Origin: a virus
Lineage: Duplodnaviria > Heunggongvirae > Uroviricota > Caudoviricetes
IMG/VR virus record: IMGVR_UViG_2695420859_000012
DNA: 64,000 bases
Direction: 5' to 3' (one strand)
Shown: positions 1 to 64,000 of the stretch, in pieces
How positions within the stretch are numbered: the stretch's first letter is position 1
How the letters are laid out: each line of letters opens with the position of its first letter
The notes under the pieces: generated by a model
What the model saw: only the letters and a program-made list of their open reading frames with translations
Database searches by the model: none
What the model was told of the DNA's origin: nothing
Position numbers and translations under genes: made by a program

Positions 1-2573
1 GCGTTATCTCTCTCGAACTCTGCCTGAGTAAGTTCCTGAGCAACGGCTTCCAAATGCTCCTGATAACCACGAATACTGCCTTGCAGTTTCTGGATTTGCT
101 CGGTATTGCCATCCTTTTTGGCTTTTTCAAGCTGATCATTAAGAGTCGCGATTTGCTTCTCGGTCGCATTCTTACGAGAAGAAAGTGAATCAACCAGTTT
201 TTGCGCAGGCTCCAGATAGCTTTTGTTTACCGTTTCACGTAACGGTGCCAATAGCTTGTTCTTTTCGTCATCTGAAAGTGAACCGTCATCATTGATTTTC
301 TGGATCTTATCCAGAGCCTCCTGCCGGGCTTTCACGAATGTTGCCGCGAAAATCTGGTTTTCCGCTCGAATTTTCTCAATCTGAGATTCGGCAGCCTCTT
401 TAGCCAAACGCTTTGCTACAGCGCCGTCACCAAGAGCTATCGTGCCGGTTATCTTTTGATACTCTTCCTGATTTTTTTTCAGGCGTGCTTCGATGTCAGC
501 CTTCGACTCTTTGTGAGTAATAACACCGGCAGAGTTAGATACGTAATTAACACCCTCACCAGTTTTTAATGCTCGTTGATCAGCAAGAATCTGCTTTTCG
601 AGCTTTTCTGCGCGGTCGGCCATTTGTGCACGTTTGGCCGCCGTCATCGCCTCTGGTATTTTCCTAATCTCGTCAACGACCTTTGAAGTTTCGCTGCGGA
701 GCATGGTCATGTACGTGATTAGGCCAGCAACAGCTACAGTGGCAACTGTAAATGCTGCCCCTATAGGGTTTGCTGCAATGAACGCCGTTAATCCAGCAAA
801 AGCGCCTTTAAGCCCCGTAATCGCCCCACGGATGGCGAAAATAAGAGAGGGGATCGGAGCCAGCCCCATACGTGCCGCACGATTGAATCGGGTTACTGCT
901 GTAGCGCCGAGGTTAAATGGAGTCTGTATGGCGGTCGCCATCGTGGCAAAGGTGCTAACCATCTGGCTGCCTGCGCCAACTACCCCCATGATCCCTGCTC
1001 GCATCAGTTTGAACGCAACCATCGCGGCCACGACCTTACCGAGATTAATTACCAGCTCTTGGTTCTTTGCTAACCATTGAGCAAGCTGACGCAACCCATC
1101 AATTGCCGTCGTTAACCCCGAGCCTAAAGAATTGGCAAACGAAATCCCTTCGGCGCTATTCATGATTGAAGCCAGTTCTTTCATCCCCTTCGATAGAGAA
1201 TCCAGATATCCGGCCTGACCAACCCGATCAGCAAATAACGTGAATGACGTCTGAAGTTGCGCCAGCGCACCTGTGTAGGTTTGCATCATGTCTTTCGCTG
1301 CGTTCTCATTCTCCGCACGCAGACCAACAAACATCAGAGACAACGCCTGTTTTGCCTCAACCGTACCGCTGGCAACGGCTTTAGTCAGTTCCCCCATAGT
1401 GATGCCTGCGGCGTCTGCCATTGCCTGCATCGCGTTAGGAACGGCTTCACCTAATTGCTGACGTAGCTCTTCCATTGACACAACGCCCTTACCGGACATC
1501 TGCTGAACGGCCACAGCCGCACGTTTCAACAGCTCACTATCACCACCAAAACGAGCAACGGAGTCCACCAGCGCCTTCAGAGAACCATCGGTTGGATCTA
1601 AGCCAGCAGAACGAAACTTCACGAAGGAATCTGTTAACGCCTGCATCGCGAACGGCGCATTTTGCGCCATGTCTACGATGTACTTCATATCATCAGCGGC
1701 AGCCTGGCCAGGGTTGGACTTCTCCTTATTCAACCCTCGAAGCATCACCCGCATACGTTCCATTTCGGCCGCAGCTTCAACAATAGGCTTCTGCCACCCA
1801 AACATGATGTCAGTAACCGTTCTGGCTGCATCTCCGATCTCGCCAAGCAGGAAAATGTTGCCACGAAGGCCAGAGAACATACCTCCTTCGTTACTTTTAC
1901 CGCTATGGCCAGAAGCGCCGCTACGCCGCCCGCTACCACCATCGCCACTTCCAGATGTACGAACGCGTACCGGCTTGCTAATCAGTTGCTGACGTCCGAT
2001 AACTTCGTCCATCTGCTCACGAACCTTTTTCAGTCCCTCGGCAGCCTGACTCGTTGTGACACCCCAATTACTGAGTCGCTTCGTCGTGGTATTAAGGCGC
2101 GTATTCATGCCACTCACGGACGCAGAGGCTTCTTTGACCTCCGTACCAAAGCGGCTTGCGCTTTTGCTTGCATAGGTCGCCCAATCAGAGAAATCATTTA
2201 GCTCTGATTGCACTTTACGTAATGACGCGGTGAGTTTATCTACTGAAGAAGTTGTCGTATCGACGCGCTCAATCAGGGCTTTAAGACCAGAATTGAGGCT
2301 GGTGATGTTGCCACGCATTTTACGCGTAGCATCTGAAGCAAGCTCAAAACCGGCAGCTACATCCTGTAGTTTATCTGCTGTAGAATCGAGCTTGCTTTCC
2401 AGAACGCCAATGATACGGGCGACCGAACCCAAAGAGCGTTCAAAGGTTTGGATTTTTTGAGCAGGCTTTGTTACCTGCTCACCAAATCGAGTAAGCAGTT
2501 TCCCCGCACGATCGATTGACGCTGTAAACTGTTTGTCTTCCAGCGACAGGATAAACTCTACGTTTTGTGACAT
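1..2573 (-). CDS. Tail tape measure protein (N-terminal part; 3' end lies beyond window start)
   Basis: My own reverse-strand translation from an ATG at 2571-2573 (AAGGGA RBS upstream) stays open to the window edge, beginning MSQNVEFILSLEDKQF and including a Gly/Ser-rich stretch. It sits immediately downstream of the G/G-T chaperone pair. It is absent from the ORF track because there is no in-window stop; the forward ORFs at 634-2201 are antisense to it. Confidence 0.65.
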   Translation of the reverse strand, partial: MSQNVEFILSLEDKQFTASIDRAGKLLTRFGEQVTKPAQKIQTFERSLGSVARIIGVLESKLDSTADKLQDVAAGFELASDATRKMRGNITSLNSGLKALIERVDTTTSSVDKLTASLRKVQSELNDFSDWATYASKSASRFGTEVKEASASVSGMNTRLNTTTKRLSNWGVTTSQAAEGLKKVREQMDEVIGRQQLISKPVRVRTSGSGDGGSGRRSGASGHSGKSNEGGMFSGLRGNIFLLGEIGDAARTVTDIMFGWQKPIVEAAAEMERMRVMLRGLNKEKSNPGQAAADDMKYIVDMAQNAPFAMQALTDSFVKFRSAGLDPTDGSLKALVDSVARFGGDSELLKRAAVAVQQMSGKGVVSMEELRQQLGEAVPNAMQAMADAAGITMGELTKAVASGTVEAKQALSLMFVGLRAENENAAKDMMQTYTGALAQLQTSFTLFADRVGQAGYLDSLSKGMKELASIMNSAEGISFANSLGSGLTTAIDGLRQLAQWLAKNQELVINLGKVVAAMVAFKLMRAGIMGVVGAGSQMVSTFATMATAIQTPFNLGATAVTRFNRAARMGLAPIPSLIFAIRGAITGLKGAFAGLTAFIAANPIGAAFTVATVAVAGLITYMTMLRSETSKVVDEIRKIPEAMTAAKRAQMADRAEKLEKQILADQRALKTGEGVNYVSNSAGVITHKESKADIEARLKKNQEEYQKITGTIALGDGAVAKRLAKEAAESQIEKIRAENQIFAATFVKARQEALDKIQKINDDGSLSDDEKNKLLAPLRETVNKSYLEPAQKLVDSLSSRKNATEKQIATLNDQLEKAKKDGNTEQIQKLQGSIRGYQEHLEAVAQELTQAEFERDN

Positions 2574-2580
2574 TCCCTTG

Positions 2581-2967
2581 TCATCCTCTGCCAAATATTT
2601 GCATCAGTTGCTCTTTGGCGTCAGGGTCTGCCTTATCCTGGCTTGGATCGTAGACTTTATCTGTTACGACTGGTCTTCCAATCCTGAGTTGCAAACCCTC
2701 CATGAACGCCTTCACAGCCTCGCCATCCGCCTGGGACGCACGAGCGACTTGTAAGTTGCGGACATCCTCTTCCGCACGCAGACGGTCTATATTGCGACTG
2801 AGCATCCAGAACATCGTGAGAGGAACGTTCAGTAGCTCTAATGGCGACACGGCGTAGTGAGCAACTACACGACTGAAATAGAATCCGAGATCTATTGAGA
2901 CGGTCCTTGTCCCGGATTCATCGCGGGAAATTACTTTGCCCCTTCGCCAGCCGCTTTTTCGTTTTCT
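2581..2967 (-). CDS. Tail assembly chaperone -1 frameshift extension (gpT-like, expressed as G-T fusion)
   Basis: The reading frame of the 2581-2850 ORF stays open upstream to about 2967 and overlaps the 3' end of the G ORF in the -1 frame. A GAAAAAG run (two overlapping AAA Lys codons) lies in the overlap at about 2953-2961. Confidence 0.4.
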   Translation of the reverse strand, partial: RKRKSGWRRGKVISRDESGTRTVSIDLGFYFSRVVAHYAVSPLELLNVPLTMFWMLSRNIDRLRAEEDVRNLQVARASQADGEAVKAFMEGLQLRIGRPVVTDKVYDPSQDKADPDAKEQLMQIFGRG

Positions 2968-3248
2968 TCATCAATCACTTCCATAGCGAAGGTGAAGATC
3001 TGCTGGAGTTGCGGAACAGTCAGTTTTTCAAGAACTTCATCAGGCACTGAAGGGATAACCTTACGAACCAGATCTGCATAAGCTGTCACTTGCTCAACAG
3101 GAGACATGTTCATGAGATCTTTGCCTTCCATCTGCTTGATGGAAACGAACAAACCTACCGTCATTTCAACGATGGGATATTCCTGACCGCCAAATTTGAT
3201 GCTTTTCTTCGGAGGCAGAATGGAATCGAGATCGAGTAATTTGGTCAT
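2931..3248 (-). CDS. Tail assembly chaperone (gpG-like)
   Basis: 105-aa ORF between the major tail protein and tape measure genes, the conserved position for gpG. The downstream ORF is in the -1 frame. Confidence 0.55.
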   Translation of the reverse strand: MTKLLDLDSILPPKKSIKFGGQEYPIVEMTVGLFVSIKQMEGKDLMNMSPVEQVTAYADLVRKVIPSVPDEVLEKLTVPQLQQIFTFAMEVIDEENEKAAGEGAK

Positions 3249-3303
3249 TGGTTTAAATCCTTTTAAAAGAGAGGCTCATCCTGAGCCTCTGCTTAGTTAC
3301 TGA

Positions 3304-4050
3304 TTAATCTGCGGAGTTAATCGTTACTGACTTAGTAGCCTTCTTAGAACCGCTATTGCTGGTGAAGGAGATGTTTGCAGTACCCTGCGCCACACCGCGC
3401 ACAAGACCCGTTTGATCTACCGTGGCCTTTTCCTGGTCTTCGGATTCCCAAACACCGGTTTTGTCTGCGGCATCAGCTGGAGTGATTTCGGCTGTCAGTT
3501 GCACAGTTTCTCCAGCTTTTACGGTTGGAGATTCCGGTTTGATCGACACGGTTTTTACCGGTTTAGGGCCGCTCATTCTTCCCAGAACGCCTTCGTCATC
3601 AGGGTACGCACTGAACTGAACAGAGAACACACGAACATCATCAGACTGGTAAGTCATGGTGAAGTTACCTGCGGTCGCAGCTTTCGGGATGGTCAGAACG
3701 TAGTCGGTAGTGTCCTGCGGAGTCAGAACCAGCTCTTTGGCTACGTCGATCAGGTTGACACCCTGTGCGGAAGTGATGGTCACAGCGTTGTCGTCTTCGT
3801 TCAGAGTAGACCCCGGCATCAGATCGACCATATTTTTCAACACAGACTCGGCCAGCGGCGCAGTAATGGTAATGTTACGACCCTGCACCAGCTCGGACAT
3901 AATTGTCTGCCCGTGCTGGTCGACAGTGACTTTCAGCGTTTCAGTGGCTACTTCAACCTGAACACCACCTTTGGTGTAACCCAAATCCACACCACCAAAC
4001 GACACCTTACAGGCACCAAGTTTGATGTTTTTTACATGGGTATTAGACAT
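3304..4050 (-). CDS. Major tail protein with C-terminal Ig-like (Big_2) domain
   Basis: C-terminal segment (VKTVSIKPESPTVKAGETVQLTAEITPADAADKTGVWESEDQEKATVDQTGLV) matches the Big_2 pattern seen in lambda gpV-type tail tube proteins. Start moved to the internal Met (MSNTHVKNIK), which has an AAGGAG RBS; the track start is 4086. Confidence 0.7.
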   Translation of the reverse strand: MSNTHVKNIKLGACKVSFGGVDLGYTKGGVQVEVATETLKVTVDQHGQTIMSELVQGRNITITAPLAESVLKNMVDLMPGSTLNEDDNAVTITSAQGVNLIDVAKELVLTPQDTTDYVLTIPKAATAGNFTMTYQSDDVRVFSVQFSAYPDDEGVLGRMSGPKPVKTVSIKPESPTVKAGETVQLTAEITPADAADKTGVWESEDQEKATVDQTGLVRGVAQGTANISFTSNSGSKKATKSVTINSAD

Positions 4051-4124
4051 TGATGGAAAACTCCTTTTTCCGTTAATTCTACGCATTCATTGCGCTAATA
4101 GTAAGTATATACTTACCGATTAAC

Positions 4125-4508
4125 TTAATTCAATAAATAGCCAGCAAATTCAACAGGAATGCCTGCTTCTATTAATGCTCCATCATTTTTGGGATAAATG
4201 ATTGGCATCGCAATCGGTCGTACCAGTCGAAAATAAACACCACCAGATTCCGTTTCCTCTACTGGAAACATCTCAATGATTTTATTGGCTTTCTCAACCG
4301 TCGTAGTAATTGACGAACCACGCACAATGATTGTGAATGATTCGTGATAAAAGCCCTGTAGCTCATGATCGATGCTGATACCGGTATTTGGGTTAATAAG
4401 CAGGACGCCAGATTTCACATTGGCAGGCAAGTAGTGACAGAAAATGTCAGTCCCGACCGTGCCAATCTTTGCCTTCTGCATCAAACTTGCAAACGCTTCA
4501 ATAAACAC
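4125..4508 (-). CDS. Phage structural protein (tail completion / neck, hypothetical)
   Basis: ORF in the head-tail joining block. Start placed at an internal GTG with a GAGG RBS just after the stop of the upstream gene; the track ORF extends to 4631 and overlaps the neighbour. Confidence 0.45.
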   Translation of the reverse strand: MFIEAFASLMQKAKIGTVGTDIFCHYLPANVKSGVLLINPNTGISIDHELQGFYHESFTIIVRGSSITTTVEKANKIIEMFPVEETESGGVYFRLVRPIAMPIIYPKNDGALIEAGIPVEFAGYLLN

Positions 4509-4509
4509 A

Positions 4510-4983
4510 TTAACCTCTCGTAAATCCGGCTTTTCTGGCAGCCTCAAGAATCGCTTCTGAGAACTGCTTCTCGCTAATTTCCACCGCTCTTTCCAGAAAG
4601 TGTGGCCCAACACGGGGTTTAACACCGGCAATTGGTGGGTTTGTCACGTTCTTCATTCGAGAAAGATAACCGAGTCGGTATTTACCCAGCTCCATGTACT
4701 TAGCATAGTCACCTACTTCTACGCCCGGATGCCCCTGACGTGGTTTTGCTCCAGACACAGAAAGCTCAATACGCAGCCCTGAATAACCTTCTTTAATCAC
4801 CCTGGCAAAGATGGCTGTCTCCAGAGATCCGGTTTCCAGCGGGGCCATTGCACGGCTGAGGCGCTCAACCAAACGCGCCAGCTTTTCCATGTCCCGAATA
4901 AGATATCGCTTAAATGCTTTCTGGCTGTTGTTGAGTCTATTCCCCGCACGTTTGAACTGATGCGCATCGTATTTCAGACCCAT
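4510..4983 (-). CDS. Phage head-tail joining protein (hypothetical)
   Basis: 157-aa ORF in the conserved position between head and tail genes; no specific motif recognised. Confidence 0.45.
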   Translation of the reverse strand: MGLKYDAHQFKRAGNRLNNSQKAFKRYLIRDMEKLARLVERLSRAMAPLETGSLETAIFARVIKEGYSGLRIELSVSGAKPRQGHPGVEVGDYAKYMELGKYRLGYLSRMKNVTNPPIAGVKPRVGPHFLERAVEISEKQFSEAILEAARKAGFTRG

Positions 4984-5318
4984 ATATTCGCCCCTACTTC
5001 AAGATGCCCAGGTCTTCCTCGTAGCCCCCAGCGGCGATGAACACTGGACACCTTTAATTTTTGACCTTCAAGGATCAGTACATCATCAAGTTGTACAGCC
5101 GCTTCTAAAGGGACAACTAACACAGCATCAAACAGCTCCAGACTCGCCTTACCACGACTACCAGAGCTATCAGCACGAACTGACGATTTCTCATTACTCT
5201 GTTCGAACTTAACCACGCCGACATTCGTCTTCCTGACGAATTGTAATTGCGCCTCACCGTAAACGTTCTTTGCGCCAAAGCGGTAGATCGCAATTTCTGT
5301 TTGCCATGAAATATTCAT
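4974..5318 (-). CDS. Phage head-tail adaptor / head closure protein (hypothetical)
   Basis: ORF in the structural operon. Start placed at the internal Met (MNISWQ) preceded by GGGAG; the track start is 5414. Confidence 0.4.
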   Translation of the reverse strand: MNISWQTEIAIYRFGAKNVYGEAQLQFVRKTNVGVVKFEQSNEKSSVRADSSGSRGKASLELFDAVLVVPLEAAVQLDDVLILEGQKLKVSSVHRRWGLRGRPGHLEVGANIWV

Positions 5319-5397
5319 GCTCTCTCCCTGTTGTTGTCGGTCGCTCTCATTACTGGCCAAAAAACCTTTCGACCAAAAGTAAATAATGCGACTGGCG

Positions 5398-6231
5398 TTA
5401 CGCACGGCGAACAATCATACGGTTGTTGATGTAACTGACCAGCAAGCGCCAGGTACTACGAGCCACATGCACGTTTGCAGCTTTACCGGTACGGTACATG
5501 TTGGTTGTTTCACCGATGGACTCTGACAAAATGCCATCCTCTCGTGCTGCGGCTACATCATTGCCATTTGCGATCTCACACGCTTCGTTGACAACGGCAA
5601 GCATCAACGCTTCTTTGAAGTAGTCAGGGAACTCTTCAAACTTCTCCTGCGTCATCTTTTCCCAATCGACTAAATCATGCCGGTACGCTCCATCTGCTTC
5701 CCACGGAATGTCATACACATTCAGCATATTTTGAGGGCGATCGTATCGGTCAAAGTCGATACGTAGAATTTTGCGGATTGAGAACGGTAAAGTTTTAATT
5801 CGTCTGGTAGCCTCAATGAGACGCTTGCGCATTAAGCCTTCACCATCCGACAGCAAAGTGTCCCCATTCAGCATATCGATCGCCTGCATTTGAGCATCAG
5901 CGACAGTTGCAAACGACTGTTCTGGTATCGACAGTTCAAAACTATTCAGCAGAACATACATTTGCCGCTCTTCATGCGTCAGACCCGATGCAACAGCCTT
6001 CACAATGACGTACCGCAGATCTCGCTCTTTCTCAGAGAGCTGGTTATATTCAGCCGACACGACAACCGGAATCGACATTTGACCGCTGGTAATTTCTAGC
6101 GGCTCGCCATCAACGAGAATAGCCCCGGTGCTGTCCTTTACTGTGTAGGTGGCAGATTCGATATCCAGCACGTTGAAGGCAAATGAAAGAGAAACAGCTT
6201 CACCGCTACGATACGAGTCGATCTGCGCCAT
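5398..6231 (-). CDS. Phage structural protein (hypothetical, 277 aa)
   Basis: Long ORF within the co-directional structural operon, translationally coupled to the downstream gene. Confidence 0.5.
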   Translation of the reverse strand: MAQIDSYRSGEAVSLSFAFNVLDIESATYTVKDSTGAILVDGEPLEITSGQMSIPVVVSAEYNQLSEKERDLRYVIVKAVASGLTHEERQMYVLLNSFELSIPEQSFATVADAQMQAIDMLNGDTLLSDGEGLMRKRLIEATRRIKTLPFSIRKILRIDFDRYDRPQNMLNVYDIPWEADGAYRHDLVDWEKMTQEKFEEFPDYFKEALMLAVVNEACEIANGNDVAAAREDGILSESIGETTNMYRTGKAANVHVARSTWRLLVSYINNRMIVRRA

Positions 6232-6665
6232 TACTCACCGCCTTGTGCTTTCAGGATGCCGTCAATCATTTCGACAATTCCTTTCGCTTTGACACCAACC
6301 TGATTACCAATAACTCGTAGACCGGCAATACCTTCGTTGTCTGCAATTGACTCCAGCTCTTCTCGTGTGAAAGTCTGGATCTGTTTGGCCGGTTCATCTG
6401 GTGTCCCACGTTTCATTGGCACAATGTCAGGCGCTGCTGGCTCGGTAATCAGGTCTGCTGTCAATTCACCACGATCACTGTATGCGGCAGACGGAGAAAC
6501 ATTTTTGCCCTCTACTGTTGACGCTCGCATTGAAGCACAAATCCTCTGCTGATCGATAAAAGGCAACTCCGCTACGGATACCCCGTTCTCGAACTGAACG
6601 CCACACAGCATTCCCGAATAACCGGAAAATTGCGGTTCTAATAAAACAATTTTTGCTGGTTTCAT
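6231..6665 (-). CDS. Phage structural protein (hypothetical, 144 aa)
   Basis: ORF with a start/stop overlap to the next gene at 6231. Confidence 0.45.
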   Translation of the reverse strand: MKPAKIVLLEPQFSGYSGMLCGVQFENGVSVAELPFIDQQRICASMRASTVEGKNVSPSAAYSDRGELTADLITEPAAPDIVPMKRGTPDEPAKQIQTFTREELESIADNEGIAGLRVIGNQVGVKAKGIVEMIDGILKAQGGE

Positions 6666-6709
6666 AACGCTTTCTCTCCACTTGGGCGGCGAAAGCCGCC
6701 CAATATCGG

Positions 6710-7630
6710 TTATTCCTGTGCGGCAGTAACTTCTACAGTTGCTGTCGCTTTGTGGCTACCATCTTGGGTAGTAACCTCGATTGTGGCAGTACCAGCCGCA
6801 ACACCAGTTACAACACCGGTTTCGCTGTCAACCGTTGCAAACTCGGTATTTTTGGATTCCCAAGTAACGGTTTTATTTGTGGCTCCTGCCGGCTCGACAT
6901 TTGCTGTCAGCTGAACAGTTTTGTTTGCCTCAACGGTTGTGCTATTTGGGTCGATTTCGACGCCGGTAACAGCCACAACAGGCGCAGTTACTTCCACCGT
7001 TGCAGTTGCCTTTTTGCTGCCATCTTGGGAAACGATCTCAATCGTCGCAGTGCCAACTTCTACACCAGTAACGTTCCCGCTCTGGTCTACCGTTGCCTTA
7101 TCTTCATTTTTGGAAGACCAGGTAACAGCCTTATTCGTCGCATTTGACGGCTGAACATTCGCTTTCAGACTGACTGATTTCCCTTTCTCAACAGACGTTG
7201 ATTCTGGCGTTACCGTTACGGATTGAACGGCTACCGGATTTACGGTGACTTCCACTGAAGCGGAAAGCTGGGTTTCCTGATCAGTTGCAGTAATTTTTAC
7301 TTTGCCTGGTGCTACGCCAGTTACTAATCCAGTGCCGTTAACGGTTGCAATTTGGTCATTGGCTGACTTCCAGGTGAATGAACTGGCACTCTTACCCATA
7401 CTAATACCTGCACTAAGTTGAACAGTTTTCCCAACCAAAACTGACGGTGAAGCCGGGGTTATGTTTACGGATTGGGAGAGGGGAACCGCCTGCAAACAAG
7501 CAGATAGCTGACTTTGTTGCCGCTCGGTTAAAGGTTCATCGGAGATAGAATTGGTAAATCCGGCACGGCACATATGCCCCGTAAAATCCGAAAATGCCTC
7601 TTCCGTAATCTTCATCTTTTGTTCTGGCAT
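6710..7630 (-). CDS. Ig-like (Big_2 x3) domain protein, probable capsid decoration / surface protein
   Basis: Three tandem repeats of the Big_2-type pattern (KTVQLTANVEPAGATNKTVTWESKN...ATVD...GVVTGVAAGTATI). Located directly after the major capsid gene and its terminator. Confidence 0.6.
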   Translation of the reverse strand: MPEQKMKITEEAFSDFTGHMCRAGFTNSISDEPLTERQQSQLSACLQAVPLSQSVNITPASPSVLVGKTVQLSAGISMGKSASSFTWKSANDQIATVNGTGLVTGVAPGKVKITATDQETQLSASVEVTVNPVAVQSVTVTPESTSVEKGKSVSLKANVQPSNATNKAVTWSSKNEDKATVDQSGNVTGVEVGTATIEIVSQDGSKKATATVEVTAPVVAVTGVEIDPNSTTVEANKTVQLTANVEPAGATNKTVTWESKNTEFATVDSETGVVTGVAAGTATIEVTTQDGSHKATATVEVTAAQE

Positions 7631-7642
7631 TTCTCGCTCCTA

Positions 7643-7672
7643 CAAAAAGGGTGGGCGTATAGCCCACCCTTT
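7643..7672 (-). terminator. Rho-independent terminator downstream of major capsid gene
   Basis: Reverse-strand hairpin AAAGGGTGGGC-TATA-GCCCACCCTTT followed by TTTTTG, between the capsid stop (7704) and the next start (7630). Confidence 0.6.
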
Positions 7673-7703
7673 AACATAGATAACTACTTATCTACTACAC
7701 TGA

Positions 7704-8579
7704 TTAAATTTTTACATTGGTCAGTGCAGCGATAGCCTTATCGTGCTTATTCGCCAGAGAGCAGTACCACTTCACACGGGTACGTACTGCGTCTTTGTTC
7801 TGTACAGTACCAATGTTTTCAACAACGATACCTGCGTTATCGCCGCCATACAGACCAGTAACGCCGTTCTCTTCTGACAGATGCAAGCAGTAGATGCTTG
7901 CTTTGCCAGAATCAGTCGGGATGAAGTCGTTGATGATGAACGGAACGCCGTTATGACACAGCATCGGACGACCGAAGTTCTCCATCATGATTTCAGACGG
8001 ACCTACGTTTACTGTACGCAGCAGCGCACGGTAAGCACGAAGGTGCTCTGAACGCATCATGATGCAGTCAGCACCAAGATCTTTCACCGCATCGACCAGT
8101 TCGTCGAACATAGAGAAAGTCATAGATGCACCGGCGATATCGATCTTCTGATCTGCGTGCATCAGGCGTGGAATGCCGTCAAACGCTTTGTTGTTGGTGC
8201 TGGAGTCACCCAAAATCAGATTGCGACGGAACGCACGAGCCAGACCTTTAACTTTCTGACGAACCTGAATAGCCAACTGGTTATTGGTGTCGGCCATAGT
8301 GGTTGCCAGGAATTTATCAACGTCTACGTCACCAGCCAGAATACGCAGTTTCGCAACGCATTCTTCGAAGGTTGCTGCACCTTCCGGGATGGTGTCGTTA
8401 ACGTCGATGAAGGTAGCCTCACTCAGCGTTTTTTCACGGTTGTACAGATATGCCTTTGAAGTAATTTTCATAAAAGGCAGGATGGCAAACAGGTCATCGC
8501 GATCGATGATGGTTTCAATCACGCCCTGTTCAAGTTCGTTGTTAGACAGCTTTTCAGCTTCTTCACGCAGTAATGGCAT
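7704..8579 (-). CDS. Major capsid protein (putative)
   Basis: 291-aa ORF immediately downstream of the scaffold-like gene and followed by a strong terminator, the typical capsid arrangement. Assigned by position only. Confidence 0.55.
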   Translation of the reverse strand: MPLLREEAEKLSNNELEQGVIETIIDRDDLFAILPFMKITSKAYLYNREKTLSEATFIDVNDTIPEGAATFEECVAKLRILAGDVDVDKFLATTMADTNNQLAIQVRQKVKGLARAFRRNLILGDSSTNNKAFDGIPRLMHADQKIDIAGASMTFSMFDELVDAVKDLGADCIMMRSEHLRAYRALLRTVNVGPSEIMMENFGRPMLCHNGVPFIINDFIPTDSGKASIYCLHLSEENGVTGLYGGDNAGIVVENIGTVQNKDAVRTRVKWYCSLANKHDKAIAALTNVKI

Positions 8580-8604
8580 CTATCAATTCCCTTTGATTTA
8601 GATG

Positions 8605-9492
8605 TTACTTAAGTCCAATTTTCCCCAGACCGGAGGCCAACTTATCCATAGTCGACTTGTTCTTCGGTTGGGATATTGTGTAGGTCGATTTGGAATGTGA
8701 GCCTACACCCTGCTTGGCTTCGCTACGCATCAATGCGTCAGCTTCCGGATCTGCCCGCACAATGCGTTCAATCGCGGATTCAAACGGCAACGGCTTACCT
8801 TCACCGTCAACCAGAACAGCTCGTTCTTTATGACCTGCCGGTTTGTCATAACCCACTACGCTACCGTCTTCACCCACTTCAAAATGAGAACCGTAGATCA
8901 CGCGGGCTTTTGCCGGAGTCATCAGAACTTTGTCACGTAGGAAGAGAGAGTTACTGAAGGAAGCGCCCACGGTCATCTCGACTAATTGAGATTTCAGTGA
9001 TGCGTTTTCACTTTCCAGTGCTGCATAACGTTCGTCACGCTGTGCCAGCTCTGCCTGGTGTGCTTCGATCATCTGTTTTTTAACAGCATCGAACTCACCA
9101 CGACGCTCCAGTTCAGCTTGCTCCGCCTCACGACGTGCGTTTTCTGCGGCCTGTTCAGCTTCTAAAAGCTGGCGAGCACGCGCCGGGTCGATTTCACCGT
9201 ACTGAGCAAGCTGATCGGCCAATGTGCGCTCTTTCTCTTTGCGCTTCATGTTCTCTTTCAGCAGTTCAGCACCAGCTTTCTTGGTTTTGCGAAGTTCGGC
9301 CAGTAACTCTTCATGAGTCATGCCAGCGTATTCGTCATCACCCTTCGGCTGCTCTTTTTGTTCACCCTGCTTGTCAGGATCTTGTGTACTCTGCTCATTA
9401 TCAGCAGCTACACCGCCAGCGCCCCCACGCTCATGCGCTTCAGCAACATCCATCAGACCACGACGGGCCAAAAGCATTTGCCACAGTTTCAT
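8605..9492 (-). CDS. Scaffolding protein (putative)
   Basis: Charged, Ala/Glu/Gln-rich protein with predicted coiled-coil character (AEQAAENARREAEQAELERRGEFDAVKKQMIEAHQAELAQRDERYAALESENASLKSQL), located between portal and capsid genes. Confidence 0.55.
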   Translation of the reverse strand: MKLWQMLLARRGLMDVAEAHERGGAGGVAADNEQSTQDPDKQGEQKEQPKGDDEYAGMTHEELLAELRKTKKAGAELLKENMKRKEKERTLADQLAQYGEIDPARARQLLEAEQAAENARREAEQAELERRGEFDAVKKQMIEAHQAELAQRDERYAALESENASLKSQLVEMTVGASFSNSLFLRDKVLMTPAKARVIYGSHFEVGEDGSVVGYDKPAGHKERAVLVDGEGKPLPFESAIERIVRADPEADALMRSEAKQGVGSHSKSTYTISQPKNKSTMDKLASGLGKIGLK

Positions 9493-9513
9493 AAAAATTC
9501 CCTTTGTTACTTA

Positions 9514-11088
9514 TCACTCGTTCTCTTGAGTAGATGAGTCCCCATTCCCTCGGGGTTGATCTTGCCCGCTTTCTTGGGCTGCACCACGATCATAAGTAAG
9601 TACTGACTTATTTTCAAGGGTATTTAGATCATTTTTTGGCGGAAAATTCAAGAGATCTTTATCAAATTCCTTTTTCATCGCCTCAGTAATGTTCGGGAAA
9701 ATCTTCTCAATAAGCATTTCCATCTGGTGACGACGTACAGAGTCCGGTGCCTGAAGTAATGACAGTTTCTCGGCAACAGAAAATTCATCTGTAAGGCCAC
9801 GAATATCGAAACTTTCTGGATACGCAATTAAAGAGTGGTCTTCGTCCAGATCTACCCCCATCCATTTCGCAACCAGTAGCATGATTTGGCGTTCAGCCCT
9901 TTCCAGACGCTCTGCTTTTGTGACAAGCAAGCTATTTACACGCTGGAAGTCATACATTTTTGCGGCACCAGATGAGTTATCAATTCCCTGTGCGTTGTCC
10001 TGCTTCGTTCGCTCACCAGCGACACCAACTGAATGGTAGATTTCGTTAATCACCGTCTTAATCGTAGTGATGATCATCTGAGCTTGTTTCGGGTCTGGTG
10101 ACAAATAAAACGGCTGGTTTCCACCTTCAGAATCGTAGGTGAAGACTCGCTTTGTGCCCATTTCAAGCACTTTAGTGTGGTTTTCATCACCAGGTAAAAG
10201 CGACTGTACCGGTATAGCCAACTGGCTAAATGTCTGATCCTGAATAATGGCATCAAGGTTTGACAGATAGTTTGCAACCGCACGATCAAGATAAGCGATA
10301 TCATCGATCAACGATGGGCTGAAATACGGTGATTCACTTTCTCCAATACAATCAACAGGAAACACAGGAACTACGCTGAGATTATGCTCACCGCTATCCT
10401 CTAAAATAACTTTTGCCTGACGGCGACCTGCTCCACCAGCGCCCTTCTTCACTTCCTCACGGAACAGATACCACTCGTTTTGTGTCCACAGACGATAACG
10501 TTGGTATTCCTGACCTGTAGAAGTAAAAGGATCTGCATCATCACGAGCGACTTCCACAATTAACGCCCACAACATATTCCCGTCGTCGTCCCATGCCACA
10601 TCCAGCATTTGCTGAGGTGAAATCCAGTAGGCGTAGGCGCGAGCATCTTTCTTTTTCTCGTCAGCTACTGACTCAACATCACCACTCATCGTGCTATCGA
10701 CAACAACCCATATGCGACCGTAAATAGACGACTGCAAATCAATAGCGGCCATAAATGAGTCAATAGAGGCATTCTGGCGAGTCGCACGTTTCCAGAAATT
10801 GCGGATCTGCTCTGGTGCCTCTTCGATATTTCTATGAATGTCTTCTTTAAAGAGATATTTGTTGATGAGGTTTACCACCTCACGAGTGTGGTTGAAGCGA
10901 TAAGCACGCTCAACTCGCTCCTTAAACTCCTGATCTCCCTCTTTAAAGTAACGAAAGATATTGTCTGTAAACCAACCACGCCCGCCAGCGTAAGTGCTGG
11001 CGAGGAAGTCCCAATGTTCTTTTTTCTTTTCGTATTCCGGGTGGCGTCGCGCCACCAGATCCTTAATTTGTTTGTCGTTCAATTCCAT
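9514..11088 (-). CDS. Portal protein (putative)
   Basis: 524-aa ORF immediately downstream of the large terminase gene in the same operon; size and position fit a portal. Confidence 0.6.
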   Translation of the reverse strand: MELNDKQIKDLVARRHPEYEKKKEHWDFLASTYAGGRGWFTDNIFRYFKEGDQEFKERVERAYRFNHTREVVNLINKYLFKEDIHRNIEEAPEQIRNFWKRATRQNASIDSFMAAIDLQSSIYGRIWVVVDSTMSGDVESVADEKKKDARAYAYWISPQQMLDVAWDDDGNMLWALIVEVARDDADPFTSTGQEYQRYRLWTQNEWYLFREEVKKGAGGAGRRQAKVILEDSGEHNLSVVPVFPVDCIGESESPYFSPSLIDDIAYLDRAVANYLSNLDAIIQDQTFSQLAIPVQSLLPGDENHTKVLEMGTKRVFTYDSEGGNQPFYLSPDPKQAQMIITTIKTVINEIYHSVGVAGERTKQDNAQGIDNSSGAAKMYDFQRVNSLLVTKAERLERAERQIMLLVAKWMGVDLDEDHSLIAYPESFDIRGLTDEFSVAEKLSLLQAPDSVRRHQMEMLIEKIFPNITEAMKKEFDKDLLNFPPKNDLNTLENKSVLTYDRGAAQESGQDQPRGNGDSSTQENE

Positions 11089-11114
11089 TTGAATAACCTT
11101 AGATAATTACCTAC

Positions 11115-12371
11115 CTATCGAGAACCACCAAGAATAACACGGTTTTTGACTGGATACCTACGATGTACTGGATAGCCCAATGCGTCTGCACTATGCTCAA
11201 TGCCACCTGTCTTATCCATATCTCGTGTTCCAGGCTTGTAGATGACTTTTTCCAGTGAATCAATCAAATGCTTGCACTTCGGATCGATATACAACCGGAT
11301 ATCTCCAGATGCGGTCATCAGCATTCGGTTAACAGCATTAACACGATCCGCAATTGGCGGGTGCTTTTTCGAATAATCGACACGTAAGAATCCCTTCTCT
11401 TTGAATATGTCGACGTCAGACTCCCCGCGAGCATGTTGGCGATAAGCACCTGCCGGATCTGGAAATACCGTTATCTGTGATTTCCAGCGCCAGAAGCGTC
11501 TCTCAAGCTCATCACAAACCTCTGCCGTGTTAGAGGAAAAGAGCACCAATTCATCAATTGCCCATAGCTCACCATTTGGCTGAGGTTGCAAAATTACTGA
11601 AGACATCGGGTCAATGTTGAAGTCCTGCCCTACCCATATAGGCAACCGAGGGTTGAACTGAAGCGGTTTTACATGCACGTTACGATCGAACGGGTAGTAA
11701 ACGCGCCCGGACATGTTCTCAAAGCTCGCCAGGTACTCCTGAGCGAACGATTTCGGGTCCATATCGTTCTTAGCAGCTTCAATTTCCGCCGTAGGCACAA
11801 ACGGAGAATCGGCAGTTACAAACTGCCAGCTCTTCCACTGTCCCTTTCTTTGCAGCTCTACGTTCTGGCCTATAGTCCACAGTTTGTGAAATTCCGAGAA
11901 ACCTTTTGGCGTACCAATGATAAGTGCACCGCCGCGTGTCGATGAAAGAGTAGGTCGTAACACCTTGTACCAGGTGTCAGCCTTCATATCCTGAAATTCA
12001 TCAAGCACTACAAAATGCAACGCTACGCCGCGCAGAGTGTCAGGCTTATCAGCACCTTTGAGGGCGATCTCCGAACCGTTCTTCAACACGATTGTCATCG
12101 TGGTGTCGTTCTTTTTCCTAACCCACTTACGAGGCAGAACTTCCTGTAGATCGTCCCACAAAATCTGGCGAGCCATCTGGTAAGTAGGAGCGACATACCA
12201 GACCCTTTGCTTTTTTTCCTTTGCCGCCGCACGAATAATAGTGGAGATCGACAACCGGGATTTTCCCCAGCGTCGACCAGCACAAACAACTTTAAATCGA
12301 TGCGGAGACTGGAAGACTTTCATCTGTCCAGAATGCAGTTGCACAAGACTGAGCGAGGACGGGATTGCCAT
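11115..12371 (-). CDS. Terminase large subunit
   Basis: N-terminal Walker A (VVCAGRRWGKS) and Walker B (HFVVLDEF), followed by a nuclease-size C-terminal domain. Start overlaps the stop of the upstream small terminase gene. Confidence 0.75.
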   Translation of the reverse strand: MAIPSSLSLVQLHSGQMKVFQSPHRFKVVCAGRRWGKSRLSISTIIRAAAKEKKQRVWYVAPTYQMARQILWDDLQEVLPRKWVRKKNDTTMTIVLKNGSEIALKGADKPDTLRGVALHFVVLDEFQDMKADTWYKVLRPTLSSTRGGALIIGTPKGFSEFHKLWTIGQNVELQRKGQWKSWQFVTADSPFVPTAEIEAAKNDMDPKSFAQEYLASFENMSGRVYYPFDRNVHVKPLQFNPRLPIWVGQDFNIDPMSSVILQPQPNGELWAIDELVLFSSNTAEVCDELERRFWRWKSQITVFPDPAGAYRQHARGESDVDIFKEKGFLRVDYSKKHPPIADRVNAVNRMLMTASGDIRLYIDPKCKHLIDSLEKVIYKPGTRDMDKTGGIEHSADALGYPVHRRYPVKNRVILGGSR

Positions 12372-13003
12372 TATTCGTCCTCCCCTTCACTTCCATCATC
12401 TGTCGCATCAAATTCGCTTAGAGCTTCTTCTTCCAACGTCTCAAGCAATTCGTCATCGATGATTTCAGGCTCGTCGTCTTCCTGACGTAATTTCGCCACC
12501 TGGGAAGGCGTAAGCTCACCAAATACCAGGTTCGGAATTTCTTCCTCGTCATTTTCCGCATGATCCATGCCCAATGCTTTGGACGAAACTTCAAAGCATT
12601 TTGCAAGGGTATTACTGGCTCTCTGTAAGCTCTTGAGAGAATCCTCAATCGCCCCTAAAGGCTTACCCTCACGTTTGGCCGTAGTGACTTCGACCATCAC
12701 CATCTGCCCCAACGCATACGCCCAGCCGTCATAACGTGTACGACGTTCTTCTATCTTTTCCGCACGGGCTTTAGCGCGAAGCTCTGCGTCAGATTTAAGA
12801 GACTCACGAACCATCTTCCCAACAGAGTCCGCGCCTTTCTCTAATCCTCGCTTTTTGAAATGTCTGGAGAGTGTTTCACGACGAATGCCGTACTCTTCCT
12901 CCAGCTTTGAGAGTGTATATTCGCCTGACGTCCATTTGGCTTCAGCTTCGGCCCACTCCGCTGGTGTCAGGCGAGTTTTTACCTCGTCTTTTTCGACCGT
13001 CAT
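12371..13003 (-). CDS. Terminase small subunit (putative)
   Basis: N-terminal HTH-like segment (YTLSKLEEEYGIRRETLSRHFKKRG) and a highly acidic C-terminus; translationally coupled to the large terminase. Confidence 0.6.
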   Translation of the reverse strand: MTVEKDEVKTRLTPAEWAEAEAKWTSGEYTLSKLEEEYGIRRETLSRHFKKRGLEKGADSVGKMVRESLKSDAELRAKARAEKIEERRTRYDGWAYALGQMVMVEVTTAKREGKPLGAIEDSLKSLQRASNTLAKCFEVSSKALGMDHAENDEEEIPNLVFGELTPSQVAKLRQEDDEPEIIDDELLETLEEEALSEFDATDDGSEGEDE

Positions 13004-13117
13004 AGATCCCTCTAAAACACACAGAGCGCGTCCATGCGCTCTAAAACAACTTGTTTACTGCATTTTCTAACCAACTTGTTTTCTGGGTTGTTTAATTAGG
13101 TCTGGGCATGTCTTATT

Positions 13118-13177
13118 AAGCCTGCTTCCGTATATATTTAATAAGTTACTTATTATTTATATATACAGAAGCAGGTC
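13118..13177. repeat. Long AT-centred palindromic element (copy 1 of 2), upstream of the small terminase gene
   Basis: CCTGCTTCCGTATATAT...ATATATACAGAAGCAGG inverted repeat; a near-identical copy lies at about 37312-37371. Confidence 0.6.
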
Positions 13178-13199
13178 TTTAAATAAGCTCCCAGACCGA

Positions 13200-13466
13200 T
13201 TACATCACCAGTAACTTCGCTTTGGCTCGACCTAAAGTGGTTAACCCAAGAGTTCGGCGGTGATAGCGATTGTCACTGCGTTGGCGCGTATGCCCTTTCT
13301 CCACAAGCCCCTTTTTTATCAGAGCGCGAATTGAGAACTGGATACTTTGCTTGGTTGTCTTGTACGGCAAAACTTCAAGCAATTCGTCCAGATCAAGTAG
13401 ATAACCTCGCTCATAACCGAGATTGAGCGTTTTGATGATGTCCTTTTGTTTATCGGTTAACGTCAT
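13200..13466 (-). CDS. Small winged-helix-like DNA-binding protein (hypothetical)
   Basis: 88-aa basic protein, last gene of the ParB/ABC/GNAT operon; HTH-like segment QSIQFSIRALIKKGLVEKG. Confidence 0.4.
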   Translation of the reverse strand: MTLTDKQKDIIKTLNLGYERGYLLDLDELLEVLPYKTTKQSIQFSIRALIKKGLVEKGHTRQRSDNRYHRRTLGLTTLGRAKAKLLVM

Positions 13467-13475
13467 GGCAAATCC

Positions 13476-14366
13476 TTATGCCGGTAAAGCAATTTCTAAC
13501 GGTTTATCCAAAGGTTGTTTGTCGAATGCCAGCAGTGGCAGCGTGTCAGGCAGTCGACGACCAAAGTCAGGGTTTCGATACACCCCATACAACGGAGACG
13601 TAAAGCTCAGGTTGTGAATGTCCTTGAGCAACTTCACAATGCTGGCCTCGTCCACCAGACTGTCGGCAATGTCCTGAATCGTCGTGCCACGATTCCGCCC
13701 AGCTTTTGCCAGGGAACTGTTCTTGTGGTAGTCCGCCACCAGATCACGCAGTGCACGGCGACGACGAGACTCGCTCATTGCGAACAACTCTTTGACGATC
13801 GCCTCGTTATCACCCGGGTCGGAACGGAAATGGCGCTGGAATACACGCAGTGCACTTTCATAGCTCTTCGGTCGCTCAGGGCGGATGAACTTAAACCCTG
13901 CTTTCATGGCGAAGGGATTGTATTTGCTCATCGAGGACTGGATCTCAATGATTGGCCGGTCATGCATCCTGCTAACCAGGTTAATCATTCGATAAGAGAC
14001 GCCTACGCCACGATACTGAGTATCCACAACTGAGCGACTGATCACCGCAAAGTTGTTATTCACGTACCGACCCCAGTACTGGTTAGCCACGGTGGTATTA
14101 GTGGTTGGTTTCAACTTAGGAAACATGCGGTGGCGAGGTGCCAACAGTAGTTTCGGGTAAGCCATAACCACGACGCCCACCAGACGGTCATCAAGTTCGC
14201 AGCGATAGTAAGTTGGCGCGAAAGGTTTGCCGTCTGTTTTGTAGTGAAGCGACTTAAGAGCGTGCCAGTCCTCTACAGTTCCCTTTGTAACAGTCATTCG
14301 CTCCAGAAAGTCCAGATGACGCGGAAACTCTTCAGGGCGGTAGCGTTTAATGATGATGTCCGTCAT
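13476..14366 (-). CDS. GNAT-like acetyltransferase-fold protein with C-terminal extension (hypothetical)
   Basis: Segment resembling the GNAT acetyl-CoA-binding motif (SVVDTQYRGVGVSYRMINLV); start overlaps the stop of the upstream ABC ATPase gene. Confidence 0.35.
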   Translation of the reverse strand: MTDIIIKRYRPEEFPRHLDFLERMTVTKGTVEDWHALKSLHYKTDGKPFAPTYYRCELDDRLVGVVVMAYPKLLLAPRHRMFPKLKPTTNTTVANQYWGRYVNNNFAVISRSVVDTQYRGVGVSYRMINLVSRMHDRPIIEIQSSMSKYNPFAMKAGFKFIRPERPKSYESALRVFQRHFRSDPGDNEAIVKELFAMSESRRRRALRDLVADYHKNSSLAKAGRNRGTTIQDIADSLVDEASIVKLLKDIHNLSFTSPLYGVYRNPDFGRRLPDTLPLLAFDKQPLDKPLEIALPA

Positions 14367-15028
14367 GAATGGACCTCATCGTGACTACCATTGCGATATT
14401 CCACCTTCACGCGTTCTTTGTAGTGCTTGGTGATCTGCATATCCGGGCGCAGCGCGTTCTTCAGGTCTTCGTGAGTCGTCGCCACCATTACCGTCGCACC
14501 AACCTTTCGAGCGGCACGCTGGAGGTTAGACGCCACAACCTGAGCGGTTACACGGTCGAGAACAGCGCCGAACTCGTCAGCAGCCCACACTTTAGCGCCT
14601 GACTCAATCAGTTTGGCAATCTTGAGACGATATTTCTGGCCGTCTGACATTTCAGAAGGCTTGCGAACAAACAGATATGCATCGTTCAGACCAGCCATAG
14701 ATAACAACCCAAGCGCATCACTGGTCGTTTTGCCCAACTGATCGATGACGTTAACCTCATTATCGAAGGTAAAATCATCGATGGAGGCTACAGACAGCCC
14801 TTCATCCTTCATCTGTCGTTGCAACTCGCGCAGCACAACGGATTTGCCGGAACCGGATTGGCCGGTGATGTACACCACATCGCCCTGCTTCACTTCCAGC
14901 TCCAGATTGTCGTAAAGCGTCCACTCTTTTTCGTCCAGGCCAAGCCCGAACGACTCAGCGATTTCCAACGTGCGCGTGGTTTTATTTACGCGTGTCTGAA
15001 ACGATACGTTGATGATGTATTTGCTCAT
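14363..15028 (-). CDS. ABC-type ATPase (stand-alone nucleotide-binding domain)
   Basis: Walker A (GQSGSGKS), ABC signature-like MSDGQKYRL, Walker B (VWAADEF). Confidence 0.6.
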   Translation of the reverse strand: MSKYIINVSFQTRVNKTTRTLEIAESFGLGLDEKEWTLYDNLELEVKQGDVVYITGQSGSGKSVVLRELQRQMKDEGLSVASIDDFTFDNEVNVIDQLGKTTSDALGLLSMAGLNDAYLFVRKPSEMSDGQKYRLKIAKLIESGAKVWAADEFGAVLDRVTAQVVASNLQRAARKVGATVMVATTHEDLKNALRPDMQITKHYKERVKVEYRNGSHDEVHS

Positions 15029-15693
15029 GCAGCCATCTCCCCGGAAGAGATCTTCTCCGCATATGCCACAAATGCGTCTACCCCGCTTTCTCCCGTCATT
15101 TCTTCCATGTGGGCAAGCAAATCACCAACAACAATGGCAGAGCCAGCAGGGAGCGTTTTAAAGCCCAATACGTCGACAACACGTACTTCTTCCGCTGCAA
15201 CTTCACGACTGATCTCGGTGTGTTCATCCTTCTGTCGTTTAGTTTCTTCGCCAAGATCGATAACTAGCGAGTCGGTGTCCATTTCTTCTGTCATACTGCC
15301 AACGAGAACATTCAACTCACGCTCTTCAAAGCCGAAAACCTCGATATCGTCCAGAACAAGCGACTCAAGCTCTTTCTGTAGCTTAATTGCATCGTAATCA
15401 ATGCTGGCAAGTCGGTTATCTTCAAGGCGCTTCGCACGAACCTCGTCATCACTGAGATCATCGCGAACAATAACCGGTACGCGCTCAAGTCCAGCAAAAA
15501 TTGCAGCCTCACGGCGGCCGTGGCCAGTAATAATTACGTCGTTCTTATCGACCGTAATTGGCTGGTCAAATCCGCGCTTTTTAATGGCTGCGGCTAGATC
15601 TCGGATCTGCTGTTCATCATGCTTTTTGGCATTCATCTCATAGGGAATAAGATCTGCCGGGTCGCGATATACGATTTCAAACTTTTTGGTCAT
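15025..15693 (-). CDS. ParB-like nuclease domain protein
   Basis: ParB N-terminal domain motif (ITGHGRREAA); start placed at the internal Met overlapping the stop of the upstream gene (track start 15726). Confidence 0.6.
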   Translation of the reverse strand: MTKKFEIVYRDPADLIPYEMNAKKHDEQQIRDLAAAIKKRGFDQPITVDKNDVIITGHGRREAAIFAGLERVPVIVRDDLSDDEVRAKRLEDNRLASIDYDAIKLQKELESLVLDDIEVFGFEERELNVLVGSMTEEMDTDSLVIDLGEETKRQKDEHTEISREVAAEEVRVVDVLGFKTLPAGSAIVVGDLLAHMEEMTGESGVDAFVAYAEKISSGEMAA

Positions 15694-16391
15694 TACATAC
15701 GCTCCTTGTAGTAGTCGACCAGCCACACCAGAGCCTCACCAGCGTTCTCCATTTCATTACCGGTGTTAATAGCCTGCTCTTTGATGATGTTTTTTATGGT
15801 TTCTGCAACACGATCTGACGCATCGAAAGTTACTTTGAAGCGCATGGTCTGATGTTCCGCACCCACACGTTCGGTTTTCTCTCGTTTGTCGGTATCGACA
15901 GGCTCATCACTACCACGAGACAACGCCTCCAGTGCTTCAAGGTCGATTGCCGCCTCTTTTGCTAAAACCATCGAGATTTCGTCGTCATACGGGGCGATTT
16001 CAGACAGTTGATAGTCAAGTTCTGACTGAATTTCTTCAATGAAGCGTTGCAATGCGATTTGGTCGTCTTCACCGTATCGCTCGTTGTCCACCAGTGACAT
16101 CTGTTTAGCTACGACATCGCTAATTTTGCCCACAGAAAGCACCGGAACCGTTGAAATTCCTTGCTCAATAGCAGCACGCCAGCGATGTTCGCCGCCGAGG
16201 ATTTCAAAAAATCCATCTTCAAGTTCACGAGCCAAAATTGGCTTAAAAAAGCCCAATTTTTCGATAGAACCTTTCAGTTTTTCAAAATTCTGCGCACCAA
16301 CCGAATTGGTGTTCCAGGTATTCGGGCGAAGGTTGGCAACATCAACCTGCAAAATCGTGATTTTTACATCCATTTTATTGCTACAATCCAC
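15693..16391 (-). CDS. ParB-like nuclease domain protein
   Basis: ParB N-terminal domain motif (ILGGEHRWRAA); first gene of the operon, divergent from the helicase gene. Confidence 0.6.
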   Translation of the reverse strand: MDCSNKMDVKITILQVDVANLRPNTWNTNSVGAQNFEKLKGSIEKLGFFKPILARELEDGFFEILGGEHRWRAAIEQGISTVPVLSVGKISDVVAKQMSLVDNERYGEDDQIALQRFIEEIQSELDYQLSEIAPYDDEISMVLAKEAAIDLEALEALSRGSDEPVDTDKREKTERVGAEHQTMRFKVTFDASDRVAETIKNIIKEQAINTGNEMENAGEALVWLVDYYKERM

Positions 16392-16455
16392 TAAGTAATC
16401 ACTTACTTATTATAATAGCCAAATAACATACAAAAGGCACTAAGGAAAGAGGTTT

Positions 16456-18015
16456 ATGACTGTTCGGATTGTATCTAACGCAGTAAATGCGCTTATTTCT
16501 GGCGCAGATGACAAGGTAAAGCAACTGGTGCAGCAAATGTTGAGCTACGAAGTCGAGACTGGCGACTGGAAGGGCACAAGCACGATGTTCAACTGGAGTA
16601 AAAACTCGTTCCCTGCTGGCTTTGCCAAGCCTGTAGCGGCGAACTTGAACAAGGCGGGCATCAAATGTGTTCATATCCGCAAAGACAAAGCCCCGGCGCT
16701 TGGTAAACCAAATCCGGCGGTTAACCCATTCCCATACAATCCTGATTATGCGTATCAGGATCAGACTGTGGAAACACTGGTTCGAGAGGGAATGATGATT
16801 GCGCAGATCGCTACTGGTGGCGGGAAATCTAACGTTGCCTGCAAAGCAGCTGCACGTATCGGTCGAATGACATTATTTTTAACAACCCGCTCTGTTCTGA
16901 TGTTTCAAATGGCCGAAAACTTCCAGAGATCCATCGACTACCGCGCCGAAAATGGCGAACCGTGGTTAAAAGACCAAAAGGTTGGAGTCATTGGCTCGGG
17001 TGAGTTCCAGGTATCACGACATATCAACGTCGCTACAGTTCAAACTCTTGCAAGTTTCCTCGAAGAACCACCACGCGATGCAACACCAGATAAGAAAAGC
17101 TACCACCTCAAACGTCGGGAGTTGGTGAAACGCTTCCTTTCAAGTGTCTCTCTTCTTATTCTGGAAGAGGCGCATGAGTCTTCAGGCTCAAATTTCTATG
17201 ACATCGCCAGATTATGTGTGAACGCAGACTATCGTCTGGCGCTTACAGCCACGCCGTTCATGAAGGATTCGACGGAAGCCAACATGCGCCTGATGGCGGT
17301 GGCCGGGCGAATTGAAATTAAAGTCACAGAAAAGTACCTGATTGATCGAGGCATTCTGGCAAAGCCGTACTTCCTTTATCATAAAGTTGCCTACAAGCCA
17401 GACGAGGCCAGAATCAAGGCCGAACTTGCCAACAAACACCTCAATTTTAGAGTTGGTATGAGCACCGCCTACCAAAAGGCTTATCAGTTGGGGATCGTGT
17501 ATAATTTGGGACGTAACGAGGCCATTGTTCGCGAAGCATTGCTCTATAAGCAACATTCTCTCAATTGTATGACTCTGGTTCGTCTTAAACGCCACGGGCA
17601 AATCCTGATGGAAATGATGAAAGAGTCCGGCCTTAGAGTTGACTTCATCTATGGGGAATCTAACCAGGCGACAAGGCAAGCAAAGCTGAACAGTTTAGCG
17701 TCTGGAGAAATAGATGTTTTAATAGGCTCGACTATTCTGGATGTCGGTGTTGATGTGCCAAGCGTTGGTGCGGTCATTCTTGCTGGTGGTGGGAAAGCAG
17801 AAGTTGAAATGAGGCAGCGTGTCGGTCGTGGCTTACGAGCCAAAAAAAATCAGGCAAACGTGTGTTTTATCACTGATTTCATTGACATTAGCAACAAATA
17901 CCTGTTGTCTCACTCTTATGAGCGAAAACACATCATCGACACCACACCTGGCTTTGCAGAAGGTGTATTGCCTATTGATGGAGCATTCGATTTTGGAGTT
18001 CTGAAACGAGATTAG
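16456..18015 (+). CDS. Superfamily 2 (DEAD/DEAH-box type) helicase
   Basis: Walker A (ATGGGKS), DEAH-like motif II (LILEEAHES), motif III (ALTATP), motif VI (RQRVGRGLR); AGGAAAGAGG RBS before the ATG. Confidence 0.75.
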   Translation: MTVRIVSNAVNALISGADDKVKQLVQQMLSYEVETGDWKGTSTMFNWSKNSFPAGFAKPVAANLNKAGIKCVHIRKDKAPALGKPNPAVNPFPYNPDYAYQDQTVETLVREGMMIAQIATGGGKSNVACKAAARIGRMTLFLTTRSVLMFQMAENFQRSIDYRAENGEPWLKDQKVGVIGSGEFQVSRHINVATVQTLASFLEEPPRDATPDKKSYHLKRRELVKRFLSSVSLLILEEAHESSGSNFYDIARLCVNADYRLALTATPFMKDSTEANMRLMAVAGRIEIKVTEKYLIDRGILAKPYFLYHKVAYKPDEARIKAELANKHLNFRVGMSTAYQKAYQLGIVYNLGRNEAIVREALLYKQHSLNCMTLVRLKRHGQILMEMMKESGLRVDFIYGESNQATRQAKLNSLASGEIDVLIGSTILDVGVDVPSVGAVILAGGGKAEVEMRQRVGRGLRAKKNQANVCFITDFIDISNKYLLSHSYERKHIIDTTPGFAEGVLPIDGAFDFGVLKRD

Positions 18016-18017
18016 TT

Positions 18018-18296
18018 ATGAGCGAAAAGAAAACAACTTATTGTCAGGTAGCATTGTCTGATAAGGCCAATGACAAACTTGGAAAGTTTCAAGTGAAACT
18101 AAAAGAAAAAAATATCAAAATGTCTAAGGCTGAAGTCATAAATACCATTCTGGAACAATTGACAATGGCCGACTTTGACAAGGTTATATCTTCTGTCGGG
18201 GCTTCCGCTAAGACTCGTGAGAAAATCATGCGTATCTATGAGAACTCTAATATGACAAAGGAAGATCTCGAAACGCTATTAAGCAGATTAAAATAA
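18018..18296 (+). CDS. Hypothetical protein (92 aa)
   Basis: ORF starting 3 nt after the helicase stop, same strand. Confidence 0.45.
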   Translation: MSEKKTTYCQVALSDKANDKLGKFQVKLKEKNIKMSKAEVINTILEQLTMADFDKVISSVGASAKTREKIMRIYENSNMTKEDLETLLSRLK

Positions 18297-18322
18297 TCAC
18301 GCTATCAATTAGGGAGACAAAG

Positions 18323-18787
18323 ATGAAGTCTCCCATACTGTTCACTTTCTGTTCTAAAACTATCATGAAATACTCGCTTCTCCCTCTACTAACGTTACCA
18401 GTGTTGATGCTTACCGCGTGCCAATCACGCCCAATATCAATCCATGACGCCAAACCAGCACCGCAGGCCAAAGTGTTCAAGTATCAAAGCGCAGCGCCAG
18501 CTACGTTGGTGGTAATGAGAGACACAGGTTTTGTAGGAGCTGGATGTGATGCTTCCATTTTCATCAACGGCGAAACTGTCGCAAAACTGGCTACAGGCGA
18601 AAAAGCGACTTTCCATTTAAATGCCGGAGAATTAATTATGGGTGCATCTCTTGAAGGTGCAGGTTTATGTGCTCTAAACCCCGCTCGTCAAGAGCGAGAA
18701 ACGACTCTGAAGAATGGAGACACAAAAGCGTTCAGGGTGTTCACCAGCAATTCTGGTGACATCGACATTCTGCCAACAACTCTGTGA
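18323..18787 (+). CDS. Putative lipoprotein
   Basis: N-terminal hydrophobic segment ending in lipobox-like LTAC (LLPLLTLPVLMLTACQS); GGGAG RBS before the ATG. Confidence 0.5.
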   Translation: MKSPILFTFCSKTIMKYSLLPLLTLPVLMLTACQSRPISIHDAKPAPQAKVFKYQSAAPATLVVMRDTGFVGAGCDASIFINGETVAKLATGEKATFHLNAGELIMGASLEGAGLCALNPARQERETTLKNGDTKAFRVFTSNSGDIDILPTTL

Positions 18788-18791
18788 TGAC

Positions 18792-19316
18792 ATGACAACC
18801 AAAGATATTACCTACGGTATCCAAGCTGAACTCTGGCCGCGAGATTACACTAACGTTGAAAAACTACTGATGTTCTGGCGCAGAGAACAAATTCCTGTAA
18901 GGGTCACTCTCGAAGATGGCCAGGCGTTTTGCATGTACGTTTATGGCCTCATGCCATCTCGTAACAAAGTTGACCTTTGCCCAGCCCCTTTTGACAAAGA
19001 AAATCGTATAAGGCTCCCACTTGAACGCATTAGTACAATTGAATCAGGTGTGGTTGACAGTATCGCTCACGATTTCAAAGGTCGACTAACAGTTCACCCT
19101 GATTATGTCGATAATCGGCCATCACGCCGCGATTTTTTTGCAATTTGCAACCAAGCCTACAAAGCAAACAAATCTATAAGGGTGTACATGGCGGATGGCC
19201 GTGAAATTGAGGGGGTGTCAGCAGGCGCAGATGCTTGTCAGGTTACACTACGTGTCGAGAACGGTAGAAAAATAGTTGTTTTGTTCGATTGGGTTGAACG
19301 AATTTTGCCTTTTTGA
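18792..19316 (+). CDS. Hypothetical protein (175 aa)
   Basis: ORF from the internal Met (MTTKDITY) immediately after the lipoprotein stop; the track ORF begins at 18714 and overlaps. Confidence 0.4.
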   Translation: MTTKDITYGIQAELWPRDYTNVEKLLMFWRREQIPVRVTLEDGQAFCMYVYGLMPSRNKVDLCPAPFDKENRIRLPLERISTIESGVVDSIAHDFKGRLTVHPDYVDNRPSRRDFFAICNQAYKANKSIRVYMADGREIEGVSAGADACQVTLRVENGRKIVVLFDWVERILPF

Positions 19317-19319
19317 GTT

Positions 19320-19628
19320 ATGAAATCGATATTGTTACCACCATTATTTTTACTTTGCTCAGTTACGGCAAATGCAATGGACTATAAGCCTGTCATTCAG
19401 TCGCTGATGAATGACGTGTGCTCAACGTCTCAGAATGTATCAGTTTGCATGTATCAATTTTCGGCAGCCGTAAAAGCAGGAAAAGCGATAGGTGAGAATG
19501 TGGAACTGTGTAAGAAAGTGGCAAATGAAGAAAGGGCAATGTTGGATTGCGAATCTAGCGAGTCATCGGCACAGTTCGTTGATGCGCTATTTGACACCAA
19601 TCGTAAGGCTGTAGAGTCTGTTCAATAA
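19320..19628 (+). CDS. Secreted Cys-containing small protein (hypothetical)
   Basis: Predicted signal peptide (MKSILLPPLFLLCSVTANA), 102 aa, several Cys. Confidence 0.5.
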   Translation: MKSILLPPLFLLCSVTANAMDYKPVIQSLMNDVCSTSQNVSVCMYQFSAAVKAGKAIGENVELCKKVANEERAMLDCESSESSAQFVDALFDTNRKAVESVQ

Positions 19629-19819
19629 ATCTATAAGGTTAATAACCGGCTAAGTCCGGTTATTATTTTTCACATCACTTCTTTATATCTACAAATCAAA
19701 TAACCTAAATATATATAAGGTCTAAAGCCGCAATCGATTATTTATTTAGGGAACACCTTCGACGATCTCGCTTTTATTTCTAGGACTTTCATCCCTGCAA
19801 AAAATTTTAAAAAAACACT

Positions 19820-19850
19820 TGCAATCTATTTTCGCGTATCGATAATTGAA
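19820..19850 (+). promoter_or_regulatory. Sigma70-like promoter for the low-GC cassette
   Basis: TTGCAA - 17 nt - ATAATT upstream of the 19912 gene, followed by an AAGGA RBS. Confidence 0.4.
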
Positions 19851-19911
19851 CTCGTCGAAAGCGAAGACGCTAACGACAATAAATTTTAAATTTACATAAG
19901 GAAAAATTATC

Positions 19912-20562
19912 ATGGCTAACATTATCATTTCTAAAAAATCCATCATTGAAGCTGCTTCCATTGTATCCGATGAACTGCGCGAAAAAGCAGATCTGGCAAC
20001 TCAAACATATAACGAACATTATAAAAATGGTACGCACACTAAAGCAGACAAAGCAAATATGCAAGCTGCGACCACTAAACTTGCTTACTTCATCAACAAC
20101 GTCGTAAACGCAGTAGAAGACGAAAAATTATGCTCTGTTTTCTACTATGCGATTAAAGCAAGCAAACAAGCGCCAGAAGTATTTTTCCGTGATGCAATGA
20201 CTAATAGTTATTCTCTGGAAAAACTGGTTTATCTGGTTAAATCAATTAAATCTGGTAAATGCGTTTATTCCATCGCTGATATGTCAGGATCTCGTGTATT
20301 CGCTTTAATCGATATGATTAACGACGAGATCGACACGTTCACCAATGGCGCTGTTTTCGATTTAATGAATGAAGCTAAAAAAGCGTGCGAAATTAAATTG
20401 GACGCTGGCTATACTCAAGCCAACCAGTTGATCAATCTTTGCGAACGTCTTGGACTTGTTGAGAAAGTCAAAGGAATGGGAAGCGCAAAAGCTGGTACAC
20501 AGCAATATCGCTTTATCAAGAATGATTTCTACAATTATTTAGCTGATGCTTTTAAAGCGTAA
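19912..20562 (+). CDS. Hypothetical protein (216 aa) in low-GC cassette
   Basis: AT-rich coding region with its own promoter-like sequence, RBS and downstream hairpin. Confidence 0.55.
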   Translation: MANIIISKKSIIEAASIVSDELREKADLATQTYNEHYKNGTHTKADKANMQAATTKLAYFINNVVNAVEDEKLCSVFYYAIKASKQAPEVFFRDAMTNSYSLEKLVYLVKSIKSGKCVYSIADMSGSRVFALIDMINDEIDTFTNGAVFDLMNEAKKACEIKLDAGYTQANQLINLCERLGLVEKVKGMGSAKAGTQQYRFIKNDFYNYLADAFKA

Positions 20563-20572
20563 TTAATGGAAT

Positions 20573-20596
20573 CAAGCGCCCACTATGGGCGCTTTA
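20573..20596 (+). terminator. Hairpin (GCGCCCA-CTAT-GGGCGC), weak terminator or RNA structure
   Basis: Same hairpin sequence as the terminator at about 21073; followed by TTTAAAGG rather than a clean U-tract. Confidence 0.35.
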
Positions 20597-20612
20597 AAGG
20601 AGCTTTAAAAAA

Positions 20613-20816
20613 ATGGTCAGCTATGACAAGATCCGCGCAAAGTATCGCGCAAAGTATCGCGCTTATAAACTGGAATTAATCGATGATTTGATCGCGCAAC
20701 GCGACCAATTAAATTTTACGTTTTCTGATTTGCTTAATAGCAAGCGAGATTGCAAGCGCAAACGTGAATACTTACGTTTAAGCGCATTAATCGGAAAACT
20801 TCAAAATTCTATTTAA
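20613..20816 (+). CDS. Small basic protein (67 aa, hypothetical)
   Basis: AAGGAG RBS; Lys/Arg-rich (KIRAKYRAKYRAYK). Confidence 0.45.
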   Translation: MVSYDKIRAKYRAKYRAYKLELIDDLIAQRDQLNFTFSDLLNSKRDCKRKREYLRLSALIGKLQNSI

Positions 20817-20837
20817 TTTTTTTTAAGGAGCTTAATC

Positions 20838-21068
20838 ATGTTTGTTCTTATCGCTGGCGTTAACGTCCATAATGAATATTATGTTAATCGCATCGCTGGG
20901 ATCGCTGGTTACGCTGGGCGCGCAGTCGAGCTTATAGATGAAACGACGCGCAAAATTGACTTATTGAGCGACCAGGAGCGAAAAAAAGCAGACGTGAACG
21001 ACGCTGATATATTTTTAATGTTAAAAGCGTTTGTAGAAATGGGATTTAAAATCAGTTTACACAAATAA
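20838..21068 (+). CDS. Small protein (76 aa, hypothetical)
   Basis: AAGGAG RBS; last gene of the low-GC cassette. Confidence 0.45.
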   Translation: MFVLIAGVNVHNEYYVNRIAGIAGYAGRAVELIDETTRKIDLLSDQERKKADVNDADIFLMLKAFVEMGFKISLHK

Positions 21069-21072
21069 AATC

Positions 21073-21100
21073 GAGCGCCCACTATGGGCGCTTTTTTTCG
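21073..21100 (+). terminator. Rho-independent terminator
   Basis: GAGCGCCCA-CTAT-GGGCGCT hairpin followed by TTTTTTTCGTTT; a second GC hairpin plus T-run follows at about 21120-21150. Confidence 0.7.
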
Positions 21101-21684
21101 TTTCCAATACACCTACCATAACGCGCCATCATTGGCGCGTTTTTATTGTCTTTAACTCACTCCAACAACATAAAAATAAGCGCCAAAATAACGCCATAGA
21201 CGCGCTTTTATATCCTTACCAGTACATGCCCATTACTTAACACATTAACGCGCTTAAAACGCATTATATTGCGCTATAGAGTATGGTTAATCATTGGCTT
21301 TTAGTCTTGCTATGTGATCCGCGTTTATTTGTCGGTGCGGATCGGCATTTTGTTTTGTTCTGTATCCGCTCGCGTATTATGTGCGCGTGATTTTTCACAT
21401 AATCACACCACTTAATCACGTATGTGATTATGCTACGAAAGAAATCTGGATGTCTCAGGCGACGAAAGTCATCATAATTTCCCCCGCTCACCTGTCCGAC
21501 AACCGCTGGTTGGATTCCACCAGCTTCCCGATGTTTTTTCTACACAAAGGCGAATGCAGCCGTTTCCCGAAAAAATCCTGGCCGTTCCCCGTCGGCTCAT
21601 GAATACGTTCCTCGCCGTTTCTGAAAATTTCCCTGCGGCAGCTGGTGGCTATAGAGAAAGGGCCGTTTCTGGCCCTCTTCTCAG

Positions 21685-22167
21685 TTACACGCCATCAAGG
21701 ATGTGGATGCGGTTGCTTGCGTATACATTCAGCATAAAGTTAGCGCAAAACAGTTTCCATGTATCAACGCCAGCGGTATACGTAATGTTTTTGCATTTAA
21801 TTGCATTGTTGGCGATCCGCATCCCCTGCGATACTGCTTCATCGTCGGAAAATTTGAACGACGATTGAGTTTTAATCCAGACAGAAATCTGCGTAGCGAA
21901 CTCAATCAGCTTGGACTGGCAGAATCGCCCGGAGCGCACCGGAAAGACGAACGTTCCGAATCCAGAATTTACCACATATGCTTTCTCAAATACCCGCGAG
22001 TAACGACGATTGCCAATGATGTCGCGTGCAATAATGCATTTTTCTTGTGCTGACAGTTCTACCGTCTCATTGTCGCGCCATGCACCAAGTACTCGTTTTT
22101 CAATGTCAGAGAACGTTACAGCGATATTGCCATGTGCGGGTGCGTTTACAGTAGCGATAAAATTCAT
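21685..22167 (-). CDS. Hypothetical protein (160 aa)
   Basis: ORF preceded by an AAGGA RBS and the conserved AACAAnTTGTTTTCT upstream element. Confidence 0.5.
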   Translation of the reverse strand: MNFIATVNAPAHGNIAVTFSDIEKRVLGAWRDNETVELSAQEKCIIARDIIGNRRYSRVFEKAYVVNSGFGTFVFPVRSGRFCQSKLIEFATQISVWIKTQSSFKFSDDEAVSQGMRIANNAIKCKNITYTAGVDTWKLFCANFMLNVYASNRIHILDGV

Positions 22168-22517
22168 GATTAATTCCTTATCGTAAATAACAAATTGTTT
22201 TCTTGTTGGTGTTAATTATCGTTGTACGAATAAGGCGTCAAAGTGGAAAGTTGCGGTAGCCGGACGGGAACAGGTGGGTTTGTCGGTTGCCTGGAGGTAA
22301 GAGGTTGGTGTTATTAGCCTGAGGGAAACAGGATGGTCATTTAAGACCACCAATGCTGGTGGCCTTAATAATTATCGCCCGATTACGCTAAGGATCTTTT
22401 CCTCAACTGATTTGTTGTTGCGACTAAACTGCCTTGCGTATCTGATGACAGAAGAGGCGTTTTGCTTTCTGACCATCTCGGCTCTTTCCTTCAGGCGTTT
22501 CTTGAAATCGCCCATAT

Positions 22518-22892
22518 TTACCACCAGGCGCAGAAGGTCAGTCTGTTATTGTGAAAGTCGTGGTTCTTAATCAGATCTTCCACAAGCTCTTTCAACTGCC
22601 CCACATCATGCCAGTAACCTTCGTCGTACTCCTGACTGCCGAAGAAAAAACCTTCCCGAGTAGGCAAGTACTCTTCGCAATTGCTTTCGTTTATGTGCAT
22701 CAAATGAGCTTTCAGAAGACAAATGTCATTCATCGTTAATTCTAAAAGCTCACAATTTTCGACTTCACCTACGTTGCGCTCCATCCACCCAACGAGCGCA
22801 TTGAACTTACGGAAGTAAGCAACCTGCTTTCTGGATGCCTCGTTATTCAGATCGTTTTTAGGCTGTGTCTCGATATAGATATCAAGTCCCAT
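22518..22892 (-). CDS. Hypothetical protein (124 aa)
   Basis: Start placed at the internal Met (MGLDIYIETQ) with AAGGA RBS; conserved upstream element at about 22940-22975. Confidence 0.45.
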   Translation of the reverse strand: MGLDIYIETQPKNDLNNEASRKQVAYFRKFNALVGWMERNVGEVENCELLELTMNDICLLKAHLMHINESNCEEYLPTREGFFFGSQEYDEGYWHDVGQLKELVEDLIKNHDFHNNRLTFCAWW

Positions 22893-22983
22893 GATGGTTT
22901 CCTTATTAACTTGCTTCAGTAAAATCATTTTCACAAATCAGATAAGGCAGAAAACAAATTGTTATCGGGCTTAATAAAATGGC

Positions 22984-23008
22984 GCGGTTTACGCGCCATT
23001 TAAAGAGG
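22984..23008 (-). terminator. Rho-independent terminator
   Basis: AATGGCGCG-GTTTA-CGCGCCATT hairpin followed on the reverse strand by TTTTATT, just downstream of the 23010-23405 gene. Confidence 0.55.
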
Positions 23009-23009
23009 A

Positions 23010-23405
23010 TTAAGCGAATACGCTTTCAGGGATTAAGGTGTCGGCAGGAATGCCAGAGGTAATGCGCAGGCCGTACTGACCAATCCAGGTAGTGTTGGTA
23101 TTCAGGCTGGAGGCGAATACGGTGTTAACCATATTCATCATGGTTTCAAACACCTCTTCATCAACCTGGCGGAAGTAGTTCTCGATTTTCAGCAGCAGCG
23201 GGTCAGTTGCATCGAGAATGGACTGGTATTGAGTCGCGTACTCGCCGCCGGAGGCATCACCTTTACGCACGATCGTACTGGCCTGGACTTCGGCACCAGT
23301 TTCGGTGTTGTACGTAACAACGGTAATTTTTGCCACATTCTTACCTTCGGCGGTTTCAGAGGCATAGTAAACATCAACTGTCAGTTTTTCGCGTTTAACG
23401 GTCAT
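23010..23405 (-). CDS. Hypothetical protein (131 aa)
   Basis: ORF with RBS, an upstream AT-rich palindrome and a downstream terminator. Confidence 0.5.
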   Translation of the reverse strand: MTVKREKLTVDVYYASETAEGKNVAKITVVTYNTETGAEVQASTIVRKGDASGGEYATQYQSILDATDPLLLKIENYFRQVDEEVFETMMNMVNTVFASSLNTNTTWIGQYGLRITSGIPADTLIPESVFA

Positions 23406-23530
23406 TTCACTCTCCGTAGTGTATTGGTTATTTTTATATTCTATAATCGTAAGTATTTACTTACAATACAAAAAGCCCCGTAAGGATGGCGGGGCTGTCG
23501 TACTGTCGACTAATTGCCACTTGCACATTA

Positions 23531-23842
23531 TCAGGCTATTGCCATCACTGATGCTCTCTGAATTTCTTGCTGGGCCACGCGGTTAACTTCCATCAAGGCC
23601 AGTTCGAGCTGATGTTCCGGCCACATTCTTTGAAACGCCATCCAGCCTTTTCCACGCTGGCGACGAACATTCATTACATAACGAGTAAAGGTGTTTTTAT
23701 CGAAAGACACCGCTGTTTCACGGAACAGACGAATAGAGGTTCCATTGGCAACGATGTCCAGCAAAGTTAATTGAGCAACCAGCGCAGGCTTCTCTTTTCT
23801 CTTCTGGTCTTTGTCCAGACCAAGAACCAATGATTTTTTCAT
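23531..23842 (-). CDS. Hypothetical protein (104 aa)
   Basis: Start placed at the internal Met (MKKSLVLGL); conserved upstream element directly 5'. Confidence 0.45.
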   Translation of the reverse strand: MKKSLVLGLDKDQKRKEKPALVAQLTLLDIVANGTSIRLFRETAVSFDKNTFTRYVMNVRRQRGKGWMAFQRMWPEHQLELALMEVNRVAQQEIQRASVMAIA

Positions 23843-23996
23843 CACAACTCCGTAAACAACTTGTTTTCTCAATGGCGTAAATAATACCAATAAAAAAACG
23901 GCTACAAAGCATAATGATCAGGTGCATGAGCGATATGCAGGTTCTTCCCTGCGGCTACAGATTAAGTTAAGCCAGCAATGCTGGCTTTGGTTGGGA

Positions 23997-24326
23997 TTAC
24001 GCGAATACCTCAAGAAACTCCTGAACGTCCCAATGCTGGACGAGGTGAAGATAGACCTTAGAAATCACGTCATTTTCGCTATCGCATGTGAAGTAGTACT
24101 TCTGGCTGCGGTTGTATGTGTCCACACAAAATTCGCTCATATCCATAAAGTCAGCATCATCACCCAGGTCGCTAATCATCAAAGCAGGTGCATCATCACG
24201 AGTCATCAGCTCCAGCACCCATCTTGAATTAATCAGAGTGGAAGACCAACCTTCCAGCTCATAAAACTGGTCAAACTCTTTTTGAGTCAATTTCTTAATT
24301 TGGTTGATGTCGATATTTGCAAACAT
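23997..24326 (-). CDS. Hypothetical protein (110 aa)
   Basis: Start placed at the internal Met (MFANIDINQ) preceded by AAGGA; conserved upstream element directly 5'. Confidence 0.45.
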   Translation of the reverse strand: MFANIDINQIKKLTQKEFDQFYELEGWSSTLINSRWVLELMTRDDAPALMISDLGDDADFMDMSEFCVDTYNRSQKYYFTCDSENDVISKVYLHLVQHWDVQEFLEVFA

Positions 24327-24499
24327 AAAGCAATCCTTAAACAAGATGTTTTCTTAATGGTGTTATTATCGCAATAACGCACAGGCGAAAAAGGATTTTA
24401 TTCCGGTGAATGTGGTTTTGGCAGTGAGTTTTCAGGTTCAGTACAGAGTACACTTTTTACATTATTCTGATTTAGTGGCCGAAGATGGCTGGTGGGCAG

Positions 24500-24850
24500 A
24501 ATAATCATCTCCCCGAAAACCTACTGAAATCGATTGTGACCCGTTGGCTGTCTGGCACAATTACGCTGTAACTGGGCATTCAGAGGGAATCCAGCGGTAA
24601 GTAGGTTCGCCTTCACGTGAGCGCCTCTCTTCTTCCCGCACATTACAGGTGGGTAGCCGCAACTCTCCCTCTCGCTATGCCGGTACGCCGCCGTTCCTGA
24701 ACCGGCATCGAGCCTTTTCCCGAAATCCACACAGGCAACTCGACCGTTTCCCTGAAAACCTCCAGCCGTTCCCCGAAGGCAACCCAGCCGTTTCTGTAGC
24801 GGGATGCAACCTTTTCCCTGTATGGACCGAAGGCTGACCGTAGGGGTGTT
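24500..24850. repeat. Degenerate direct repeats of a CCGTT(T)CC(C)GAAAA-type unit (second locus at about 21537-21680)
   Basis: At least six related copies here (CCGTTCCTGAACC, CCTTTTCCCGAAATCC, CCGTTTCCCTGAAAACC, CCGTTCCCCGAAGG, CCGTTTCTGTAGCG, CCTTTTCCCTGTATGG) and four at 21537-21680. Confidence 0.5.
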
Positions 24851-25019
24851 ACGGGGGATAAAATCAGGAGTTGAATAAATACGAAAAAGGAGGCGACACC
24901 CCTCCTTCCCTCCCCACTTATACATACCTGGCTTCTTCGCTATACATGTTGTGTTTTATCTGTCTCAACCTCTCTATAGGCGTTAATGCTCACTCCTTCC
25001 AGAATGTTCTATACGGCAA

Positions 25020-25620
25020 CTATTTCTGTTGGTGAATTGGGTGTGTTGTTCTCTCTGTCGGTGTATGTGGTTTCGTTCGTTTTGCGGTGGTTCTTCTATG
25101 GGGTGTTCTCGTCGTTTTGGTGATTGTTCTTCTCCGTGTATGGAGTAATGGCAGGTGGGCGATTCCTTTCGTTGTTGTGTTTGAGTTGTTTGTCTGGAGT
25201 GTGTGAAAGGCTTTTGCAGTTATTCGTGTATTGGGTAATGGCATTTCCCGTGATTGTTGTGTTTCGTGTCTTTTGGGATTGAGAGAAACCTTGCGGTTAC
25301 AGGCTTCGTTGGGGTTTCAGTGATTCTGGTGTTCTTCGCTGTTTGGGGAATGGCGTGTCGTGGGTATCGCGCGTATGAATGTTTTCGGATTGCCTGTGAA
25401 AGTTAGGTTGGTTGTCCGGTAGCCTGGGGAGAAGAGGTGGGTCTTTTCGGTAGCCTGGGGAGAAGAGGTGGGTCTTTTCGGTAGCCTGCCATAAAGAGGT
25501 TGGTTGTTTTTGGAAATGGCATTTGTGTTATTTAGTTGTTTTGTTATGCCTGAAAATAAGTTGTTTATATGGTTGTGTAACGCAACGGGAGCGATTTTGA
25601 GCGTGTGTTTTTGTTGGTAG
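25020..25620. repeat. G+T-skewed non-coding repeat region with a 32-bp tandem direct repeat (about 25418-25500)
   Basis: Forward strand strongly G/T-rich for about 600 bp; recurring GG(A/G)(G/A)(T/A)AATGGC units at about 25142, 25232, 25345 and 25511; GGTAGCCTGGGGAGAAGAGGTGGGTCTTTTC repeated about 2.3 times in tandem. Only low-complexity ORFs are present. Confidence 0.6.
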
Positions 25621-25921
25621 TGTGTTGGGTCGTCTGTGGTGAAAATTGGACGCTGTGGCGCTGTCTGCTGCGTAGAGTTACGGGTATAAGCAGTGATGTG
25701 TGAAAACGTCAATTTTTTAGACCAAATCGGGTGAAAGCGTTGATGTTTCGTTGATCTGTTATTCAGTTGTTTTCTTGATTGTATAAACAACTATAACTTA
25801 TTGATATTTAAGGATGTGATTGCGGGTATGGAAGAAGAGTAGTGGCGATCAACGGATTCTTATAGAAAAGAATCAAATTGTGACCGCCATTATCAACTGA
25901 TTGATTTGTTTACTTGTGTAG

Positions 25922-26320
25922 TCAGTTCTCGAAATGAATAGGGTCAACGTAATGCCGCTCACCGCTTTTACCATTACACAGCACTGTAACTTTCGCCTTT
26001 TCACTCCAGGCTGAGTATAGAAAGTTCCCATCAGGTTGAACATGGTAACGAGAGAAGTAAACATCGCCGACTGAGGCGTCGAACATGTTCCTATCTTTTT
26101 CACTTTGGGCAAGCGAGATGGATATCACCGAATTCCCATTTGGGGAAACGATTTTAAATTTATTCCCTATATCCATAACAATATTGTAACCAGGTAATTG
26201 CTTGTGTGTTTCCGGATCTATTTTCATGCATCGTGGGTACACGATAGTGTTAGGCTCTTCAACTGGCGTGGCATTAGCAGAAAGCACAAAAAATATTAGT
26301 GCCAATGGTGCATATTTCAT
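25922..26320 (-). CDS. Secreted protein (hypothetical, 132 aa)
   Basis: Predicted signal peptide (MKYAPLALIFFVLSANA). Confidence 0.5.
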   Translation of the reverse strand: MKYAPLALIFFVLSANATPVEEPNTIVYPRCMKIDPETHKQLPGYNIVMDIGNKFKIVSPNGNSVISISLAQSEKDRNMFDASVGDVYFSRYHVQPDGNFLYSAWSEKAKVTVLCNGKSGERHYVDPIHFEN

Positions 26321-26432
26321 TTATCCCTCACAATTTCCAATTTTCCAGACCATCGTCTATTTCAGCGTCAGGGTGGAATTGTACCGCATCAAATCCTACA
26401 TCGAGCACCTTTCGAATGTTCTTGATGGTTTG

Positions 26433-26621
26433 CTATGTGACACCGTAATCACGCAGCTTTTCTTCCCTCCCCTGACTCCCCCATACTCCGTTTCTGTACC
26501 CAATTGAGTCCGAGATTGTATGGTGCTCGAAACAGATATTTGGTAGACACTCAGAGTCATGCTGTGTAACGAGGGTAGGGCTACTAACTGTCGTCTTATA
26601 CAATTTGGTGAGTTTCAGCAT
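26433..26621 (-). CDS. Small hypothetical protein (62 aa)
   Basis: Start overlaps the stop region of the upstream gene; no other support. Confidence 0.25.
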   Translation of the reverse strand: MLKLTKLYKTTVSSPTLVTQHDSECLPNICFEHHTISDSIGYRNGVWGSQGREEKLRDYGVT

Positions 26622-26857
26622 TTTACCACCCCGTTCGGAAACAACTCATTCGCCGTAGTTGATATAACCTCCCAATTAACGCCGACATCAGCGTTATGGC
26701 ATTGTCTGATTTTTTGCATCACCTGTACGCATTGTTCATCAGTGAGATCTGTCCTTACTTCAGCAATATCTTCTTTGTGCCACATAACCATGAGTAAGGG
26801 TTCGTCTTCTGGATAGTTTTTCAGTTTCTCGATGATTTCTTTTGCTGTTCCAAACAT
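26615..26857 (-). CDS. Hypothetical protein (80 aa)
   Basis: Start placed at the second Met after a GGAG RBS; two copies of the conserved upstream element directly 5'. Confidence 0.45.
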   Translation of the reverse strand: MFGTAKEIIEKLKNYPEDEPLLMVMWHKEDIAEVRTDLTDEQCVQVMQKIRQCHNADVGVNWEVISTTANELFPNGVVKC

Positions 26858-26969
26858 CTTCATCTCCTAAACAATTTGTTTTCTTATATGACTTATTATC
26901 TCAATCAACAAAAGGTAGAAAACAAATTGTTTTAGAGTTTGTTAAAGTCAGAAGGGGTTGTGTCTATAT

Positions 26970-26995
26970 GAAAATGCCCGGCGTGTTGCCGGGCA
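26970..26995 (-). terminator. Rho-independent terminator of metG
   Basis: GCCCGGC-AACAC-GCCGGGC hairpin followed by ATTTTCAT on the reverse strand, 25-45 nt after the metG stop. Confidence 0.7.
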
Positions 26996-27016
26996 TTGCG
27001 AAGAGAGGTTGTTTAA

Positions 27017-29050
27017 TTACTTAACCTGGTGGCCAGGTTTAGCACCAGCATCCGGGCTTAACAGGAAGATATCTTTCCCGCCGGGGCCAGCAGCCATCAC
27101 CATGCCTTCAGAGATACCGAAGCGCATTTTACGTGGTGCCAGGTTAGCCACCATAATGGTGTGACGACCAATCAGTGCCTGTGGATCTGGATAAGCGGAA
27201 CGGATGCCTGAGAAGACATTACGCTTTTCACCACCGAGATCCAGCGTCAGGCGAAGCAGTTTGTCAGAACCTTCTACAAACTCTGCGTTTTCAATCAGCG
27301 CCACGCGCAGGTCAACTTTGGCGAAGTCGTCAAAGGTGATAGTTTCCTGAATCGGGTCGTCAGCCAGTGGGCCAGTTACCGGTGCGGCTGTGGCTTTCAC
27401 TTCTTCTTTGGATGCTTCCACCAGTGCTTCAACCTGCTTCATATCGATGCGGTTATACAGTGCCTTGAACGGATTCACTTTATGGCCCAGCAGCGGTTGC
27501 TGGATACCATCCCAGGTCAGTTCTGTATTCAGGAATGCTTCTGCACGTTCAGTCAGTTTCGGCAGTACCGGTTTCAGGTACGTCATCAGCACGCGGAACA
27601 GGTTAATGCCCATAGAGCAAATCGCCTGCAGATCGGCATCGCGTCCTTCCTGCTTTGCCACCACCCACGGAGCCTGTTCATCAACATAGCGGTTAGCCAG
27701 GTCAGCCAGTGCCATGATTTCACGGATAGCTTTGCCAAATTCGCGGCTTTCCCATGCTTCGCCAATCACTTCAGCGGCATCAGTAAAGGTTTTGTACAGT
27801 TGCGGGTCAGCCAGTTCGCTTGCCAGCACGCCGTCAAAACGCTTGTTGATAAAGCCTGCATTACGGGAGGCCAGGTTAACCACTTTGTTAACGATATCGG
27901 CATTCACACGCTGAACGAAATCTTCCAGGTTGAGATCGATATCATCAATGCGCGAAGAGAGTTTCGCAGTGTAGTAGTAACGCAGGCTGTCGGCGTCAAA
28001 ATGATTCAGCCAGGTGCTGGCTTTAATAAAGGTGCCGCGAGACTTGGACATCTTCGCGCCGTTCACCGTCACATAGCCGTGAACAAACAGGTTGGTCGGC
28101 TTGCGGAAGTTGCTGCCTTCCAGCATGGCAGGCCAGAACAGGCTGTGGAAGTAAACGATATCTTTGCCGATGAAGTGGTACAGCTCGGCGGTGGAGTCTT
28201 TCTTCCAGTATTCGTCGAAGCTGGTAGTGTCGCCGCGTTTGTCGCACAGATTCTTGAAGGAACCCATGTAGCCAATCGGCGCGTCCAGCCAGACGTAGAA
28301 GTATTTGCCCGGTGCGTTCGGAATTTCAAAACCGAAGTAAGGTGCGTCACGGGAGATATCCCACTGTTGCAGGCCGGATTCAAACCACTCCTGCATTTTG
28401 TTTGCCACCTGCTCCTGCAACGCACCGCTGCGGGTCCATGCCTGCAACATTTCGCTGAAAGAAGGCAGATCAAAGAAGAAGTGTTCGGAATCACGCATTA
28501 CCGGTGTAGCGCCAGAAACCACTGATTTCGGCTCGATCAGTTCCGTCGGGCTGTATGTCGCGCCGCAGACTTCACAGTTATCGCCGTATTGATCCGGCGC
28601 TTTACATTTCGGGCATGTGCCTTTTACAAAACGGTCCGGCAGGAACATGCCTTTTTCCGGGTCGTACAGCTGAGAGATGGTGCGGTTTTTAATAAAACCG
28701 TTCTCTTTCAGGCGAGTATAGATAAGCTCGGACAACTGACGGTTCTCTTCGCTGTGCGTCGAGTGATAGTTGTCATAGCTGATGTTAAAGCCTGCGAAAT
28801 CAGTCTGATGTTCCTGACTCATTTCGCCAATCATCTGTTCCGGTGTGATACCAAGCTGCTGTGCTTTCAGCATGATTGGCGTACCGTGGGCATCGTCGGC
28901 ACAGATGAAATTAACCTCGTGGCCGCGCATTCGCTGGTAACGAACCCAGACATCAGCCTGGATGTGCTCCAGCATATGGCCGAGGTGGATTGAGCCGTTA
29001 GCGTACGGCAGCGCGCACGTCACCAGAATTTTCTTCGCGACTTGGGTCAT
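27017..29050 (-). CDS. metG: Methionine--tRNA ligase (host-type, near-identical to E. coli MetG by recall)
   Basis: 677-aa protein from [29 protein letters not shown] with HLGH and KMSKS (GAKMSKSRG) class I signatures, C4 zinc knuckle and C-terminal tRNA-binding domain. The track ORF extends 43 codons further upstream to 29179. Confidence 0.95.
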
Positions 29051-29207
29051 AGTAGGCATTACTTCTTTGTAGTGAAAAGGGGCTTGATAGTAACAAAATG
29101 GCCTTATGTCTGCCATGTGATAACAGCATTTCTCATAAATGATTAAATGTCGTAGCTGGAGTACACTACAAGGCGACAATTGCGCAAATTAAAATAAAGG
29201 AGACGGG

Positions 29208-30308
29208 ATGAGCGAGTCCAAATCGCCGGATGCCCTGAGAGCAATGGTAGCCGGTACGCTGGCTAATTTTCAGCACCCAACCCTGAAACACAACCTGACT
29301 ACGCTTAAAGCGTTACACCATGTTGCGTTGATGGATGACACACTGCATGTCGAACTAATCATGCCTTTCGTGTGGAATAAGCCTTTTGAAGACCTGAAAG
29401 AGCAATGTAGTGGTGATCTGCTACGTATCACTGGCGCAAAGGCTATTGACTGGAAGCTGTCGTACAACATTGCCACGCTTAAGCGCGTCAAAAACCAACC
29501 AGGCATTAATGGCGTTAAGAACATTATCGCCGTCAGCTCAGGCAAGGGCGGCGTGGGTAAATCCTCCACGGCGGTAAACCTGGCACTGGCGTTGGCTGCT
29601 GAAGGTGCGAAAGTTGGTATTTTGGATGCCGATATCTATGGTCCATCAATTCCAACCATGCTGGGCGCGGAAAACCAACGTCCAACCTCACCGGACGGTA
29701 CTCACATGGCACCTATCATGTCTCATGGCCTGGCAACCAACTCTATTGGTTATCTGGTCACCGACGACAATGCAATGGTGTGGCGTGGACCGATGGCCAG
29801 CAAGGCGCTGATGCAGATGTTGCAGGAAACACTGTGGCCTGATCTGGACTATCTCGTTCTCGATATGCCACCGGGCACTGGTGATATTCAATTGACGCTG
29901 GCGCAGAACATTCCTGTAACTGGTGCGGTTGTGGTAACTACGCCGCAAGACATCGCGCTGATCGATGCGAAGAAAGGCATTGTGATGTTCGAAAAAGTCG
30001 AAGTGCCGGTACTGGGTATCGTTGAAAACATGAGTGTGCATATTTGCAGTAACTGCGGTCATCACGAGCCAATTTTTGGCACCGGTGGCGCACAGAAACT
30101 GGCCGAGAAATACAACACGCAGTTGTTAGGCCAAATGCCACTTCATATCTCTCTTCGTGAAGATCTGGATAACGGAACACCAACCGTTATTAGTCGTCCA
30201 GATAGTGAATTTACGGCTATTTATCGTGACCTCGCAGATCGCGTTGCTGCCCAAATGTATTGGCAAGGTGAAGTAATACCTGGCGAAATCGCATTCCGCG
30301 CAGTGTGA
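29208..30308 (+). CDS. apbC: Fe-S cluster carrier ATPase Mrp/ApbC (host-type)
   Basis: P-loop ([20 protein letters not shown]), conserved CxxC (CSNCGHHEP); divergently arranged with metG as in enterobacterial chromosomes. Confidence 0.95.
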
Positions 30309-30317
30309 TAAAAAGGT

Positions 30318-30444
30318 GGTGCTTTTGCCGTTACGCACCACCCCGTCAGTAGCTGAACAGGAGGGACAGCTGATAGAAACAGAAGCCACTGGAGCACCTC
30401 AAAAACACCATCATACACTAAATCAGTAAGTTGGCAGCATCACC
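30318..30444 (-). mobile_element. insA: IS1 left-end remnant (terminal inverted repeat plus first 24 codons of insA), truncated internally
   Basis: Track ORF 30126-30389 (-) begins [24 protein letters not shown], the InsA N-terminus, then reads antisense mrp. Upstream of it lies the IS1 terminal repeat GGTGATGCTGCCAACTTACTGAT (reverse-complemented on the forward strand, ending at about 30442-30444). Confidence 0.8.
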
Positions 30445-30606
30445 GAGCGCCAGCGGCGAACATATGAGCTTCGGAAATACTAGACATTCTTAACTCCGTT
30501 GTTTTCTAGTTGTGGTTATTTTCACAAATAAGAAAAGATAGAAAACAATTTATTTAAGGCCACAACTTATGGCCTTTATTTATTCATGCCGAAGGATTTG
30601 TAGCGT

Positions 30607-30987
30607 CTAATTGCCGGATAAAATGGGGTGAGGTGCTTGCCAGTAGGCTCCACCGTTCCATGTGAACCCCATGCGAATAAGAGTGTTTATTGCGGCTTTG
30701 GTAGACTCCGATTCGACACTGGCTTTACGAAACTCTTGAACCTCTTTCGCCAACTTGTATGTAATTGTGCAGGGGACGATTGCAGCCCAGCCTTTCTCAT
30801 GACTGTTAATGACCATCTGGATGTGACCATCCAGAATAGGTTGATTAGGCATGTTATTGAAAATGTCTGCCTGTTTTTGAATGTGAAGAAAAAGCCTTGC
30901 CAGCGCCATTTGCTCACTACGAGACAAGGGATTATCAAGAGGGCTTTTTGCAAAAGCTGCTATACGCTGTGCATCAATGCCAAACAT
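30607..30987 (-). CDS. Hypothetical protein (126 aa)
   Basis: ORF translationally coupled to the upstream gene; hairpin downstream. Confidence 0.45.
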   Translation of the reverse strand: MFGIDAQRIAAFAKSPLDNPLSRSEQMALARLFLHIQKQADIFNNMPNQPILDGHIQMVINSHEKGWAAIVPCTITYKLAKEVQEFRKASVESESTKAAINTLIRMGFTWNGGAYWQAPHPILSGN

Positions 30988-31691
30988 CAGCGCACCTCAC
31001 CATCTTTATGGCTGGAGTTAACTTCCGTCATTAAATGTCTGACGTAATCGACAAGAGAGCCGCCTGGTGGAATCTGGCATTCCTCAACTAACTGGAAGTA
31101 GATATCCGCTGCATTACGTGTATTGCTACCCGCGCATATTCTTTCTTCCCGAAGTGCATGAAGCTCGTTGATCAAACGGTCACACTCTCCGTTACGCTGA
31201 TCCACAACGGCCTCAAGCTCTGCGACGCGTTCACCTGGCGTCTTACCTTCTTTGCGTTGGATGGTAACGACGAAATCGCCAATTGCAGGGACGTTGTAAT
31301 CCAGCTCAAGGTAGTTTTTGGCACCGCTGCGGACGAACTCACCCGCGAACATGGTGGCGAACATCGCAGAGGCCACTTCTCCGTTGAAAAGTGACTCCAG
31401 ATCTAACGGAGTCCCGGCAGCAAGAGCCTCTTTTGCTGTATCCATTGCATCCATGAACCGATCAAACTCACTAGCGCGCTTTTCCAGGTCTTTCCATTGC
31501 TCGCTCCAACGTTTGGCAACGAAGTCTATGAATGTTTTCGCGGATTCATCAAAATTCCCCTCAAACTTAACGATGCCTTTATCAATAATGATCTGGCCTA
31601 CCGCATCCTCTGCATAACCTTTCAATGTAAACTTGAAAGGAAAATCGGAATGGCCTGTGACGTTAAAATGCTCTAACTGGAGGTTGCTCAT
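30987..31691 (-). CDS. Hypothetical protein (234 aa)
   Basis: ORF with an upstream AT-rich palindrome. Confidence 0.5.
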   Translation of the reverse strand: MSNLQLEHFNVTGHSDFPFKFTLKGYAEDAVGQIIIDKGIVKFEGNFDESAKTFIDFVAKRWSEQWKDLEKRASEFDRFMDAMDTAKEALAAGTPLDLESLFNGEVASAMFATMFAGEFVRSGAKNYLELDYNVPAIGDFVVTIQRKEGKTPGERVAELEAVVDQRNGECDRLINELHALREERICAGSNTRNAADIYFQLVEECQIPPGGSLVDYVRHLMTEVNSSHKDGEVR

Positions 31692-31752
31692 GTGTTTTTC
31701 TCTTATCGTTTAGTAACTACATTCTTACATAAATTAAGTAAGCATTTACCTA

Positions 31753-33438
31753 TCATTTAACGCGTTTGAAAACGTATACGCTGACTGTGATCCCTGTGTC
31801 TTCAAACTCGTTGGTAAACGACTTCCCTCTGGCATAAACGTAATTATCCATCGTCATCCAGTCCAGTATTGGCGCAGTGCCCGGCAATACTGCTACAAGA
31901 CGCCCGCCGACTTTCAGATGCCCCAGCGCAGCCAGCGTGTGCTCTCTATGACGACCAAGCGAGTACGGCGGGTTCATAACGATTTTGTCGAACTGATAAC
32001 CTGCGTTGTCCTCAGACCACTTTATGAAGTCGCAGCAAATCGTGTTCGTATACCCTTTTCCACGCAGGATATCAGCGAAGAGAGGTGCGATTTCTATGCA
32101 GGTAACATCTTCCAGATCGGCGTCAATATAGGCCAGAAGATCCCCACGTCCGGCTTGAGGCTCCAACAGCTTCTCACCAGGCTTCAATTCAGTGGCTCTT
32201 GCAACGTACTCAGCAATCAAGCGTGGGGTAGGGTAGAACTGGTGTGATTTTGTATCCGGTATTAAACCGGTAGCCACAATCGTATTTAGCGTATGGCCGA
32301 TGTCATACGGGAACTGCCAGTGCTTTTTCTCCTGCACGCCGCCAATGAAGCTCAGTGTGCGCTCAAGCTCTTCCACCTGCGACTTCTGGAGAGCTGAATC
32401 AGAGAAGTACCATACACCTTTGTCTTTGCTCAATCGCCCGTCACGAAGCGCAGTGCGAACCGGCACGGAGATCGTCTTCTGGATTAAACCGAACTGCTTT
32501 GGTGCCCGTGTTTTTGGCGCAGTTCGGCATGGCGCGGGGATTGCAGCAGGCATACTGTAAGCCAGCACCTCATTCAACTTCCAGGCCACGTCAGGATGTA
32601 TTTCAAAGTGAACGTTGCCGTTCTTGAACATCTTCACGCGCATCAGATTTCCATCGACGTTCATCCAGTCACCGGTCTGGCAGTCGTTTGCCCGATACGC
32701 AGCTGATAGCACCTCAGCAGTGCGGTTGATGGTAATAAATTCTTTGTGCGCGAAGAAATGAAGCAAGACACGCAGATCGTCGATGTAGTCCTCTTTGCGA
32801 TAGTTCACGCTAACGCTGTCCCGCCAGAAATCAGAAATGCAGTCAGCGATTATCAGCCGCTCGCTGAAACCATTTGTCTTATTTGTCTTGTGCACAGGAC
32901 TCAGCGCCTTAAACAAGCCATACACGCGCTCAGAGAGATATTTGTGCCTGTCATTCAGCAAATTAAGCATCGTGGGTATGACCGTTTCTGCTTTGAACTC
33001 CGGTACACCAACGAACTCTTTAACCTTCATCTGGTAGCCGGTTCTGTCAGTTTTGATGACTTCCTGTTTGCCCTCTATAAACTGCTCGCGCCACTCATCT
33101 CGACGGGAAGCTGGCATGATCAGCAAAACGTTAGTCATGTCCGTGACCTTCCTCCAGTACTCGGCCCAAATATTCTGTTTCACCCATTCCAGATCGACTT
33201 TATCCAACCAACCTCGATTTAAACGCGAGCGATCTTCATCTGGTCGATGGTTTAGTTTCAGCAGGCGATTAATCATGTTGTGGCGTTCGTCGCCATAAAC
33301 GAAGTTGTGAACCTGATACATGAAGGCGATCTCTTTCTCGCACTCGGCCACAATTTCGTGGATAACGTTCATTTCCTGACGATAATCGATAGCAGTGTTT
33401 GAGCTGGCATCGTCGATGATGGAAAGGGCTGTATTCAT
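31753..33438 (-). CDS. DNA N6-adenine methyltransferase with large N-terminal domain of unknown function
   Basis: C-terminal about 190 aa carry motif I-like LEPQAGRGDL and motif IV (IVMNPPYS); the N-terminal about 370 aa are unassigned. Conserved upstream element directly 5'. Confidence 0.6.
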   Translation of the reverse strand: MNTALSIIDDASSNTAIDYRQEMNVIHEIVAECEKEIAFMYQVHNFVYGDERHNMINRLLKLNHRPDEDRSRLNRGWLDKVDLEWVKQNIWAEYWRKVTDMTNVLLIMPASRRDEWREQFIEGKQEVIKTDRTGYQMKVKEFVGVPEFKAETVIPTMLNLLNDRHKYLSERVYGLFKALSPVHKTNKTNGFSERLIIADCISDFWRDSVSVNYRKEDYIDDLRVLLHFFAHKEFITINRTAEVLSAAYRANDCQTGDWMNVDGNLMRVKMFKNGNVHFEIHPDVAWKLNEVLAYSMPAAIPAPCRTAPKTRAPKQFGLIQKTISVPVRTALRDGRLSKDKGVWYFSDSALQKSQVEELERTLSFIGGVQEKKHWQFPYDIGHTLNTIVATGLIPDTKSHQFYPTPRLIAEYVARATELKPGEKLLEPQAGRGDLLAYIDADLEDVTCIEIAPLFADILRGKGYTNTICCDFIKWSEDNAGYQFDKIVMNPPYSLGRHREHTLAALGHLKVGGRLVAVLPGTAPILDWMTMDNYVYARGKSFTNEFEDTGITVSVYVFKRVK

Positions 33439-33579
33439 AATTACACCATTAAATAATTTGTTTTCTGATTGGTGTAATTATCGCAAACTTGAAAAGGCAT
33501 AAAAGCTGCATTCATAGGCGTTACAGCAGATTTAAGGCGTAAAAATGGGGGCTGTCGCCCCCTGTCGACTGGTGCTGTA

Positions 33580-34146
33580 TTAGAGTGCGTATTGCGTTTT
33601 GTGCGGCTGCTTATTCAAGTCATGGCGATGCGTGAGCTCCCGCATCATGTCTTCAAGGCGACTCTTTGTGTCGTCGAGCTGGTCGGCCATTGCACCTAAA
33701 AGCTGGCGAACGGCCATCGGACCGTCGCTGTTTAGTGATGGCATTTTAGAACCTGCTTTAGAAGACATAAGGTTGATTGCAGACATCAACATCGTTAGAG
33801 AGGATTTAAGCCCGGCAATTTCACGATCTTTGCTGGCAATAATCGTCTCACTTTTGTTACCGTCATCAGTTTCTTGAGTCTCGCTCACCATATCCAAAGT
33901 CGCTTGCAACTTATCAGCTCTCTCTTTTTCAGCAAGGTAATGAACACCGAAATGGTGTGCCAAAGCTACAATCTGAGTTGGCTCTTCAAAGGTGGAATTA
34001 AAATTAAGTATTGTAAACAGTCTCTCAAATATGGAAACGTCTTCTATTCCTCGAAGAATGGCTAACATTTTGACCAGTTCATTAGCATCCATTTCTTCGA
34101 ATAAGGCGTTTTGTTCATCAGCTATCGCTTTGCATTTCTTGCACAT
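33580..34146 (-). CDS. Hypothetical protein (188 aa)
   Basis: ORF with AGGA RBS and the conserved upstream element. Confidence 0.5.
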   Translation of the reverse strand: MCKKCKAIADEQNALFEEMDANELVKMLAILRGIEDVSIFERLFTILNFNSTFEEPTQIVALAHHFGVHYLAEKERADKLQATLDMVSETQETDDGNKSETIIASKDREIAGLKSSLTMLMSAINLMSSKAGSKMPSLNSDGPMAVRQLLGAMADQLDDTKSRLEDMMRELTHRHDLNKQPHKTQYAL

Positions 34147-34285
34147 GTGTTTTTCCTAATGCTTAAACAAGTTGTTTTCTTATTGTCTTTATTGTGATGT
34201 GGCATAAAAGGGGAGCAAGCTAAACGTAAAGGTGCAAACTCTCTATTTCGGTCAACGAAACACAAGGGCCATTTGGCCCTTGTCA

Positions 34286-34444
34286 TTAACACTTTGCTTT
34301 ACGAACTAACGGATAAGCGAAGTAGATCGCCAAACCAATGAGGACGCCATCAGAAATGACAGACATCATCTTTCCCGTAAAATCCACCAACACCGCCATC
34401 ACCAGAAGAGCAATGACGATCACAAGCCGGAATCTCTCAAGCAT
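34286..34444 (-). CDS. Small membrane protein (52 aa, hypothetical; below ORF-track threshold)
   Basis: My own translation MLERFRLVIVIALLVMAVLVDFTGKMMSVISDGVLIGLAIYFAYPLVRKAKC, two hydrophobic segments; its ATG overlaps the TAA stop of the upstream gene. Confidence 0.3.
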   Translation of the reverse strand: MLERFRLVIVIALLVMAVLVDFTGKMMSVISDGVLIGLAIYFAYPLVRKAKC

Positions 34445-34869
34445 TAGAGATAAGCATCCAGTGACAACTGAAGCGCCTGGGCGATCTTTTTCAGTGCCTG
34501 CTCTTCTTGTTCACCAATGCCGTCCTGATCGGCAATATCAAGGCACAGACACAGAACATCGACCGCCTCTGGAGTACCCGCAATATCAGACAGCTCACGA
34601 ATAGCCTGTGCATTAGCAGAACGAGGGGACGCTTCGTAACGAGCACGGATATTGGCGCTCATTTGGGCAATTTCACCAGCAAACGGAGAAAACGCAGGCA
34701 GAGCTGCAATTGTCTTCTCAAGAATGGCAATTTCTTTTGCGTCACATGTGCCGTCGGCATAGGAGATCATGTACGCGCCCCACACGGTGGCCTCAACCGC
34801 ATCACGGTTCTCCATTTTTTTGACTTCGATAACAGCTTTACGAGTTTTCTTTTTGAAGAAACCTAACAT
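34444..34869 (-). CDS. TerB-like domain protein (hypothetical)
   Basis: About 140 aa; loose resemblance to TerB/DjlA-N type domains (ISYADGTCDAKEIAILEKTIA...QEEQALKKIAQAL). Conserved upstream element present. Confidence 0.35.
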   Translation of the reverse strand: MLGFFKKKTRKAVIEVKKMENRDAVEATVWGAYMISYADGTCDAKEIAILEKTIAALPAFSPFAGEIAQMSANIRARYEASPRSANAQAIRELSDIAGTPEAVDVLCLCLDIADQDGIGEQEEQALKKIAQALQLSLDAYL

Positions 34870-34962
34870 GTGCTTTCCTTTTATTATTTGTCAAAACAAG
34901 TTGTTTTCTAATTACATAAATTGCTTACGCAGAGATGGTCAATGCATATGCACTAACAGCCG

Positions 34963-35151
34963 TCAGAAATAACCAAGTACCGAACCAACTGGAAAAACAA
35001 AAATCCCAACTACACGAGCCAAGGTCATGCCAGCCTGAAACTGGAGATCGCCAGAGCAAACAAGTTTTATAATGTTCGATACCCAACCGGCGGCCATAAG
35101 GGCAAGAATTGCCAGCCAAATTTTTCCAAAGTGATTTGAAAACCAGTTCAT
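34963..35151 (-). CDS. Small membrane protein (62 aa, two predicted TM segments)
   Basis: Hydrophobic segments IWLAILALMAAGWV and VVGIFVFPVGSVLGYF; ATG overlaps the stop of the upstream ORF. Confidence 0.4.
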   Translation of the reverse strand: MNWFSNHFGKIWLAILALMAAGWVSNIIKLVCSGDLQFQAGMTLARVVGIFVFPVGSVLGYF

Positions 35152-35399
35152 ACAACCGCCTTAGTCACAGCATGATCCTGAGTAACTGGATGAACTTGAG
35201 GTATCGCATCCACCGCCATCCCATCCAGAGTGACAGGACGCTCCACTGGAGTGGTGGTAATTGTCGTCGACGAAGGTGTGGTGATGGATGAATCCGGCAT
35301 CAAAAGGCTCTGACCGGCTGGAACGGCTACCGTCGCCAGTGAAACTATAATGAGAACGTAGGCCATTGGTTTCAGCCTCTTTCTTTGAAAATTTTCCAT
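35148..35399 (-). CDS. Small secreted/membrane-anchored Thr/Pro-rich protein (hypothetical)
   Basis: Hydrophobic N-terminal segment (MAYVLIIVSLATVAVPA); start/stop overlap with the downstream gene. It overlaps the 35161-35655 ORF in another frame, so only one of the two may be real. Confidence 0.3.
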   Translation of the reverse strand: MENFQRKRLKPMAYVLIIVSLATVAVPAGQSLLMPDSSITTPSSTTITTTPVERPVTLDGMAVDAIPQVHPVTQDHAVTKAVV

Positions 35400-35655
35400 T
35401 CGAACTGTCCTTGTTGTTTTTCTCCTTCACTAAAGGCCGTGCATTTTTCGCTTCGCGTGAAGAACCAGAGGCAACAATCGCCCCCACGTTCGCAACAACT
35501 GACGCTTGATTATCTAAACGTTCATTCAGCAACCGAACGGTAGTCTCTAGTTCATCAAGGCGTGACATAACACGACCGCTAAATAATTCGGCCAAAATTT
35601 GACGTAAAGAACGAGGACGTTTAGTTACAGAAGTGAAATAGGTTTGACGTGCCAT
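35161..35655 (-). CDS. Hypothetical protein (N-terminal about 90 aa look protein-like; C-terminal part may be out-of-frame read-through)
   Basis: The N-terminal part is helical and charged; the C-terminal Ser/Gly/Cys/His-rich tail looks like non-coding translation. Confidence 0.3.
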   Translation of the reverse strand: MARQTYFTSVTKRPRSLRQILAELFSGRVMSRLDELETTVRLLNERLDNQASVVANVGAIVASGSSREAKNARPLVKEKNNKDSSNGKFSKKEAETNGLRSHYSFTGDGSRSSRSEPFDAGFIHHHTFVDDNYHHSSGASCHSGWDGGGCDTSSSSSYSGSCCD

Positions 35656-35803
35656 GTGGACTCCATCCAGTGTCAGAAAGAGTTGCGGCTGGCGATTGCC
35701 AGCCGCCTTTCTCGTTCCATCCTGGAACTGTGTCTTACCGACACATTGTCATCCTGACGCCGATAAGATACATGATTTAAAATGATAGGTAAACACTTAC
35801 TTA

Positions 35804-36394
35804 CTATTTATTATAAACAAAACCAATATCTTTCTTGTGAGGCATATCTGCTGCTGAAAAAGCTGCGATCTTCGCGAGTCGATCACATATTTCATTTTCA
35901 CGATGCCCGGCGTGACCTTTAACCCACTTCCAGCGAACATTATGTCGACTTGCGGCCTCATCCAGACGCTTCCACAGATCAACATTCTTTACCGGTTTTT
36001 TGTCAGAAGTCATCCATCCATTGCGTTTCCACCATTTCATCCACTGTGTCATGCCGTTTTTCAGATACTGGCTATCAGAGTGCAAAATAACGTTGCATGG
36101 ATATTTCAAACGCTCCAGCCCGATAAGTGCCCCCATCATCTCCATGCGGTTATTGGTGGTGCTATGAAAACCATCTGAGAACTCGCGTTCCTCACCACGA
36201 TACTGGAGAACGATACCGTAACCGCCCGGGCCACCCGGATTTTTAAGGCAAGAGCCATCACTAAAGATTTTCACGGTTTTAAGCTGGGGATTGAACTCTA
36301 CGACAGGCGTTGTGGGATTGGTGCGGGGGGAATTTTTGTTTTTGGCTTTTTTGCGAGTTTTTGCTTGCGATCGGGCTGGTGTCTTCGTCGTCAT
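35804..36394 (-). CDS. rnhA: Ribonuclease HI with basic N-terminal extension
   Basis: RNase H domain near-collinear with E. coli RnhA ([27 protein letters not shown]...[16 protein letters not shown]...HSDSQY...[18 protein letters not shown]). Start placed at the internal Met ([10 protein letters not shown]); the track ORF starts at 36478. Confidence 0.85.
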
Positions 36395-36479
36395 ATAAAC
36401 TCCTGAATCAAGCGCCGCGCCGATTTTTCCTCGCGCGTGCGCACACGCGTGCGTGTTAATAATTATTAAAATAAACAAA

Positions 36480-36960
36480 TTACTTCCCAGAACAGGTTTT
36501 TATAAACCTGAACTGAACGAACGAAGTGAGTGAAATTCACCTCGAACGAAGTGAGAGGTTGTCTTTTCAGGTAATACTCTCCCAGGGAGGTGAGTATAAA
36601 AATCTCTCACCAACCTGGTCGTTTCATAACCTGAAAAGTTATGGTCTAAGTCTACTGCCAGCTTAGACTTGGGAAGTTATGGATGACAGCACCCCAGAAC
36701 CGAGATCTTCCCACACTTTATGAAGGGGAGTACTGGATTCAACCTCTCGAAACACCCCAGACTCGACAATCATAAAGTGACCCTTGTCTCTGCTCACTTT
36801 GGTTCCCCCTTCCCCGACACCTAAACGGCACCAGTTCTACGCTGGTAGTGAGCTTTTTTAAACCTGACGCCAGTGACGCTTACCCCCACCCATCAGGTCG
36901 AGTCTCCAGTCTACGACTGGAAACTATCAGATCTTAGCACTTACAATTCACTTTATGAAT
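36480..36960. other. ORF-free region (about 480 bp) with multiple hairpins and short direct repeats
   Basis: No ORF of 60 aa or more on either strand; GAACGAAGTGAG repeated twice; hairpins such as CAGGTTTTTATAAACCTG and CATAACCTGAAAAGTTATGG. Confidence 0.4.
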
Positions 36961-36976
36961 AGTTTGTACTTATCTA

Positions 36977-37231
36977 TCATTGTGATTGATTATTTTCTCT
37001 ACCATGTAGTTGAACATTCAAGGCAAACACCTCATTGATCAACTCACCTAAAAGCTGTTCAACAAGTTCGCGATGCTCGCCAAGATGCAAGCACTTAATT
37101 GCCCATTCGTACAAGTTGAAAGCCTGCTCACGATCTTTCATCATTTCACGAGCCTGGGCCAGAAAATCGCTCTCTACGAGCGCAACGACATTAGTCGGGT
37201 ATGACATGTTGGTTTCCTTAAAGTGGTTCAT
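36977..37231 (-). CDS. Hypothetical protein (84 aa)
   Basis: ORF downstream of the second long palindromic element. Confidence 0.45.
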   Translation of the reverse strand: MNHFKETNMSYPTNVVALVESDFLAQAREMMKDREQAFNLYEWAIKCLHLGEHRELVEQLLGELINEVFALNVQLHGRENNQSQ

Positions 37232-37311
37232 AAAATCGATTTTAAAGCGTCTGGGAAGGGGTTCTAGTGGATTCTGTTGTGATGTTCAGGTCTGGAGTCT
37301 CTGATACAAAA

Positions 37312-37371
37312 CAGCCTGCTTCCGTATATTAATAATTAATATGTAGTTATTTATATATACAGAAGCAGGCT
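37312..37371. repeat. Long AT-centred palindromic element (copy 2 of 2)
   Basis: AGCCTGCTTCCGTATATTAATAATTAATATGTAGTTATTTATATATACAGAAGCAGGCT, near-identical arms to the element at 13118-13177. Confidence 0.6.
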
Positions 37372-37392
37372 AATTACAGACGCCAGAACAAA

Positions 37393-37986
37393 CTAAGCAG
37401 CCTTCTTTGATGGTCTTTTTTTCCTGATCACATTCGCAGGATCATACCCTCCCAGACTTTTCATGACGTCCAAAGGGATCTTGCTTATAGAGTGCCCAGC
37501 GTCCTGACAGAATCCTCGAAAAACAACGAGCATACTGCCACCTGGGTTGATGTTTACTTCTACCTGACCCAGATTTACGTCAGGCTCGACAAACGCTACG
37601 CGGCCACCAGACAGAATAATCGTCTCATTCGCACACTCTGTTGCACGCTCATACCACTTTGTATCTAGGGATTGAGGAATTAGCATCACTGTTGTAACTC
37701 CGCGAGCCTGCTCACGTATAGCCGCATCAATCCAGGGGTAGATTTTGGAGTAGGGTGGATTGAGGAAGGCAATTGTACCTGGCTGTCCCCATTCAGATTT
37801 CAAAGCATCACGCTCAACGCCTATGAAATTAGGCAGCTTTGCATTGTCCTTGTTGCAGGCAACGTCAACATCAAATGTCACTCCAAGATAACGTTGAATG
37901 GCAGAAAACAGCCAGTCAGGTGTTCTCCAGAGGTCACGAAGAGAGTTGTCACGCTTTCGCTGTTTGATTTTTTCGGCTGCAATCAT
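37393..37986 (-). CDS. Phage-type DNA N6-adenine methyltransferase (Dam-like)
   Basis: About 197 aa with FLNPPYS motif and cofactor-binding-like region; size and motif order fit the small phage Dam family. Confidence 0.7.
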   Translation of the reverse strand: MIAAEKIKQRKRDNSLRDLWRTPDWLFSAIQRYLGVTFDVDVACNKDNAKLPNFIGVERDALKSEWGQPGTIAFLNPPYSKIYPWIDAAIREQARGVTTVMLIPQSLDTKWYERATECANETIILSGGRVAFVEPDVNLGQVEVNINPGGSMLVVFRGFCQDAGHSISKIPLDVMKSLGGYDPANVIRKKRPSKKAA

Positions 37987-38169
37987 CTTCTTTCTCGATA
38001 GGTAAGTAAATACCTATTTTTGCATTTGATTTTATGTCTGGCAATCAAATAAAACGCGCCAGAAATGCAAACGAGAAGCTCTCTGGCGCGTTTTTGTGGT
38101 GCTGGGTATGTGATTGGCTTACCCAGTACTATAAAGCTCTCTATGGGCTTTATTTTAAGTAGGGGAACG

Positions 38170-38979
38170 TCATCCAATAGTGTACTCCGCGACAAACTTC
38201 TTAACGATCGGTGATTCTTCGTTCAATGTTAGATTTCCACCGTCTCTAACGGCAATTCCTGTCGCTGGAAATACAGCCATCATTTGCCCAGCCTGAGTTG
38301 ACGCAGTGTTAAGCGGATACGGTTTTTCTGGATTGCTCATTAAAGCAATCTTAATACTATTACTTGTAGCCTTCTTTTCTGTGAGAAGGTGTCTCATGGA
38401 AATTACCGTGTAAACACTAATATCTGGACCTCCGCTAAACCAATTAAGAAGGTTTAATATCTTATCCTTTGCTTTGACAGGCGCGTTATCGTAAGCGTCT
38501 AAGAAAATATCTTTTTCTAAGCCCGCTTTATTGAAAAACGAATCATCTTTATCACTTAAAGTAAAACGAGGACCTCTTGCAGTACGAGCTTTTTTATTTG
38601 TATTGCTATCATTTGACTGTTGAACTTTTAATTCATCATTAACCTCAACACACTCTTCAACCTCAATAAATCCCAATTGTTCTGGCTCGTTTTCGGCAGC
38701 TTCAACACTTTCAGCGTTAATTACGTTTATAGGCTCATGCGCTAACTCCAACTCATTTAAAGCAGAGCTGAAATCACCTGCTTTTTCTTCATTGAAAAGT
38801 TCTTCGGCAACATCATCAGAACTCATGGCTACGCCAGCATCTAGGCCGAGCAGCAGATCGTCAATATCATCAGTATTTTCAACCTGTGCAGCTTTTTTTA
38901 CTGGTTCATCAAGTGATTGCAACATGGCTGTCAGCTCGTCCAGATCATCATTTGTCATTACATTTTCAACCGAACTCAT
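38170..38979 (-). CDS. Acidic protein (hypothetical, 269 aa)
   Basis: N-terminal half strongly Asp/Glu-rich (DDLDELTAMLQSLDEP...NEPEQLGFIEVEECVEVNDEL). Confidence 0.5.
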   Translation of the reverse strand: MSSVENVMTNDDLDELTAMLQSLDEPVKKAAQVENTDDIDDLLLGLDAGVAMSSDDVAEELFNEEKAGDFSSALNELELAHEPINVINAESVEAAENEPEQLGFIEVEECVEVNDELKVQQSNDSNTNKKARTARGPRFTLSDKDDSFFNKAGLEKDIFLDAYDNAPVKAKDKILNLLNWFSGGPDISVYTVISMRHLLTEKKATSNSIKIALMSNPEKPYPLNTASTQAGQMMAVFPATGIAVRDGGNLTLNEESPIVKKFVAEYTIG

Positions 38980-39137
38980 GTAAGTCTCCTTCTGTTTGGT
39001 TACATTTGCGTTTCGATGGCTGCATTTTGACTAAACCTATCAGGCGGAAAAGTATTAAATACAGGCAGAAAATGATTGAAAGGCGACTGTTCTTTAAAAA
39101 AAAGCCTACTTTAAACTTTTTAAAGTAGGCTTTTGTT

Positions 39138-39695
39138 TTACACAATTTCAGAGGGTAATTTAAAAAATCCGTACTTATTACGTGCCTTAAAGAAGCATTG
39201 CATCATTAAGTTTGTGTCATATAAGGCACTATGTGCTTTGGCATGATCGTATATAAAGCCAAGAGAGAAGGCCAACTCTTCAAGGCGGGGACGTTTACCG
39301 TCTTCTGTGGCCCACAATCCCGATAACATAGTATCTATAACAGGAACTTCTGGCAGTCTTACTCCATACCCTGAAAACTCGTGTCGAATAAATGGTATAT
39401 CAAATGCTTCGCCGTTATGAGCAACCCACACACTACATGCCCCCATATAAGCGCCAATTTCGCTGGCATGATTTGACAACAAAGGTTCAGCTGCGAGCTG
39501 TTCCAATGAAATGCCATGAACGGCTTGAGCTTTCGGATCTATGTTTCTGCGAGGGTTAAAACGCATCTCCAGACTATCAATATGTCTCTGTGTCTCCAGT
39601 TCATAGCGGGTAATTGCGATTTCAATAATTTTATGACCAGCAAGGAAATCCAGTCCCGTAGACTCGATATCGATGCCTGCAACAATCGTTGTCAT
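39138..39695 (-). CDS. DEDDh-type 3'-5' exonuclease (DnaQ-like fold)
   Basis: Exo I (GIDIESTG), Exo II (HNGEAFDIPF), Exo III (HSALYDT) motifs. Confidence 0.7.
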   Translation of the reverse strand: MTTIVAGIDIESTGLDFLAGHKIIEIAITRYELETQRHIDSLEMRFNPRRNIDPKAQAVHGISLEQLAAEPLLSNHASEIGAYMGACSVWVAHNGEAFDIPFIRHEFSGYGVRLPEVPVIDTMLSGLWATEDGKRPRLEELAFSLGFIYDHAKAHSALYDTNLMMQCFFKARNKYGFFKLPSEIV

Positions 39696-39704
39696 CAGAA
39701 CTCC

Positions 39705-40124
39705 TTACAACTTCTTAGCGCCCTTAAGTAGTGCGCTACGTACAAATTGAGCCGCTTTTTTCAAAGTTTCTTCACTGGTTTCACAGACAATCGGATCTTT
39801 CCACTTACCTGACACAGTGTTGAGAATATTGATTTGGTTGCTATCCAGACAAACAGAGATATAAAGCACTGTGCCACCAGCCAGCATCAAATGCATAGGA
39901 AACAGAGGCTTTTTACTGCCTTCACTGAACTGAGACATGGCGATGTTAATGGCTTCACCCACTTGTGTACCAACAAGCCCCTGCGCAGTTTCGAATATGG
40001 CACGAATAGCCAGACGAGCCTCTCGATCGCTCATAAGCGACCGGGAATGTTCGTCCGCTACACGAATCAAAGCCTCTGTTGTTTTCCGATCCAGTTCATC
40101 TTCAAGCAACATTTCACTAAACAT
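39705..40124 (-). CDS. Hypothetical protein (139 aa)
   Basis: ORF in the DNA-metabolism operon. Confidence 0.45.
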   Translation of the reverse strand: MFSEMLLEDELDRKTTEALIRVADEHSRSLMSDREARLAIRAIFETAQGLVGTQVGEAINIAMSQFSEGSKKPLFPMHLMLAGGTVLYISVCLDSNQINILNTVSGKWKDPIVCETSEETLKKAAQFVRSALLKGAKKL

Positions 40125-40185
40125 TTTTTATCCTTAACCCATTTTGAGAGTTTTATTGTCGCAATGTCGAAGAGGCGAACAATTT

Positions 40186-40830
40186 CTAATGAACGGTCAC
40201 TCGGCCACAGAACCGGTTTTCTATCTTTTCTACAGCGTTATCTAGCATTCTCATCACTGATCTGGCTCTTGCTTCAACCGTGCGATATCGGTTGGAAACG
40301 ACGAAGGTTTGCAGATCTCCCCTTTGCGGATGCAGGTGAATTTTTGTCAGTTCCCCGCACATCAACGCATCAATACGAGCGACATACAGACGGTCTAATG
40401 ATGCTCGTTGTGATCGCAAGTAATCTCGCTCTGAGAGAGCGACTCCCGGGCGTAAGCCAGCAATGGCGTTAAAGTTTGAAATAGCAGTTTTGTGGCAAAA
40501 CTTTTCGATATCGAGGGCTAACTCAATACACCGATCTTCATTTGTATGGCCGACCAAATCCAACGTGTAGGCCATAACATCAGCAGGTGTGCGATCGATA
40601 ACAAAGCCTTCAACACCACGCGTAAGTAGCTCTATATGCTTTGCTATTTCCATTTGAATCTGAAGCCGCTCATATAGAGGCATAGAATCACCTACTCGAA
40701 CACCGAGGCGGCTCATCAAACTTCCGACACCAGCATCCACGTAAGGGATTCCGTAATGTTTGTCGATATATTTAGCCAGGGTTGTTTTCCCACTGCCCTG
40801 AGCACCAGTGATCCCAATCCGGTAATCCAT
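40186..40830 (-). CDS. P-loop nucleotide/nucleoside kinase-like protein
   Basis: N-terminal Walker A (GITGAQGSGKTTLAKYI); about 214 aa; the stop overlaps the DHFR gene region. Confidence 0.5.
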   Translation of the reverse strand: MDYRIGITGAQGSGKTTLAKYIDKHYGIPYVDAGVGSLMSRLGVRVGDSMPLYERLQIQMEIAKHIELLTRGVEGFVIDRTPADVMAYTLDLVGHTNEDRCIELALDIEKFCHKTAISNFNAIAGLRPGVALSERDYLRSQRASLDRLYVARIDALMCGELTKIHLHPQRGDLQTFVVSNRYRTVEARARSVMRMLDNAVEKIENRFCGRVTVH

Positions 40831-41306
40831 TACGACCTTCTGTATACGATCTGCGAAAAGCCAGGCTCTTCCTCGCTGGCTCGTTGGGTATAAGCTGTTT
40901 CAACAGGCACAAAGCCTAAGTTACGCATCATGCTTGCCGGGAAGAATGCATCGGCGTTTGGTACATCAATGCCGATGTGGGAGAGCCAAATCTCTTCAAC
41001 ATGCGGCATGAATAGCGAGTAAATTTGTTCCCCGCCAATCACCCACACAGGCTCTGGTAATCGCAACACATCATCCACACCAGCAGGGTAGAATCCATTT
41101 GGTACAAAGCCATGAGAGCGCGTCAAAACGAGGTTATGACGCTCTGGAAGAGGGCGTTTGAGACTTTCCATCGTTTTACGCCCCATAACGACAGTGGCGT
41201 TTTTGGTGAGTCTCTTAAATAGCTTCAGATCGGTAGAACAACGCCAGGGGAGTTCATTCGCTATGCCGATCTCATAGTTACGGCCAACAGCAGCGATCAT
41301 CTTCAT
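40830..41306 (-). CDS. folA: Dihydrofolate reductase
   Basis: 158 aa; DHFR N-terminal signature (IAAVGRNYEIGIANELPWRCSTDLKLFKRLTKNATVVMGRKTMESL). Confidence 0.85.
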   Translation of the reverse strand: MKMIAAVGRNYEIGIANELPWRCSTDLKLFKRLTKNATVVMGRKTMESLKRPLPERHNLVLTRSHGFVPNGFYPAGVDDVLRLPEPVWVIGGEQIYSLFMPHVEEIWLSHIGIDVPNADAFFPASMMRNLGFVPVETAYTQRASEEEPGFSQIVYRRS

Positions 41307-41716
41307 TTGCTCACCTCATAGATGACCGGTCGATGGTGAGAGTCGGCTAAAGCGGCACGGAGTCGAGGATCGTGCACCAGCGCAGCGATAAGCAGATCGC
41401 CTTTATGCTCCGCTAATGTGCGCTTAATATGCTTCTCATAACTGGTGCCATTCGGTACGAGATGAAGCCAGTCATAATCAACGCCAAAATCTTTCAGCCA
41501 TCGTTTAGTTGGCGCTTCAAGAGTTTCAGAGCGGCTACTGATAAGCACCACTTCAGCCCCTGAGCGAGCAAAACCACGCAACATACGGCTGGTGGGGAAA
41601 ATGAGTTCATCACCGGCAATGAATTGGCCTGCATCCGAGTCAGATACAGATTTACGATGGCTGGTATTTGCCAGCACACCTTCAATTTCGCATAAGACAT
41701 ACATACCTCTTGCCAT
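41303..41716 (-). CDS. Hypothetical protein (137 aa)
   Basis: Start placed at the internal Met just after the thymidylate synthase stop; the track ORF extends to 41812 and overlaps the upstream gene. Confidence 0.4.
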   Translation of the reverse strand: MARGMYVLCEIEGVLANTSHRKSVSDSDAGQFIAGDELIFPTSRMLRGFARSGAEVVLISSRSETLEAPTKRWLKDFGVDYDWLHLVPNGTSYEKHIKRTLAEHKGDLLIAALVHDPRLRAALADSHHRPVIYEVSK

Positions 41717-41717
41717 A

Positions 41718-42848
41718 TCACACCGCCACTGGAACCTTGATCCACGGTAGAGGGGCATAGCCAAGAATAAGAATCTCGTCCCATTTGAAATCATCCAGCT
41801 CAGACCATTCATTAGGGAATATAACGACCGGATCTGAATGCTCTGGAGCCTGTCGTTGCATTAGCTCACACACACCTTCCATGTGGTTGTTGTACAAATG
41901 CACGTCAAAGCCAAAATGCACAAATGCACCGGCCATGTGACCCGTAATCTTCGCGAGAAAATGAGTGAGAATGCCATAGCCAGCAATATTGAATGGCATA
42001 CCAACAAAAGTGTCTACGCTACGCTGTACGAGGCAGGAGTTGAGGATGCGTTTGGGGATTCCAAGTTCATCCAGTTCAGTTTCAGTAACACTGCCGTCCA
42101 TCTCCAGATCGTATAGCATCTTGGTGTAGATAGACTCATAACCGAGGCGACTGTGTTGAAGACCAATGTCAGTTGCCATCGTTAAACGGGTTTCAAAATC
42201 CAGTTCACGACTCCACAAAGAGAAGACAAAGTGGCAAGGTGGCAGTTTCATATCCTCAAGCTCGCCTACGTTCCATGCGTTAAGCATGATGCGACGATCG
42301 GTAGGGTTCGTGCGCAGTGTATCGACAATACGCTGTAGCTGATCGATTTCACGGGACAGCACTACGCGATCTTCACTGATACCCAGGTATCCCTCGACTT
42401 TGTACCCGCGTTCACGGAAAGTAGCGATCTTGCTCAGATATTCACTATGGCTCACGATGCGGGTATCTTCCCATCGACGCCACTGCTTACCGTAAACCGG
42501 CCCCAAATCGCCATTCTCATCGGCCCATGCATCCCAAATCTTAACGCCGTTATCCTTGAGAAATTGGATGTTGCCCGTGCCTTTCAGATACCACTCAAGT
42601 TCGACAAGCAGTGGCTTAAGATTTACCGCCTTTCCAGAAATAAGCGGCACAGTCCCACCAGTAAGCATGTAGTAAGAGGGAACGTAGCAGGTGCTTAAAG
42701 TACCAGTGCCTGTGCGATCATCAGCCTGCACGCCGCTTTTAAGCACCGTCTCAATAACTTTTGCATACGATGCGTTTGTTACCTGACCGTTCGTATGCTC
42801 ACGATTCAAAAGGAGTGACACAAAAACCTCACAAAGATAAGTAACCAC
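41718..42848 (-). CDS. thyA: Thymidylate synthase (ThyA family) with two insertions
   Basis: Conserved blocks DDRTGTGT, KIWDAWADENGDLGPVYGKQWRRW, DRRIMLNAWNVGEL, catalytic PCH (KLPPCHF) and FNIAGY. About 100 aa longer than E. coli ThyA. The true start may be an internal GTG near 42821. Confidence 0.8.
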   Translation of the reverse strand: MVTYLCEVFVSLLLNREHTNGQVTNASYAKVIETVLKSGVQADDRTGTGTLSTCYVPSYYMLTGGTVPLISGKAVNLKPLLVELEWYLKGTGNIQFLKDNGVKIWDAWADENGDLGPVYGKQWRRWEDTRIVSHSEYLSKIATFRERGYKVEGYLGISEDRVVLSREIDQLQRIVDTLRTNPTDRRIMLNAWNVGELEDMKLPPCHFVFSLWSRELDFETRLTMATDIGLQHSRLGYESIYTKMLYDLEMDGSVTETELDELGIPKRILNSCLVQRSVDTFVGMPFNIAGYGILTHFLAKITGHMAGAFVHFGFDVHLYNNHMEGVCELMQRQAPEHSDPVVIFPNEWSELDDFKWDEILILGYAPLPWIKVPVAV

Positions 42849-42992
42849 TTATTCATTAAGTGAGTTTACATTTATTGAGGGAACAAGGCCAGATAGATAA
42901 AAAAATGGTGGCCATAGGCCACCAAAAACGAATAGTTGTTTCAGAAATTTAACGCGCCAGCGCAATATACACAGATAGATAACTACCTACAA

Positions 42993-43862
42993 TTATTTTT
43001 TGATCATTCCGTACATTGCTGAGGCTTTAGCTTGCTCAACAAAGGAGGATAAATCGACATCACTATAGGTTGGAGACTTCAGAATCTTTCCATCGGAAAT
43101 TCGAAAACCGATCATCTTATCGGTGCCATCAGCATGGCGAAATCCCAGGTCAGAAGAGTCGTATTTGCAGTTGGCCACAGCATGGCGACGCTCTTCGGCA
43201 TCTGCAGGCCATAATTTTGTCATGTTGGACCGATGAATTTCGCCAACCAGCTCGACGACATTGATACCGAGAAAATCAGCCAGTCGATAAGTCATCATGC
43301 ACGCCACATAGATTTTGTTCATTACACGGCGCAGTTCCTGAATCAGCTCAGAATCCTTAACAGTCTTCTTCTCAAGTTTATCTGCCAGCTCTTCGAGCAT
43401 ACATGACGCCTCACGAGCTTCCTGAAATGGCATTGCCATATCATCGAAAACAGTGTTACCAGGCACAAAAATTGTCTGCATAAAGCGATCAATGCTCTGT
43501 TCCTGCGTGTAATAAGTCATGCCGGTAGAAATACCACCTTTGATGGCGACCATCGTACCAACACCAACGTATAAAAAGTCGGCCATTGCATCCAGCAGTT
43601 GCTCAATATCCCCATTCATTGCGGCTGGAATACCTTCCACTACAGCTTCTTCATGAATCAGGCTTGCACGGAGACGAAGCAGCTCTGGTGTCGGCATAAC
43701 GCGTCTCGGATGCTGGAAGAGTTCATGAAACTGATCGACCATCTTGTAAATACTTTCAGTGGCTACACCATGGCCTTCATGCAATTCATATGGTTCTGGC
43801 TTAAATCCAATGAGTCGATCGGTGGCAAGTTTCAGGTGGTCAGTCAGTTTGGTAAAGTTCAT
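42993..43862 (-). CDS. Hypothetical protein (289 aa); possibly an all-alpha NTP pyrophosphohydrolase-like enzyme
   Basis: Only a weak helical, charged-motif resemblance; position within the nucleotide-metabolism block. Confidence 0.3.
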   Translation of the reverse strand: MNFTKLTDHLKLATDRLIGFKPEPYELHEGHGVATESIYKMVDQFHELFQHPRRVMPTPELLRLRASLIHEEAVVEGIPAAMNGDIEQLLDAMADFLYVGVGTMVAIKGGISTGMTYYTQEQSIDRFMQTIFVPGNTVFDDMAMPFQEAREASCMLEELADKLEKKTVKDSELIQELRRVMNKIYVACMMTYRLADFLGINVVELVGEIHRSNMTKLWPADAEERRHAVANCKYDSSDLGFRHADGTDKMIGFRISDGKILKSPTYSDVDLSSFVEQAKASAMYGMIKK

Positions 43863-43939
43863 GCTAGTTTTGTTCCTTCTTAATTCTTGTGATCCATTGT
43901 GGCCCAGCGTTGCCAGGCCACATAATGCTTTGTATCGGT

Positions 43940-45082
43940 TTACAGGTCTGCAAACTGGCTTAGAGAAGCCTTATCCACGGTAGAATCGATCTGACCTACC
44001 AGATATGTGCTTTGCTCTGCCTCTTGTGGTGCAATTTGCAGTGTGTCGGTTAACAACCACTTGTTCATCCAGACCAGCGGGTCAGTGGTAACTTCTGGAA
44101 ATAAAGCCTTCAGGCCAAGACGATTCATAGCCAGATTGGTGCGGTATTTTACATAGGTTTTGAGAATATCCGCGTTTAAACCAATCATCGAACCGTCTTT
44201 GAAGAGATAGTCTGCCCAGTTCATTTCTTGTTCGGCGACTGATTTCATGGTGTCGTAAATGACGTTTTCTTCATCAGCAGCAATCTCTTTCCACAATAAA
44301 CCTTCGCGACCGGTACGCATGAAGCGGATCATGCGTTCAGTTCCTTCGCAATGCAGAGCTTCATCACGGGCAATAAAGCGCATAATTTTGGTGTTACCCT
44401 CAAGCAACTTCCGTTCACCAAAGGCAAACGTACATGCAAAACTTACGTAGAAACGGATCGCCTCAAGCGCATTAATGGACACCAACGTGCGGAAAAGCTG
44501 ACGATGCAAAGGGTATGGCTCCCAGCCATATTCATTTACGTACAGACGCTCAAATTCCTTCTCACCTAACGACTGGCGCTCGCAGGTCATCCCATAAAGC
44601 CTGTCATATTCAGCAGAGATACTGATCGCTCGGTTGATGATTTCTTCATCCGTAACAATACCGTCAAAAACAATGCTCGGATCGTCCACCATGCCACGAA
44701 TAATGTGGGTGTAGCTGCGGCTATGGATAGTCTCAGAGAAAGACCACGTTTCAACCCACGTTTCCAGTTCAGGAATAGAGATAAGCGGCAGCAGCGTTGC
44801 ATTTGGGCTACGTCCCTGAACTGAATCGAGTAACGTTTGATAACGGAGATTGCTCAGAAAAATGTGACGTTCGTGGTCCCGCAGCTTCGTGTTGAAGTCG
44901 ATACGATCGCTCGAAATATCAACTTCTTCCGGCCGCCAGAAGAAAGACAATTGACGTTCAATCAACTTTTCAAAATCACGGTATTTTTGCTGATCGTAAC
45001 GTGCCACGTTGACAGATTGTCCGAGGAACATAGACTCTTTGGTTGCATCATTAGCACCCAAACGGAACGTTGAATATGACAT
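43940..45082 (-). CDS. nrdB: Ribonucleotide reductase class Ia beta subunit
   Basis: Near-collinear with E. coli NrdB ([15 protein letters not shown]...[11 protein letters not shown]...ARDEALH). Start placed at the internal Met (MSYSTF); track start 45118. Confidence 0.9.
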
Positions 45083-45187
45083 GTGTTTTTCCTTTTTCTT
45101 TTTTATGTGTTTAAACAAGCTGTTATCTTATTTGTTTAAACAAGGCTTACAAATCAAAGAGAAGGTGGGGATACACCCCACCATATG

Positions 45188-47503
45188 TCAGATTTTGCAG
45201 GCTCCGTCGCACTCATCTTCTGGCTCGACGGCTACAGCTTGCGTCAGTGGATTCTGCGGTTCGTCGTCATCACGCTTTCCTGCCCCATCTCTGGTGTTGT
45301 GGTAGTAAAGCGTTTTAACTCCCATCTTGTAGGCGAGAAGCACATCTGACAGTAGCGTCATCATTGGGACTTTATCGCCTTCAAAGCGAGAAGGGTCATA
45401 GTTGGTATTGGCTGAAATAGCCTGGTCAAAGAACTTCTGGATGATCGCCACCTTTGTCAGATAGCCGCGGTTGTCCGGCATATCCCACAGGTATTCATAC
45501 TGTTCCTTCAGTTTTTCAAACTCAGGCACGACCATCTTGACGATGCCGTCCTTAGAAGATTTCACTGACACCGGGCCACGAGGCGGTTCGATGCCGTTGG
45601 TGGAATTAGTGATCTGGCTGGAAGTCTCGCATGGCATTTGTGCCGTCAGTGTGGAGTTGCGAAGGCCGTATTTTGCAATACGTTCACGCAGTTCTTCCCA
45701 CGGCATCTTTAACTCAAAGTTGGTTTCGCCACTTTCGTCTAATGAAGAACGGTAATGGTCGATCGGCAACTGACCAATTGCGTACTTGGTCTGCTCAAAC
45801 CAGTCACACTCACCTTTTGCTTCAGCAAGTCGGCAGCTGGCATCAAGAAGGTAATACTGGATAGCTTCGAACGTTTCATGCACCAGTTTATTGCCAGCGG
45901 TATCAGAATAACGAACGCCATTTTTTGCCAGGTAATAAGCAAAGTTGGTTACACCAATTCCCAAGCTACGACGAGCTTTGGCAGGCACTTCGGCTGCCTC
46001 CATCGGATAGTCTTGATAATCCAGTAACGAATCCAGTGCAGCAACGGCATAGAACGCCACCTCTTTAAGAGACTCCAGTGAACGGATGGCTCCGAGGTTA
46101 AAAGCGGATAAAGTGCATAGCGCGATCTCACCGTTCGGGTCGTCGGTAAATGCCAGTGGACGGGTGGGTAGGGTGATCTCCATACACAGGTTTGACTGGC
46201 GGACAGGTGCAAGAGCAGGAATGAAAGCGCCATGCTCATTAATATGATCGACGTTCGCAATATAAATTCGGCCCGTGGACGCTCGTTCCTGCATCAGAGA
46301 TGAGAACAGCTCAATGGCAGGTACTGACTTCTTGCGAATTGAATCATCGGCTTCGTATTTATGGTACAGCTTTTCAAACAGATCCTGGTCTGTGAAGAAG
46401 GCTTCGTACATATCAGGCACATCATGCGGGCTGAACAGAGTGATGTTCTCGCTTCTGACGAGTCGACGGTACATCAGACGGTTACTCATGACACCGTAAT
46501 CAAGATGGCGAACGCGGTTTTCATCGATACCACGGTTATTTTTCACCACCAGCAGACTTTCAACTTCAAGATGCCAAATCGGGTAAAACGCTGTTGCTGC
46601 GCCACCACGGACACCACCTTGCGAGCAAGATTTAACAGCAGTCTGGAAATGCTTCAGGAATGGAATAACTCCGGTATGGGTGGCTTCACCATTGCGGATC
46701 TCGCTGCCCAGCGCACGGATACGGCCAAAACCAATACCAATTCCAGCACGACGTGAAACGTAGTCGATAATTGCGGCTGAAGCTGCACTAATCCCTTTCA
46801 GACTATCGCCAGACTCAATCAGCACACAACTGGAGAACTGACGGGTTGGAGTACGGACGCCGGCCATGATTGGTGTGGGCAGAGACAGTTTGAACGTACT
46901 TGTAACGTCATAGAAACCTTTGACCATCTCCATACGTGTTTTGCCAGCGCAGTCGTCTTCCCAATTCTGGAACAGACACATGCCCACCAGCATATAGATA
47001 TGTTGCGGCCCCTCATGAATCTCACCAGTAACACGGTTTTGAACGAGGTATTTGCTTTGCAATTGCACCGTAGCCGCATAGCCAAAAAGATCGTCACGTT
47101 TAGGCTTAATGTAATTGCCGAGTTCTTCGATCTCTTCAAATGAATAATGTGTCAGCAAATCCTTGTCATAAACGCCCTTGCTAACGTTCTTGATAATGTG
47201 TTGGTAGAAGTTCGGATAGTCGTAACGACCGAAGGCATCTTTGCGGATTTTAAAAATGTTCAGGCGGGCAGCCACCTGCGAGTAATTTGGTGCATCTGGT
47301 GAGATCAAATCAGCGGCAGATTTAACCAAAGCCTCATGCAACTGGCTGGTGGTAATCCCATCAAAAATGCTGGCCGCAGCTCCCATTGCTACAGCGGATG
47401 CGCTTACACCACGAATGCCTTCTACGCCATACATTACGACGCGGTTGTATTTTTCTTCGGATAACGGCTCTGTTTGGCCGTTACGTTTTACGATGCTTAT
47501 CAT
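45188..47503 (-). CDS. nrdA: Ribonucleotide reductase class Ia alpha subunit
   Basis: 771 aa with N-terminal ATP-cone-like region and conserved catalytic core (NLCMEITLPT, C-terminal CxxC tail ...ECDGACKI). Confidence 0.9.
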   Translation of the reverse strand: MISIVKRNGQTEPLSEEKYNRVVMYGVEGIRGVSASAVAMGAAASIFDGITTSQLHEALVKSAADLISPDAPNYSQVAARLNIFKIRKDAFGRYDYPNFYQHIIKNVSKGVYDKDLLTHYSFEEIEELGNYIKPKRDDLFGYAATVQLQSKYLVQNRVTGEIHEGPQHIYMLVGMCLFQNWEDDCAGKTRMEMVKGFYDVTSTFKLSLPTPIMAGVRTPTRQFSSCVLIESGDSLKGISAASAAIIDYVSRRAGIGIGFGRIRALGSEIRNGEATHTGVIPFLKHFQTAVKSCSQGGVRGGAATAFYPIWHLEVESLLVVKNNRGIDENRVRHLDYGVMSNRLMYRRLVRSENITLFSPHDVPDMYEAFFTDQDLFEKLYHKYEADDSIRKKSVPAIELFSSLMQERASTGRIYIANVDHINEHGAFIPALAPVRQSNLCMEITLPTRPLAFTDDPNGEIALCTLSAFNLGAIRSLESLKEVAFYAVAALDSLLDYQDYPMEAAEVPAKARRSLGIGVTNFAYYLAKNGVRYSDTAGNKLVHETFEAIQYYLLDASCRLAEAKGECDWFEQTKYAIGQLPIDHYRSSLDESGETNFELKMPWEELRERIAKYGLRNSTLTAQMPCETSSQITNSTNGIEPPRGPVSVKSSKDGIVKMVVPEFEKLKEQYEYLWDMPDNRGYLTKVAIIQKFFDQAISANTNYDPSRFEGDKVPMMTLLSDVLLAYKMGVKTLYYHNTRDGAGKRDDDEPQNPLTQAVAVEPEDECDGACKI

Positions 47504-47576
47504 GTATCACCAAATAAAGAGGGCCACTATATTTAGTGGCCCATGTTAATAGATAAGCACTTACCTATCAATGAGA

Positions 47577-48146
47577 TCAAATGAGAGACTTGAGAACATC
47601 GCGCACCTGGCGAAACTGATCTGTTTGCATACCGGTATGGATGGCAGCCACCGCATCAGCCAAATGTTCGTTTTTGTTCACGAGAACATCCTGTCCAGAT
47701 TGCTTACGACGCAGCCACGGTGCTTTAGGGTGTTTTTTCGTAGCCCACTGGATAATCTCTTCTTTCGATGTAGTAAGTTTATTGCCAACAAAATGCTTGA
47801 TTTCGTTTGGAGTGACCTGGATCAATGGCTTATCCACACACGCAAGTACACCGATACAAATACCGTAAGACGTCTGCGAACGAGAGTTTTGGCTCCCAAC
47901 CGGTAGTTCACAAAAAACCATATTCGCCTTATCAATGATTGGCTTCGCAACACGCCATATTTCACTGGCACGGCGCAGATCGTCACTGTTCACACGAACG
48001 GTCTTTTTGTTACTCCCCGCTTTAGTCTCAACAAGAGTAAGGCCGTGAATCTCAAGTTCGTCCGTTTCAAGGTCTAAAGTGCCCACAGCAAGCCCAAAGT
48101 TGCTCATAGAGGGATCAACACCAACTACGCTGATTTTTTTACTCAT
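47577..48146 (-). CDS. RuvC-like Holliday junction resolvase (putative)
   Basis: N-terminal VVGVDPSMSNFGLAV pattern typical of the RuvC/YqgF fold; 189 aa. Confidence 0.55.
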   Translation of the reverse strand: MSKKISVVGVDPSMSNFGLAVGTLDLETDELEIHGLTLVETKAGSNKKTVRVNSDDLRRASEIWRVAKPIIDKANMVFCELPVGSQNSRSQTSYGICIGVLACVDKPLIQVTPNEIKHFVGNKLTTSKEEIIQWATKKHPKAPWLRRKQSGQDVLVNKNEHLADAVAAIHTGMQTDQFRQVRDVLKSLI

Positions 48147-48155
48147 ATAGTCTCC

Positions 48156-48899
48156 TTACCATGTTCCCCATAGAGGGTTTTCCAATAATCTCGCCTCCAA
48201 CGAATTGGCTACTATTGCCGTTTGCAACGTTGGTTGGGGATAGTTTGCAAAGTCTGAATACTCATTTTCCTGCGTGACACGTTTATCTACGGCATGTTTA
48301 ACGCCACTTGCTATGAAATGACGCATGATGCCCAACAGCCTCCGACTGTCTGCACTATCGTTTGCTAAAACATGAGGGAGCTGAAGTTCGATTTCTACCA
48401 TTTCTCCATACTTACCAACAAACTGTAGTTTGTCCGCACTGTACTTTTTATCCCTCCTTTGGATAAGGAAACCAGTAAAAGCATCACCTGGCGATGCCAA
48501 ACTATCCACCCGCTTATTGGCAAGTCGAATAAGGTTCGTGAAAGCCATACAGTGATGCGCACCCATTCCCCCAAAGAACCCTTCGCTATTAATGTTAAGA
48601 TCTTCAGTTTCATGGGATGCAATAAACCCAGGCCCGACGTTGGGAAGATATCCCCCCTCAACAAAAGGATTAATCAGGATCGGCGCAATACATCCAGGTG
48701 GTAGTGATTTCAAACTTTGCATCAATGGTGTCTCGGATATTAGACCAAGCAACGCGGCGAATTGTACTCCGTCAATATTGTTGCTGCCCCATAGAATACG
48801 TGGAGCCGCACCATTGGAAGTATGCCCATTGATCAGTTTTATCGACTGCATCACTGCAAATACCTGCAAAAACTGCGAGCGGCTTAATTTAAACGACAT
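48156..48899 (-). CDS. Hypothetical protein (247 aa)
   Basis: ORF between the Rad50-like ATPase and the resolvase; overlaps the upstream gene by 11 nt. Confidence 0.45.
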   Translation of the reverse strand: MSFKLSRSQFLQVFAVMQSIKLINGHTSNGAAPRILWGSNNIDGVQFAALLGLISETPLMQSLKSLPPGCIAPILINPFVEGGYLPNVGPGFIASHETEDLNINSEGFFGGMGAHHCMAFTNLIRLANKRVDSLASPGDAFTGFLIQRRDKKYSADKLQFVGKYGEMVEIELQLPHVLANDSADSRRLLGIMRHFIASGVKHAVDKRVTQENEYSDFANYPQPTLQTAIVANSLEARLLENPLWGTW

Positions 48900-50805
48900 A
48901 GCTGCGCCCCTCTTTAACTTCCAGCGTAATAGTTTCCCGGAACCATGACTTCATCTCTTTATGGGAGATAATCAGCACAGTACCTCGCTCGCGAGCTTTG
49001 GACTCCAGAATACCCATGAGGCGTTCAAGACCGGCTGTATCGAGTGCATCGTCAATTTCGTCGCCGATAAACAAATCGATGTTTTTACTCGCCCGGTTAC
49101 TAACCAGATCCTGCAATGCCAAAGAACACGCAATGCGAACCTTCCGCTTCTCACCACCAGAGAGGGTTTGGAACGACTTACTTGAACCTTTCTTCTGCAC
49201 ACTAATGTTGAATTTGTCGCGATACTCACCTTTTTTAGTGACATCCATCGTCGACCACTCAGCAGTAATATTCCCGTCAGACAACGTATTGAGATACTCG
49301 GCAGTGCGTGTATTCAGGAAAGGCGTAACAGACGTCAAAATATGAGAACGCACCCCGGCAGGAGAGTAGACCTGACGAGCTTTTTCCAATAGCAACGTTT
49401 GTTCCTGAATAGCCTTCAACTCATCTTTTAAGGACTTGAAGGTAGACTTACTGGATACCAGGTTATCTTCGTGTCTGGCGATAAGAGCAATAAACGGATT
49501 AATCTCTTTTGATATACGATCGACCTCAGTACGAGCACGAGTCACAAGAGACTCAATAGCAACAACCTCCTTCTCACGATGACGCAAAGATGAGAGTTGT
49601 TTCGTAAGCTCTTCAATCCGGGCAATGATAGCCGTTACATCAGGTGTCGTTTTAACAAGGGCAGACTCAATGCTTAACGCTTTCTCAAGATTCGTTTTGT
49701 GTTTAGCCATTGCCTCTGCAAGTGTCTTCGCCTGACCAATTTCCTGACGTGCTTGTTCAATGAAATTCTCCTTCACCGTTGATAGATCTTCTTCGCAGTA
49801 GGCTTTGCCACAAGTAGGGCATGGTGATCCCACTTTAGTACCAACCTCTTCTGCTTTGGTCTTAAAATTACGCGCGCGGCTCATTGCATCAGCCTGACTA
49901 TTTTCTGTAGCTTTGATGCTTGCCCGAATATCAGTTATCGCACCACGAACTTTGAGCAACTTGGCGTCATGTTCTTCTTTTGAGGCTAACTTTTTGCGCT
50001 CACTTTCGATTGCCTTCTCGGTATCACGGATCTGTTCGGGAAGAGTGCGGATCTCAAGTTCAACTTCCGTTAACTCAACTTCGGCACTGGCCAGCCCAGC
50101 CAGGGCATCGTCATAACGTTTAGAACGCTCTTGCTCCCATGATTCAGAGGAGGCTTTCGCTGACTCAATTTCTGACTGTGTTGCCTCAATGGTCGAGATT
50201 GTCGACTCCAATTTGGTTTTAACCACATCCATACGTGCGGCAGCTGCATTAGCTCGCTCACGAGCAATAGCGTAGGCGCGTGTCAGTCTGTCAACGCCAG
50301 CGGCTTCTTCTACGATGGTTTTGAGGTTTTTGTCGGACATTCCAGGTAAATCTGGCATAGCTTCTTGGCTCGCATAGATGGAAGCCATGAAAACCTCTTT
50401 AGATGCACCGATCAGACGCTCGACGAACTCTTGCGTCAGCGCATCTTTGCCTTTCGTCATATCGCCGTCTTCACCACGAACGATAAGCCGATTTTTGAAC
50501 TCTTTGTGTTTACGGTGACGAATGATCGCATATCTCTTGCCTTCATCCTCGATGGTTACTGCAACACGACAGTTCTTTTCATGGTCGGTAGACAACACAT
50601 CGTCCCCCTTCACACCATGAGCTGTTTCGCCATAAAGACACCACATCAGGCTATTCATTAGCGTTGACTTTCCAGAGCCATTACTTGATGCGGAACTATC
50701 ATCACTATTAACACCCTGAATGAGCACTAAACCACGCTGATCTAACTCGACCTCCGCGCTGGCGATAGCCATAAAATTCTCAACCTGGAGCTTTAAAAAC
50801 TTCAT
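48889..50805 (-). CDS. SbcC/Rad50-like recombination ATPase
   Basis: N-terminal Walker A (GVNSDDSSASSNGSGKST), long central coiled-coil with CPTC hook-like motif (KVGSPCPTCGK), C-terminal signature and Walker B (LSGGEKRK...LFIGDEIDDALD). Confidence 0.75.
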   Translation of the reverse strand: MKFLKLQVENFMAIASAEVELDQRGLVLIQGVNSDDSSASSNGSGKSTLMNSLMWCLYGETAHGVKGDDVLSTDHEKNCRVAVTIEDEGKRYAIIRHRKHKEFKNRLIVRGEDGDMTKGKDALTQEFVERLIGASKEVFMASIYASQEAMPDLPGMSDKNLKTIVEEAAGVDRLTRAYAIARERANAAAARMDVVKTKLESTISTIEATQSEIESAKASSESWEQERSKRYDDALAGLASAEVELTEVELEIRTLPEQIRDTEKAIESERKKLASKEEHDAKLLKVRGAITDIRASIKATENSQADAMSRARNFKTKAEEVGTKVGSPCPTCGKAYCEEDLSTVKENFIEQARQEIGQAKTLAEAMAKHKTNLEKALSIESALVKTTPDVTAIIARIEELTKQLSSLRHREKEVVAIESLVTRARTEVDRISKEINPFIALIARHEDNLVSSKSTFKSLKDELKAIQEQTLLLEKARQVYSPAGVRSHILTSVTPFLNTRTAEYLNTLSDGNITAEWSTMDVTKKGEYRDKFNISVQKKGSSKSFQTLSGGEKRKVRIACSLALQDLVSNRASKNIDLFIGDEIDDALDTAGLERLMGILESKARERGTVLIISHKEMKSWFRETITLEVKEGRSYVV

Positions 50806-51034
50806 ATAACACCTTTGATACCGTGTGTTAGCTTTTGACCTTCTTTCAATCTGAACTCCGTATGCGCCGGGAAGGATCTGCGCCTCAATACGCCTTTTCT
50901 GGTTAACCTTCCAAGATAAAACGCTACGGGATTTCCTTGTGGCGGGTAGGGCTTGTGAAACATCACCGTCTGGCCTCGTTCAAGTCTTTTCATCGTGATG
51001 GCAAAGTCTCGAAAGCTCCCATAACGACTTTGCC

Positions 51035-52120
51035 TCACACAGCCTCCGAACTCTCCGCTTCGGTGAGGATTTCCTGACACAAAATATCCAACTTGCTCAG
51101 ATCAAATCCGCCGTCAGTATCGTGGACAATCTTGCAATAAGCAGATACCGACTCTCCCAGGCTATCGATTTTGCTGGTTTCCGTTGTGCTTGCTGTCCCT
51201 TCCATCATTGATGACTTACGGATGAAGTTGCACACGACACCTTTTGCACCCATTGTTTTGAGGATGTTCTGGTACTTAATGCCTTCTTCATCGTTCTCAA
51301 TTACGGCGCGGAAACGCACGTAGTTGCCGCGAATTTGGTCATCGGCAACATAATCTTCCAGGTTAATGAATTTAGGCGCACTGGTTTCGTAGTGACTGAA
51401 ACTGCCGTCCGGGTTTACGATCATGTAACCAGCCAGAGATCCAACATCTCCCCAATTTTGATGGGTCAGCGCACCGACACTGATAACTCCAGGAATGACC
51501 TCTTTGTGGTTGTGGTAATGCCCACTAAGCACGAGACGAAAGCCGATATCCTTTAACTCCTGCGCATCGATACCGACGTCAGGCATTGTTGGAATGGCTT
51601 TGTTAATGGATGTATGGATAACAACGTCATGGTTATCACCTTCTACGCTCTTACGTAATGCTTTCAGATCGCTGATAAGCTCCGCATGATTGTTACGCCA
51701 GCTAATCAGGTGGACAGTCACATCACCAATTTTTATTGAGTGTGGGCGCTTGCCACATACGATTACCACGCCGATAGAACTCAGCGATGCTGCTGCGTTG
51801 GCGCTATATACTGAATCGTTGGTTTCAAGATCGTGATTACCGGCCAGCATTACTACTGTCAGATCAAGCTCGTTGATAATCCACTTGTACGTTTCAGTTA
51901 CGTAATGCAAAACAGAAGGGGACACAGTTCCTCGGACGTGAAATGTATCACCGGCAACCAACATGTACTTACAACCGGCCTTCTTCATGGCGATGGCTGC
52001 TTCTTTCGTTGCTTCCAACTGTATTTCAAGTCTGGAGTTAAGCCCCTCTGCGTTCGTCGTGGAGAACGCATCCCATTTGTGGTAGTGGCAGTCAGAAATG
52101 ACGCCGTATGGCAAAGTCAT
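51035..52120 (-). CDS. SbcD/Mre11-like nuclease (calcineurin-like metallophosphoesterase)
   Basis: Phosphoesterase motifs (ISDCHYH, LVAGDTFH, GNHD, SGHYH). Confidence 0.8.
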   Translation of the reverse strand: MTLPYGVISDCHYHKWDAFSTTNAEGLNSRLEIQLEATKEAAIAMKKAGCKYMLVAGDTFHVRGTVSPSVLHYVTETYKWIINELDLTVVMLAGNHDLETNDSVYSANAAASLSSIGVVIVCGKRPHSIKIGDVTVHLISWRNNHAELISDLKALRKSVEGDNHDVVIHTSINKAIPTMPDVGIDAQELKDIGFRLVLSGHYHNHKEVIPGVISVGALTHQNWGDVGSLAGYMIVNPDGSFSHYETSAPKFINLEDYVADDQIRGNYVRFRAVIENDEEGIKYQNILKTMGAKGVVCNFIRKSSMMEGTASTTETSKIDSLGESVSAYCKIVHDTDGGFDLSKLDILCQEILTEAESSEAV

Positions 52121-52374
52121 GTGTTTTTCCTTTGTGGTTATTTTGATACAAATTTTAAGAGCAATGAGAAGGTAAACAACTATGCATAACGGTATGTTAG
52201 GAATGAAACGAGCGTCTTAATATACAAAACTTATAAGTAAGTATATACCTATTTATTGTGGCGCAACTTTGCTTGTCTGTATGACTAAAAATAAGACAGG
52301 ATCACTGTAGAACGCTATGAGAGCTATTTTGAGGAGGCGTAGATTCTATCTACGCCAATATACGATCTGGAGGG

Positions 52375-53019
52375 TTACAGCGCGTCAGTGGGCTTTTTAC
52401 GCGCTGCGTTTATGCTTATGACGCCAGCTTTTGGACGTGGGTCAACAAGGTTAAGCTCTTCTTCGCTGTGGTATTCGAGGTCGAACTCACGTTTTACATG
52501 TCTGATGTAGATTGCGGTGAGCAGGCTATCTTTGGTCAGAAAGTGTCCGTAGGATTTGCGGATCACTTCTTCTACCTTCTCGATTTTCTCACCACCCATA
52601 CAGAGATGATTAAACCGGCTGTGTTTCCGCAACATTTCGTCTACTGGGCCTGAGTAAACCTTGTCTACTTTCCCAAAACGGATGATTTTCCCTGTGTCTG
52701 CGGATACGAGGCAAATCAGCTTGTCTGGTGATAAACGATCTCGCCACGTCACACCTGAACGGAGTGTGTTGAAGTAGGGAGCATCCAATCCGATGATCGG
52801 TTTACGAAATGCGAGTAATGGAACGTACCTGATGCAACTGTTTAAATGAAAATTCACACCAGCCTTATCAAGTTTAATTCTGGTTTCGTAGATCGGGCAC
52901 TTCGCCGCTATACCGCAGATGTCACAAAGCAACTTCTGCTTATTCAGGTTGGAATTTGATTCGATAGTGTAGGAGCCGTCTTCAAGACGACGAACCCAGC
53001 GCGTGCGTTTTAGATCCAT
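52375..53019 (-). CDS. Hypothetical protein (214 aa) with Cys cluster
   Basis: CDICGIAAKCP-type Cys pairs suggest a metal-binding motif; no family assigned. Confidence 0.45.
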   Translation of the reverse strand: MDLKRTRWVRRLEDGSYTIESNSNLNKQKLLCDICGIAAKCPIYETRIKLDKAGVNFHLNSCIRYVPLLAFRKPIIGLDAPYFNTLRSGVTWRDRLSPDKLICLVSADTGKIIRFGKVDKVYSGPVDEMLRKHSRFNHLCMGGEKIEKVEEVIRKSYGHFLTKDSLLTAIYIRHVKREFDLEYHSEEELNLVDPRPKAGVISINAARKKPTDAL

Positions 53020-53094
53020 ATGTCATTTTTCTGTGATTGTTAGCCGAGGCAACGATAACCCACCAGGTGCGCCGAAGGTAGTAAATGCCTGTTT

Positions 53095-53215
53095 TAATTA
53101 TTCACATATCCACAGGATAGATCCTAATAAAGAGATCCATAGATAGATCCTTATATAGATCAAATAAGATCCCCGATCGCTGTAAGCCGCGCCACGACTG
53201 GTCTGAAGTCATGTT
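53095..53215. promoter_or_regulatory. Origin-like region: DnaA-box-like site and GATC cluster upstream of repA iterons
   Basis: ATATCCACA (one mismatch to the TTATCCACA DnaA box) at about 53101-53113, followed by GATAGATCC-type repeats containing at least five GATC sites in about 70 bp. Confidence 0.5.
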
Positions 53216-53218
53216 CAT

Positions 53219-53321
53219 GTATGCTGTCAGCGGTAATTGATAGTCTGTCAGCGGTTCACCGTATGCTGCCAACTGTTTTTGGTATTCTGTCAGCGGCAAA
53301 TCAAGTATGCTGTCAGCGGTT
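53219..53321. repeat. Iterons upstream of repA (about 5 copies, 22-24 bp spacing)
   Basis: (G)TATGCTGTCAGCGGT and variants (TCTGTCAGCGGT, TATGCTGCCAACTGT, TATTCTGTCAGCGG) at regular two-turn spacing. Confidence 0.8.
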
Positions 53322-53340
53322 GAATGACAAAGGTGTCCAC

Positions 53341-54435
53341 ATGTCCACAAAAAATAAAAAAGGTAAAAATAACAAAGAAGTAGAAGATAACATCGACAAC
53401 TTTGAAGAAGGTTCCCTTGAATTGTACACAGGGGAACTTGTCCCTAATAGCAACAATACAGTCCAACCAATTGCGTTGATGCGACTGGGGTTGTTCGTCC
53501 CCACGCTTAAGGGAACAAAATACAGTAAACGTAACAAGCCAAATGAGATCGATGCTTCAAAGGAGCTTGTCCAGCTCGAAGTAGCCCGTTCTGAAGGCTA
53601 TTCCGATATCAAGATAACCGGTCCTCGTCTCGACATGGATCATGATTTCAAAACGTGGGTGGGCGTTGTGCGTTCGCTGGCAGAATACGGCGAACCTAAC
53701 GGTCGTGTCGAGTTAAGCATCACGAAATTTGCGAAGTTTTGTGGCTATCCATCGTCACAGATCCGCAAAACACTCCGCGACCGGCTTACAAACAGTCTTT
53801 TGAAGATCATGCGTACAACTCTGTCTTTCCAGAGAACGTATGAAGAAAAGAACGTCGACGGCTCTAACAAGATCTCGCTTCTGATGGTGCACCTCATCAA
53901 TAGCGTGGACTACAACGAGCAGAAAGATACGGTGGTGTTCTATGCAGAACCGAAGCTGGCCGAACTATATCGCTTTGACCATAAGGTTCTTTTGCAGTTA
54001 AAGGTTATCAATAAGCTACCACGCAAAGAAACAGCACAGGCTCTGTACACCTTCATCGAAAGTCTTCCAACCAAGCCTGCGCCGGTATCGCTTGCTCGAT
54101 TGCGTGCGCGACTCAATTTGAGTAGCAGGAATGTCAGCTCGCAGAATCAGACTATACGTAACGGCTTAAAAGCTCTCCAAGATTTGGGCTATCTCGAATA
54201 CAGCGAGATTAAGCGTGGGCGGTCGATCTATATCCAGATTCACAGCCGCAATCCAAAACTCAAAGTCGCACCGCCAAAACCTGAAGACATCGAACCCAAA
54301 AAACCAGATGAGAAAGCCGGGGAAATTGATGCCAAACAGAACATTATCAATAAGATAACCGAACTTTCGCAGAATTTGACGCCTGAAAATATCAAGATGA
54401 TTGAGATCCTTTCCAATAGTCTCAAACTGCTTTGA
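53341..54435 (+). CDS. repA: Iteron-binding replication initiator RepA (putative)
   Basis: 365-aa basic protein flanked on both sides by arrays of its probable binding iterons. Start placed at the internal Met after an AAAGGTG RBS; the track ORF start at 53221 lies inside the iterons. Confidence 0.7.
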   Translation: MSTKNKKGKNNKEVEDNIDNFEEGSLELYTGELVPNSNNTVQPIALMRLGLFVPTLKGTKYSKRNKPNEIDASKELVQLEVARSEGYSDIKITGPRLDMDHDFKTWVGVVRSLAEYGEPNGRVELSITKFAKFCGYPSSQIRKTLRDRLTNSLLKIMRTTLSFQRTYEEKNVDGSNKISLLMVHLINSVDYNEQKDTVVFYAEPKLAELYRFDHKVLLQLKVINKLPRKETAQALYTFIESLPTKPAPVSLARLRARLNLSSRNVSSQNQTIRNGLKALQDLGYLEYSEIKRGRSIYIQIHSRNPKLKVAPPKPEDIEPKKPDEKAGEIDAKQNIINKITELSQNLTPENIKMIEILSNSLKLL

Positions 54436-54970
54436 TATGCTGTCAGCGGTGAAATGTATGCTATCAGCGGCTATTTTTCTGAAAAGTATGCTGTGAACGG
54501 TTAAAGATATGCTACCAGCGGTATAGTGAGATGAACGTATGCTGTGAGCGGTAAATCATCTATCACCACTCAATGCTCTGCCATACCTCCCCAGTGGTTA
54601 CTAACCTCGAAGAGTGCATTCCATATAGGTTTGCGCTCACTAACATTCTATTGCTATTGCGCTGATTGCTTGTAGTGAAAGGCATTTATTGCCTGCTACT
54701 CCCTGATAGAATGTATGCTGTCAGCGGTGTTTTATTGAGGAATTTTTGTTTGGATATGCTATCAGCGGTAATTAATGGTATATGTCAGACCTTCGTATGC
54801 TGCCAGCGGTAATTTTGTTCTGGTTATACCCATACCGGGACACATTATTCATGCAATGTCTTAAGTATGCTGTCAGCGGTAAAAAATCGAGTAAAGTATG
54901 CTGTGAGCGGTGAGATAGACTCTCGATATGCTATCAGCGGTAGTTGATTGTGTATGCTGTCAGCGGTGAC
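54436..54970. repeat. Iteron arrays downstream of repA (about 12 copies in two clusters)
   Basis: TATGCTGTCAGCGGT, TATGCTATCAGCGG, TATGCTGTGAACGG, TATGCTACCAGCGG, TATGCTGTGAGCGG and similar at about 54436-54552 and 54712-54967. Confidence 0.8.
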
Positions 54971-55014
54971 GACTATGAAATATGACTGCGGAACGTGCCG
55001 CAGTCAGTTTGCAT

Positions 55015-55227
55015 TTAGTGTATTTTCTTTAACAGACCCCAAAGTGTTCCGGCTTTTGTAGTCAGTTTTCCTGTTTCTGGATCGTACATACGCCATTCAC
55101 GCCGCTGGTGGACGATATACCCATCTTCACGTTCCAGACGCTCAAGAATGCCAGGCTGCTTGAAACCCTTAGCACGCCAGTAGCCGCTTGTTTTCTCGAT
55201 TTCCAGACCTGCCAGTGTTAATGCCAT
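55015..55227 (-). CDS. Hypothetical protein (70 aa)
   Basis: ORF whose start overlaps the stop of the upstream gene. Confidence 0.4.
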   Translation of the reverse strand: MALTLAGLEIEKTSGYWRAKGFKQPGILERLEREDGYIVHQRREWRMYDPETGKLTTKAGTLWGLLKKIH

Positions 55228-55562
55228 TACCCAACCTCCTTGCAGTCATCGAAAAGGTAGCTGTCGTTCTTCGCGTGAACGCCGTATACATCACCCGATT
55301 TGTTGTAAACGAACCTATCTTTACCTACGCCAGATAGTTCGCCGTTACGTTTAGTGAGAAACGGGGAAGACAGGACGCGATCATCGCGTACCACATAAAA
55401 CTGTTCGCCACGGTCCACAACCATCGCGCCGTAATTAGCTTTAACGGCGTTGCGGATCAGGCCGTTTTTCGCTTCGACCACAAACATTTCGCACTCATAG
55501 ACATGTGTGTCCGCAAAGACGGGGAGAGTGAGCAGCGCCAGTACCAGGGCTGTTTTCTTCAT
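55227..55562 (-). CDS. Secreted protein (hypothetical, 111 aa)
   Basis: Predicted signal peptide (MKKTALVLALLTLPVFA). Confidence 0.5.
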   Translation of the reverse strand: MKKTALVLALLTLPVFADTHVYECEMFVVEAKNGLIRNAVKANYGAMVVDRGEQFYVVRDDRVLSSPFLTKRNGELSGVGKDRFVYNKSGDVYGVHAKNDSYLFDDCKEVG

Positions 55563-55736
55563 GCCACGACTCCTTTGAAAACGCCTAATGCTGAGTCGAA
55601 GACCAGTACTACGGCCAGCGCATTGATCATCACATCATTAACAGGCGCCAGCGCTTTACGGATTGCCCCTGTGAAGATGCAGTCGAGCACAAAGGCTATC
55701 GAGATAATAAGTAACGTGATATCTAATAAAATTTTC
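55563..55736 (-). CDS. Small membrane protein (58 aa; below ORF-track threshold)
   Basis: My own translation from a GTG start: VKILLDITLLIISIAFVLDCIFTGAIRKALAPVNDVMINALAVVLVFDSALGVFKGVVA; its stop overlaps the ATG of the downstream secreted-protein gene. Confidence 0.3.
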
Positions 55737-55777
55737 ACGATAGGTAAATGCTAACTTATATATTTTTGCTGTAAATA

Positions 55778-56116
55778 TCACTCAAAAGTGCTGATACCCA
55801 AAATGCGCTCAAGATGGGCCGCGTCTTCATCGCTTACCAGCATTGTGTCGTCTACGTACCAGCAGCTACCGTTGTGCCAACAAACACCGTCATCATCGAT
55901 ATAAATAGAATCCGCATCCATTCCTGTGTATTCAACTAGATTGCGTTCAATTGCCGCTTGAATTTCTTCATCGTTCAGCCCGTCGCACTTGATCATGAAC
56001 AACGGGTAAACGTCATAGTCGGTACTAGATGAAATGCGAACCAAAGTCTTCATGTGTTTTCTCCTTGTTGGTAAGTACTTATCTATCTTAATGGGCGCTA
56101 TAAGGCGCACAATCAT
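55778..56116 (-). CDS. Hypothetical protein (112 aa or shorter)
   Basis: ORF with a possible internal start (MKTLVRISS). Confidence 0.4.
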   Translation of the reverse strand: MIVRLIAPIKIDKYLPTRRKHMKTLVRISSSTDYDVYPLFMIKCDGLNDEEIQAAIERNLVEYTGMDADSIYIDDDGVCWHNGSCWYVDDTMLVSDEDAAHLERILGISTFE

Positions 56117-56232
56117 TGTGTTCAGGCTGGTGGAAAGAACTTCTCCAGCGTGTGGTTGATAGCCTTATCAATGTGCATCAGGTGCCAGACGATCATATCT
56201 TTGCTTCCAATGCCGCGAGTGTAGATGAAGTG

Positions 56233-59951
<3,719 letters not shown>

Positions 59952-59965
59952 AATTGTAAGTTCCC

Positions 59966-61129
59966 TTAATCAAAATTCTTCTGTTTCATTGCCTCAGCCG
60001 CTTTTTGCAGCGGTCCTTTTAAGGCTTTTTCTAACTTTGTCATCTGCTCTAAGTGCCACGCAACCGCTTGGGGCCAAGTCTCTTTGTTAAACCCGTCAGC
60101 TTTGGTCGAAAACTGGATACGGCAAGATTTCTTCTCATCCAGCCTCATCCACTCAAGTTCTGCACCAAAAGTATGCTCAATGTCTTGTTTGGACTGACTC
60201 AACAAATCAAAAAGGTATTTATTCTCTTCGGTAACCCCACGGCTGATCCAAAGCTCTACTCGAAGCTCTTTTTGCAGAAATATCAGGTTATACGGACATC
60301 CACTTAGCCCTGAGCCTGCTGATAACCAATGATCTTTGCTTGGGCTAATGTTGTTATAGAGTTGGCAAGAGCTTTTCTGAAACGCCTCTAAGGCACGCTC
60401 CCAGTACTCGCGACGCACGGTATGGCGGTTTTTTAGTACCACTTCGGTGGTTTTTTCTTCCGCTTCCTTGGCATTAATGCCGATCATCAACTCTTTCGCT
60501 TCTGGCGTTGGAATGATCTGGTCAATATTAATCAGTAGCTGTTCACCCAGTGAATAAGGCGTGATTTTGAAGCAGGCAATGCTAATGCCTTGACCCAATA
60601 ACCACAGCGCGGTGCTGGTCACTTCTTTGCGAAAGTTTGCCGCAACTAACATAATGCGCTGGCTGTTACCCAGGTTGAGCTTTAACTCATCGAGATCGGG
60701 CGCATCCAAAAACTCACATATTCTAGCAGAGGCACTTGCAGGGGTATTAAACAAGTCAACCTCTCCTGTTACAGGCTCATAGCGGTCTAAGTACTGCTGG
60801 TAAATTTCAACGATTTGCGCTTTGGTTAAACTTGCGCAGTAGGAGGCATATTTAAGCGCCTGCCACACCACATCGCGGCCACTGTCGTCCAGCTTGTTTT
60901 CAATAATGACCAAGTTGCCATCTTTATCCAGTGCCAGTAAATCTAAGCGTTCACGGGTGTCATCAAAGCCATCGAACTCTTTTTGAATAATCAGCAGCTC
61001 TTCACCCAGTGCGGAAGGCTCGTGTGCCAACCATTCCTGAAGATTTTTGCGCTCAGTAAAGCCCAACTCACTGAATCTCTTCGTCTTAACCGGACTAATC
61101 CTGTTGGTCTGATGATTTACCGTGAACAT
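59966..61129 (-). CDS. NucS-like / DUF4268-type protein inserted in the type I R-M operon
   Basis: N-terminal region resembles PD-(D/E)xK NucS-type nucleases (ERLDLLALDKDGNLVIIENKLD...VWQALKYASY); located between hsdS and hsdR. Confidence 0.45.
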   Translation of the reverse strand: MFTVNHQTNRISPVKTKRFSELGFTERKNLQEWLAHEPSALGEELLIIQKEFDGFDDTRERLDLLALDKDGNLVIIENKLDDSGRDVVWQALKYASYCASLTKAQIVEIYQQYLDRYEPVTGEVDLFNTPASASARICEFLDAPDLDELKLNLGNSQRIMLVAANFRKEVTSTALWLLGQGISIACFKITPYSLGEQLLINIDQIIPTPEAKELMIGINAKEAEEKTTEVVLKNRHTVRREYWERALEAFQKSSCQLYNNISPSKDHWLSAGSGLSGCPYNLIFLQKELRVELWISRGVTEENKYLFDLLSQSKQDIEHTFGAELEWMRLDEKKSCRIQFSTKADGFNKETWPQAVAWHLEQMTKLEKALKGPLQKAAEAMKQKNFD

Positions 61130-61138
61130 ATTCGCTTC

Positions 61139-62470
61139 CTATTGCTCAACCATTTCTGGGGTGATCTTGATTTTTCCTGTCACGGCGCTGTTGATCAGGG
61201 TGGTTTTATATTCTTTAAGCTTTTCGATTTGTATTTTTTGATACTCTATAGCTCGCTCAACATCACCATTTAATCTGTTAATGTACGTAATAATTCCATC
61301 TCGTTCATTTTTAGAAGGGGGGAAAGGCACAAAAATGCTATTAAGATTCCCCACTGTAAGCTGATTAATTGTTGATGTAAGAAATGTCCCTGATAACATT
61401 TTGAAAACATCACTATTTAGAATGCAAAATAAATACTCATTGTGTTTAGATCTGAATACCGTAGTAAAGGCCCCGAAGCTGTTTCCCTCATCAGCGTCAG
61501 ATACAAATGCACACTTGCCAATTAGGTCTCGACTTCCATTCCTGGAGCATATCAAAATATCACCTTTTTTAAGCTTTAAGTGCTCAGGAATAAAGCAATT
61601 GACATAAACATTTTCCTTTTCACCATACTTAAACTTCCCTTCGTATAAGTTTGATGATCGCGCAACTAGAGTTCCGCCTTTTTCATCACTTAAATCATTT
61701 GGCGAATAAGTTAACCCAATGATCGATTTACCAAGATATTTTAACCTCTTAACGTCCCAATGCGCTGGAATCTTACCAATCCAATCCACACCGGAGTCTT
61801 TCATTGGCACATTGGGATCAAGCCCTTGGGTCACCGCCTGTTGGATGATGATCTGCTTACGCTCTTTCAGCAGGCTAATTTGCTGCTCTTTGATCGAAAT
61901 CGCTTCGTCGATTAGAGCGGTTTTCTTGTCGAGAAAATTTGCAATTAGGGACTGCTCTTCTTCTGAAGGCAGGACAAAAGGAATCACCTTCATCCGTGCT
62001 TTTGAAAGGTCCCACTGACCAATCCTTACACCATCTGATGCACTACCAAAAAACGATACATATAACTTACTGCGTATCGCCCAATTGAAAAACTCAGGAT
62101 TTATTGCCTTTGTAAAATCAAAAATAAAATACGCAGGACTTACAATTCCAGTGAACTTTGATACACCGTAAGAACCCTGCCACGCTTTCATTTTATTCAT
62201 TCCAAATTGACCTTTCTCAAGCTTTTTATAGCCGCTAAGATCATCTGGTATAAAATTGTGATTTGACTCTTGATTATCCACGTCTCTCTCGATAACACCT
62301 TGTTCGCGTGTTATCGAAAGTAGTGGCAATTCAGGGCAGTTTTTGACCGACACCGGAGATAGGCACGAGCCTAACTTAACCAAGTCCCAATGCTCTGGAA
62401 TCTCGCCAATCCACTCATAACCAGAGTCACTATATTGATCATACTTTAGCGTTGAGGTAATGCTTTCCAT
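61139..62470 (-). CDS. hsdS: Type I restriction-modification specificity subunit
   Basis: 443 aa with two target-recognition-domain halves, each introduced by an IP(E/A)HWD-type motif (GEIPEHWDLVKL and GKIPAHWDVKRL); start overlaps the hsdM stop. Confidence 0.8.
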   Translation of the reverse strand: MESITSTLKYDQYSDSGYEWIGEIPEHWDLVKLGSCLSPVSVKNCPELPLLSITREQGVIERDVDNQESNHNFIPDDLSGYKKLEKGQFGMNKMKAWQGSYGVSKFTGIVSPAYFIFDFTKAINPEFFNWAIRSKLYVSFFGSASDGVRIGQWDLSKARMKVIPFVLPSEEEQSLIANFLDKKTALIDEAISIKEQQISLLKERKQIIIQQAVTQGLDPNVPMKDSGVDWIGKIPAHWDVKRLKYLGKSIIGLTYSPNDLSDEKGGTLVARSSNLYEGKFKYGEKENVYVNCFIPEHLKLKKGDILICSRNGSRDLIGKCAFVSDADEGNSFGAFTTVFRSKHNEYLFCILNSDVFKMLSGTFLTSTINQLTVGNLNSIFVPFPPSKNERDGIITYINRLNGDVERAIEYQKIQIEKLKEYKTTLINSAVTGKIKITPEMVEQ

Positions 62471-64000
62471 TAGGCTTCTCCCTGAACTTCCGCCACTTTC
62501 ACGCCTAATATTTGTGCAATCAAACCATCAGCCTTCTGCTCTAGATTGATAATGTCAGTTGCTACTTCTTCAAGACTACGTAATGGCTTATGCAGATAGA
62601 AATACTTATTGAAGCTGATTTCATAGCCAATTTTTACCGTATCTAGGTTTATCCATGCTTCATCGACATGAGGCTTCACTTCATCTAGGAAGTACTGGTA
62701 AATGCTTTGCTTTAATGGAACAGATTCTGTATCTCGCAGGTCTGAATTGGTCTCGTAAGTGATATACTCGCCTTTTTTACCGCCTTCTGCTGAAGGAACG
62801 GGGTAATAACCAAAATCTGGCAAGTCAGCGACTTCACACTCATAGCGCTCCAGCAGGTCGTTTAATTTATCACCCGTTAATTTAACTACCTTTTTAACCA
62901 CTTTCTTGGCGGTTTCGTCATACCAGCTCACCGCGTGAAGAATGGCATTTTTCTCAGGTGCTGAAAGCTTAATAGCATGGGCTTTTAGCGATTTATCAAC
63001 TTGGGTTTTAAAGCTATTGAAGTCATCAAATTCAATGCTACCGATGTCAGCCATCAGCGTTTGTGCAGTTTCAAGCAATGCTTTTAGCGCCAGCCAGTGT
63101 TTCACATCAAGCAGTTTGGCCTTAGCCTTAGCATTGAGACTGATGTCGTTATCTTCACACCAAGAAAGAATGTCTTTCTCGATGGATTTTAAGAAGCTCT
63201 TTTTCTGATCTGACCCGTAGCCAGTTTTTTCGTAAACACGTTCGCCGTGCTCTGCGTACACGTACTCCATCACTTCACTAAGTTGCTTATCAAAACGCAG
63301 TGGGGCTATGGCATCTTGAGTAAACTTGGCTTTGCGGCGATCTGGGCGCTCGATAGTGACTTTGTAGTAGCCAAAATCGTCATTGCTGAATACCTTACTG
63401 GCGATGCCAACAGGATCATTGTTTGCATCCAGTGCTCTTTCAACATCCTTACACGCGAGGTAAGTATCGGTAATTTCCGTGATGTGCTCAGGCGCAAATT
63501 CGCAGTTTTTGTTACCTAAGTTCTTGCGCAACTTACGGTAGAGCAAGCTGGCATCAATTAATTGCACCTTACCTTTACGCGCCTCAGGTTTATTGTTGCT
63601 CAACACCCAAATGTAAGTGGTAATGCCAGTGTTATAGAACAGGTTATTAGGTAACTGAACGATGGCATCTAGCATGTCGTTTTCAATGATGAAGCGACGA
63701 ATATTACTTTCACCACCGCCCGCATCTCCGGTAAAGAGCGATGAGCCGTTATGAACAGAGGCAATCCGGCTGCCTAATGGACTTACGCTCGGATCTTTCA
63801 TCTTGTTGACCATCTCCATTAAGAAAAGCAGCTGGCCATCACTCGAACGTGGCGTGGCATCCACCACTTCGAGATTTCCCCAATAGTCTTTCAGGCTAAC
63901 CTTAAAACGCGGGTCAATCACATCACTGCCGTCTTTAATGTACTTCTGTTCAGACGCCCAACTCTTACCGTATGGCGGGTTAGACAACATAAAGTCAAAG
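62470..64000 (-). CDS. hsdM: Type I restriction-modification methyltransferase subunit (5' end beyond window)
   Basis: Frame is open to the window edge; NPPYG motif IV sits at the in-window N-terminus, so motifs X and I must lie upstream of 64000. Confidence 0.85.
   Translation of the reverse strand, partial: FDFMLSNPPYGKSWASEQKYIKDGSDVIDPRFKVSLKDYWGNLEVVDATPRSSDGQLLFLMEMVNKMKDPSVSPLGSRIASVHNGSSLFTGDAGGGESNIRRFIIENDMLDAIVQLPNNLFYNTGITTYIWVLSNNKPEARKGKVQLIDASLLYRKLRKNLGNKNCEFAPEHITEITDTYLACKDVERALDANNDPVGIASKVFSNDDFGYYKVTIERPDRRKAKFTQDAIAPLRFDKQLSEVMEYVYAEHGERVYEKTGYGSDQKKSFLKSIEKDILSWCEDNDISLNAKAKAKLLDVKHWLALKALLETAQTLMADIGSIEFDDFNSFKTQVDKSLKAHAIKLSAPEKNAILHAVSWYDETAKKVVKKVVKLTGDKLNDLLERYECEVADLPDFGYYPVPSAEGGKKGEYITYETNSDLRDTESVPLKQSIYQYFLDEVKPHVDEAWINLDTVKIGYEISFNKYFYLHKPLRSLEEVATDIINLEQKADGLIAQILGVKVAEVQGEA

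Follow-up and report, generated by a model that had tools for sequence, protein, structure and literature searches.

The 64,000-nt window analyzed in this work, a stretch of an SSU5/Cyrano-type (SSU5-like) Escherichia coli phage-plasmid, harbors ~16 copies of a 20-bp palindrome with the consensus ATARGTAAGTACTTACYTAT. With moderate confidence, we interpret these palindromes as genome-wide operators of a lysogeny repressor, which would act like the C1 operators of phage P1; the binder is most probably a ~128-aa HTH repressor whose gene is linked to the integrase. No description of this operator network was found in the searchable literature. An earlier reading of the sequence (hereafter, the first-pass annotation) had described the motif and suggested a phage-plasmid origin, which agrees with the SSU5-type identity of the window.

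Definition and enrichment of the motif

The palindrome is composed of two 10-bp half-sites separated by ~one turn of the helix, the arrangement read by HTH dimers. With a weight matrix, 16 true sites were recognized, 15 of them in short gaps 5' of minus-strand genes; in sites 4097 and 23445 the half-sites are 4 bp further apart (GTAAGTA-NN-TACTTAC), and site 42975 is a degenerate copy. All 13 positions in the first-pass annotation match real copies, with 31722 and 35775 displaced by 10-12 nt, and three more copies (9592-9611, 36958-36977 and 42837-42856) were missing from its list. Its separation of this motif class from AACAAnTTGTT holds as well, the two motifs occupying different places.

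In the window, GTAAGTA occurs 16 times versus 4.07 expected, the 11-mer with up to 2 mismatches 32 times versus 10.1, and the 20-mer ATARGTAAGTACTTACYTAT with up to 3 mismatches 9 times versus 0.00 in 100 dinucleotide shuffles. The matrix at a threshold of at least 14 bits gave 22 overlapping matches versus 0.07 expected, a figure that is only supportive because the matrix derives from the same sites that it scores. When counted without overlaps, 16 of 17 matches fell in non-coding DNA, which constitutes 20% of the window (according to the RefSeq annotation of a near-identical plasmid); one of these 16, at 37335-37354, lies inside a different hairpin repeat and was rejected as a false positive. 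Many copies are found 1-16 nt 5' of start codons or Shine-Dalgarno sequences.

Beyond the window, a search of 2.9 million viral contigs located the exact consensus at 39 loci, most of which lie on contigs between tens of kb and 112 kb in length. Several contigs carry two exact matches 3,446 bp apart, the spacing observed in Klebsiella pJN2-26. Representative enterobacterial chromosomes are devoid of the exact consensus: a search of 596 Gb returned 13 chance-like matches, with none in Enterobacterales.

Conservation in related elements

Palindromes occupy orthologous positions in the E. coli element, Salmonella phage SSU5 and Klebsiella pJN2-26, elements that are ~76% identical, and invariant columns amount to 79% in the palindromes versus 28-38% in their flanks; judging from this comparison, the palindromes are under selection as sequence. 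The first-pass annotation would have abandoned the motif had its frequency been no higher than expected or its positions not conserved in relatives; the excess over shuffled sequence and the orthologous positions are therefore the opposite of both outcomes. Furthermore, Acinetobacter phage-plasmids display a sister motif, ATTAGTAAGCGCTTACTAAT, likewise dispersed, with 21 matrix windows of at least 14 bits (~20 distinct sites) versus 0-2 in shuffles; some of these sites are located 5' of the repressor gene, whose product is 38% identical there. Pseudomonas phage nickie is a virulent relative; in the 50 kb of it that were examined, comprising 25 intergenic regions, no palindrome was seen to recur.

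Sites and predicted promoters

Promoters of the sigma-70 type were predicted with weight matrices, and conserved ones on the gene strand coincide in part with the palindromes, in a register that varies from site to site. All sites are described on the minus strand, with their sense sequence and matrix score, except for 16391..16410, which has no assigned strand.

The 24-bp variant at 4097..4120 (ATCGGTAAGTATATACTTACTATT, 18.0) lies between the minor-capsid gene (low end 4125) and an Ig-domain tail gene, and its centre TATACT (4109-4104) is the -10 of a predicted promoter, TTGAAT(4133-4128)-18-TATACT, found by a plain consensus scan and scoring 11.4 in the window, SSU5 and pJN2-26. Within the portal gene, at its 3' end, site 9592..9611 (ATAAGTCAGTACTTACTTAT, 25.5, one mismatch to the consensus) makes up the spacer of a near-consensus promoter, TTGAAA(9617-9612)-17-TATGAT(9594-9589), the top match of the consensus scan (13.1 in three genomes). 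The variant at 23445..23468 (TTGTAAGTAAATACTTACGATT, 17.1), just downstream of a terminator (23470-23494), carries within its left half-site the -35 of the promoter TTGTAA-17-TAGAAT (23466-23438), and TTGTAA-17-TA(A/G)(T/A)AT is also present at the SSU5 and pJN2-26 orthologues.

Half-sites provide the -35 element at two other loci: the right half of 35785..35804 (GTAAGTAAGTGTTTACCTAT, 24.8), adjoining the RNase H stop, in the conserved promoter TTTACC(35793-35788)-17-TATCTT(35770-35765), scoring 8.6 in three genomes; and the left half of the degenerate 42975..42994 (AATTGTAGGTAGTTATCTAT, 14.0), adjoining the stop of a MazG-like gene, in the conserved promoter TTGTAG(42992-42987)-17-TATATT(42969-42964), scoring 9.9-11.2 in three genomes. 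The weaker palindrome 36958..36977 (ATAGATAAGTACAAACTATT, 15.1), adjoining a small gene's stop and represented in SSU5 by a stronger orthologue (ATCGGTAAGTACTTACCATT, 19.8), accompanies the conserved promoter TTCATA(36959-36954)-17-TAAGAT(36936-36931), with scores of 9.9-12.1. Located 11 nt 5' of the adenine-methyltransferase start, 37998..38017 (ATAGGTATTTACTTACCTAT, 25.5) covers ~-8 to +12 of the predicted promoter TTGCCA(38044-38039)-17-AAAAAT(38021-38016), which has a TG extension and is conserved (9.4-11.2 in three genomes) despite a diverged spacer.

The best palindrome of the window, 47549..47568 (ATAGGTAAGTGCTTATCTAT, 27.5), lies between a RuvC-like gene and nrdA, with the promoter TTGATA(47571-47566)-17-TAACAT(47548-47543) scoring 11.8 in three genomes. 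A GC-rich terminator hairpin with a U-run (47521..47542, minus strand) separates it from the nrdA start (47503); the 5' arm of this terminator contains the predicted transcription start, and the hairpin forms in read-through RNA and cannot form in RNA begun 6-8 nt after TAACAT. The centre of 55740..55759 (ATAAGTTAGCATTTACCTAT, 22.6), 1 nt 5' of a small gene's GTG, is the -10 of TTTACA(55775-55770)-16-TAGCAT(55753-55748), with scores of 9.2 and 10.2 in E. coli and SSU5, respectively, and 56067..56086 (ATAGATAAGTACTTACCAAC, 24.6), preceded by a hairpin (56093-56110) and followed by AAGGAG-N7-ATG, has a weaker promoter, TTGTGC(56112-56107)-16-TAAGAT(56090-56085), scoring 7.0.

Three sites are accompanied by -10-like elements. 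Site 16391..16410 (21.6) lies in the control region from which the ParB-like operon (minus strand) and the DEAD-helicase/FljA-like operon (plus strand) diverge, and is abutted by a minus-strand TATAAT ending at palindrome position 2 and by a plus-strand TATTAT/TATAAT at its end, the -35 elements being poor. At 31734..31753 (ATAGGTAAATGCTTACTTAA, 23.7), adjoining the stop of a DUF4942 gene, an extended -10-like TGTAAGAAT (31729-31721) lies 4 nt downstream and is kept in three genomes. Site 52233..52252 (ATAGGTATATACTTACTTAT, 25.2), 112 nt 5' of an SbcD-like gene, stands out as conserved within a spacer that otherwise cannot be aligned, with the -10-like TGTCATAAT / TGTATATT 6-7 nt downstream.

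The promoter scan of three genomes revealed no conserved sigma-70 promoter at 7676..7695 (GTAGATAAGTAGTTATCTAT, 22.8), located 8 nt past the major capsid gene and 3 nt ahead of a GC-rich intrinsic terminator (7644..7672, minus strand), and no conserved promoter at 11099..11118 (ATAGGTAGGTAATTATCTAA, 20.9), which overlaps the terminase-large stop codon 10 nt ahead of the portal start. Both have orthologues in SSU5 and pJN2-26 (the pJN2-26 copy of the former being a perfect consensus), and the latter is a candidate roadblock-type site. No recognisable promoter was seen either at two other strong sites, the one 5' of the DnaB-region gene and 42837..42856 (ATGAATAAGTGGTTACTTAT, 17.6; orthologues 23.5 in SSU5 and 25.2 in pJN2-26), 15 nt 5' of the thymidylate synthase start. 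The placement proposed in the first-pass annotation was thus borne out, several copies overlapping promoter hexamers and others lying between genes, two of them directly 5' of the terminator hairpins 7644-7672 and 47521-47542.

Operators or activator sites

Predicted promoters of growth genes are overlain by palindrome copies in many arrangements. The -10 starts at palindrome position -3 (dam, 56067), 7 (55740), 12 (4097), 18 (portal-internal, ssb), 21 (nrdA, after the tape measure gene), 26 (42975, 23445), 35 (after rnhA) or 42 (36958). Of 18 site families, 9 reached a minimum promoter score of at least 7 on the sense strand, whereas 1 did so on the antisense strand (Wilcoxon p = 0.001); we infer that these promoters fire.

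The palindromes could instead be sites for a phage-encoded activator of middle or late promoters devoid of -35 boxes, similar to P1 Lpa or T4 MotA, an explanation that we regard as unlikely. P1 has 11 Lpa-type late promoters (PMC10695390), in which a 9-bp inverted repeat near -22 is combined with a -10; the core found here, AAGTACTT, and the box of the P1 late promoters, AAGTTACTT, resemble each other. Many of our predicted promoters have poor -35 boxes, as activator-dependent promoters also have, and most sites lack a TTGACA-like box at a fixed distance. Moreover, the last three bases of the palindrome plus its flank form TATnnT in 32 of 61 sites, AAAAAT ends at palindrome position 2 in 35 of 61, and the lysis-operon site lies exactly 17 bp from a conserved extended -10 (TGATATAAA), with its centre at ~-42.5, a class II activator position. 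However, the register relative to conserved promoter elements ranges from -3 to +42, which fits an operator rather than an activator site. Several predicted promoters combine good -35 boxes with 17-bp spacers filled by the palindrome, an arrangement in which an activator would have no part to play; those of nrdA, the portal-internal site, dam and the repressor gene are complete sigma-70 promoters in which the palindrome fills the 17-bp spacer or covers +1. The A and T on the flanks, which create the -10-like hexamers, are mirror-symmetric and may therefore be no more than an extension of the binding site; a tblastn search found no Lpa homologue, and one motif is found 5' of early-type (nrd, dam, ssb, sbcCD) and late-type (head, tail, lysis) genes alike.

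Candidate repressor and other binders

The candidate repressor gene lies next to the integrase, outside the window, and encodes a homologue of Cyrano CYRAN_45 (WP_001282577.1 in pSJC33-2). Its predicted promoter, TTTACA-16-TAATAT, carries at -8 to +12 a variant palindrome, ATC(G/A)GTAAG(C/T)ACTTACCA; in the elements of E. coli, Klebsiella, Yersinia pFra and Enterobacter, the two together make up the main block of conservation in the switch region. The family is present in 961 PLSDB plasmids spanning the whole SSU5 group, with a conserved HTH segment, N-x-N-x-[LIV]-S-[LIF]-I; its Pfam HTH matches are sub-threshold (HTH_19, 18.9 bits versus a cut-off of 30.2), and a search for a solved homologue found none. 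Phage SSU5 is devoid of the repressor gene, yet keeps all the sites. Enterobacter plasmids with 98-99% identity carry extra DNA at this spot, which indicates a recent deletion, so the SSU5 arrangement is neutral rather than contrary evidence. No heteroimmune relative with both repressor and motif swapped was found.

Binding of the same operators by a ParB-N-domain (KorB-like) protein, by a 71-aa CYRAN_37-like protein or by a host factor appears improbable. RK2 KorB, a global repressor of the ParB family whose palindromic operators are dispersed, offers a precedent; two ParB_N proteins are encoded at 15025-16373, adjoining palindrome 16391, and the CYRAN_37-like protein is conserved in three genomes. 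Conversely, the ParB-like genes and their order are kept in nickie, where no recurrent palindrome was seen, and the sole conserved palindromic element of the repressor switch region is a member of this palindrome family. The absence of the exact consensus from enterobacterial chromosomes and the altered motif of the Acinetobacter elements argue against a host factor.

DNA sites versus RNA hairpins

That the palindromes would act as mRNA-leader hairpins, serving as processing or stability sites, weak terminators or operators of an RNA-binding protein, is highly improbable. FljA binds the fliC mRNA leader, and the window encodes a FljA homologue (18792-19316; PF03614, E = 1.5e-84); the proximity of many copies to start codons or Shine-Dalgarno sequences would suit this role, and for some copies the predicted fold is more stable than in shuffles (z down to -4.8). 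On the other side, pairing on the sense strand shows no excess of G:U (44) over A:C (40), 27% of the "pairs" are non-Watson-Crick, and variation in one half-site shows no correlation with variation in the other, the changes not being compensatory. Conservation falls on sequence, not on pairing. The predicted hairpins have AU-rich stems of 0 to -7.3 kcal/mol; 5 of 15 copies fold no better than shuffles though high-scoring, and the RNAs of 35785 (z = -0.06), 55740 and 56067 would not fold at all. The evidence favours DNA-level sites, which narrows the "regulatory or structural" role of the first-pass annotation to the regulatory one, against a structural or RNA-processing function.

Finally, chance AT-rich palindromes or remnants of mobile repeats, for which the AT-rich intergenic DNA and a matrix built from the sites themselves could speak, have a negligible probability and are already contradicted by the 9 consensus matches versus zero in shuffles, the orthologous sites kept while flanks diverged, and the invariant columns; the Acinetobacter sister motif and the 39 viral loci with their recurrent 3,446-bp pairs also speak against them.

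Discussion

The operator network that we favor is close to that of P1 C1 (operators annotated in NC_005856), also a plasmid prophage in which one repressor has many scattered operators on lytic sigma-70 promoters, including that of its own gene. However, the operators of P1 are unrelated in sequence and are asymmetric 17-mers, this element yielded no C1 homologue, and P1 late genes are separately controlled through Lpa, whereas a single motif is used here for early-type and late-type genes. With the lambdoid/434 CI-Cro systems, the palindromes share half-sites ~one helical turn apart, promoter overlap and, as proposed here, recognition by an HTH dimer and autoregulation of the repressor gene; unlike the lambdoid operators, arranged in tandem clusters at two immunity-region loci, here a single variant site is found at the repressor gene and ~25 others are dispersed.

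The gp71 stoperators of mycobacteriophage L5 are reportedly ~25-30 repressor sites scattered genome-wide in short intergenic gaps, some between co-transcribed genes. A similar siting would explain the promoter-less sites 7676 and 11099; L5 stoperators are, however, asymmetric 13-mers active in one orientation, whereas the present sites are symmetric 20-mers, most of them overlapping promoters. In RK2/RP4, where KorB is a ParB-family CTPase, KorA (operator structure, PMC2665229) and KorB likewise use symmetric operators of one sequence plasmid-wide, at or near many promoters, for coordinated silencing by few dimeric repressors. The proteins and operator sequences are unrelated, and the binder favored here is a small HTH protein. 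P1 Lpa promoters also place an inverted repeat beside a -10 hexamer at many dispersed promoters (PMC10695390), with AAGTTACTT in P1 LPhot versus AAGTACTT here; however, the P1 box comprises 9 bp and is annotated as "-22 region", whereas the present one comprises 20 bp and its register varies by 45 bp.

Taken together, we propose that a dimeric, element-encoded repressor would bind the palindromes as double-stranded DNA operators that overlap or abut the host sigma-70-type promoter cores of lytic operons for head, tail, lysis, nucleotide metabolism, recombination and replication. At the promoter of the repressor gene itself, negative autoregulation would come from a weaker variant operator that spans the start site. 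In the plasmid state, the repressor would occlude RNA polymerase at ~25-29 sites per genome, and at the few promoter-less sites it may block elongation, so that ~90 kb of lytic genes would remain silent while the interspersed plasmid and accessory genes would be expressed.

The element and its palindromes

Over positions 36000-44000 the window is 100% identical to the Escherichia coli plasmid pSJC33-2 (NZ_CP080257.1); identity is 98% with the phage-plasmid Cyrano and 76% with Salmonella phage SSU5, and the same stretch is matched by 690 plasmids in PLSDB. The window is a 64-kb part of an SSU5-type phage-plasmid. Nearly all its genes lie on the minus strand; besides accessory genes they include those for the head and tail, for nucleotide metabolism, for recombination and for plasmid replication. 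Compared with Cyrano and SSU5, the window carries an inserted type I restriction-modification system (56934-64000), made up of R, DUF4268, S and M genes, in a place that other genes occupy in Cyrano. Resistance genes such as blaCTX-M-15 are found on some phage-plasmids of the SSU5/pHCM2/pMT1 type (PMC3999498; PMC9600943).

A 20-bp palindrome with the consensus ATARGTAAGTACTTACYTAT recurs in the window. GTAAGTA occurs 16 times against 4.07 expected, and the 11-mer half-site, with at most two mismatches, 32 times against 10.1 expected. A symmetric weight matrix returned 17 separate matches of at least 13 bits, 16 of them true sites, an enrichment to be read as supporting evidence since the matrix was derived from the sites themselves. 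Annotated non-coding DNA constitutes 20% of the window yet holds 16 of the 17 matches. The 13 palindromes listed in the first-pass annotation are real, all of them being among these matches, and the sites at 9592-9611 (3' end of the portal gene), 36958-36977 and 42837-42856 are added here. Every true site is located 1-563 nt from the start of a downstream minus-strand gene, and five of them lie on or right beside the preceding gene's stop codon. Two matrix matches, at 37335-37354 and 13134-13160, were excluded from the family because they fall inside a different 55-bp hairpin repeat.

Other features of the gene content were also recorded. The region 27017-30308, with no palindrome near, carries metG (methionyl-tRNA synthetase) and an ApbC/MinD-like ATPase gene, the latter being one of those whose expression in the lysogen of Cyrano has been reported. 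A single long operon runs on the plus strand; its gene at 18792-19316 encodes a protein homologous over its full length to Salmonella FljA, the 'repressor of phase-1 flagellin' (PF03614, E = 1.5e-84). The C-terminus of this protein gives a weak Hfq-like hit, and the protein is 79-83% conserved in the SSU5 and Klebsiella elements; it may represent a host-directed moron acting on flagellin expression. Between about 22200 and 26600 the window is offset by 7 bp from pSJC33-2, 24.3-26.6 kb is without annotation in the RefSeq gene table, and the gene models transferred to 22592-22891, 23009-23404 and 23993-24322 give no clean translation in the window at the 7-bp offset.

Conservation and distribution

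With the same matrix, 27 matches of at least 13 bits were obtained in SSU5 and 29 in the whole of pSJC33-2, and 26 of at least 12 bits in 100 kb of the Klebsiella plasmid pJN2-26, two of the latter being perfect consensus copies; a few of the weakest matches are false positives. The first-pass annotation had suggested comparing positions in related phage-plasmids, and our three-way alignments place the palindromes of the E. coli element, SSU5 and pJN2-26 at orthologous positions, as conserved islands in otherwise diverged spacers, with 79% of columns invariant in the palindromes versus 28-38% in the 40 nt on each side.

The motif is also specific. A search of IMG/VR gave 39 loci with the exact consensus, most of them on contigs ranging from tens of kb to 112 kb; on several contigs two exact matches lie 3,446 bp apart, the spacing seen in pJN2-26. 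In 596 Gb of representative bacterial genomes the consensus occurred 13 times, always singly, in a chance-like manner and in unrelated taxa. Acinetobacter baumannii phage-plasmids of the same architecture display a sister motif, ATTAGTAAGCGCTTACTAAT, whose matrix gave 21 windows (about 20 distinct sites) of at least 14 bits versus 0-2 in shuffles. The virulent relative Pseudomonas phage nickie shares the gene order, including ParB-like genes, and no recurrent palindrome was detected in 25 intergenic regions of the 50 kb examined; words were counted per intergenic segment for this search, as plain k-mer or palindrome clustering missed the positive control. Between its terminase-large and portal genes (9414-9487), at the position corresponding to window site 11099, nickie carries an inverted repeat of its own, GCACTATGGT...ACCATAGTGC, of unrelated sequence.

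Overlap with predicted promoters

Full -35/spacer/-10 promoters were scored in the three genomes and kept if they occurred at the same offset in all. About 11 of the 16 window sites overlap or abut such a conserved predicted promoter, and at a minimum score of at least 7, sense-strand promoters accompany 9 of 18 site families versus 1 of 18 for the antisense strand (Wilcoxon p = 0.001), a contrast seen although the palindrome itself is symmetric. The strong conserved promoters described here all lie on the gene strand, and their registers differ. The palindrome covers -8 to +12 of TTGCCA-17-(TG)AAAAAT at the methyltransferase gene, whose transcript would start near 38009; the -10 lies in the palindrome centre in TTTACA-16-TAGCAT (site 55740) and TTGAAT-18-TATACT (site 4097, a 24-bp variant); and the palindrome fills the spacer of TTGAAA-17-TATGAT within the portal gene. 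The -35 falls within the left half-site in TTGTA(G/A)-17-TATATT (42975) and TTGTAA-17-TAGAAT (23445), and within the right half-site in TTTACC-17-TATCTT after rnhA. Conserved predicted promoters are likewise found upstream of nrdA (TTGATA-17-TAACAT) and just downstream of 36958 (TTCATA-17-TAAGAT). The three-genome scan gave no conserved promoter at 7676, downstream of the capsid gene, and 11099, between terminase and portal, is without a recognisable one.

Overlap with the polymerase footprint at any register looks like the arrangement of repressor operators, while activator sites need fixed geometry. It is thus unlikely that the palindromes mark an activator-dependent promoter class: the -10 register varies from palindrome position -3 to 42, and several of the overlapping promoters combine a good -35 box with an optimal spacer. 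Counts of hexamers by offset did give mirror-image peaks of -10-like sequences at palindrome positions -3 and 18, with no -35 peak; these hexamers are created by an A 3 nt upstream and a T 3 nt downstream, both symmetric, which may simply be an extension of the binding site. A promoter class of fixed geometry was rejected, given the variable registers obtained by promoter prediction on the three genomes.

A candidate repressor

In pSJC33-2, Cyrano and pJN2-26, a gene for a putative helix-turn-helix protein of 126-128 aa (WP_001282577.1 in pSJC33-2), outside the window, adjoins the integrase gene. The authors of the Cyrano study, which also showed this phage-plasmid to be inducible, regarded the protein as the putative master repressor and reported its expression in the lysogen (PMC9928086). 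RefSeq and PLSDB label it an XRE-family or helix-turn-helix regulator; Pfam returned HTH_19 (18.9 bits) and HTH_37 (16.4 bits), both under the cut-offs, and no relative was found in PDB. Its family is present in 961 PLSDB plasmids and spans the whole SSU5 group. In an alignment of the region upstream of the gene across elements of E. coli, Klebsiella, Yersinia pestis (pFra) and Enterobacter, the principal block of conservation was TTTACA-16-TAATAT followed immediately by ATC(G/A)GTAAG(C/T)ACTTACCA, a variant of the palindrome that covers -8 to +12 of the repressor promoter in four enterobacterial lineages. An operator variant across a repressor's own promoter start is the classical layout of negative autoregulation. 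The predicted recognition segment is conserved even in alleles 46-57% identical, the most divergent of which (K. pneumoniae 1498 and K. oxytoca, 46-48% identity) retain the same helix-turn-helix signature and operator type and so have no discriminating power as a test of heteroimmunity. Variants of the palindrome also precede the repressor genes of K. oxytoca, Kp1498 and the Acinetobacter element, and the Acinetobacter allele (38% identical) is paired with the slightly different sister motif.

The repressor gene is absent from phage SSU5. Enterobacter plasmids are 98-99% identical to SSU5 up to about 42,643, where they carry extra DNA exactly at the spot of the missing repressor, the match resuming elsewhere in those plasmids; SSU5 therefore seems to have arisen by a recent deletion of the integrase-repressor module, and the sites it retains are uninformative. 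The objection that the sites of a phage lacking the repressor are not operators of that repressor was dropped on this ground.

With moderate confidence, we infer that the integrase-linked lysogeny repressor binds the palindromes and represses from them as its operators. In the plasmid state, a repressor dimer would sit on about 25-29 operators and occlude the promoters of all lytic operons, and a weaker operator across the start site of the repressor gene would cap the repressor level. Sites 7676 and 11099 could act as roadblocks or belong to promoters of an unrecognised type.

Recognition by some other protein is decidedly unlikely. Homology searches found no homologues of P1 C1, Coi or Lpa, and the CTGT-N8-ACAG arms of a LexA SOS box are absent from the consensus, as read directly from the motif. 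An Acinetobacter sigma-70-family sigma factor, encoded between MoxR/CobS-like ATPase and DNA polymerase genes on plasmid NZ_CP061522.1 (82337-83002; 32337-33002 of the plasmid stretch L016), was rejected as the reader of the motif, since the enterobacterial elements encode no homologue of it.

DNA site or RNA structure

A palindrome acting as an RNA hairpin would be expected to show transcribed-strand mismatches biased to G:U and co-varying arms. Across 62 sites in the three genomes, however, 27% of the nine arm positions are non-Watson-Crick, with 44 G:U versus 40 A:C, and the choice of A or G at positions 1, 4, 5 and 9 is independent between the halves. Folded as RNA, the window sites have predicted energies between 0 and -7.3 kcal/mol; 5 of 15 are no more stable than shuffled sequences, and three of these (35785, 55740 and 56067) rank among the best matrix matches. 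An RNA function, be it as hairpin, processing site or translational operator, is consequently highly improbable, and the tests of strand asymmetry, covariation and folding led us to reject it. What is conserved is two independent 10-bp half-sites (aTArGTAAGt) of the same composition, about one helical turn apart, a pair that reads as the signature of a dimeric DNA-binding protein. The probability that the palindromes arose by chance is negligible, given nine window matches to the 20-mer with at most three mismatches versus none in 100 dinucleotide shuffles.

Comparison with known systems

The P1 C1 operators offer a parallel, as many copies of one operator are scattered upstream of lytic operons and overlap core promoters (-35 to +20), the promoters of the present element being predicted ones; however, C1 operators are 17 bp long and asymmetric, whereas this palindrome is symmetric and of unrelated sequence, and tblastn of C1 gave nothing below E = 3. 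P1 Lpa promoters have an inverted repeat at a fixed distance from the -10 and no -35, in contrast to the -3 to 42 range and the several good -35 boxes observed here; with Lpa as tblastn query, the best E was 1.2 across pSJC33-2, SSU5 and the window, and the palindrome core AAGTACTT resembles the Lpa box AAGTTACTT. Mycobacteriophage stoperators are asymmetric, keep one orientation relative to transcription, lie in short intra-operon gaps and block elongation. The proposed system would work like that of phage L5, and sites 7676 and 11099 share the stoperator location in short intergenic gaps, but the palindrome half-sites are of the same composition. It would also work like the RK2 KorA/KorB regulons. 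By sequence or protein homology, the palindrome system belongs to none of the P1 C1, L5 stoperator and RK2 KorA/KorB families, and in the searchable full-text literature we found no description of SSU5 promoters or operators, of the palindrome motif, or of lysis-lysogeny control in these phage-plasmids.

Other motifs in the window

AACAAnTTGTT, with at most one mismatch, occurs 18 times versus 4.8 expected, in clusters at 13045-13080, ahead of the small-terminase gene, and among the accessory genes of 22189-34905, where the palindrome is rare; the two motifs are thus distinct classes, as originally proposed. Nickie has AACTACTTGTT / ACAAGTTGTTAA upstream of its own small-terminase gene, so AACAAnTTGTT may predate the palindrome. 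A hairpin of about 55 bp, GC-clamped and AT-rich (CCTGCTTCTGTATATATAAATAA...TATATACGGAAGCAGG), is present in two copies (13121-13175 and 37315-37369) and possibly serves as part of a late promoter or as a terminator. In the copy that precedes the small-terminase gene, the loop contains a 15-bp palindrome, AATAAGTAACTTATT, whose core AAGTAACTT is the reverse complement of the '-22 box' of P1 LPhot, identical to the Lpa box.

A possible insulated module at nrdA

Upstream of nrdA, the preceding stop codon is followed by the predicted promoter TTGATA-17-TAACAT, filled by the putative operator at 47549-47568, and then by a GC-rich terminator (47521-47542). The predicted start, 6-8 nt past TAACAT at about 47536, falls within the 5' arm of this terminator. 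Upstream read-through RNA is predicted to form the hairpin and terminate, and RNA from the predicted start, being without the 5' arm, would run into nrdA. Outside the window, the tape measure gene is likewise followed by a conserved predicted promoter and then by a hairpin, much of whose 5' arm would remain, and after the capsid gene the palindrome precedes a terminator with no conserved promoter found. That the operators are parts of compact 'insulated promoter' modules is rather unlikely.

Implications

Clinical E. coli, Klebsiella, Enterobacter, Salmonella and Yersinia commonly harbour phage-plasmids of the SSU5/pHCM2/pMT1 type, with 690-960 records in PLSDB. With the operator motif defined, the repressor regulon and about 25 promoters per genome can be mapped in a form open to test, immunity groups can be typed, and there is a means of building reporters or of inducing or curing the elements. 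Beside P1 and the L5-type mycobacteriophages, the system would be a third independent example of prophage repressor control that is genome-wide rather than localised. If the nrdA layout holds, this operon would be insulated from upstream transcription and wholly dependent on its operator-controlled promoter; if such modules were general, each lytic operon would be an independent repressor-gated unit, and the palindrome-repressor pair, co-evolved from Enterobacterales to Acinetobacter, would constitute the immunity system defining the SSU5 supergroup.

What the first reader, a model, noticed from the sequence alone, without database searches (positions are those of the whole stretch)
13118..37371. 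Two copies of a ~60-bp AT-centred palindrome (13118-13177 and 37312-37371)
Near-identical arms (CCTGCTTCCGTATAT...ATATACAGAAGCAGG) surround an AT-rich centre. Copy 1 sits between the ParB/ABC/GNAT operon and the small terminase gene, the classical position of a pac or cos site, and is itself nested in an outer inverted repeat (GGTCTGGG...CCCAGACC). Copy 2 sits downstream of the Dam-like methyltransferase gene. Candidate functions are a packaging signal, late operator, or bidirectional terminator.
Basis: seen in the sequence. Interest (0 to 1): 0.5.

Follow-up and report, generated by a model that had tools for sequence, protein, structure and literature searches.

The report
Three-copy boundary hairpin of SSU5-like phage-plasmids
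The two palindromes are real and belong to a three-copy element found throughout the SSU5/pHCM2/pMT1 family of phage-plasmids, where it most likely acts as a transcription stop or insulator hairpin ahead of each major block of lytic genes, not as the DNA-packaging site.

Summary
Both 55-bp AT-centred palindromes exist as described (13121-13175 and 37315-37369) and are far beyond chance. The window is an SSU5-like phage-plasmid, about 99% identical to Escherichia phage CMS-2020a/PhiR41_1/Cyrano. Complete relatives carry exactly three copies at three fixed loci. Locus A lies upstream of the TerS-like gene. Locus B lies downstream of Dam. Locus C, outside the window, lies between the plasmid-partition/cargo region and the helicase-primase block. 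About 800 plasmids hold the element, always at these loci. All copies share one orientation logic: each precedes a block of co-directional lytic genes, and the promoters of B and C lie downstream of it. At locus C the variable cargo ends exactly at the palindrome edge. Distant clades keep an inverted repeat with compensated arm changes, or replace it with another hairpin plus U tract. Best reading, confidence about 0.4: a sense-strand RNA hairpin that terminates or insulates transcription, and possibly serves as an RNase III site, at module boundaries. This is convincing at C, fair at B and weak at A. A cos/pac role is not supported but not excluded. The unusually strong conservation of arm sequence, especially the right arm, leaves a sequence-specific protein site as a serious rival.

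The parts
13121..13175 (-). Locus A copy of the 55-bp AT-centred palindrome. Arms are at 13121-13136 and 13160-13175. The sense strand is the minus strand.
   Evidence: Homologous to PhiR41_1 45582-45636. Present at this locus in 41 IMG/VR stretches.
37315..37369 (-). Locus B copy of the palindrome. Arms are at 37315-37330 and 37354-37369. In the sense direction it is followed by CUGUUUUGUAU.
   Evidence: Homologous to PhiR41_1 13435-13487. 29 IMG/VR stretches.
13099..13106 (.). Outer motif GGTCTGGG. It is the sense-downstream CCCAGACC of locus A as read on the plus strand.
   Evidence: The TCTGG/CCAGA motif flanks all three loci in all lineages. 5 of 10 genomic CCCAGAC sites cluster at loci A and B.
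13190..13197 (.). Outer motif CCCAGACC, the inverted partner of 13099-13106.
   Evidence: (pairs in the MFE fold).
37289..37297 (.). Outer motif GGTCTGGAG next to copy 2. It is the first of several CCAGA-type motifs between the palindrome and the next gene.
37377..37389 (.). Outer motif CAGACGCCAGAAC on the Dam side of copy 2.
37239..37270 (-). Putative promoter of the block downstream of locus B: CTAGAA, 17 nt, TAAAAT, preceded by CCAGACGCT. It lies downstream of the palindrome.
   Evidence: Read. The block CCAGACGCT.TA.AAT is conserved across 25 distinct sequences. The same CCAG(A/T)CGCT plus -10 arrangement occurs at locus C. This is an inference, not a mapped start site.
13022..13043 (-). 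Small GC hairpin AGAGCGC-loop-GCGCTCT followed by GUGUGUUUU, about 20 nt before the TerS-like start codon. It is a leader terminator or attenuator of the packaging operon.
   Evidence: the only terminator-like hit in the region. Conserved in all locus A sequences.
12371..13003 (-). TerS-like DNA-binding protein gene, the first gene of the block that follows locus A.
   Evidence: (phrog_867). It overlaps TerL (11115-12371), which matches Terminase_6N.
37393..37986 (-). Dam-type adenine methyltransferase gene, the last gene before locus B.
   Evidence: PF05869, E=2.9e-38.
36977..37207 (-). Small conserved gene (phrog_5343), the first gene after locus B. The true start is probably the ATG at 37207, not 37231.
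   Evidence: the profile covers residues 9-84. PhiR41_1 annotation gives 76 aa..

Best explanation
The palindrome is a boundary element for transcription. When RNA polymerase reads it in the direction of the genes (the minus strand of the window), the RNA folds into a long hairpin. The base of the stem is 9-16 bp and GC-rich (CCUGCUUCYG / CRGAAGCAGG) and the top is AU-rich. At loci C and B a U-rich tail follows, and the hairpin stops incoming transcription. This shields the next block of lytic genes from read-through. Locus C precedes helicase, primase and replication genes. Locus B precedes the RNase H and accessory block. Locus A precedes terminase, head, tail and lysis genes. These blocks must stay silent in the plasmid prophage or be timed separately. 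At locus A the tail is poor, so the hairpin is at best a leaky stop. There it more likely acts as an RNA processing or stabilising hairpin, since a stem of about 24 bp is a natural RNase III substrate. It sits in series with a small canonical terminator just before the TerS-like gene. The element belongs to the downstream module: cargo upstream of it is exchanged, and the junction falls at its edge. Shown here: the three-locus distribution, the orientation logic, the conservation, the compensated arm changes and the junction position. Inferred: termination, processing and the insulator role. Left unexplained: why the arm sequence, above all the right arm GGAAGCAGG, is held almost constant across genera and among the three copies.
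For: (1) Four complete relatives each carry three copies at the same three loci: PhiR41_1, pJN2-26, pG6809-1 and CP027615. All 94 IMG/VR stretches and 8 of the 9 genome-collection stretches map to those loci; the ninth, L114, could not be placed. (2) Every copy precedes a block of co-directional genes. The start codon lies 107-118 nt downstream in the main clade. (3) The candidate promoter of block C (TTCCAA/TTTCAA, 17 nt, TATGAT/TATCAT) is conserved in all clades and lies downstream of the palindrome. Blocks B and C share CCAG(A/T)CGCT next to the -10. (4) At locus C at least 5 unrelated left flanks abut the same palindrome and right flank. (5) U-rich tails follow in the sense direction only. 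Locus C has UCUUUUAAAAG, UCUUUUUCUAUG or UUUUUUUAUACC. Locus B has CUGUUUUGUAU or CUUUUUAAGACG. Tail scores average 2.75 at C (4.95 in pJN2-26), 1.9 at B and 1.5 at A, against about 1.6 on the antisense side. (6) The structure is kept through sequence change. Outer arms read CCTGC/GCAGG, CCTGG/CCAGG, CCGCG/CGCGG, CCTTG/CAAGG and CCTGT/ACAGG in different clades or loci. RNAalifold keeps a 9-bp stem in which 2 pairs change on both sides. (7) Where the palindrome has decayed, another hairpin takes its place. CP027615 loci B and C have a separate GC hairpin plus U tail. Morganella locus C pairs the motif with a downstream complement followed by UUCUUUC. L152 has an unrelated perfect hairpin at locus A. 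(8) The variable arm position 9 is U.G, C-G or U-A in the sense RNA in 62 of 69 distinct sequences. In the antisense RNA only 35 of 69 pair. (9) The spacing between arms ranges from 23 to about 95 nt among clades. A stem tolerates this; a dimeric operator does not. (10) In E. coli LF82 a MinD/ParA-type gene of Cyrano is expressed in lysogeny. I take this to be the partition gene that lies co-directionally upstream of locus C in relatives, directly so in Raoultella. A stop is needed exactly there.
Against: By the d'Aubenton-Carafa criterion none of the main-clade copies scores as a strong intrinsic terminator, and locus A has no U tract at all. The arms are almost invariant across genera although the flanks are only 75-85% identical, and the three copies in a genome share clade-specific arm sequences. 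A plain terminator would drift more. The right arm is better kept than the left: CP027615 loci B and C keep only the right half, and the left arms of L151 and Raoultella locus A are degenerate. In PhiR41_1 and pG6809-1 the gene upstream of locus C points away, so no obvious transcript enters the hairpin. Sense and antisense folding energies show no consistent bias within the main clade. The outer TCTGG/CCAGA repeats are conserved as sequence, not as pairs. No transcript ends have been mapped for any member of the family.
Confidence: 0.4

Rival explanations
1. The element is a sequence-specific protein-binding site used three times per genome. It could be a global operator or activator site for the three lytic blocks, as KorB operators are on RK2. 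It could also be a set of dispersed centromere-like sites, as SopB sites are on the plasmid prophage N15. The protein would recognise the arm motif GGAAGCAGG, and perhaps the flanking TCTGG/CCAGA motifs. The AT-rich centre would supply bendability.
For: The arms are nearly invariant while the flanks diverge. The three copies in a genome share clade-specific arms: GGAGCCAGG at all three loci of CP027615 against GGAAGCAGG in the main clade. The right half-site persists without its partner. Extra conserved TCTGG/CCAGA motifs sit at helical spacings between the palindrome and the promoters. Locus C lies just downstream of the ParA operon. Candidate DNA-binding proteins are encoded nearby: two ParB_N proteins, the TerS-like protein, and a Flag1_repress regulator in relatives.
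Against: Half-site spacing varies from 23 to about 95 bp between clades, and by 2 bp in either direction within the main clade. Four different compensated outer-arm versions exist. The element sits 60-100 bp upstream of the promoters rather than over them. Known ParB, KorB and SopB sites are short contiguous palindromes. pMT1 uses a P1-type ParAB yet keeps locus A. U tracts occur on the sense side only. No protein-DNA data exist.
Confidence: 0.25
2. The element is a packaging recognition site, pac or cos-like. The TerS-like protein would bind the two arms across a bent AT-rich centre, as lambda gpNu1 binds R3 and R2 across the IHF site in cosB. Headful packaging could then start at any of the three copies.
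For: Locus A is in the classical position upstream of the TerS-like and TerL genes. The linear GenBank record of phage SSU5 begins and ends inside palindrome A. TerL matches Terminase_6N/Terminase_3 and the portal is SPP1-like, which fits headful packaging, and headful packaging tolerates several initiation sites (the packaging-mode link is from general knowledge). Arms of 16 bp with an AT-rich spacer resemble lambda cosB R3-I1-R2 (from memory, not tested).
Against: There are three copies per genome, two of them far from the packaging genes and fixed upstream of unrelated blocks. The centre has no IHF consensus (read). The break in the SSU5 record is off-centre and could be an assembly break at a hairpin. 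Many draft contigs also end next to these repeats. The Cyrano start probably just follows SSU5, which is my inference, and the p4727 record starts at an ATG. The defective prophage pMT1 keeps the site. The palindrome is replaced by an unrelated hairpin in clade L152 although TerL is 82% identical.
Confidence: 0.1
3. The element acts at the DNA level through its structure. The AT-centred palindromes would extrude as cruciforms, or fold on the lagging strand. They would then serve as lytic replication origins, priming sites or recombination hot spots. For example, the phage's own SbcCD-like nuclease could cut them to start recombination-dependent replication, as in T4-type replication.
For: An AT-rich centre flanked by GC arms is the architecture that extrudes most readily. 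The centre expands to about 95 bp of nearly pure AT in Xenorhabdus and Moellerella relatives. The phage encodes a T4-like set: SbcCD-like exonuclease, RecA-like protein, gp32-like protein, RNase H, ligase, helicase, primase and Pol III alpha. Some copies have flipped centres, a signature of hairpin-mediated template switching. Module junctions fall at the palindrome edge.
Against: Nothing direct supports it. GC skew is monotonic and uninformative. Copies that have lost one arm are retained. The sense-strand U tracts and the fixed position upstream of promoters are not explained.
Confidence: 0.1

Closest known systems
Intrinsic (Rho-independent) terminators used as insulators at the edges of mobile-element operons, for example the Tn916 insulator terminator (PMC11658703, listed; abstract only read)
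   Same: A stem-loop in the sense RNA with a GC-rich stem base, and a U-rich tail at loci B and C. It sits between a unit expressed in one state and a unit that must stay silent, and it travels with the protected module.
   Different: The stem is unusually long (about 24 bp, 55 nt) with an AU-rich upper part. The tails are mediocre, and absent at locus A. The sequence is kept nearly identical in three copies and across genera, which ordinary terminators are not.
PeSL (promoter-early stem-loop) cassettes of T4-type phages (Arbiol et al. 2010, Genome Biol Evol; recalled from memory, not read here)
   Same: Repeated, sequence-conserved intergenic cassettes that combine a stem-loop with a nearby promoter. 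They sit at junctions where gene modules are swapped.
   Different: PeSLs are numerous and flank small hyperplastic ORFs. Here there are exactly three copies, at fixed positions ahead of the major lytic blocks. The promoters downstream differ between loci.
RNase III processing sites of phage T7 early and late mRNAs
   Same: Paralogous hairpins of about 50-60 nt in intergenic positions of long polycistronic phage transcripts. The stem spans two helical turns.
   Different: T7 sites have a characteristic internal loop and are proven cleavage sites. No cleavage data exist here, and no Rfam family matches.
Dispersed centromere and operator sites of plasmids: N15 SopB sites, and RK2 KorB OB sites (recalled from memory)
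   Same: A few copies of one palindromic sequence are scattered over a plasmid or prophage genome, near promoters of phage or backbone operons. One copy is close to the partition genes.
   Different: Those sites are short contiguous palindromes (13-16 bp) bound by a known ParB-type protein. Here 16-bp arms are split by 23-95 bp of AT-rich DNA, and a half-site survives alone in one clade.
Lambda cosB (R3-I1-R2) and SPP1 pac
   Same: Locus A lies immediately upstream of the small-terminase-like gene. It has two inverted arms of about 16 bp around an AT-rich centre.
   Different: There are three copies per genome, no IHF consensus, and no cosN-like nicking site identified. Termini are unmapped.

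Membership tests
Intrinsic terminator | Stable GC-containing stem-loop in the transcribed strand | tested here: met
   MFE of the extended regions is -50.6 kcal/mol at locus A and -39.5 kcal/mol at locus B on the minus strand, with z-scores -11.9 and -6.5. A 9-bp outer stem is kept across clades.
Intrinsic terminator | U tract immediately 3' of the stem | tested here: inconclusive
   Mean tail scores are C 2.75, B 1.9 and A 1.5, against 4.1 for a clear terminator in the same window. pJN2-26 locus C scores 4.95. The scan tool did not call them because the loop exceeds 8 nt.
Intrinsic terminator | Position at the 3' end of a transcription unit, in the sense orientation | tested here: met
   Locus A starts 24 nt after the stop of the 88-aa ORF and locus B 23 nt after the Dam stop. 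Locus C directly follows the parAB-like genes in Raoultella and CP027615. In PhiR41_1 and pG6809-1 the gene upstream of locus C is divergent.
Intrinsic terminator | Measured termination of transcription | not testable with these tools
   No Term-seq or reporter data were found.
cos / pac packaging site | Unique site next to the terminase genes | tested here: not met
   There are three copies per genome, and two are 23-36 kb from the terminase genes.
cos / pac packaging site | Virion DNA ends or a coverage step map to the site | not testable with these tools
   The only hint is that the SSU5 linear record is opened inside palindrome A. The LF82 virome coverage of Cyrano was at background level.
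Protelomerase target (telRL of N15-type linear prophages) | Single near-perfect palindrome, a linear plasmid with hairpin ends, and a protelomerase gene | tested here: not met
   There are three copies with imperfect centres. The plasmid records are circular. No protelomerase is annotated in four complete relatives; no dedicated HMM search was run.
ParB/KorB/SopB-type centromere or operator | Short contiguous palindrome bound by an HTH ParB, and co-variation with the partition protein | tested here: inconclusive
   The architecture differs: the arms are split and the spacing varies from 23 to 95 bp. Locus C is near parA. pMT1, which has P1-type ParAB, still carries locus A. Binding is not testable.
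REP / MITE-like mobile palindromic repeat | Many copies at variable, lineage-specific positions | tested here: not met
   114 of the 115 instances examined could be placed, all at the same three orthologous loci; one, L114, could not be placed. There are no other copies in four complete genomes.
Known RNA family (Rfam) | Match to a curated covariance model | tested here: not met
   The whole window gives no hit at gathering threshold.
PeSL-like regulatory cassette | Repeated conserved stem-loop with an adjacent promoter at module junctions | tested here: inconclusive
   The stem-loop is repeated three times, with putative promoters 60-70 nt downstream at loci B and C and a module junction at the edge of locus C. 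The promoters are inferred from sequence only, and the copy number is far lower than for PeSLs.

The most novel reading that the evidence does not exclude
The three palindromes could be sequence-specific cis sites for a genome-wide DNA transaction of the phage-plasmid rather than RNA punctuation. They might be multiple entry points for headful packaging. They might be cruciform-prone lytic origins or break sites that feed the phage's T4-like recombination-dependent replication. Or they might be N15-style dispersed centromere/silencing sites recognised through the conserved GGAAGCAGG arm. Any of these would be the first such site defined for the SSU5/pHCM2/pMT1 family.
Probability: 0.2. Interest if true: 0.7.

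Novelty: new variant of a known kind. Interest (0 to 1): 0.4.

Why it matters
SSU5-like phage-plasmids are among the commonest large plasmids of clinical Enterobacterales. They include pHCM2 of S. Typhi, pMT1 of Y. pestis, pLF82/Cyrano, and Klebsiella and E. coli elements that carry CTX-M or KPC. About 800 PLSDB records carry this element. Almost nothing is known about how their lytic programme is wired or kept silent. A three-copy, family-wide conserved element that marks the start of the replication, packaging/structural and accessory blocks gives a concrete handle on three questions. First, how the prophage insulates its lytic operons from plasmid and cargo transcription. Second, where cargo modules are exchanged, since the junction at locus C falls at its edge. 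Third, why assemblies of these plasmids break at these points. If it turns out to be a protein site, an origin or a pac site, it would define the first cis-acting site of the family beyond the RepA iterons.

Tried and rejected
(1) Chance or a single duplicated hairpin. Rejected: the element sits at conserved orthologous loci in about 800 plasmids and 94 viral contigs.

(2) Mobile REP/MITE-like repeat. Rejected: the element is never found outside loci A, B and C.

(3) Hairpin telomere / protelomerase site. I considered this because the SSU5 record ends inside the palindrome. Rejected: the plasmids are circular, there are three copies, and the centres are imperfect.

(4) T4-type late promoter. 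TATAAATA is on the sense strand of the left half in 58 of 69 distinct copies. Not pursued: copies with flipped or altered centres exist, it is absent from that position in other clades, and no gp55-like factor is known here.

(5) Sigma-70 promoter inside the right half. No consistent -10 (A2/T6) or -35 is found across clades, and the conserved promoter-like blocks of B and C lie further downstream.

(6) LexA box. CTGTATAT...ATATACAG resembles SOS half-sites, but the spacing is wrong and position 9 is C in many copies.

(7) loxP-like site. CTTC(C)GTATA resembles the loxP arm, but the 23-bp spacer is incompatible with a tyrosine-recombinase core site, and synteny shows no inversions or deletions between copies.

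(8) IHF site in the centre. No WATCAA-N4-TTR consensus is present.

(9) GC skew as an origin marker. It is monotonic and therefore uninformative.

(10) Sense versus antisense folding energy. There is no consistent bias in the main clade.

(11) Viral-contig scans for clade-specific arms. One search found nothing because I mis-specified the right arm. Searches returned only unrelated sequences.

(12) Literature. No paper held in the library mentions these palindromes, SSU5 termini or a transcript map. The SSU5 genome announcement and a 2026 preprint could not be opened.

(13) pMT1 as a natural experiment. It is uninformative, because the regions that would hold B and C are deleted or replaced.

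Full report
**Observation.**
Copy 1 spans 13121-13175 and copy 2 spans 37315-37369. Each is 55 bp, with 16-bp arms (CCTGCTTCCGTATAT[A/T] and TATATACAGAAGCAGG) around a 23-bp centre made only of A and T.

- The arm pattern with up to three mismatches occurs five times in the window against 0.33 expected, and no shuffle reaches five.
- Four of those hits are the four arms. The fifth, at 58027, has no partner arm and lies inside a coding region, so it is chance.
- The repeat finder reports the two copies as one family at 82% identity (D12).
- Both copies fold far better than shuffled sequence, with z-scores from -6.5 to -11.9.
- The outer inverted repeat around copy 1 is real: GGTCTGGG at 13099-13106 and CCCAGACC at 13190-13197. 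Copy 2 has a weaker version.

**Context.**
The window is an SSU5-like phage-plasmid. It is about 99% identical to Escherichia phage CMS-2020a, PhiR41_1 and Cyrano (pLF82), 88% to Salmonella phage SSU5 and about 80% to Klebsiella phage-plasmids. Nearly all genes in this part of the window are on the minus strand, so the minus strand is the sense strand.

- Copy 1 begins 24 nt after the stop of an operon. That operon encodes two ParB_N proteins, an ABC ATPase, a 296-aa ATPase and an 88-aa protein.
- Copy 1 ends 118 nt before the start of the TerS-like DNA-binding gene, which overlaps TerL.
- Copy 2 begins 23 nt after the stop of a Dam methyltransferase gene (PF05869). It ends 107 nt before the probable start (37207) of a small conserved gene.

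**A third copy and the family-wide picture.**
The complete genome of the near-identical PhiR41_1 (107,998 bp, circular) has three copies.

- Locus B is at 13435-13487 and corresponds to window copy 2.
- Locus A is at 45582-45636 and corresponds to window copy 1.
- Locus C is at 75115-75169, outside the window. It lies between the ParA/cargo region and a block that begins with a conserved 246-aa gene, a DnaB-like helicase and a primase.

A pattern scan of IMG/VR found 94 stretches, and every one maps to A, B or C. The same holds for the Klebsiella phage pJN2-26, the Enterobacter plasmid pG6809-1 and a divergent K. pneumoniae plasmid, CP027615. The genome-collection scan found 9 stretches, from Kluyvera, Buttiauxella, Y. 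pestis and one MAG. Eight map to A, B or C, and one (L114) could not be placed. A BLAST of locus A against PLSDB finds about 800 plasmids, from Klebsiella, Escherichia, Enterobacter, Yersinia pMT1, Salmonella pHCM2, Citrobacter and Cronobacter. pMT1 keeps only locus A, because the regions that would hold B and C have been deleted or replaced.

The three loci divide the genome into three parts:
- B to A holds accessory and regulatory genes plus the ParB_N/ABC operon.
- A to C holds packaging, head, tail, lysis and partition genes.
- C to B holds replication, recombination and nucleotide-metabolism genes.

**Anatomy shared by the three loci (sense orientation).**
Upstream lies a TCTGGG-type motif, then about 12-20 nt, then the palindrome. 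After another 14-28 nt comes CCCAGAC(C), followed by further CCAGA-type motifs.

Sequence blocks that look like promoters lie downstream of the palindrome and are conserved.
- At locus C the block is TTCCAA (or TTTCAA), 17 nt, TATGAT (or TATCAT). It is kept even in the most distant clades.
- At locus B the block is CTAGAA, 17 nt, TAAAAT or TAGAAT.
- Both B and C have CCAG(A/T)CGCT just upstream of the -10.
- These promoters are inferred from sequence only.

Locus A has in addition a small canonical hairpin followed by GUGUGUUUU, about 20 nt before the TerS-like start codon.

At locus C the left flank differs completely between genomes. There are at least five unrelated contexts, some with a divergent gene and some with a co-directional one. 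The palindrome and the right flank stay the same, and the breakpoint falls at the palindrome edge. The element therefore travels with the downstream module.

**Evolution of the palindrome.**
Within the main clade, arm positions 1-15 are almost invariant, although the flanks are only 75-85% identical. The main variable site is position 9. In the sense RNA it reads U.G (34 distinct sequences), C-G (21), U-A (7) or C.A (7). It is therefore pairable in 62 of 69 sequences in the sense RNA, against 35 of 69 in the antisense RNA. These counts are not phylogenetically independent.

Some changes are compensated on both arms:
- CCTGCTTTCG/CGAAAGCAGG at pJN2-26 locus B.
- CCTGTTTC.../...GAAACAGG at pJN2-26 locus C, which is followed by seven U.

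In clades whose TerS-like protein is only 50-63% identical, locus A still carries an AT-centred inverted repeat, but with different outer arms:
- CCTGG/CCAGG in L123.
- CCGCG/CGCGG in L154 and, less perfectly, in Moellerella.
- CCTTG/CAAGG in Xenorhabdus.

The centre is 23 nt in the main clade and grows to about 95 nt in Xenorhabdus and Moellerella. RNAalifold on 14 representatives keeps a 9-bp outer stem, and two of its pairs change on both sides.

Three observations cut the other way.
- First, the right arm is the best conserved part. Its core is GGRR-NNN-GG preceded by TATAT, for example GGAAGCAGG, GGAGCCAGG, GGAGCAAGG and GGAACGCGG.
- Second, in CP027615 all three loci share the clade-specific right arm GGAGCCAGG, but loci B and C have lost the left arm. 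Each is followed instead by a separate GC hairpin with a U tail.
- Third, in Morganella locus C the motif pairs with a complement placed downstream and is followed by UUCUUUC. In clade L152 an unrelated perfect hairpin occupies locus A.

**Is it a terminator?**
U-rich tails occur on the sense side only.
- Locus C: UCUUUUAAAAG, UCUUUUUCUAUG or UUUUUUUAUACC.
- Locus B: CUGUUUUGUAU or CUUUUUAAGACG.
- Locus A: none in the main clade, but CUCUCUUUUU in the L123 and CP027615 clades.

Mean tail scores of the d'Aubenton-Carafa type are 2.75 at C, 1.9 at B and 1.5 at A, against about 1.6 on the antisense side. A clear terminator elsewhere in the window scores 4.1, and pJN2-26 locus C scores 4.95. The printed d values carry a sign error in the energy term. 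Recomputed by hand they are still negative for the main-clade copies and about zero for pJN2-26 locus C. So locus C looks like a real terminator, if not a strong one. Locus B is borderline, and locus A does not look like one.

A biological argument fits. A MinD/ParA-type gene of Cyrano is among the genes expressed in LF82 lysogens. I take this to be the partition ATPase that lies upstream of locus C. In several clades the parAB-like genes read straight towards locus C, directly so in Raoultella. The helicase-primase block behind locus C must stay silent in the prophage.

**Best explanation (confidence about 0.4).**
The element is a sense-strand RNA hairpin that punctuates transcription at the 5' boundary of the three lytic gene blocks. 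It acts as an insulating terminator at C and probably at B. At A it is a leaky stop or a processing and stabilising hairpin, working in series with the small leader terminator. A stem of about 24 bp would be an RNase III substrate if transcribed; this follows from established knowledge of RNase III and was not tested. The element is inherited with the downstream module and marks the point where upstream cargo is exchanged. This resembles the PeSL cassettes of T4-type phages, a comparison I make from memory.
- Shown: the distribution, the orientation logic, the conservation, the compensated changes, the replacement by other hairpins, and the junction position.
- Inferred: termination, processing and insulation.

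**What this does not explain, and the rivals.**
The explanation does not account for the near-invariance of the arm sequence, the shared clade-specific arms at all three loci, or the survival of the right half alone. These fit a sequence-specific factor better, which gives the first rival: a protein-binding site such as a global operator or a dispersed centromere-like site (0.25). Against that rival are the variable spacing of the arms (23-95 bp), the four compensated arm versions, the position 60-100 bp upstream of the promoters, and the sense-only U tracts. Gene conversion among the three copies could also explain their concerted evolution.

A pac or cos role (0.1) has two points in its favour. 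Locus A is in the classical position, and the SSU5 GenBank record is opened inside palindrome A. The record ends ...CCTGCTTCCGTATATATAAATACTAAGTGACTTATTA and starts AATATATACGGAAGCAGG.... Against it are the three copies, and the likelihood that the break is an assembly artefact at a hairpin. Many draft contigs end next to these repeats. The Cyrano record starts at the same point, probably by alignment to SSU5, which is my inference because the paper read does not say. The p4727 record simply starts at an ATG.

A DNA-structural role (0.1), as a cruciform-prone lytic origin or a break site for recombination-dependent replication, is suggested by three things: the AT-centred architecture, the T4-like replication and recombination gene set with SbcCD-like genes, and the flipped centres in some copies. 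It has no direct support, and GC skew is uninformative.

**Comparison with known systems and novelty.**
No Rfam family matches. No paper in the searchable library mentions these palindromes or maps the transcripts or termini of any SSU5-like element. The kind of element, an intergenic boundary hairpin or terminator cassette, is known. Several features appear to be undescribed: exactly three copies at fixed loci, a long AT-centred stem, near-identical sequence across genera in a clinically widespread phage-plasmid family, and a fit to the canonical terminator that is only partial. I rate it a new variant of a known kind, of moderate interest (0.4).

Noticed in passing
window 53215-53320 and 54431-54975, flanking ORF 53221-54435 (+): At least 12 iterons (consensus ATGTATGCTGTCAGCGGT) lie on both sides of a 404-aa ORF. 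This is a P1/IncFIB-like RepA replicon with iteron arrays on both sides. Relatives annotate the gene as RepA or replication initiation protein.
   Followed up: partly
window 22188, 23854, 24339, 26869, 26917, 30491, 33451, 34165, 34894, 45113 and 13039-13066: A 13-bp palindrome AAACAAnTTGTTT (often followed by TCT) is dispersed mainly over the region of small genes, and occurs twice between palindrome A and the TerS-like gene. It looks like the operator of a dimeric regulator.
   Followed up: no
window 4097, 9592, 11100, 16391, 23456, 31735, 35780, 37998, 47548, 52233, 55740; also PhiR41_1 about 75250 (L099 about 25250): A second family of imperfect palindromes of about 20-24 bp (ATAGGTAAGTA-N3-TACTTACCTAT and variants) sits in short gaps between co-directional genes, often 10-45 nt before the start codon. 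Relatives encode a Flag1_repress (FljA-like) regulator nearby, and FljA is an mRNA-binding translational repressor. These could therefore be RNA operators or processing hairpins. The centre of the 55-bp palindrome (TAAGTnACTTA) resembles a shortened version.
   Followed up: partly
window 25417-25509 and 22254-22342: There are two sets of three tandem 31-nt repeats (CGGTAGCCTGGGGAGAAGAGGTGGGTCTTTT). The two copies at 25417-25478 are identical. Function unknown.
   Followed up: no
window 39096-39138: A perfect 20-bp hairpin has an A run on one side and a T run on the other (AAAAAAAAGCCTACTTTAAA / TTTAAAGTAGGCTTTTGTTT). It is a textbook bidirectional intrinsic terminator and was used here as a reference.
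   Followed up: partly
window 36479-36976 (minus strand): About 500 nt after the first gene downstream of locus B are non-coding. The stretch contains several (G/T)TCTGGGG motifs and GC-rich inverted repeats. It could be a structured RNA or a regulatory region. There is no Rfam hit.
   Followed up: no
NC_018843.1 / JQ965645.1 (L002, L003), record ends: The linear GenBank record of the type phage SSU5 is opened inside palindrome A, with 37 nt of it at the 3' end and 18 nt at the 5' end. The Cyrano record OV696614 starts at the same point.
   Followed up: partly
window 13147-37340 compared with PhiR41_1 13461-45609: The distance between loci A and B is 24.2 kb in the window but 32.1 kb in PhiR41_1. 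An accessory segment of about 8 kb (the ea22/eaA-like genes in PhiR41_1) is therefore absent from the window.
   Followed up: no
window 36977-37231 (minus strand): The mechanical ORF starts at 37231. However, the PHROG profile, the PhiR41_1 annotation and a good Shine-Dalgarno sequence all point to the ATG at 37207 (76 aa).
   Followed up: yes
CP027615.1 26850-26930 and 76150-76280 (L148, L149): In this divergent Klebsiella clade loci B and C keep only the right half of the element. Each has gained a separate GC hairpin with a U tail between a CCCAGA and a TCTGG motif.
   Followed up: partly

Follow-up and report, generated by a model that had tools for sequence, protein, structure and literature searches.

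TmcA and NAT10 are ATP-dependent RNA cytidine N4-acetyltransferases in which a GNAT domain coupled to an NTPase domain acylates a nucleic-acid base. Phage Mu makes a GNAT-fold enzyme late, Mom, that modifies adenine in DNA. The GNAT gp48 of phage PaMx11 acetylates a base in polymeric DNA, 5-aminomethyl-dU (PMC8989533, where NAT10 is also cited). The thymine dioxygenase 5mYOX176 needs a ParB-like protein encoded beside it, ParB176, for activity on double-stranded DNA; phage ParB176 is made up of an N-domain that binds NTP and a C-terminal domain, with nothing in it that is obviously DNA-binding, and clusters of ParB-dependent dioxygenases often adjoin terminase genes (O'Toole et al., PNAS 2026, PMC13229309). 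Fusions of the ParB-CTPase fold are known as well, with methyltransferases among phages and, in a bacterial protein, with an acetyltransferase (Kaljevic et al., PNAS 2025, PMC12704722). COG2401, or 'MK0520', is an uncharacterised 'ABC-type ATPase fused to a predicted acetyltransferase domain', and our literature search found no functional work on this family.

The DNA analysed here, a 64,000-nucleotide stretch of a tailed virus (the window), carries a five-gene module that can be compared with each of these systems. Its ATPase and GNAT-fold protein are clear homologues of the two halves of COG2401/MK0520, with which they share an N-terminal FGLG motif, Walker A, an LSDGQKYR-type signature, HY[KR], R-G-x-G-x-[GSA] and invariant Glu and Tyr residues, but in the window two overlapping genes encode the enzyme, the helical insert of its GNAT part is longer, and two ParB-like genes and a gene for a probable winged helix-turn-helix (wHTH) protein are attached. 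In comparison with 5mYOX176 the enzyme is ABC-GNAT acyltransferase-like instead of an Fe/2-oxoglutarate dioxygenase and is accompanied by two ParB-like genes. The ParB-methyltransferase fusions (phrog_498; MTase_II of PADLOC), phage-borne as well, likewise combine the ParB fold with an enzyme that transfers a chemical group, whereas the module has no methyltransferase domain and its GNAT transferase is a separate polypeptide coupled to an ABC ATPase. Identity of the GNAT protein to Mom is 11-12%, no closer than to generic GNATs, and Mom has neither an ABC ATPase nor a ParB partner. The homology shown with TmcA/NAT10 is that of the GNAT fold; the NTPase of the module is an ABC ATPase and not a RecD-like helicase domain. 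No genes of the 5-hmdU pathway were found among the ten other window ORFs scanned. Like ParABS systems, the module has ParB N-terminal domains of the CTPase fold in which box II and box III-like motifs are seen, but its operon encodes no ATPase of the ParA type, a ParB HTH is not recognisable, its ParB-like proteins fall below the cutoff of the TIGR00180 partition-protein model (43 versus 58.45 bits), and the block also occurs in integrated prophages. It is thus not a canonical parAB system, as the sequence-only reading had already held.

Organisation and conservation of the module

Table 1. Position of the module and of its flanking features in the window.
Feature	Position	Strand	Remarks
SF2 (UvsW-like) helicase, divergent	16456..18015	+	Pfam ResIII, DEAD, Helicase_C
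Divergent intergenic region, 64 bp	16392..16455	.	between ParB-like 1 and helicase
ParB-like 1	15693..16391	-	232 aa, GTG start
ParB-like 2	15025..15693	-	222 aa from ATG; longest ORF 15726..15025 from GTG
Stand-alone ABC-type ATPase	14363..15028	-	221 aa
GNAT-fold acyltransferase-like protein	13476..14366	-	296 aa, pI 9.8
Small basic protein, probably wHTH	13200..13466	-	88 aa, pI 10.1
Imperfect palindrome, 99 nt	13099..13197	.	inverted repeats I1, I2; between module and terS
Two AACAACTTGTTT-type repeats	13043-13093	.	repeat search D1, I3; just upstream of terS
G+C-rich hairpin, then T-run	13043-13022	-	just upstream of terS
TerS-like DNA-binding protein, 210 aa	12371..13003	-	phrog_867 2.2e-100; acidic C-terminus
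Terminase large subunit (TerL)	11115..12371	-	Pfam Terminase_6N 3.1e-9; phrog_2, phrog_10250
Portal protein	9514..11088	-	phrog_145 1.6e-140

The module is a translationally coupled operon that is directed toward the probable genome end or packaging site and lies beside terS, terL and the portal gene (Table 1). This agrees with the earlier description of five coupled genes upstream of the terminase: they are minus-strand ORFs with start/stop overlaps, and the junctions are, in order, TAATG (1-nt overlap), ATGA, ATGA and a 9-nt spacer, the ATPase gene overlapping both of its neighbours through ATGA. ParB-like 2 almost certainly starts at the ATG at 15693, because the SSU5 annotation agrees and the match to phrog_930 (1.2e-112) begins there, at residue 12 of the longest ORF.

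The module stands just before the palindromic gap and the TerS, TerL and portal genes of an SSU5-like phage-plasmid. As single-stranded DNA the palindrome folds with -27.9 kcal/mol (z -9.2), and it contains the point at which the linear GenBank entries for phages SSU5 and Cyrano terminate (window 13138/13139), so that it probably represents a genome end or packaging site. The repeats next to it are candidate protein-binding sites; the G+C-rich hairpin is a candidate terminator, and a weak one, since terminator-like sites in the region do not exceed the count in shuffled sequences. At the other end of the operon, the module promoter presumably lies in the divergent intergenic region, where TATTATAAT is found about 30 nt upstream of the GTG of ParB-like 1; a consensus promoter scan of this region returned nothing above chance.

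The five genes are conserved in SSU5-type phage-plasmids, and their occurrence as a block is far beyond chance. Together with the flanking helicase, TerS and TerL they form a colinear series in 76-80 of the 80 related viral contigs compared, answering positively the question of co-conservation raised before; in the same contigs the ATPase and GNAT genes are as conserved as TerL. The helicase is co-conserved with the module throughout the relatives of this phage group, being present at 76 of the 80 loci, and takes the same position in SSU5, Pseudomonas phage nickie, Rhizobium phage RHEph10 and a prophage in a 3.27-Mb contig (L084), all of which carry the five-gene block as well. TerS directly precedes TerL in all relatives. 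The sequence of the block is not new, as each of the five proteins matches PHROG families (2e-44 to 1e-164); no functional study was found in the literature searched.

The ABC ATPase and the GNAT-fold protein

The ATPase matches Pfam ABC_tran (5.8e-13), phrog_293 and phrog_11143, its PDB sequence matches are ABC nucleotide-binding domains, and it has Walker A (GQSGSGKS, 56-63), signature (SDGQKYR, 128-134), Walker B (VWAADEF, 147-153) and H-loop (ATTHE, 183-187) motifs. It is thus a classical ABC ATPase and not of the ParA type, as had been proposed. The GNAT-like fold proposed for the 296-aa protein is upheld. The motif R119-x-x-G122-x-S124 is invariant at the acyl-CoA-binding motif position and reads R-x-x-G-x-S/A in the family; further invariant residues include H41-Y42-K43, R78, R111, E141 and Y260/Y263. 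A helical insert (about residues 169-254) separates the GNAT core from the last two strands. Other annotators have already given this protein the name COG2401/MK0520.

A profile of the 296-aa family found 948 relatives, hundreds of which are single ABC-GNAT polypeptides, the form that the enzyme takes in most relatives; many have 450-500 aa, with Pfam ABC_tran in the N-terminus and the GNAT part at about residues 200-480. Residues 2-220 of one fused protein (P0185) are 48% identical to the window ATPase, and the same residues are invariant in the alignments of split and fused forms. The ATPase and the GNAT protein are the split halves of a widespread single-chain ABC-GNAT enzyme, COG2401/MK0520.

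The ParB-like proteins and the small basic protein

Two tandem ParB-like proteins had been predicted, and both exceed the Pfam ParB_N cutoff of 26.3 bits. ParB-like 1 (pI 4.6) has an N-terminal ParB/Srx (ParB-CTPase fold) domain (3.3e-13, 49.9 bits) with box II GGEHRWRAA at residues 66-74, matches phrog_723 (2e-79) and aligns with Spo0J of T. thermophilus (1vz0, 2.6e-9); ParB-like 2 (1.5e-8, 35.0 bits) has box II TGHGRREAA at residues 56-64. The C-terminal half is acidic in ParB-like 1 and very acidic in ParB-like 2, and profile searches found no recognisable HTH or other DNA-binding domain in either. The best matches of ParB-like 2 are to the ParB portion of fusions with methyltransferases (phrog_498, 5e-32; PADLOC MTase_II, 2.9e-17), and in tblastn it also hits ParB genes in Streptococcus phiNIH1.1, Pasteurella Pmp13 and Lactococcus P335. 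It is the counterpart of the single ParB beside ABC(-GNAT) in other phages, while ParB-like 1 is an extra copy specific to the SSU5/nickie/RHEph10 group.

The 88-aa protein matches phrog_900 (2.1e-44), its gene directly follows the GNAT gene and is co-conserved with it, and nickie, RHEph10 and prophage L084 each have a homologue at the corresponding place. The earlier winged-helix call is the weakest of the domain calls: a single-sequence model (pLDDT 73) superposes on the winged helices of LexA, Fur and MecI at 1.2-2 A, but Foldseek gives E>0.1 and the profile matches are sub-threshold (LexA_DNA_bind 0.05; Sta1/Lrs14 0.003-0.007). The protein is probably a wHTH.

Distribution in other phages and archaeal viruses

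ParB genes that overlap ABC(-GNAT) or lie directly against it occur in SSU5-like phages, nickie, RHEph10, prophage L084, Gordonia BiggityBass, Rhodococcus Jace, Leptospira LE3, Pasteurella Pmp13, Lactococcus P335 and Streptococcus phiNIH1.1, and the order ParB then ABC(-GNAT) just upstream of the terminase genes is found in phages of Proteobacteria, Actinobacteria, Firmicutes and Leptospira. At three further loci (L121, L137, L157) ABC-GNAT is directly followed by a ParB gene, and in two Bathyarchaeia loci (L166, L168) a single ORF comprises an N-terminal ParB-like part, ABC and GNAT, the ParB part being below the cutoff of Pfam ParB_N in L166 (3.7e-5) and found in L168 only by a custom ParB HMM. 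ParB-like 2 is thus a recurrent partner of ABC-GNAT, adjacent in many bacterial phages and fused in some archaea. Most archaeal-type viruses have ABC-GNAT without ParB or wHTH (80 diverse viral contigs, ParB in 1), and ParB-like 1 and the small wHTH-like protein are lineage-specific additions.

Possible functions of the module

We consider it possible, with a probability of roughly 40%, that the module is a late-made, DNA-directed, ATP-dependent acyl-transfer machine acting on viral DNA, by analogy with ParB-dependent phage DNA-modifying enzymes and Mom of Mu; that the five genes encode one machine is proposed just as tentatively. The GNAT protein keeps a residue at every acyl-CoA-binding and catalytic GNAT position and is therefore taken as an acyl transferase. 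Acyl chemistry is supported by the fold, the R-x-x-G-x-S/A motif and the invariant E141 and Y260/Y263, and also by enzymes for the production or modification of acyl or amide groups that are encoded beside relatives: Formyl_trans_N in BiggityBass and a Porphyromonas phage, aspartate decarboxylase (2e-33) and CoA_transf_3 in Jace, and Amidoligase_2 (1.6e-47) in Fredinandcohnia and Thermincola prophages and one further locus (L177). DNA as the target is supported by the basic pI of both the GNAT and the wHTH-like protein, by family-B DNA polymerases fused or adjacent to relatives (P0181, P0205, Enterococcus phage 9184), by a C-terminal TFIIB-like domain on one ABC-GNAT relative (P0155), and by the closeness of ParB-like 2 to the ParB of DNA-methyltransferase fusions. 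Against this stand the acidic ParB-like proteins without recognisable DNA-binding domain and a structural likeness to Mom that is generic for GNATs (12% identity, E 4.5e-5). The block of SSU5-like phages contains no donor-making enzyme, and DNA modification is not documented for any module-carrying phage in the literature searched. Conservation at the level of TerL is typical more of core replication or morphogenesis genes than of anti-restriction accessories, and the most general linkage is to TerL, not ParB, which fits packaging at least as well.

The main rival, unlikely in our estimate, is a packaging accessory in which ABC-GNAT, the ParB-like proteins and the wHTH protein work with the terminase, acylating TerS, TerL, portal or a DNA-bound host protein, or readying or marking the site of packaging or the end of the DNA. 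TerL is the gene directly before the fused one in 46 of 80 diverse archaeal-type viral contigs and at 24 of 63 archaeal genome loci, the module immediately precedes terS/terL in at least 10 bacterial phage lineages, the Pmp13 ParB/ABC-GNAT pair sits in the late operon between lysis genes and terS, and the window module, with its TerL-like conservation, lies against the palindrome in which the SSU5 and Cyrano records stop. Packaging would leave unexplained, however, the formyltransferase, decarboxylase with CoA-transferase and amidoligase neighbours, the DNA-polymerase fusions and the location of some relatives in replication modules; in most tailed phages packaging proceeds with no protein of this kind, genes for DNA modification too are commonly placed next to the terminase, and no role of a ParB-like protein in packaging was found in the literature searched. 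The association with terminase is positional only and none of the proteins is a described terminase component, which speaks against their being ordinary terminase or structural proteins. The same small-molecule enzymes (PanD, CoA-transferase, formyltransferase, amidoligase) would suit a host take-over or counter-defence enzyme acting off DNA, in which ABC-GNAT acylates a host protein or small molecule (nucleotide, signalling nucleotide, polyamine or aminoacyl-tRNA) with ParB as NTP-binding regulator, and ParB/Srx-fold proteins have been proposed as nucleotide-degrading effectors in conflict systems (PMC10853773). This is quite unlikely, as strong conservation and a fixed place beside core genes differ from the fast turnover typical of counter-defence genes, the repeated ties to ParB, wHTH, TFIIB-like domain, DNA polymerase and TerL indicate a nucleic-acid context, and defence and anti-defence models match only the generic ATPase and ParB domains.

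Transcriptional control of late or packaging genes by the ParB-like (KorB-/VirB-like) and wHTH proteins, with ABC-GNAT as a cofactor-sensing element, is improbable. ParB-fold regulators such as KorB are known, the module lies just after the late activators in Lactococcus P335 (Alt) and Streptococcus phiNIH1.1, and the TFIIB-like fusion in an archaeal relative and the repeats and palindrome before terS would fit; yet no HTH is recognisable in the acidic ParB-like proteins, the conserved catalytic-type residues of ATPase and GNAT argue for enzymes, and most archaeal-type viruses dispense with ParB and wHTH. Of the four roles listed by the sequence-only reading, DNA or nucleotide modification is the one favoured here and packaging is viable, whereas the other two are contradicted. 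Unconventional plasmid partition, with two centromere-binding ParB proteins and an ABC ATPase replacing ParA, might be suggested by the phage-plasmid nature of the element, the ParB N-terminal domains and the use of 'parB' as a marker in SSU5-group screening, but is highly improbable and was rejected: the block resides in the prophage of the 3.27-Mb contig and in phages nickie and RHEph10, a reduced ParB and ABC-GNAT pair occurs in numerous phages that integrate and in proviruses of archaea, relatives have ATPase and GNAT in one fusion protein, the partition model is missed, and a separate ParA-like gene (Walker A KGGVGKS) lies at 29208-30308, 13 kb away. Least credible is a GNAT toxin with a small DNA-binding antitoxin (TacAT/AtaRT-like), a reading that the adjacency of the two genes had evoked and that was likewise rejected, since the 296-aa GNAT with its insert is the C-terminal half of an ABC-GNAT enzyme conserved like TerL; the small gene is downstream and absent from most relatives with a fused enzyme, and profile searches gave no match to toxin-antitoxin families.

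If the module is a DNA-directed acyl-transfer machine, GNAT would move an acyl group from acyl-CoA onto an amine of phage DNA, most likely one that is exocyclic on a base. The ABC domains, dimerising under ATP, and with them the NTP-binding ParB-like proteins could give the enzyme access to duplex DNA, the ParB role resembling that of the ParB-like activator of the phage thymine dioxygenase and the use of ATP resembling the hydrolysis that powers RNA cytidine acetylation by TmcA/NAT10. The basic wHTH protein might anchor the complex to DNA or direct it there, possibly to the repeats beside the packaging site. The modification would be placed on replicated DNA before or during packaging, and may protect it from host nucleases or allow the phage to recognise its own DNA.

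The Five-Gene Block of an SSU5-Like Phage-Plasmid

Over bases 11000-17000 the window shares 98-99% identity with Escherichia phages CMS-2020a, PhiR41_1 and Cyrano, compared with about 85% for Salmonella phage SSU5, and can therefore be assigned to an SSU5-like phage-plasmid. All five open reading frames proposed by a sequence-only reading are present as it described them, and the start/stop overlaps it noticed are real, as the junctions read TAATG, ATGA and ATGA followed by a 9-nt spacer, so that the five genes are translationally coupled. For the second ParB-like protein (ParB2) the ATG at 15693 is the most likely start rather than an upstream GTG, since SSU5 is annotated in this way and the PHROG match begins there. 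The five proteins belong to existing PHROG phage protein families (723, 930, 293, 886 and 900) and are thus not new as sequences; public records label block proteins "ParB-like partition protein" and "ABC transporter". By superfamily the block joins ParB/Srx, ABC and GNAT proteins, and within the uncharacterised COG2401 family it represents a split form.

Features of the block, the window and related loci
Feature	Sequence	Position	Strand	Remarks
Five-gene block	window	13200-16391	-	between divergent SF2 helicase gene and terS-like/terL/portal genes
ParB-like protein 1 (ParB1)	window	15693-16391	-
ParB-like protein 2 (ParB2)	window	15025-15693	-
ABC-type ATPase	window	14363-15028	-
GNAT protein	window	13476-14366	-	296 aa
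wHTH-like protein	window	13200-13466	-	88 aa
SF2 helicase gene	window	16456-18015	+	transcribed divergently from block
terS-like, terL and portal genes	window	13003-9514	-
Gap between wHTH gene and terS	window	13004-13199		palindrome, repeats, hairpin
99-nt imperfect palindrome	window	13099-13197		single-strand fold z -9.2
ParA-like ATPase	window	29208-30308	+	phrog_164; Walker A KGGVGKS; Mrp/MinD-like; window's only KGGVGKS ORF
720-aa protein	window	27017-29179	-	phrog_8598; divergent from ParA-like ATPase gene
DNA methyltransferase	window	31753-33438	-	561 aa; phrog_6263
Nucleotide-metabolism and repair block	window	42993-50805	-
Inserted small ORFs	L003 (SSU5)	7741-7995
Inserted small ORFs	L001 (relative)	5646-5981
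Inserted small ORFs	L002 (relative)	4336-4755 and 5393-5895
PanD (aspartate 1-decarboxylase, 2e-33) and CoA-transferase family III fragment	L092 (Jace)	7592-8703		directly after ParB and ABC-GNAT
Family-B DNA polymerase, ABC and GNAT	L096 (Enterococcus phage 9184)	2830-6346		polymerase directly 5' of ABC plus GNAT

Co-occurrence of the five genes, a point the sequence-only reading had raised, is borne out by SSU5, Pseudomonas phage nickie, Rhizobium phage RHEph10 and a prophage (L084) sitting in a 3.27-Mb metagenomic contig, all of which share the order opposite-strand helicase, ParB, ParB, ABC, GNAT, small protein, TerS-like, TerL and portal. At the protein level these relatives show only 29-58% identity, and some junctions hold small unrelated ORFs. 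The ORFs at the ParB/ABC/GNAT junctions of relatives measure 84-139 aa, one being a DUF2829 protein, whereas the window has direct ATGA overlaps, suggesting that the junctions of the block tolerate extra genes. In 80 closer viral contigs, obtained by a viral-contig scan with the split-GNAT alignment that returned close relatives only, all eight genes are colinear in 76-80, the missing cases being contig ends. At matched divergence in these contigs, identity amounts to 56-73% for ParB1, 64-78% for ParB2 and 59-70% for TerS, and to 86-89% for the ATPase, 80-90% for the GNAT protein and 87-91% for TerL; the ATPase-GNAT pair evolves like a core gene. For the 88-aa protein, the winged-helix call agrees with a geometrically good fit to the winged helices of LexA, Fur and MecI, but this fit is non-significant and the profile matches stay sub-threshold.

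The gap downstream of the block also holds two AACAACTTGTTT-type repeats, lying within 13043-13197, as well as a hairpin followed by a T-run. Both SSU5 and Cyrano have linear GenBank records whose ends fall at 13138/13139, about 9 nt off the palindrome centre, which suggests a physical genome end (cos) in the gap, provided that neither record simply took its orientation from the other. A scan for consensus promoters and terminators gave a site count not above that of shuffled sequence. Elsewhere in the window, the ParA-like ATPase and the 720-aa protein may make up the locus by which the phage-plasmid is really maintained as a plasmid. The methyltransferase provides the element already with at least one conventional DNA-modifying enzyme, and the nucleotide-metabolism and repair block encodes a nucleotide pyrophosphohydrolase-like protein, the small and large subunits of ribonucleotide reductase and an SbcC-like ABC ATPase.

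The ABC ATPase and the GNAT Protein as One Enzyme

The distinction drawn early on between a classical ABC ATPase and a ParA-type ATPase is confirmed by a complete ABC motif set, comprising GQSGSGKS, the signature SDGQKYR and an H-loop, and all PDB matches of the ATPase are to ABC nucleotide-binding domains. The family motifs are FGLGLDE at 27-33 and SDGQKYR at 128-134, and the FGLG and LSDGQKYR-type columns are invariant in two alignments of fused ABC-GNAT proteins (A2 and A4). The GNAT fold assigned to the 296-aa protein also holds, and Mom of phage Mu is among its structural matches. Compared with PDB sequences this protein yielded chance matches only (AlkD, E about 1), NCBIfam has no model for it, and PADLOC run on the block returned nothing beyond generic matches to ParB and ATPase models. 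The 296-aa protein already bears, in JGI and some phage annotations, the name of COG2401/MK0520, the single-chain ABC-GNAT family, for which the literature searched contained no relevant paper.

How are the two proteins related to each other? Searching 1.84 billion representatives with the 296-aa family profile gave 948 matches, which comprise close full-length relatives, short fragments and many proteins of 450-500 aa that carry the GNAT part at residues about 200-480. Pfam ABC_tran was found in the N-termini of 10/10 fused relatives tested, and the N-terminal half of the fused protein P0185 is 48% identical to the window ATPase. Moreover, the residues that never vary in the split family (H41, Y42, R78, R111, R119, E141, M146, F152 and Y260) are likewise invariant columns in the fused alignments, as are the residues of Walker A, signature, Walker B and H-loop. 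Within the split-family alignment (A1) H41 Y42 K43, R119, G122, E141 and Y260 are invariant, and A2 and A4 keep the counterpart H, Y, R, E and Y. Judged by sequence, the ATPase and the GNAT protein are two halves of one enzyme, encoded in the window not as one polypeptide but by two genes with an ATGA overlap; the same split exists in nickie, RHEph10, Lactococcus phage P335 and Enterococcus phage 9184. In the GNAT protein the acyl-CoA pyrophosphate-binding motif is conserved in position (R119-x-x-G122-x-S124, in fused forms R-G-x-G-x-G/A), the invariant Glu is located on the strand that bears the general base in Gcn5-type enzymes, and the invariant Tyr residues are on the penultimate strand; the catalytic and binding roles given to these residues are putative.

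Two archaeal relatives carry additional domains. P0155, from a Thaumarchaeota MAG (L097), has a C-terminal TFIIB-like domain, and P0164 contains an intein with a LAGLIDADG endonuclease inside the ATPase domain. Inteins are usually found in important, conserved proteins.

Linkage to the Terminase and Wider Distribution

The broadest linkage of ABC-GNAT is to the terminase. In Gordonia phage BiggityBass, Leptospira phage LE3, Pasteurella phage Pmp13, P335 and Streptococcus phage phiNIH1.1, terS, terL or both follow 3' within one to four small genes, Rhodococcus phage Jace being an exception with terS about 3 kb farther downstream; the ParB/ABC-GNAT pair of Pmp13 is part of the late operon, with the lysis genes on one side and terS on the other. 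When the fused alignment was run against one genome per prokaryotic species, 547 relatives emerged, and the best 80 are almost all from Bathyarchaeia or Nitrososphaeria/Aigarchaeota assemblies. Where at least 1.5 kb of upstream sequence was available, as at 63 archaeal loci, a TerL-family ORF (Pfam Terminase_6N 1.5e-19) is present at 40; at 24 it immediately precedes the ABC-GNAT gene on the same strand, and HK97-gp10-like and tail genes alongside TerL indicate that these loci are proviruses. Similarly, scanning IMG/VR yielded at least 565 relatives, and for the best 80 the ORF immediately upstream, at a gap of less than 200 nt, is TerL in 41 according to Pfam and in 46 according to a custom TerL HMM, and ParB occurs in 1/80.

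Exceptionally, the replication module houses the enzyme in Nonlabens phage P12024S, in a metagenomic SPbeta-like phage and in Enterococcus phage 9184, in the last case directly 3' of a family-B DNA polymerase. Two database proteins (P0181 and P0205) are family-B polymerase-ABC-GNAT fusions, from which the label 'DNA polymerase' on the GNAT gene of phage 9184 probably derives. Furthermore, in 80 IMG/VR contigs with the fused gene (L177-L256) the ABC-GNAT ORF ends less than 500 nt from the downstream contig end in 29, running off the contig in 18 of these, and is never less than 2 kb from the upstream end. This would be explained if the gene came last, ahead of the genome or provirus end, or if assemblies tended to break in its variable C-terminal part.

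The ParB-Like Proteins

Both proteins called ParB-like from the sequence score above the Pfam cutoff of 26.3 for ParB_N (49.9 and 35.0 bits) and contain a box II (GxxRxxA) motif, GGEHRWRAA in ParB1 and TGHGRREAA in ParB2. The partition-protein model TIGR00180 gave 43.3 and 43.0 bits (cutoff 58.45), both proteins are acidic with a pI of 4.5-4.6, and the search for the central HTH of partition-type ParB found little similarity, the region aligned with the Spo0J HTH being acidic in the window protein. Depending on the member, the ParB-CTPase fold binds CTP, ATP or GTP (PMC12704722).

A ParB gene overlaps or directly precedes ABC(-GNAT) in BiggityBass (genes 1 and 2), Jace (gp85, gp86), LE3 (gp16, gp17) and Pmp13 (0047, 0048). 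P335 encodes ParB, ABC and a short GNAT consecutively (Orf23, Orf24 and Orf25), and phiNIH1.1 encodes ParB and then ABC (p24, p25). In tblastn searches the single ParBs of other phages were found by ParB2 and not by ParB1, and ParB2 is also the window copy closest to the ParB part of phage ParB-methyltransferase fusions. In two Bathyarchaeia loci, L166 and L168, one continuous ORF comprises a ParB-like N-terminal part, ABC and GNAT, the ParB part being matched below cutoff by Pfam ParB_N in L166 (E 3.7e-5) and detected solely with a custom ParB HMM in L168; in three further Bathyarchaeia loci a ParB gene lies directly 3' of ABC-GNAT. Synteny of an HTH-less ParB gene with the enzyme extends to at least ten phage lineages, plus the ParB-ABC-GNAT fusion, and this fusion together with the conserved adjacency argues that ParB, ABC and GNAT act as one machine.

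Accessory Enzymes

Several relatives encode additional enzymes next to ABC-GNAT. A truncated formyltransferase is found 3' of the enzyme in BiggityBass and a Porphyromonas phage, and a GS-like amidoligase in Fredinandcohnia and Thermincola prophages and at locus L177. The PanD and CoA-transferase fragment of Jace, an unusual gene pair for a phage, could by their annotation together make beta-alanyl-CoA, rendering Jace a good candidate for a conspicuous adduct. In phage DNA hypermodification clusters, a constant transferase is likewise surrounded by variable acyl- or amide-making or decorating enzymes (PMC8989533), and this pattern argues for a chemical modification pathway and not for a purely structural role.

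At 4486-6490 of the phiNIH1.1 locus (L089), the gene after ParB and the ABC ATPase encodes an ASCH (PUA-like) protein, which takes the GNAT position. A diverged GNAT was considered and rejected, since the short GNAT that P335 encodes there shows no homology to this protein. Domains of the ASCH and PUA-like kind act on modified bases by binding or hydrolysing them, and the protein may also point toward base chemistry of nucleic acids.

Proposed Function and Alternative Explanations

What could be the target of such an enzyme? DNA would be the most economical guess, because the partners are DNA proteins (ParB, wHTH, the TFIIB-like domain, DNA polymerase, TerL), because the GNAT and wHTH-like proteins are basic (pI 9.8 and 10.1), and because DNA-base-modifying GNAT-fold enzymes exist, among them Mom of phage Mu, and PaMx11 gp48, which acts on polymeric DNA (PMC8989533). 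In addition, there are precedents for the involvement of ParB: a DNA dioxygenase acting on duplex DNA requires a phage ParB-like protein without DNA-binding domain, the ParB/dioxygenase clusters often neighbour terminase genes (PMC13229309), and catalogued fusions of the ParB fold include methyltransferases and an acetyltransferase (PMC12704722). In the mechanism proposed here, ATP-dependent dimerisation of the ABC domains and NTP-bound ParB-like proteins would allow the GNAT domain to reach an amine in duplex phage DNA, which it would acylate using an acyl-CoA as donor, while the wHTH protein would tether or target the complex and the reaction would take place late, on replicated DNA about to be packaged. 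To this mechanism as a whole we assign a probability of roughly 0.4. Doubtful, albeit compatible with the evidence, is the wider proposal that ABC-GNAT, helped by ParB in bacterial phages, is ancient in the tailed viruses of bacteria and archaea and carries out an undescribed DNA modification, an ATP-dependent N-acylation of bases that diversified in some lineages (beta-alanyl, formyl, amide-ligated) and proceeds in step with packaging.

Its strongest competitor is direct participation in packaging, where the enzyme would act on terminase, portal or the DNA end, as the universal linkage to TerL and the TerL-like conservation would suggest; the accessory enzymes of relatives and the cases in replication modules speak against it, and we regard it as unlikely. 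A target other than DNA, such as a small molecule or a host protein, seems distinctly unlikely, and a regulatory role still less probable. The unconventional partition module that the sequence-only reading had entertained is not borne out and has very little probability left, since the operon lacks an adjacent ParA with deviant Walker A (KGGxxK[ST]), the TIGR00180 scores stay below cutoff and the block is not confined to replicons that need active segregation, being found in the prophage of the 3.27-Mb contig and in the nickie and RHEph10 genomes. Its other suggestion, a toxin-antitoxin-like unit, we consider the least probable: type II pairs like TacAT, AtaRT or KacAT would combine a small stand-alone GNAT toxin with a small antitoxin in an autonomous two-gene unit of sporadic distribution, but here the GNAT protein has 296 aa, is ATPase-fused in relatives and is conserved like TerL, and the small partner gene is missing from most relatives. 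An ABC transporter was rejected because all operon neighbours are assigned soluble domains (ParB, GNAT, wHTH) and relatives fuse the ATPase to GNAT and not to a membrane domain; where public records speak of a transporter, the name has been carried over from other annotations.

The block thus qualifies neither as a ParABS system nor as an ABC transporter or a GNAT toxin-antitoxin pair. From its sequence it resembles in organisation the ParB-assisted DNA-modification modules 5mYOX-ParB and ParB-MTase, in which a virus-borne HTH-less ParB gene is likewise beside or fused to a group-transferring or oxidising enzyme, but differs in enzyme type. A module of ParB, ABC, GNAT and terminase is absent from the literature searched, in line with the early impression of an undescribed combination, and an earlier computational mention is possible.

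Implications

The module is widespread and ancient and lies beside one of the best-studied viral machines, and its sequences are already in databases under misleading names. Its practical value at present is better annotation, as neither transport nor plasmid partition should be read into these genes. If the proposed DNA acylation is true, genes labelled "ABC transporter" or "partition protein" in clinically common Enterobacteriaceae phage-plasmids, including the SSU5-like ones of E. coli, Klebsiella and Salmonella, would encode a nucleic-acid-directed acyltransferase machine, common to phages of Actinobacteria, Firmicutes and spirochaetes and to viruses of Bathyarchaeia and Nitrososphaeria. 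The known viral DNA modifications would then gain an enzyme class and probably a chemistry not seen before, and the finding would provide a second experimentally tractable case of the ParB fold as enzyme activator and give a function to an orphan COG. If instead the packaging machinery is the target, the tight and very wide linkage to TerL would mark an unrecognised accessory of a well-studied process.
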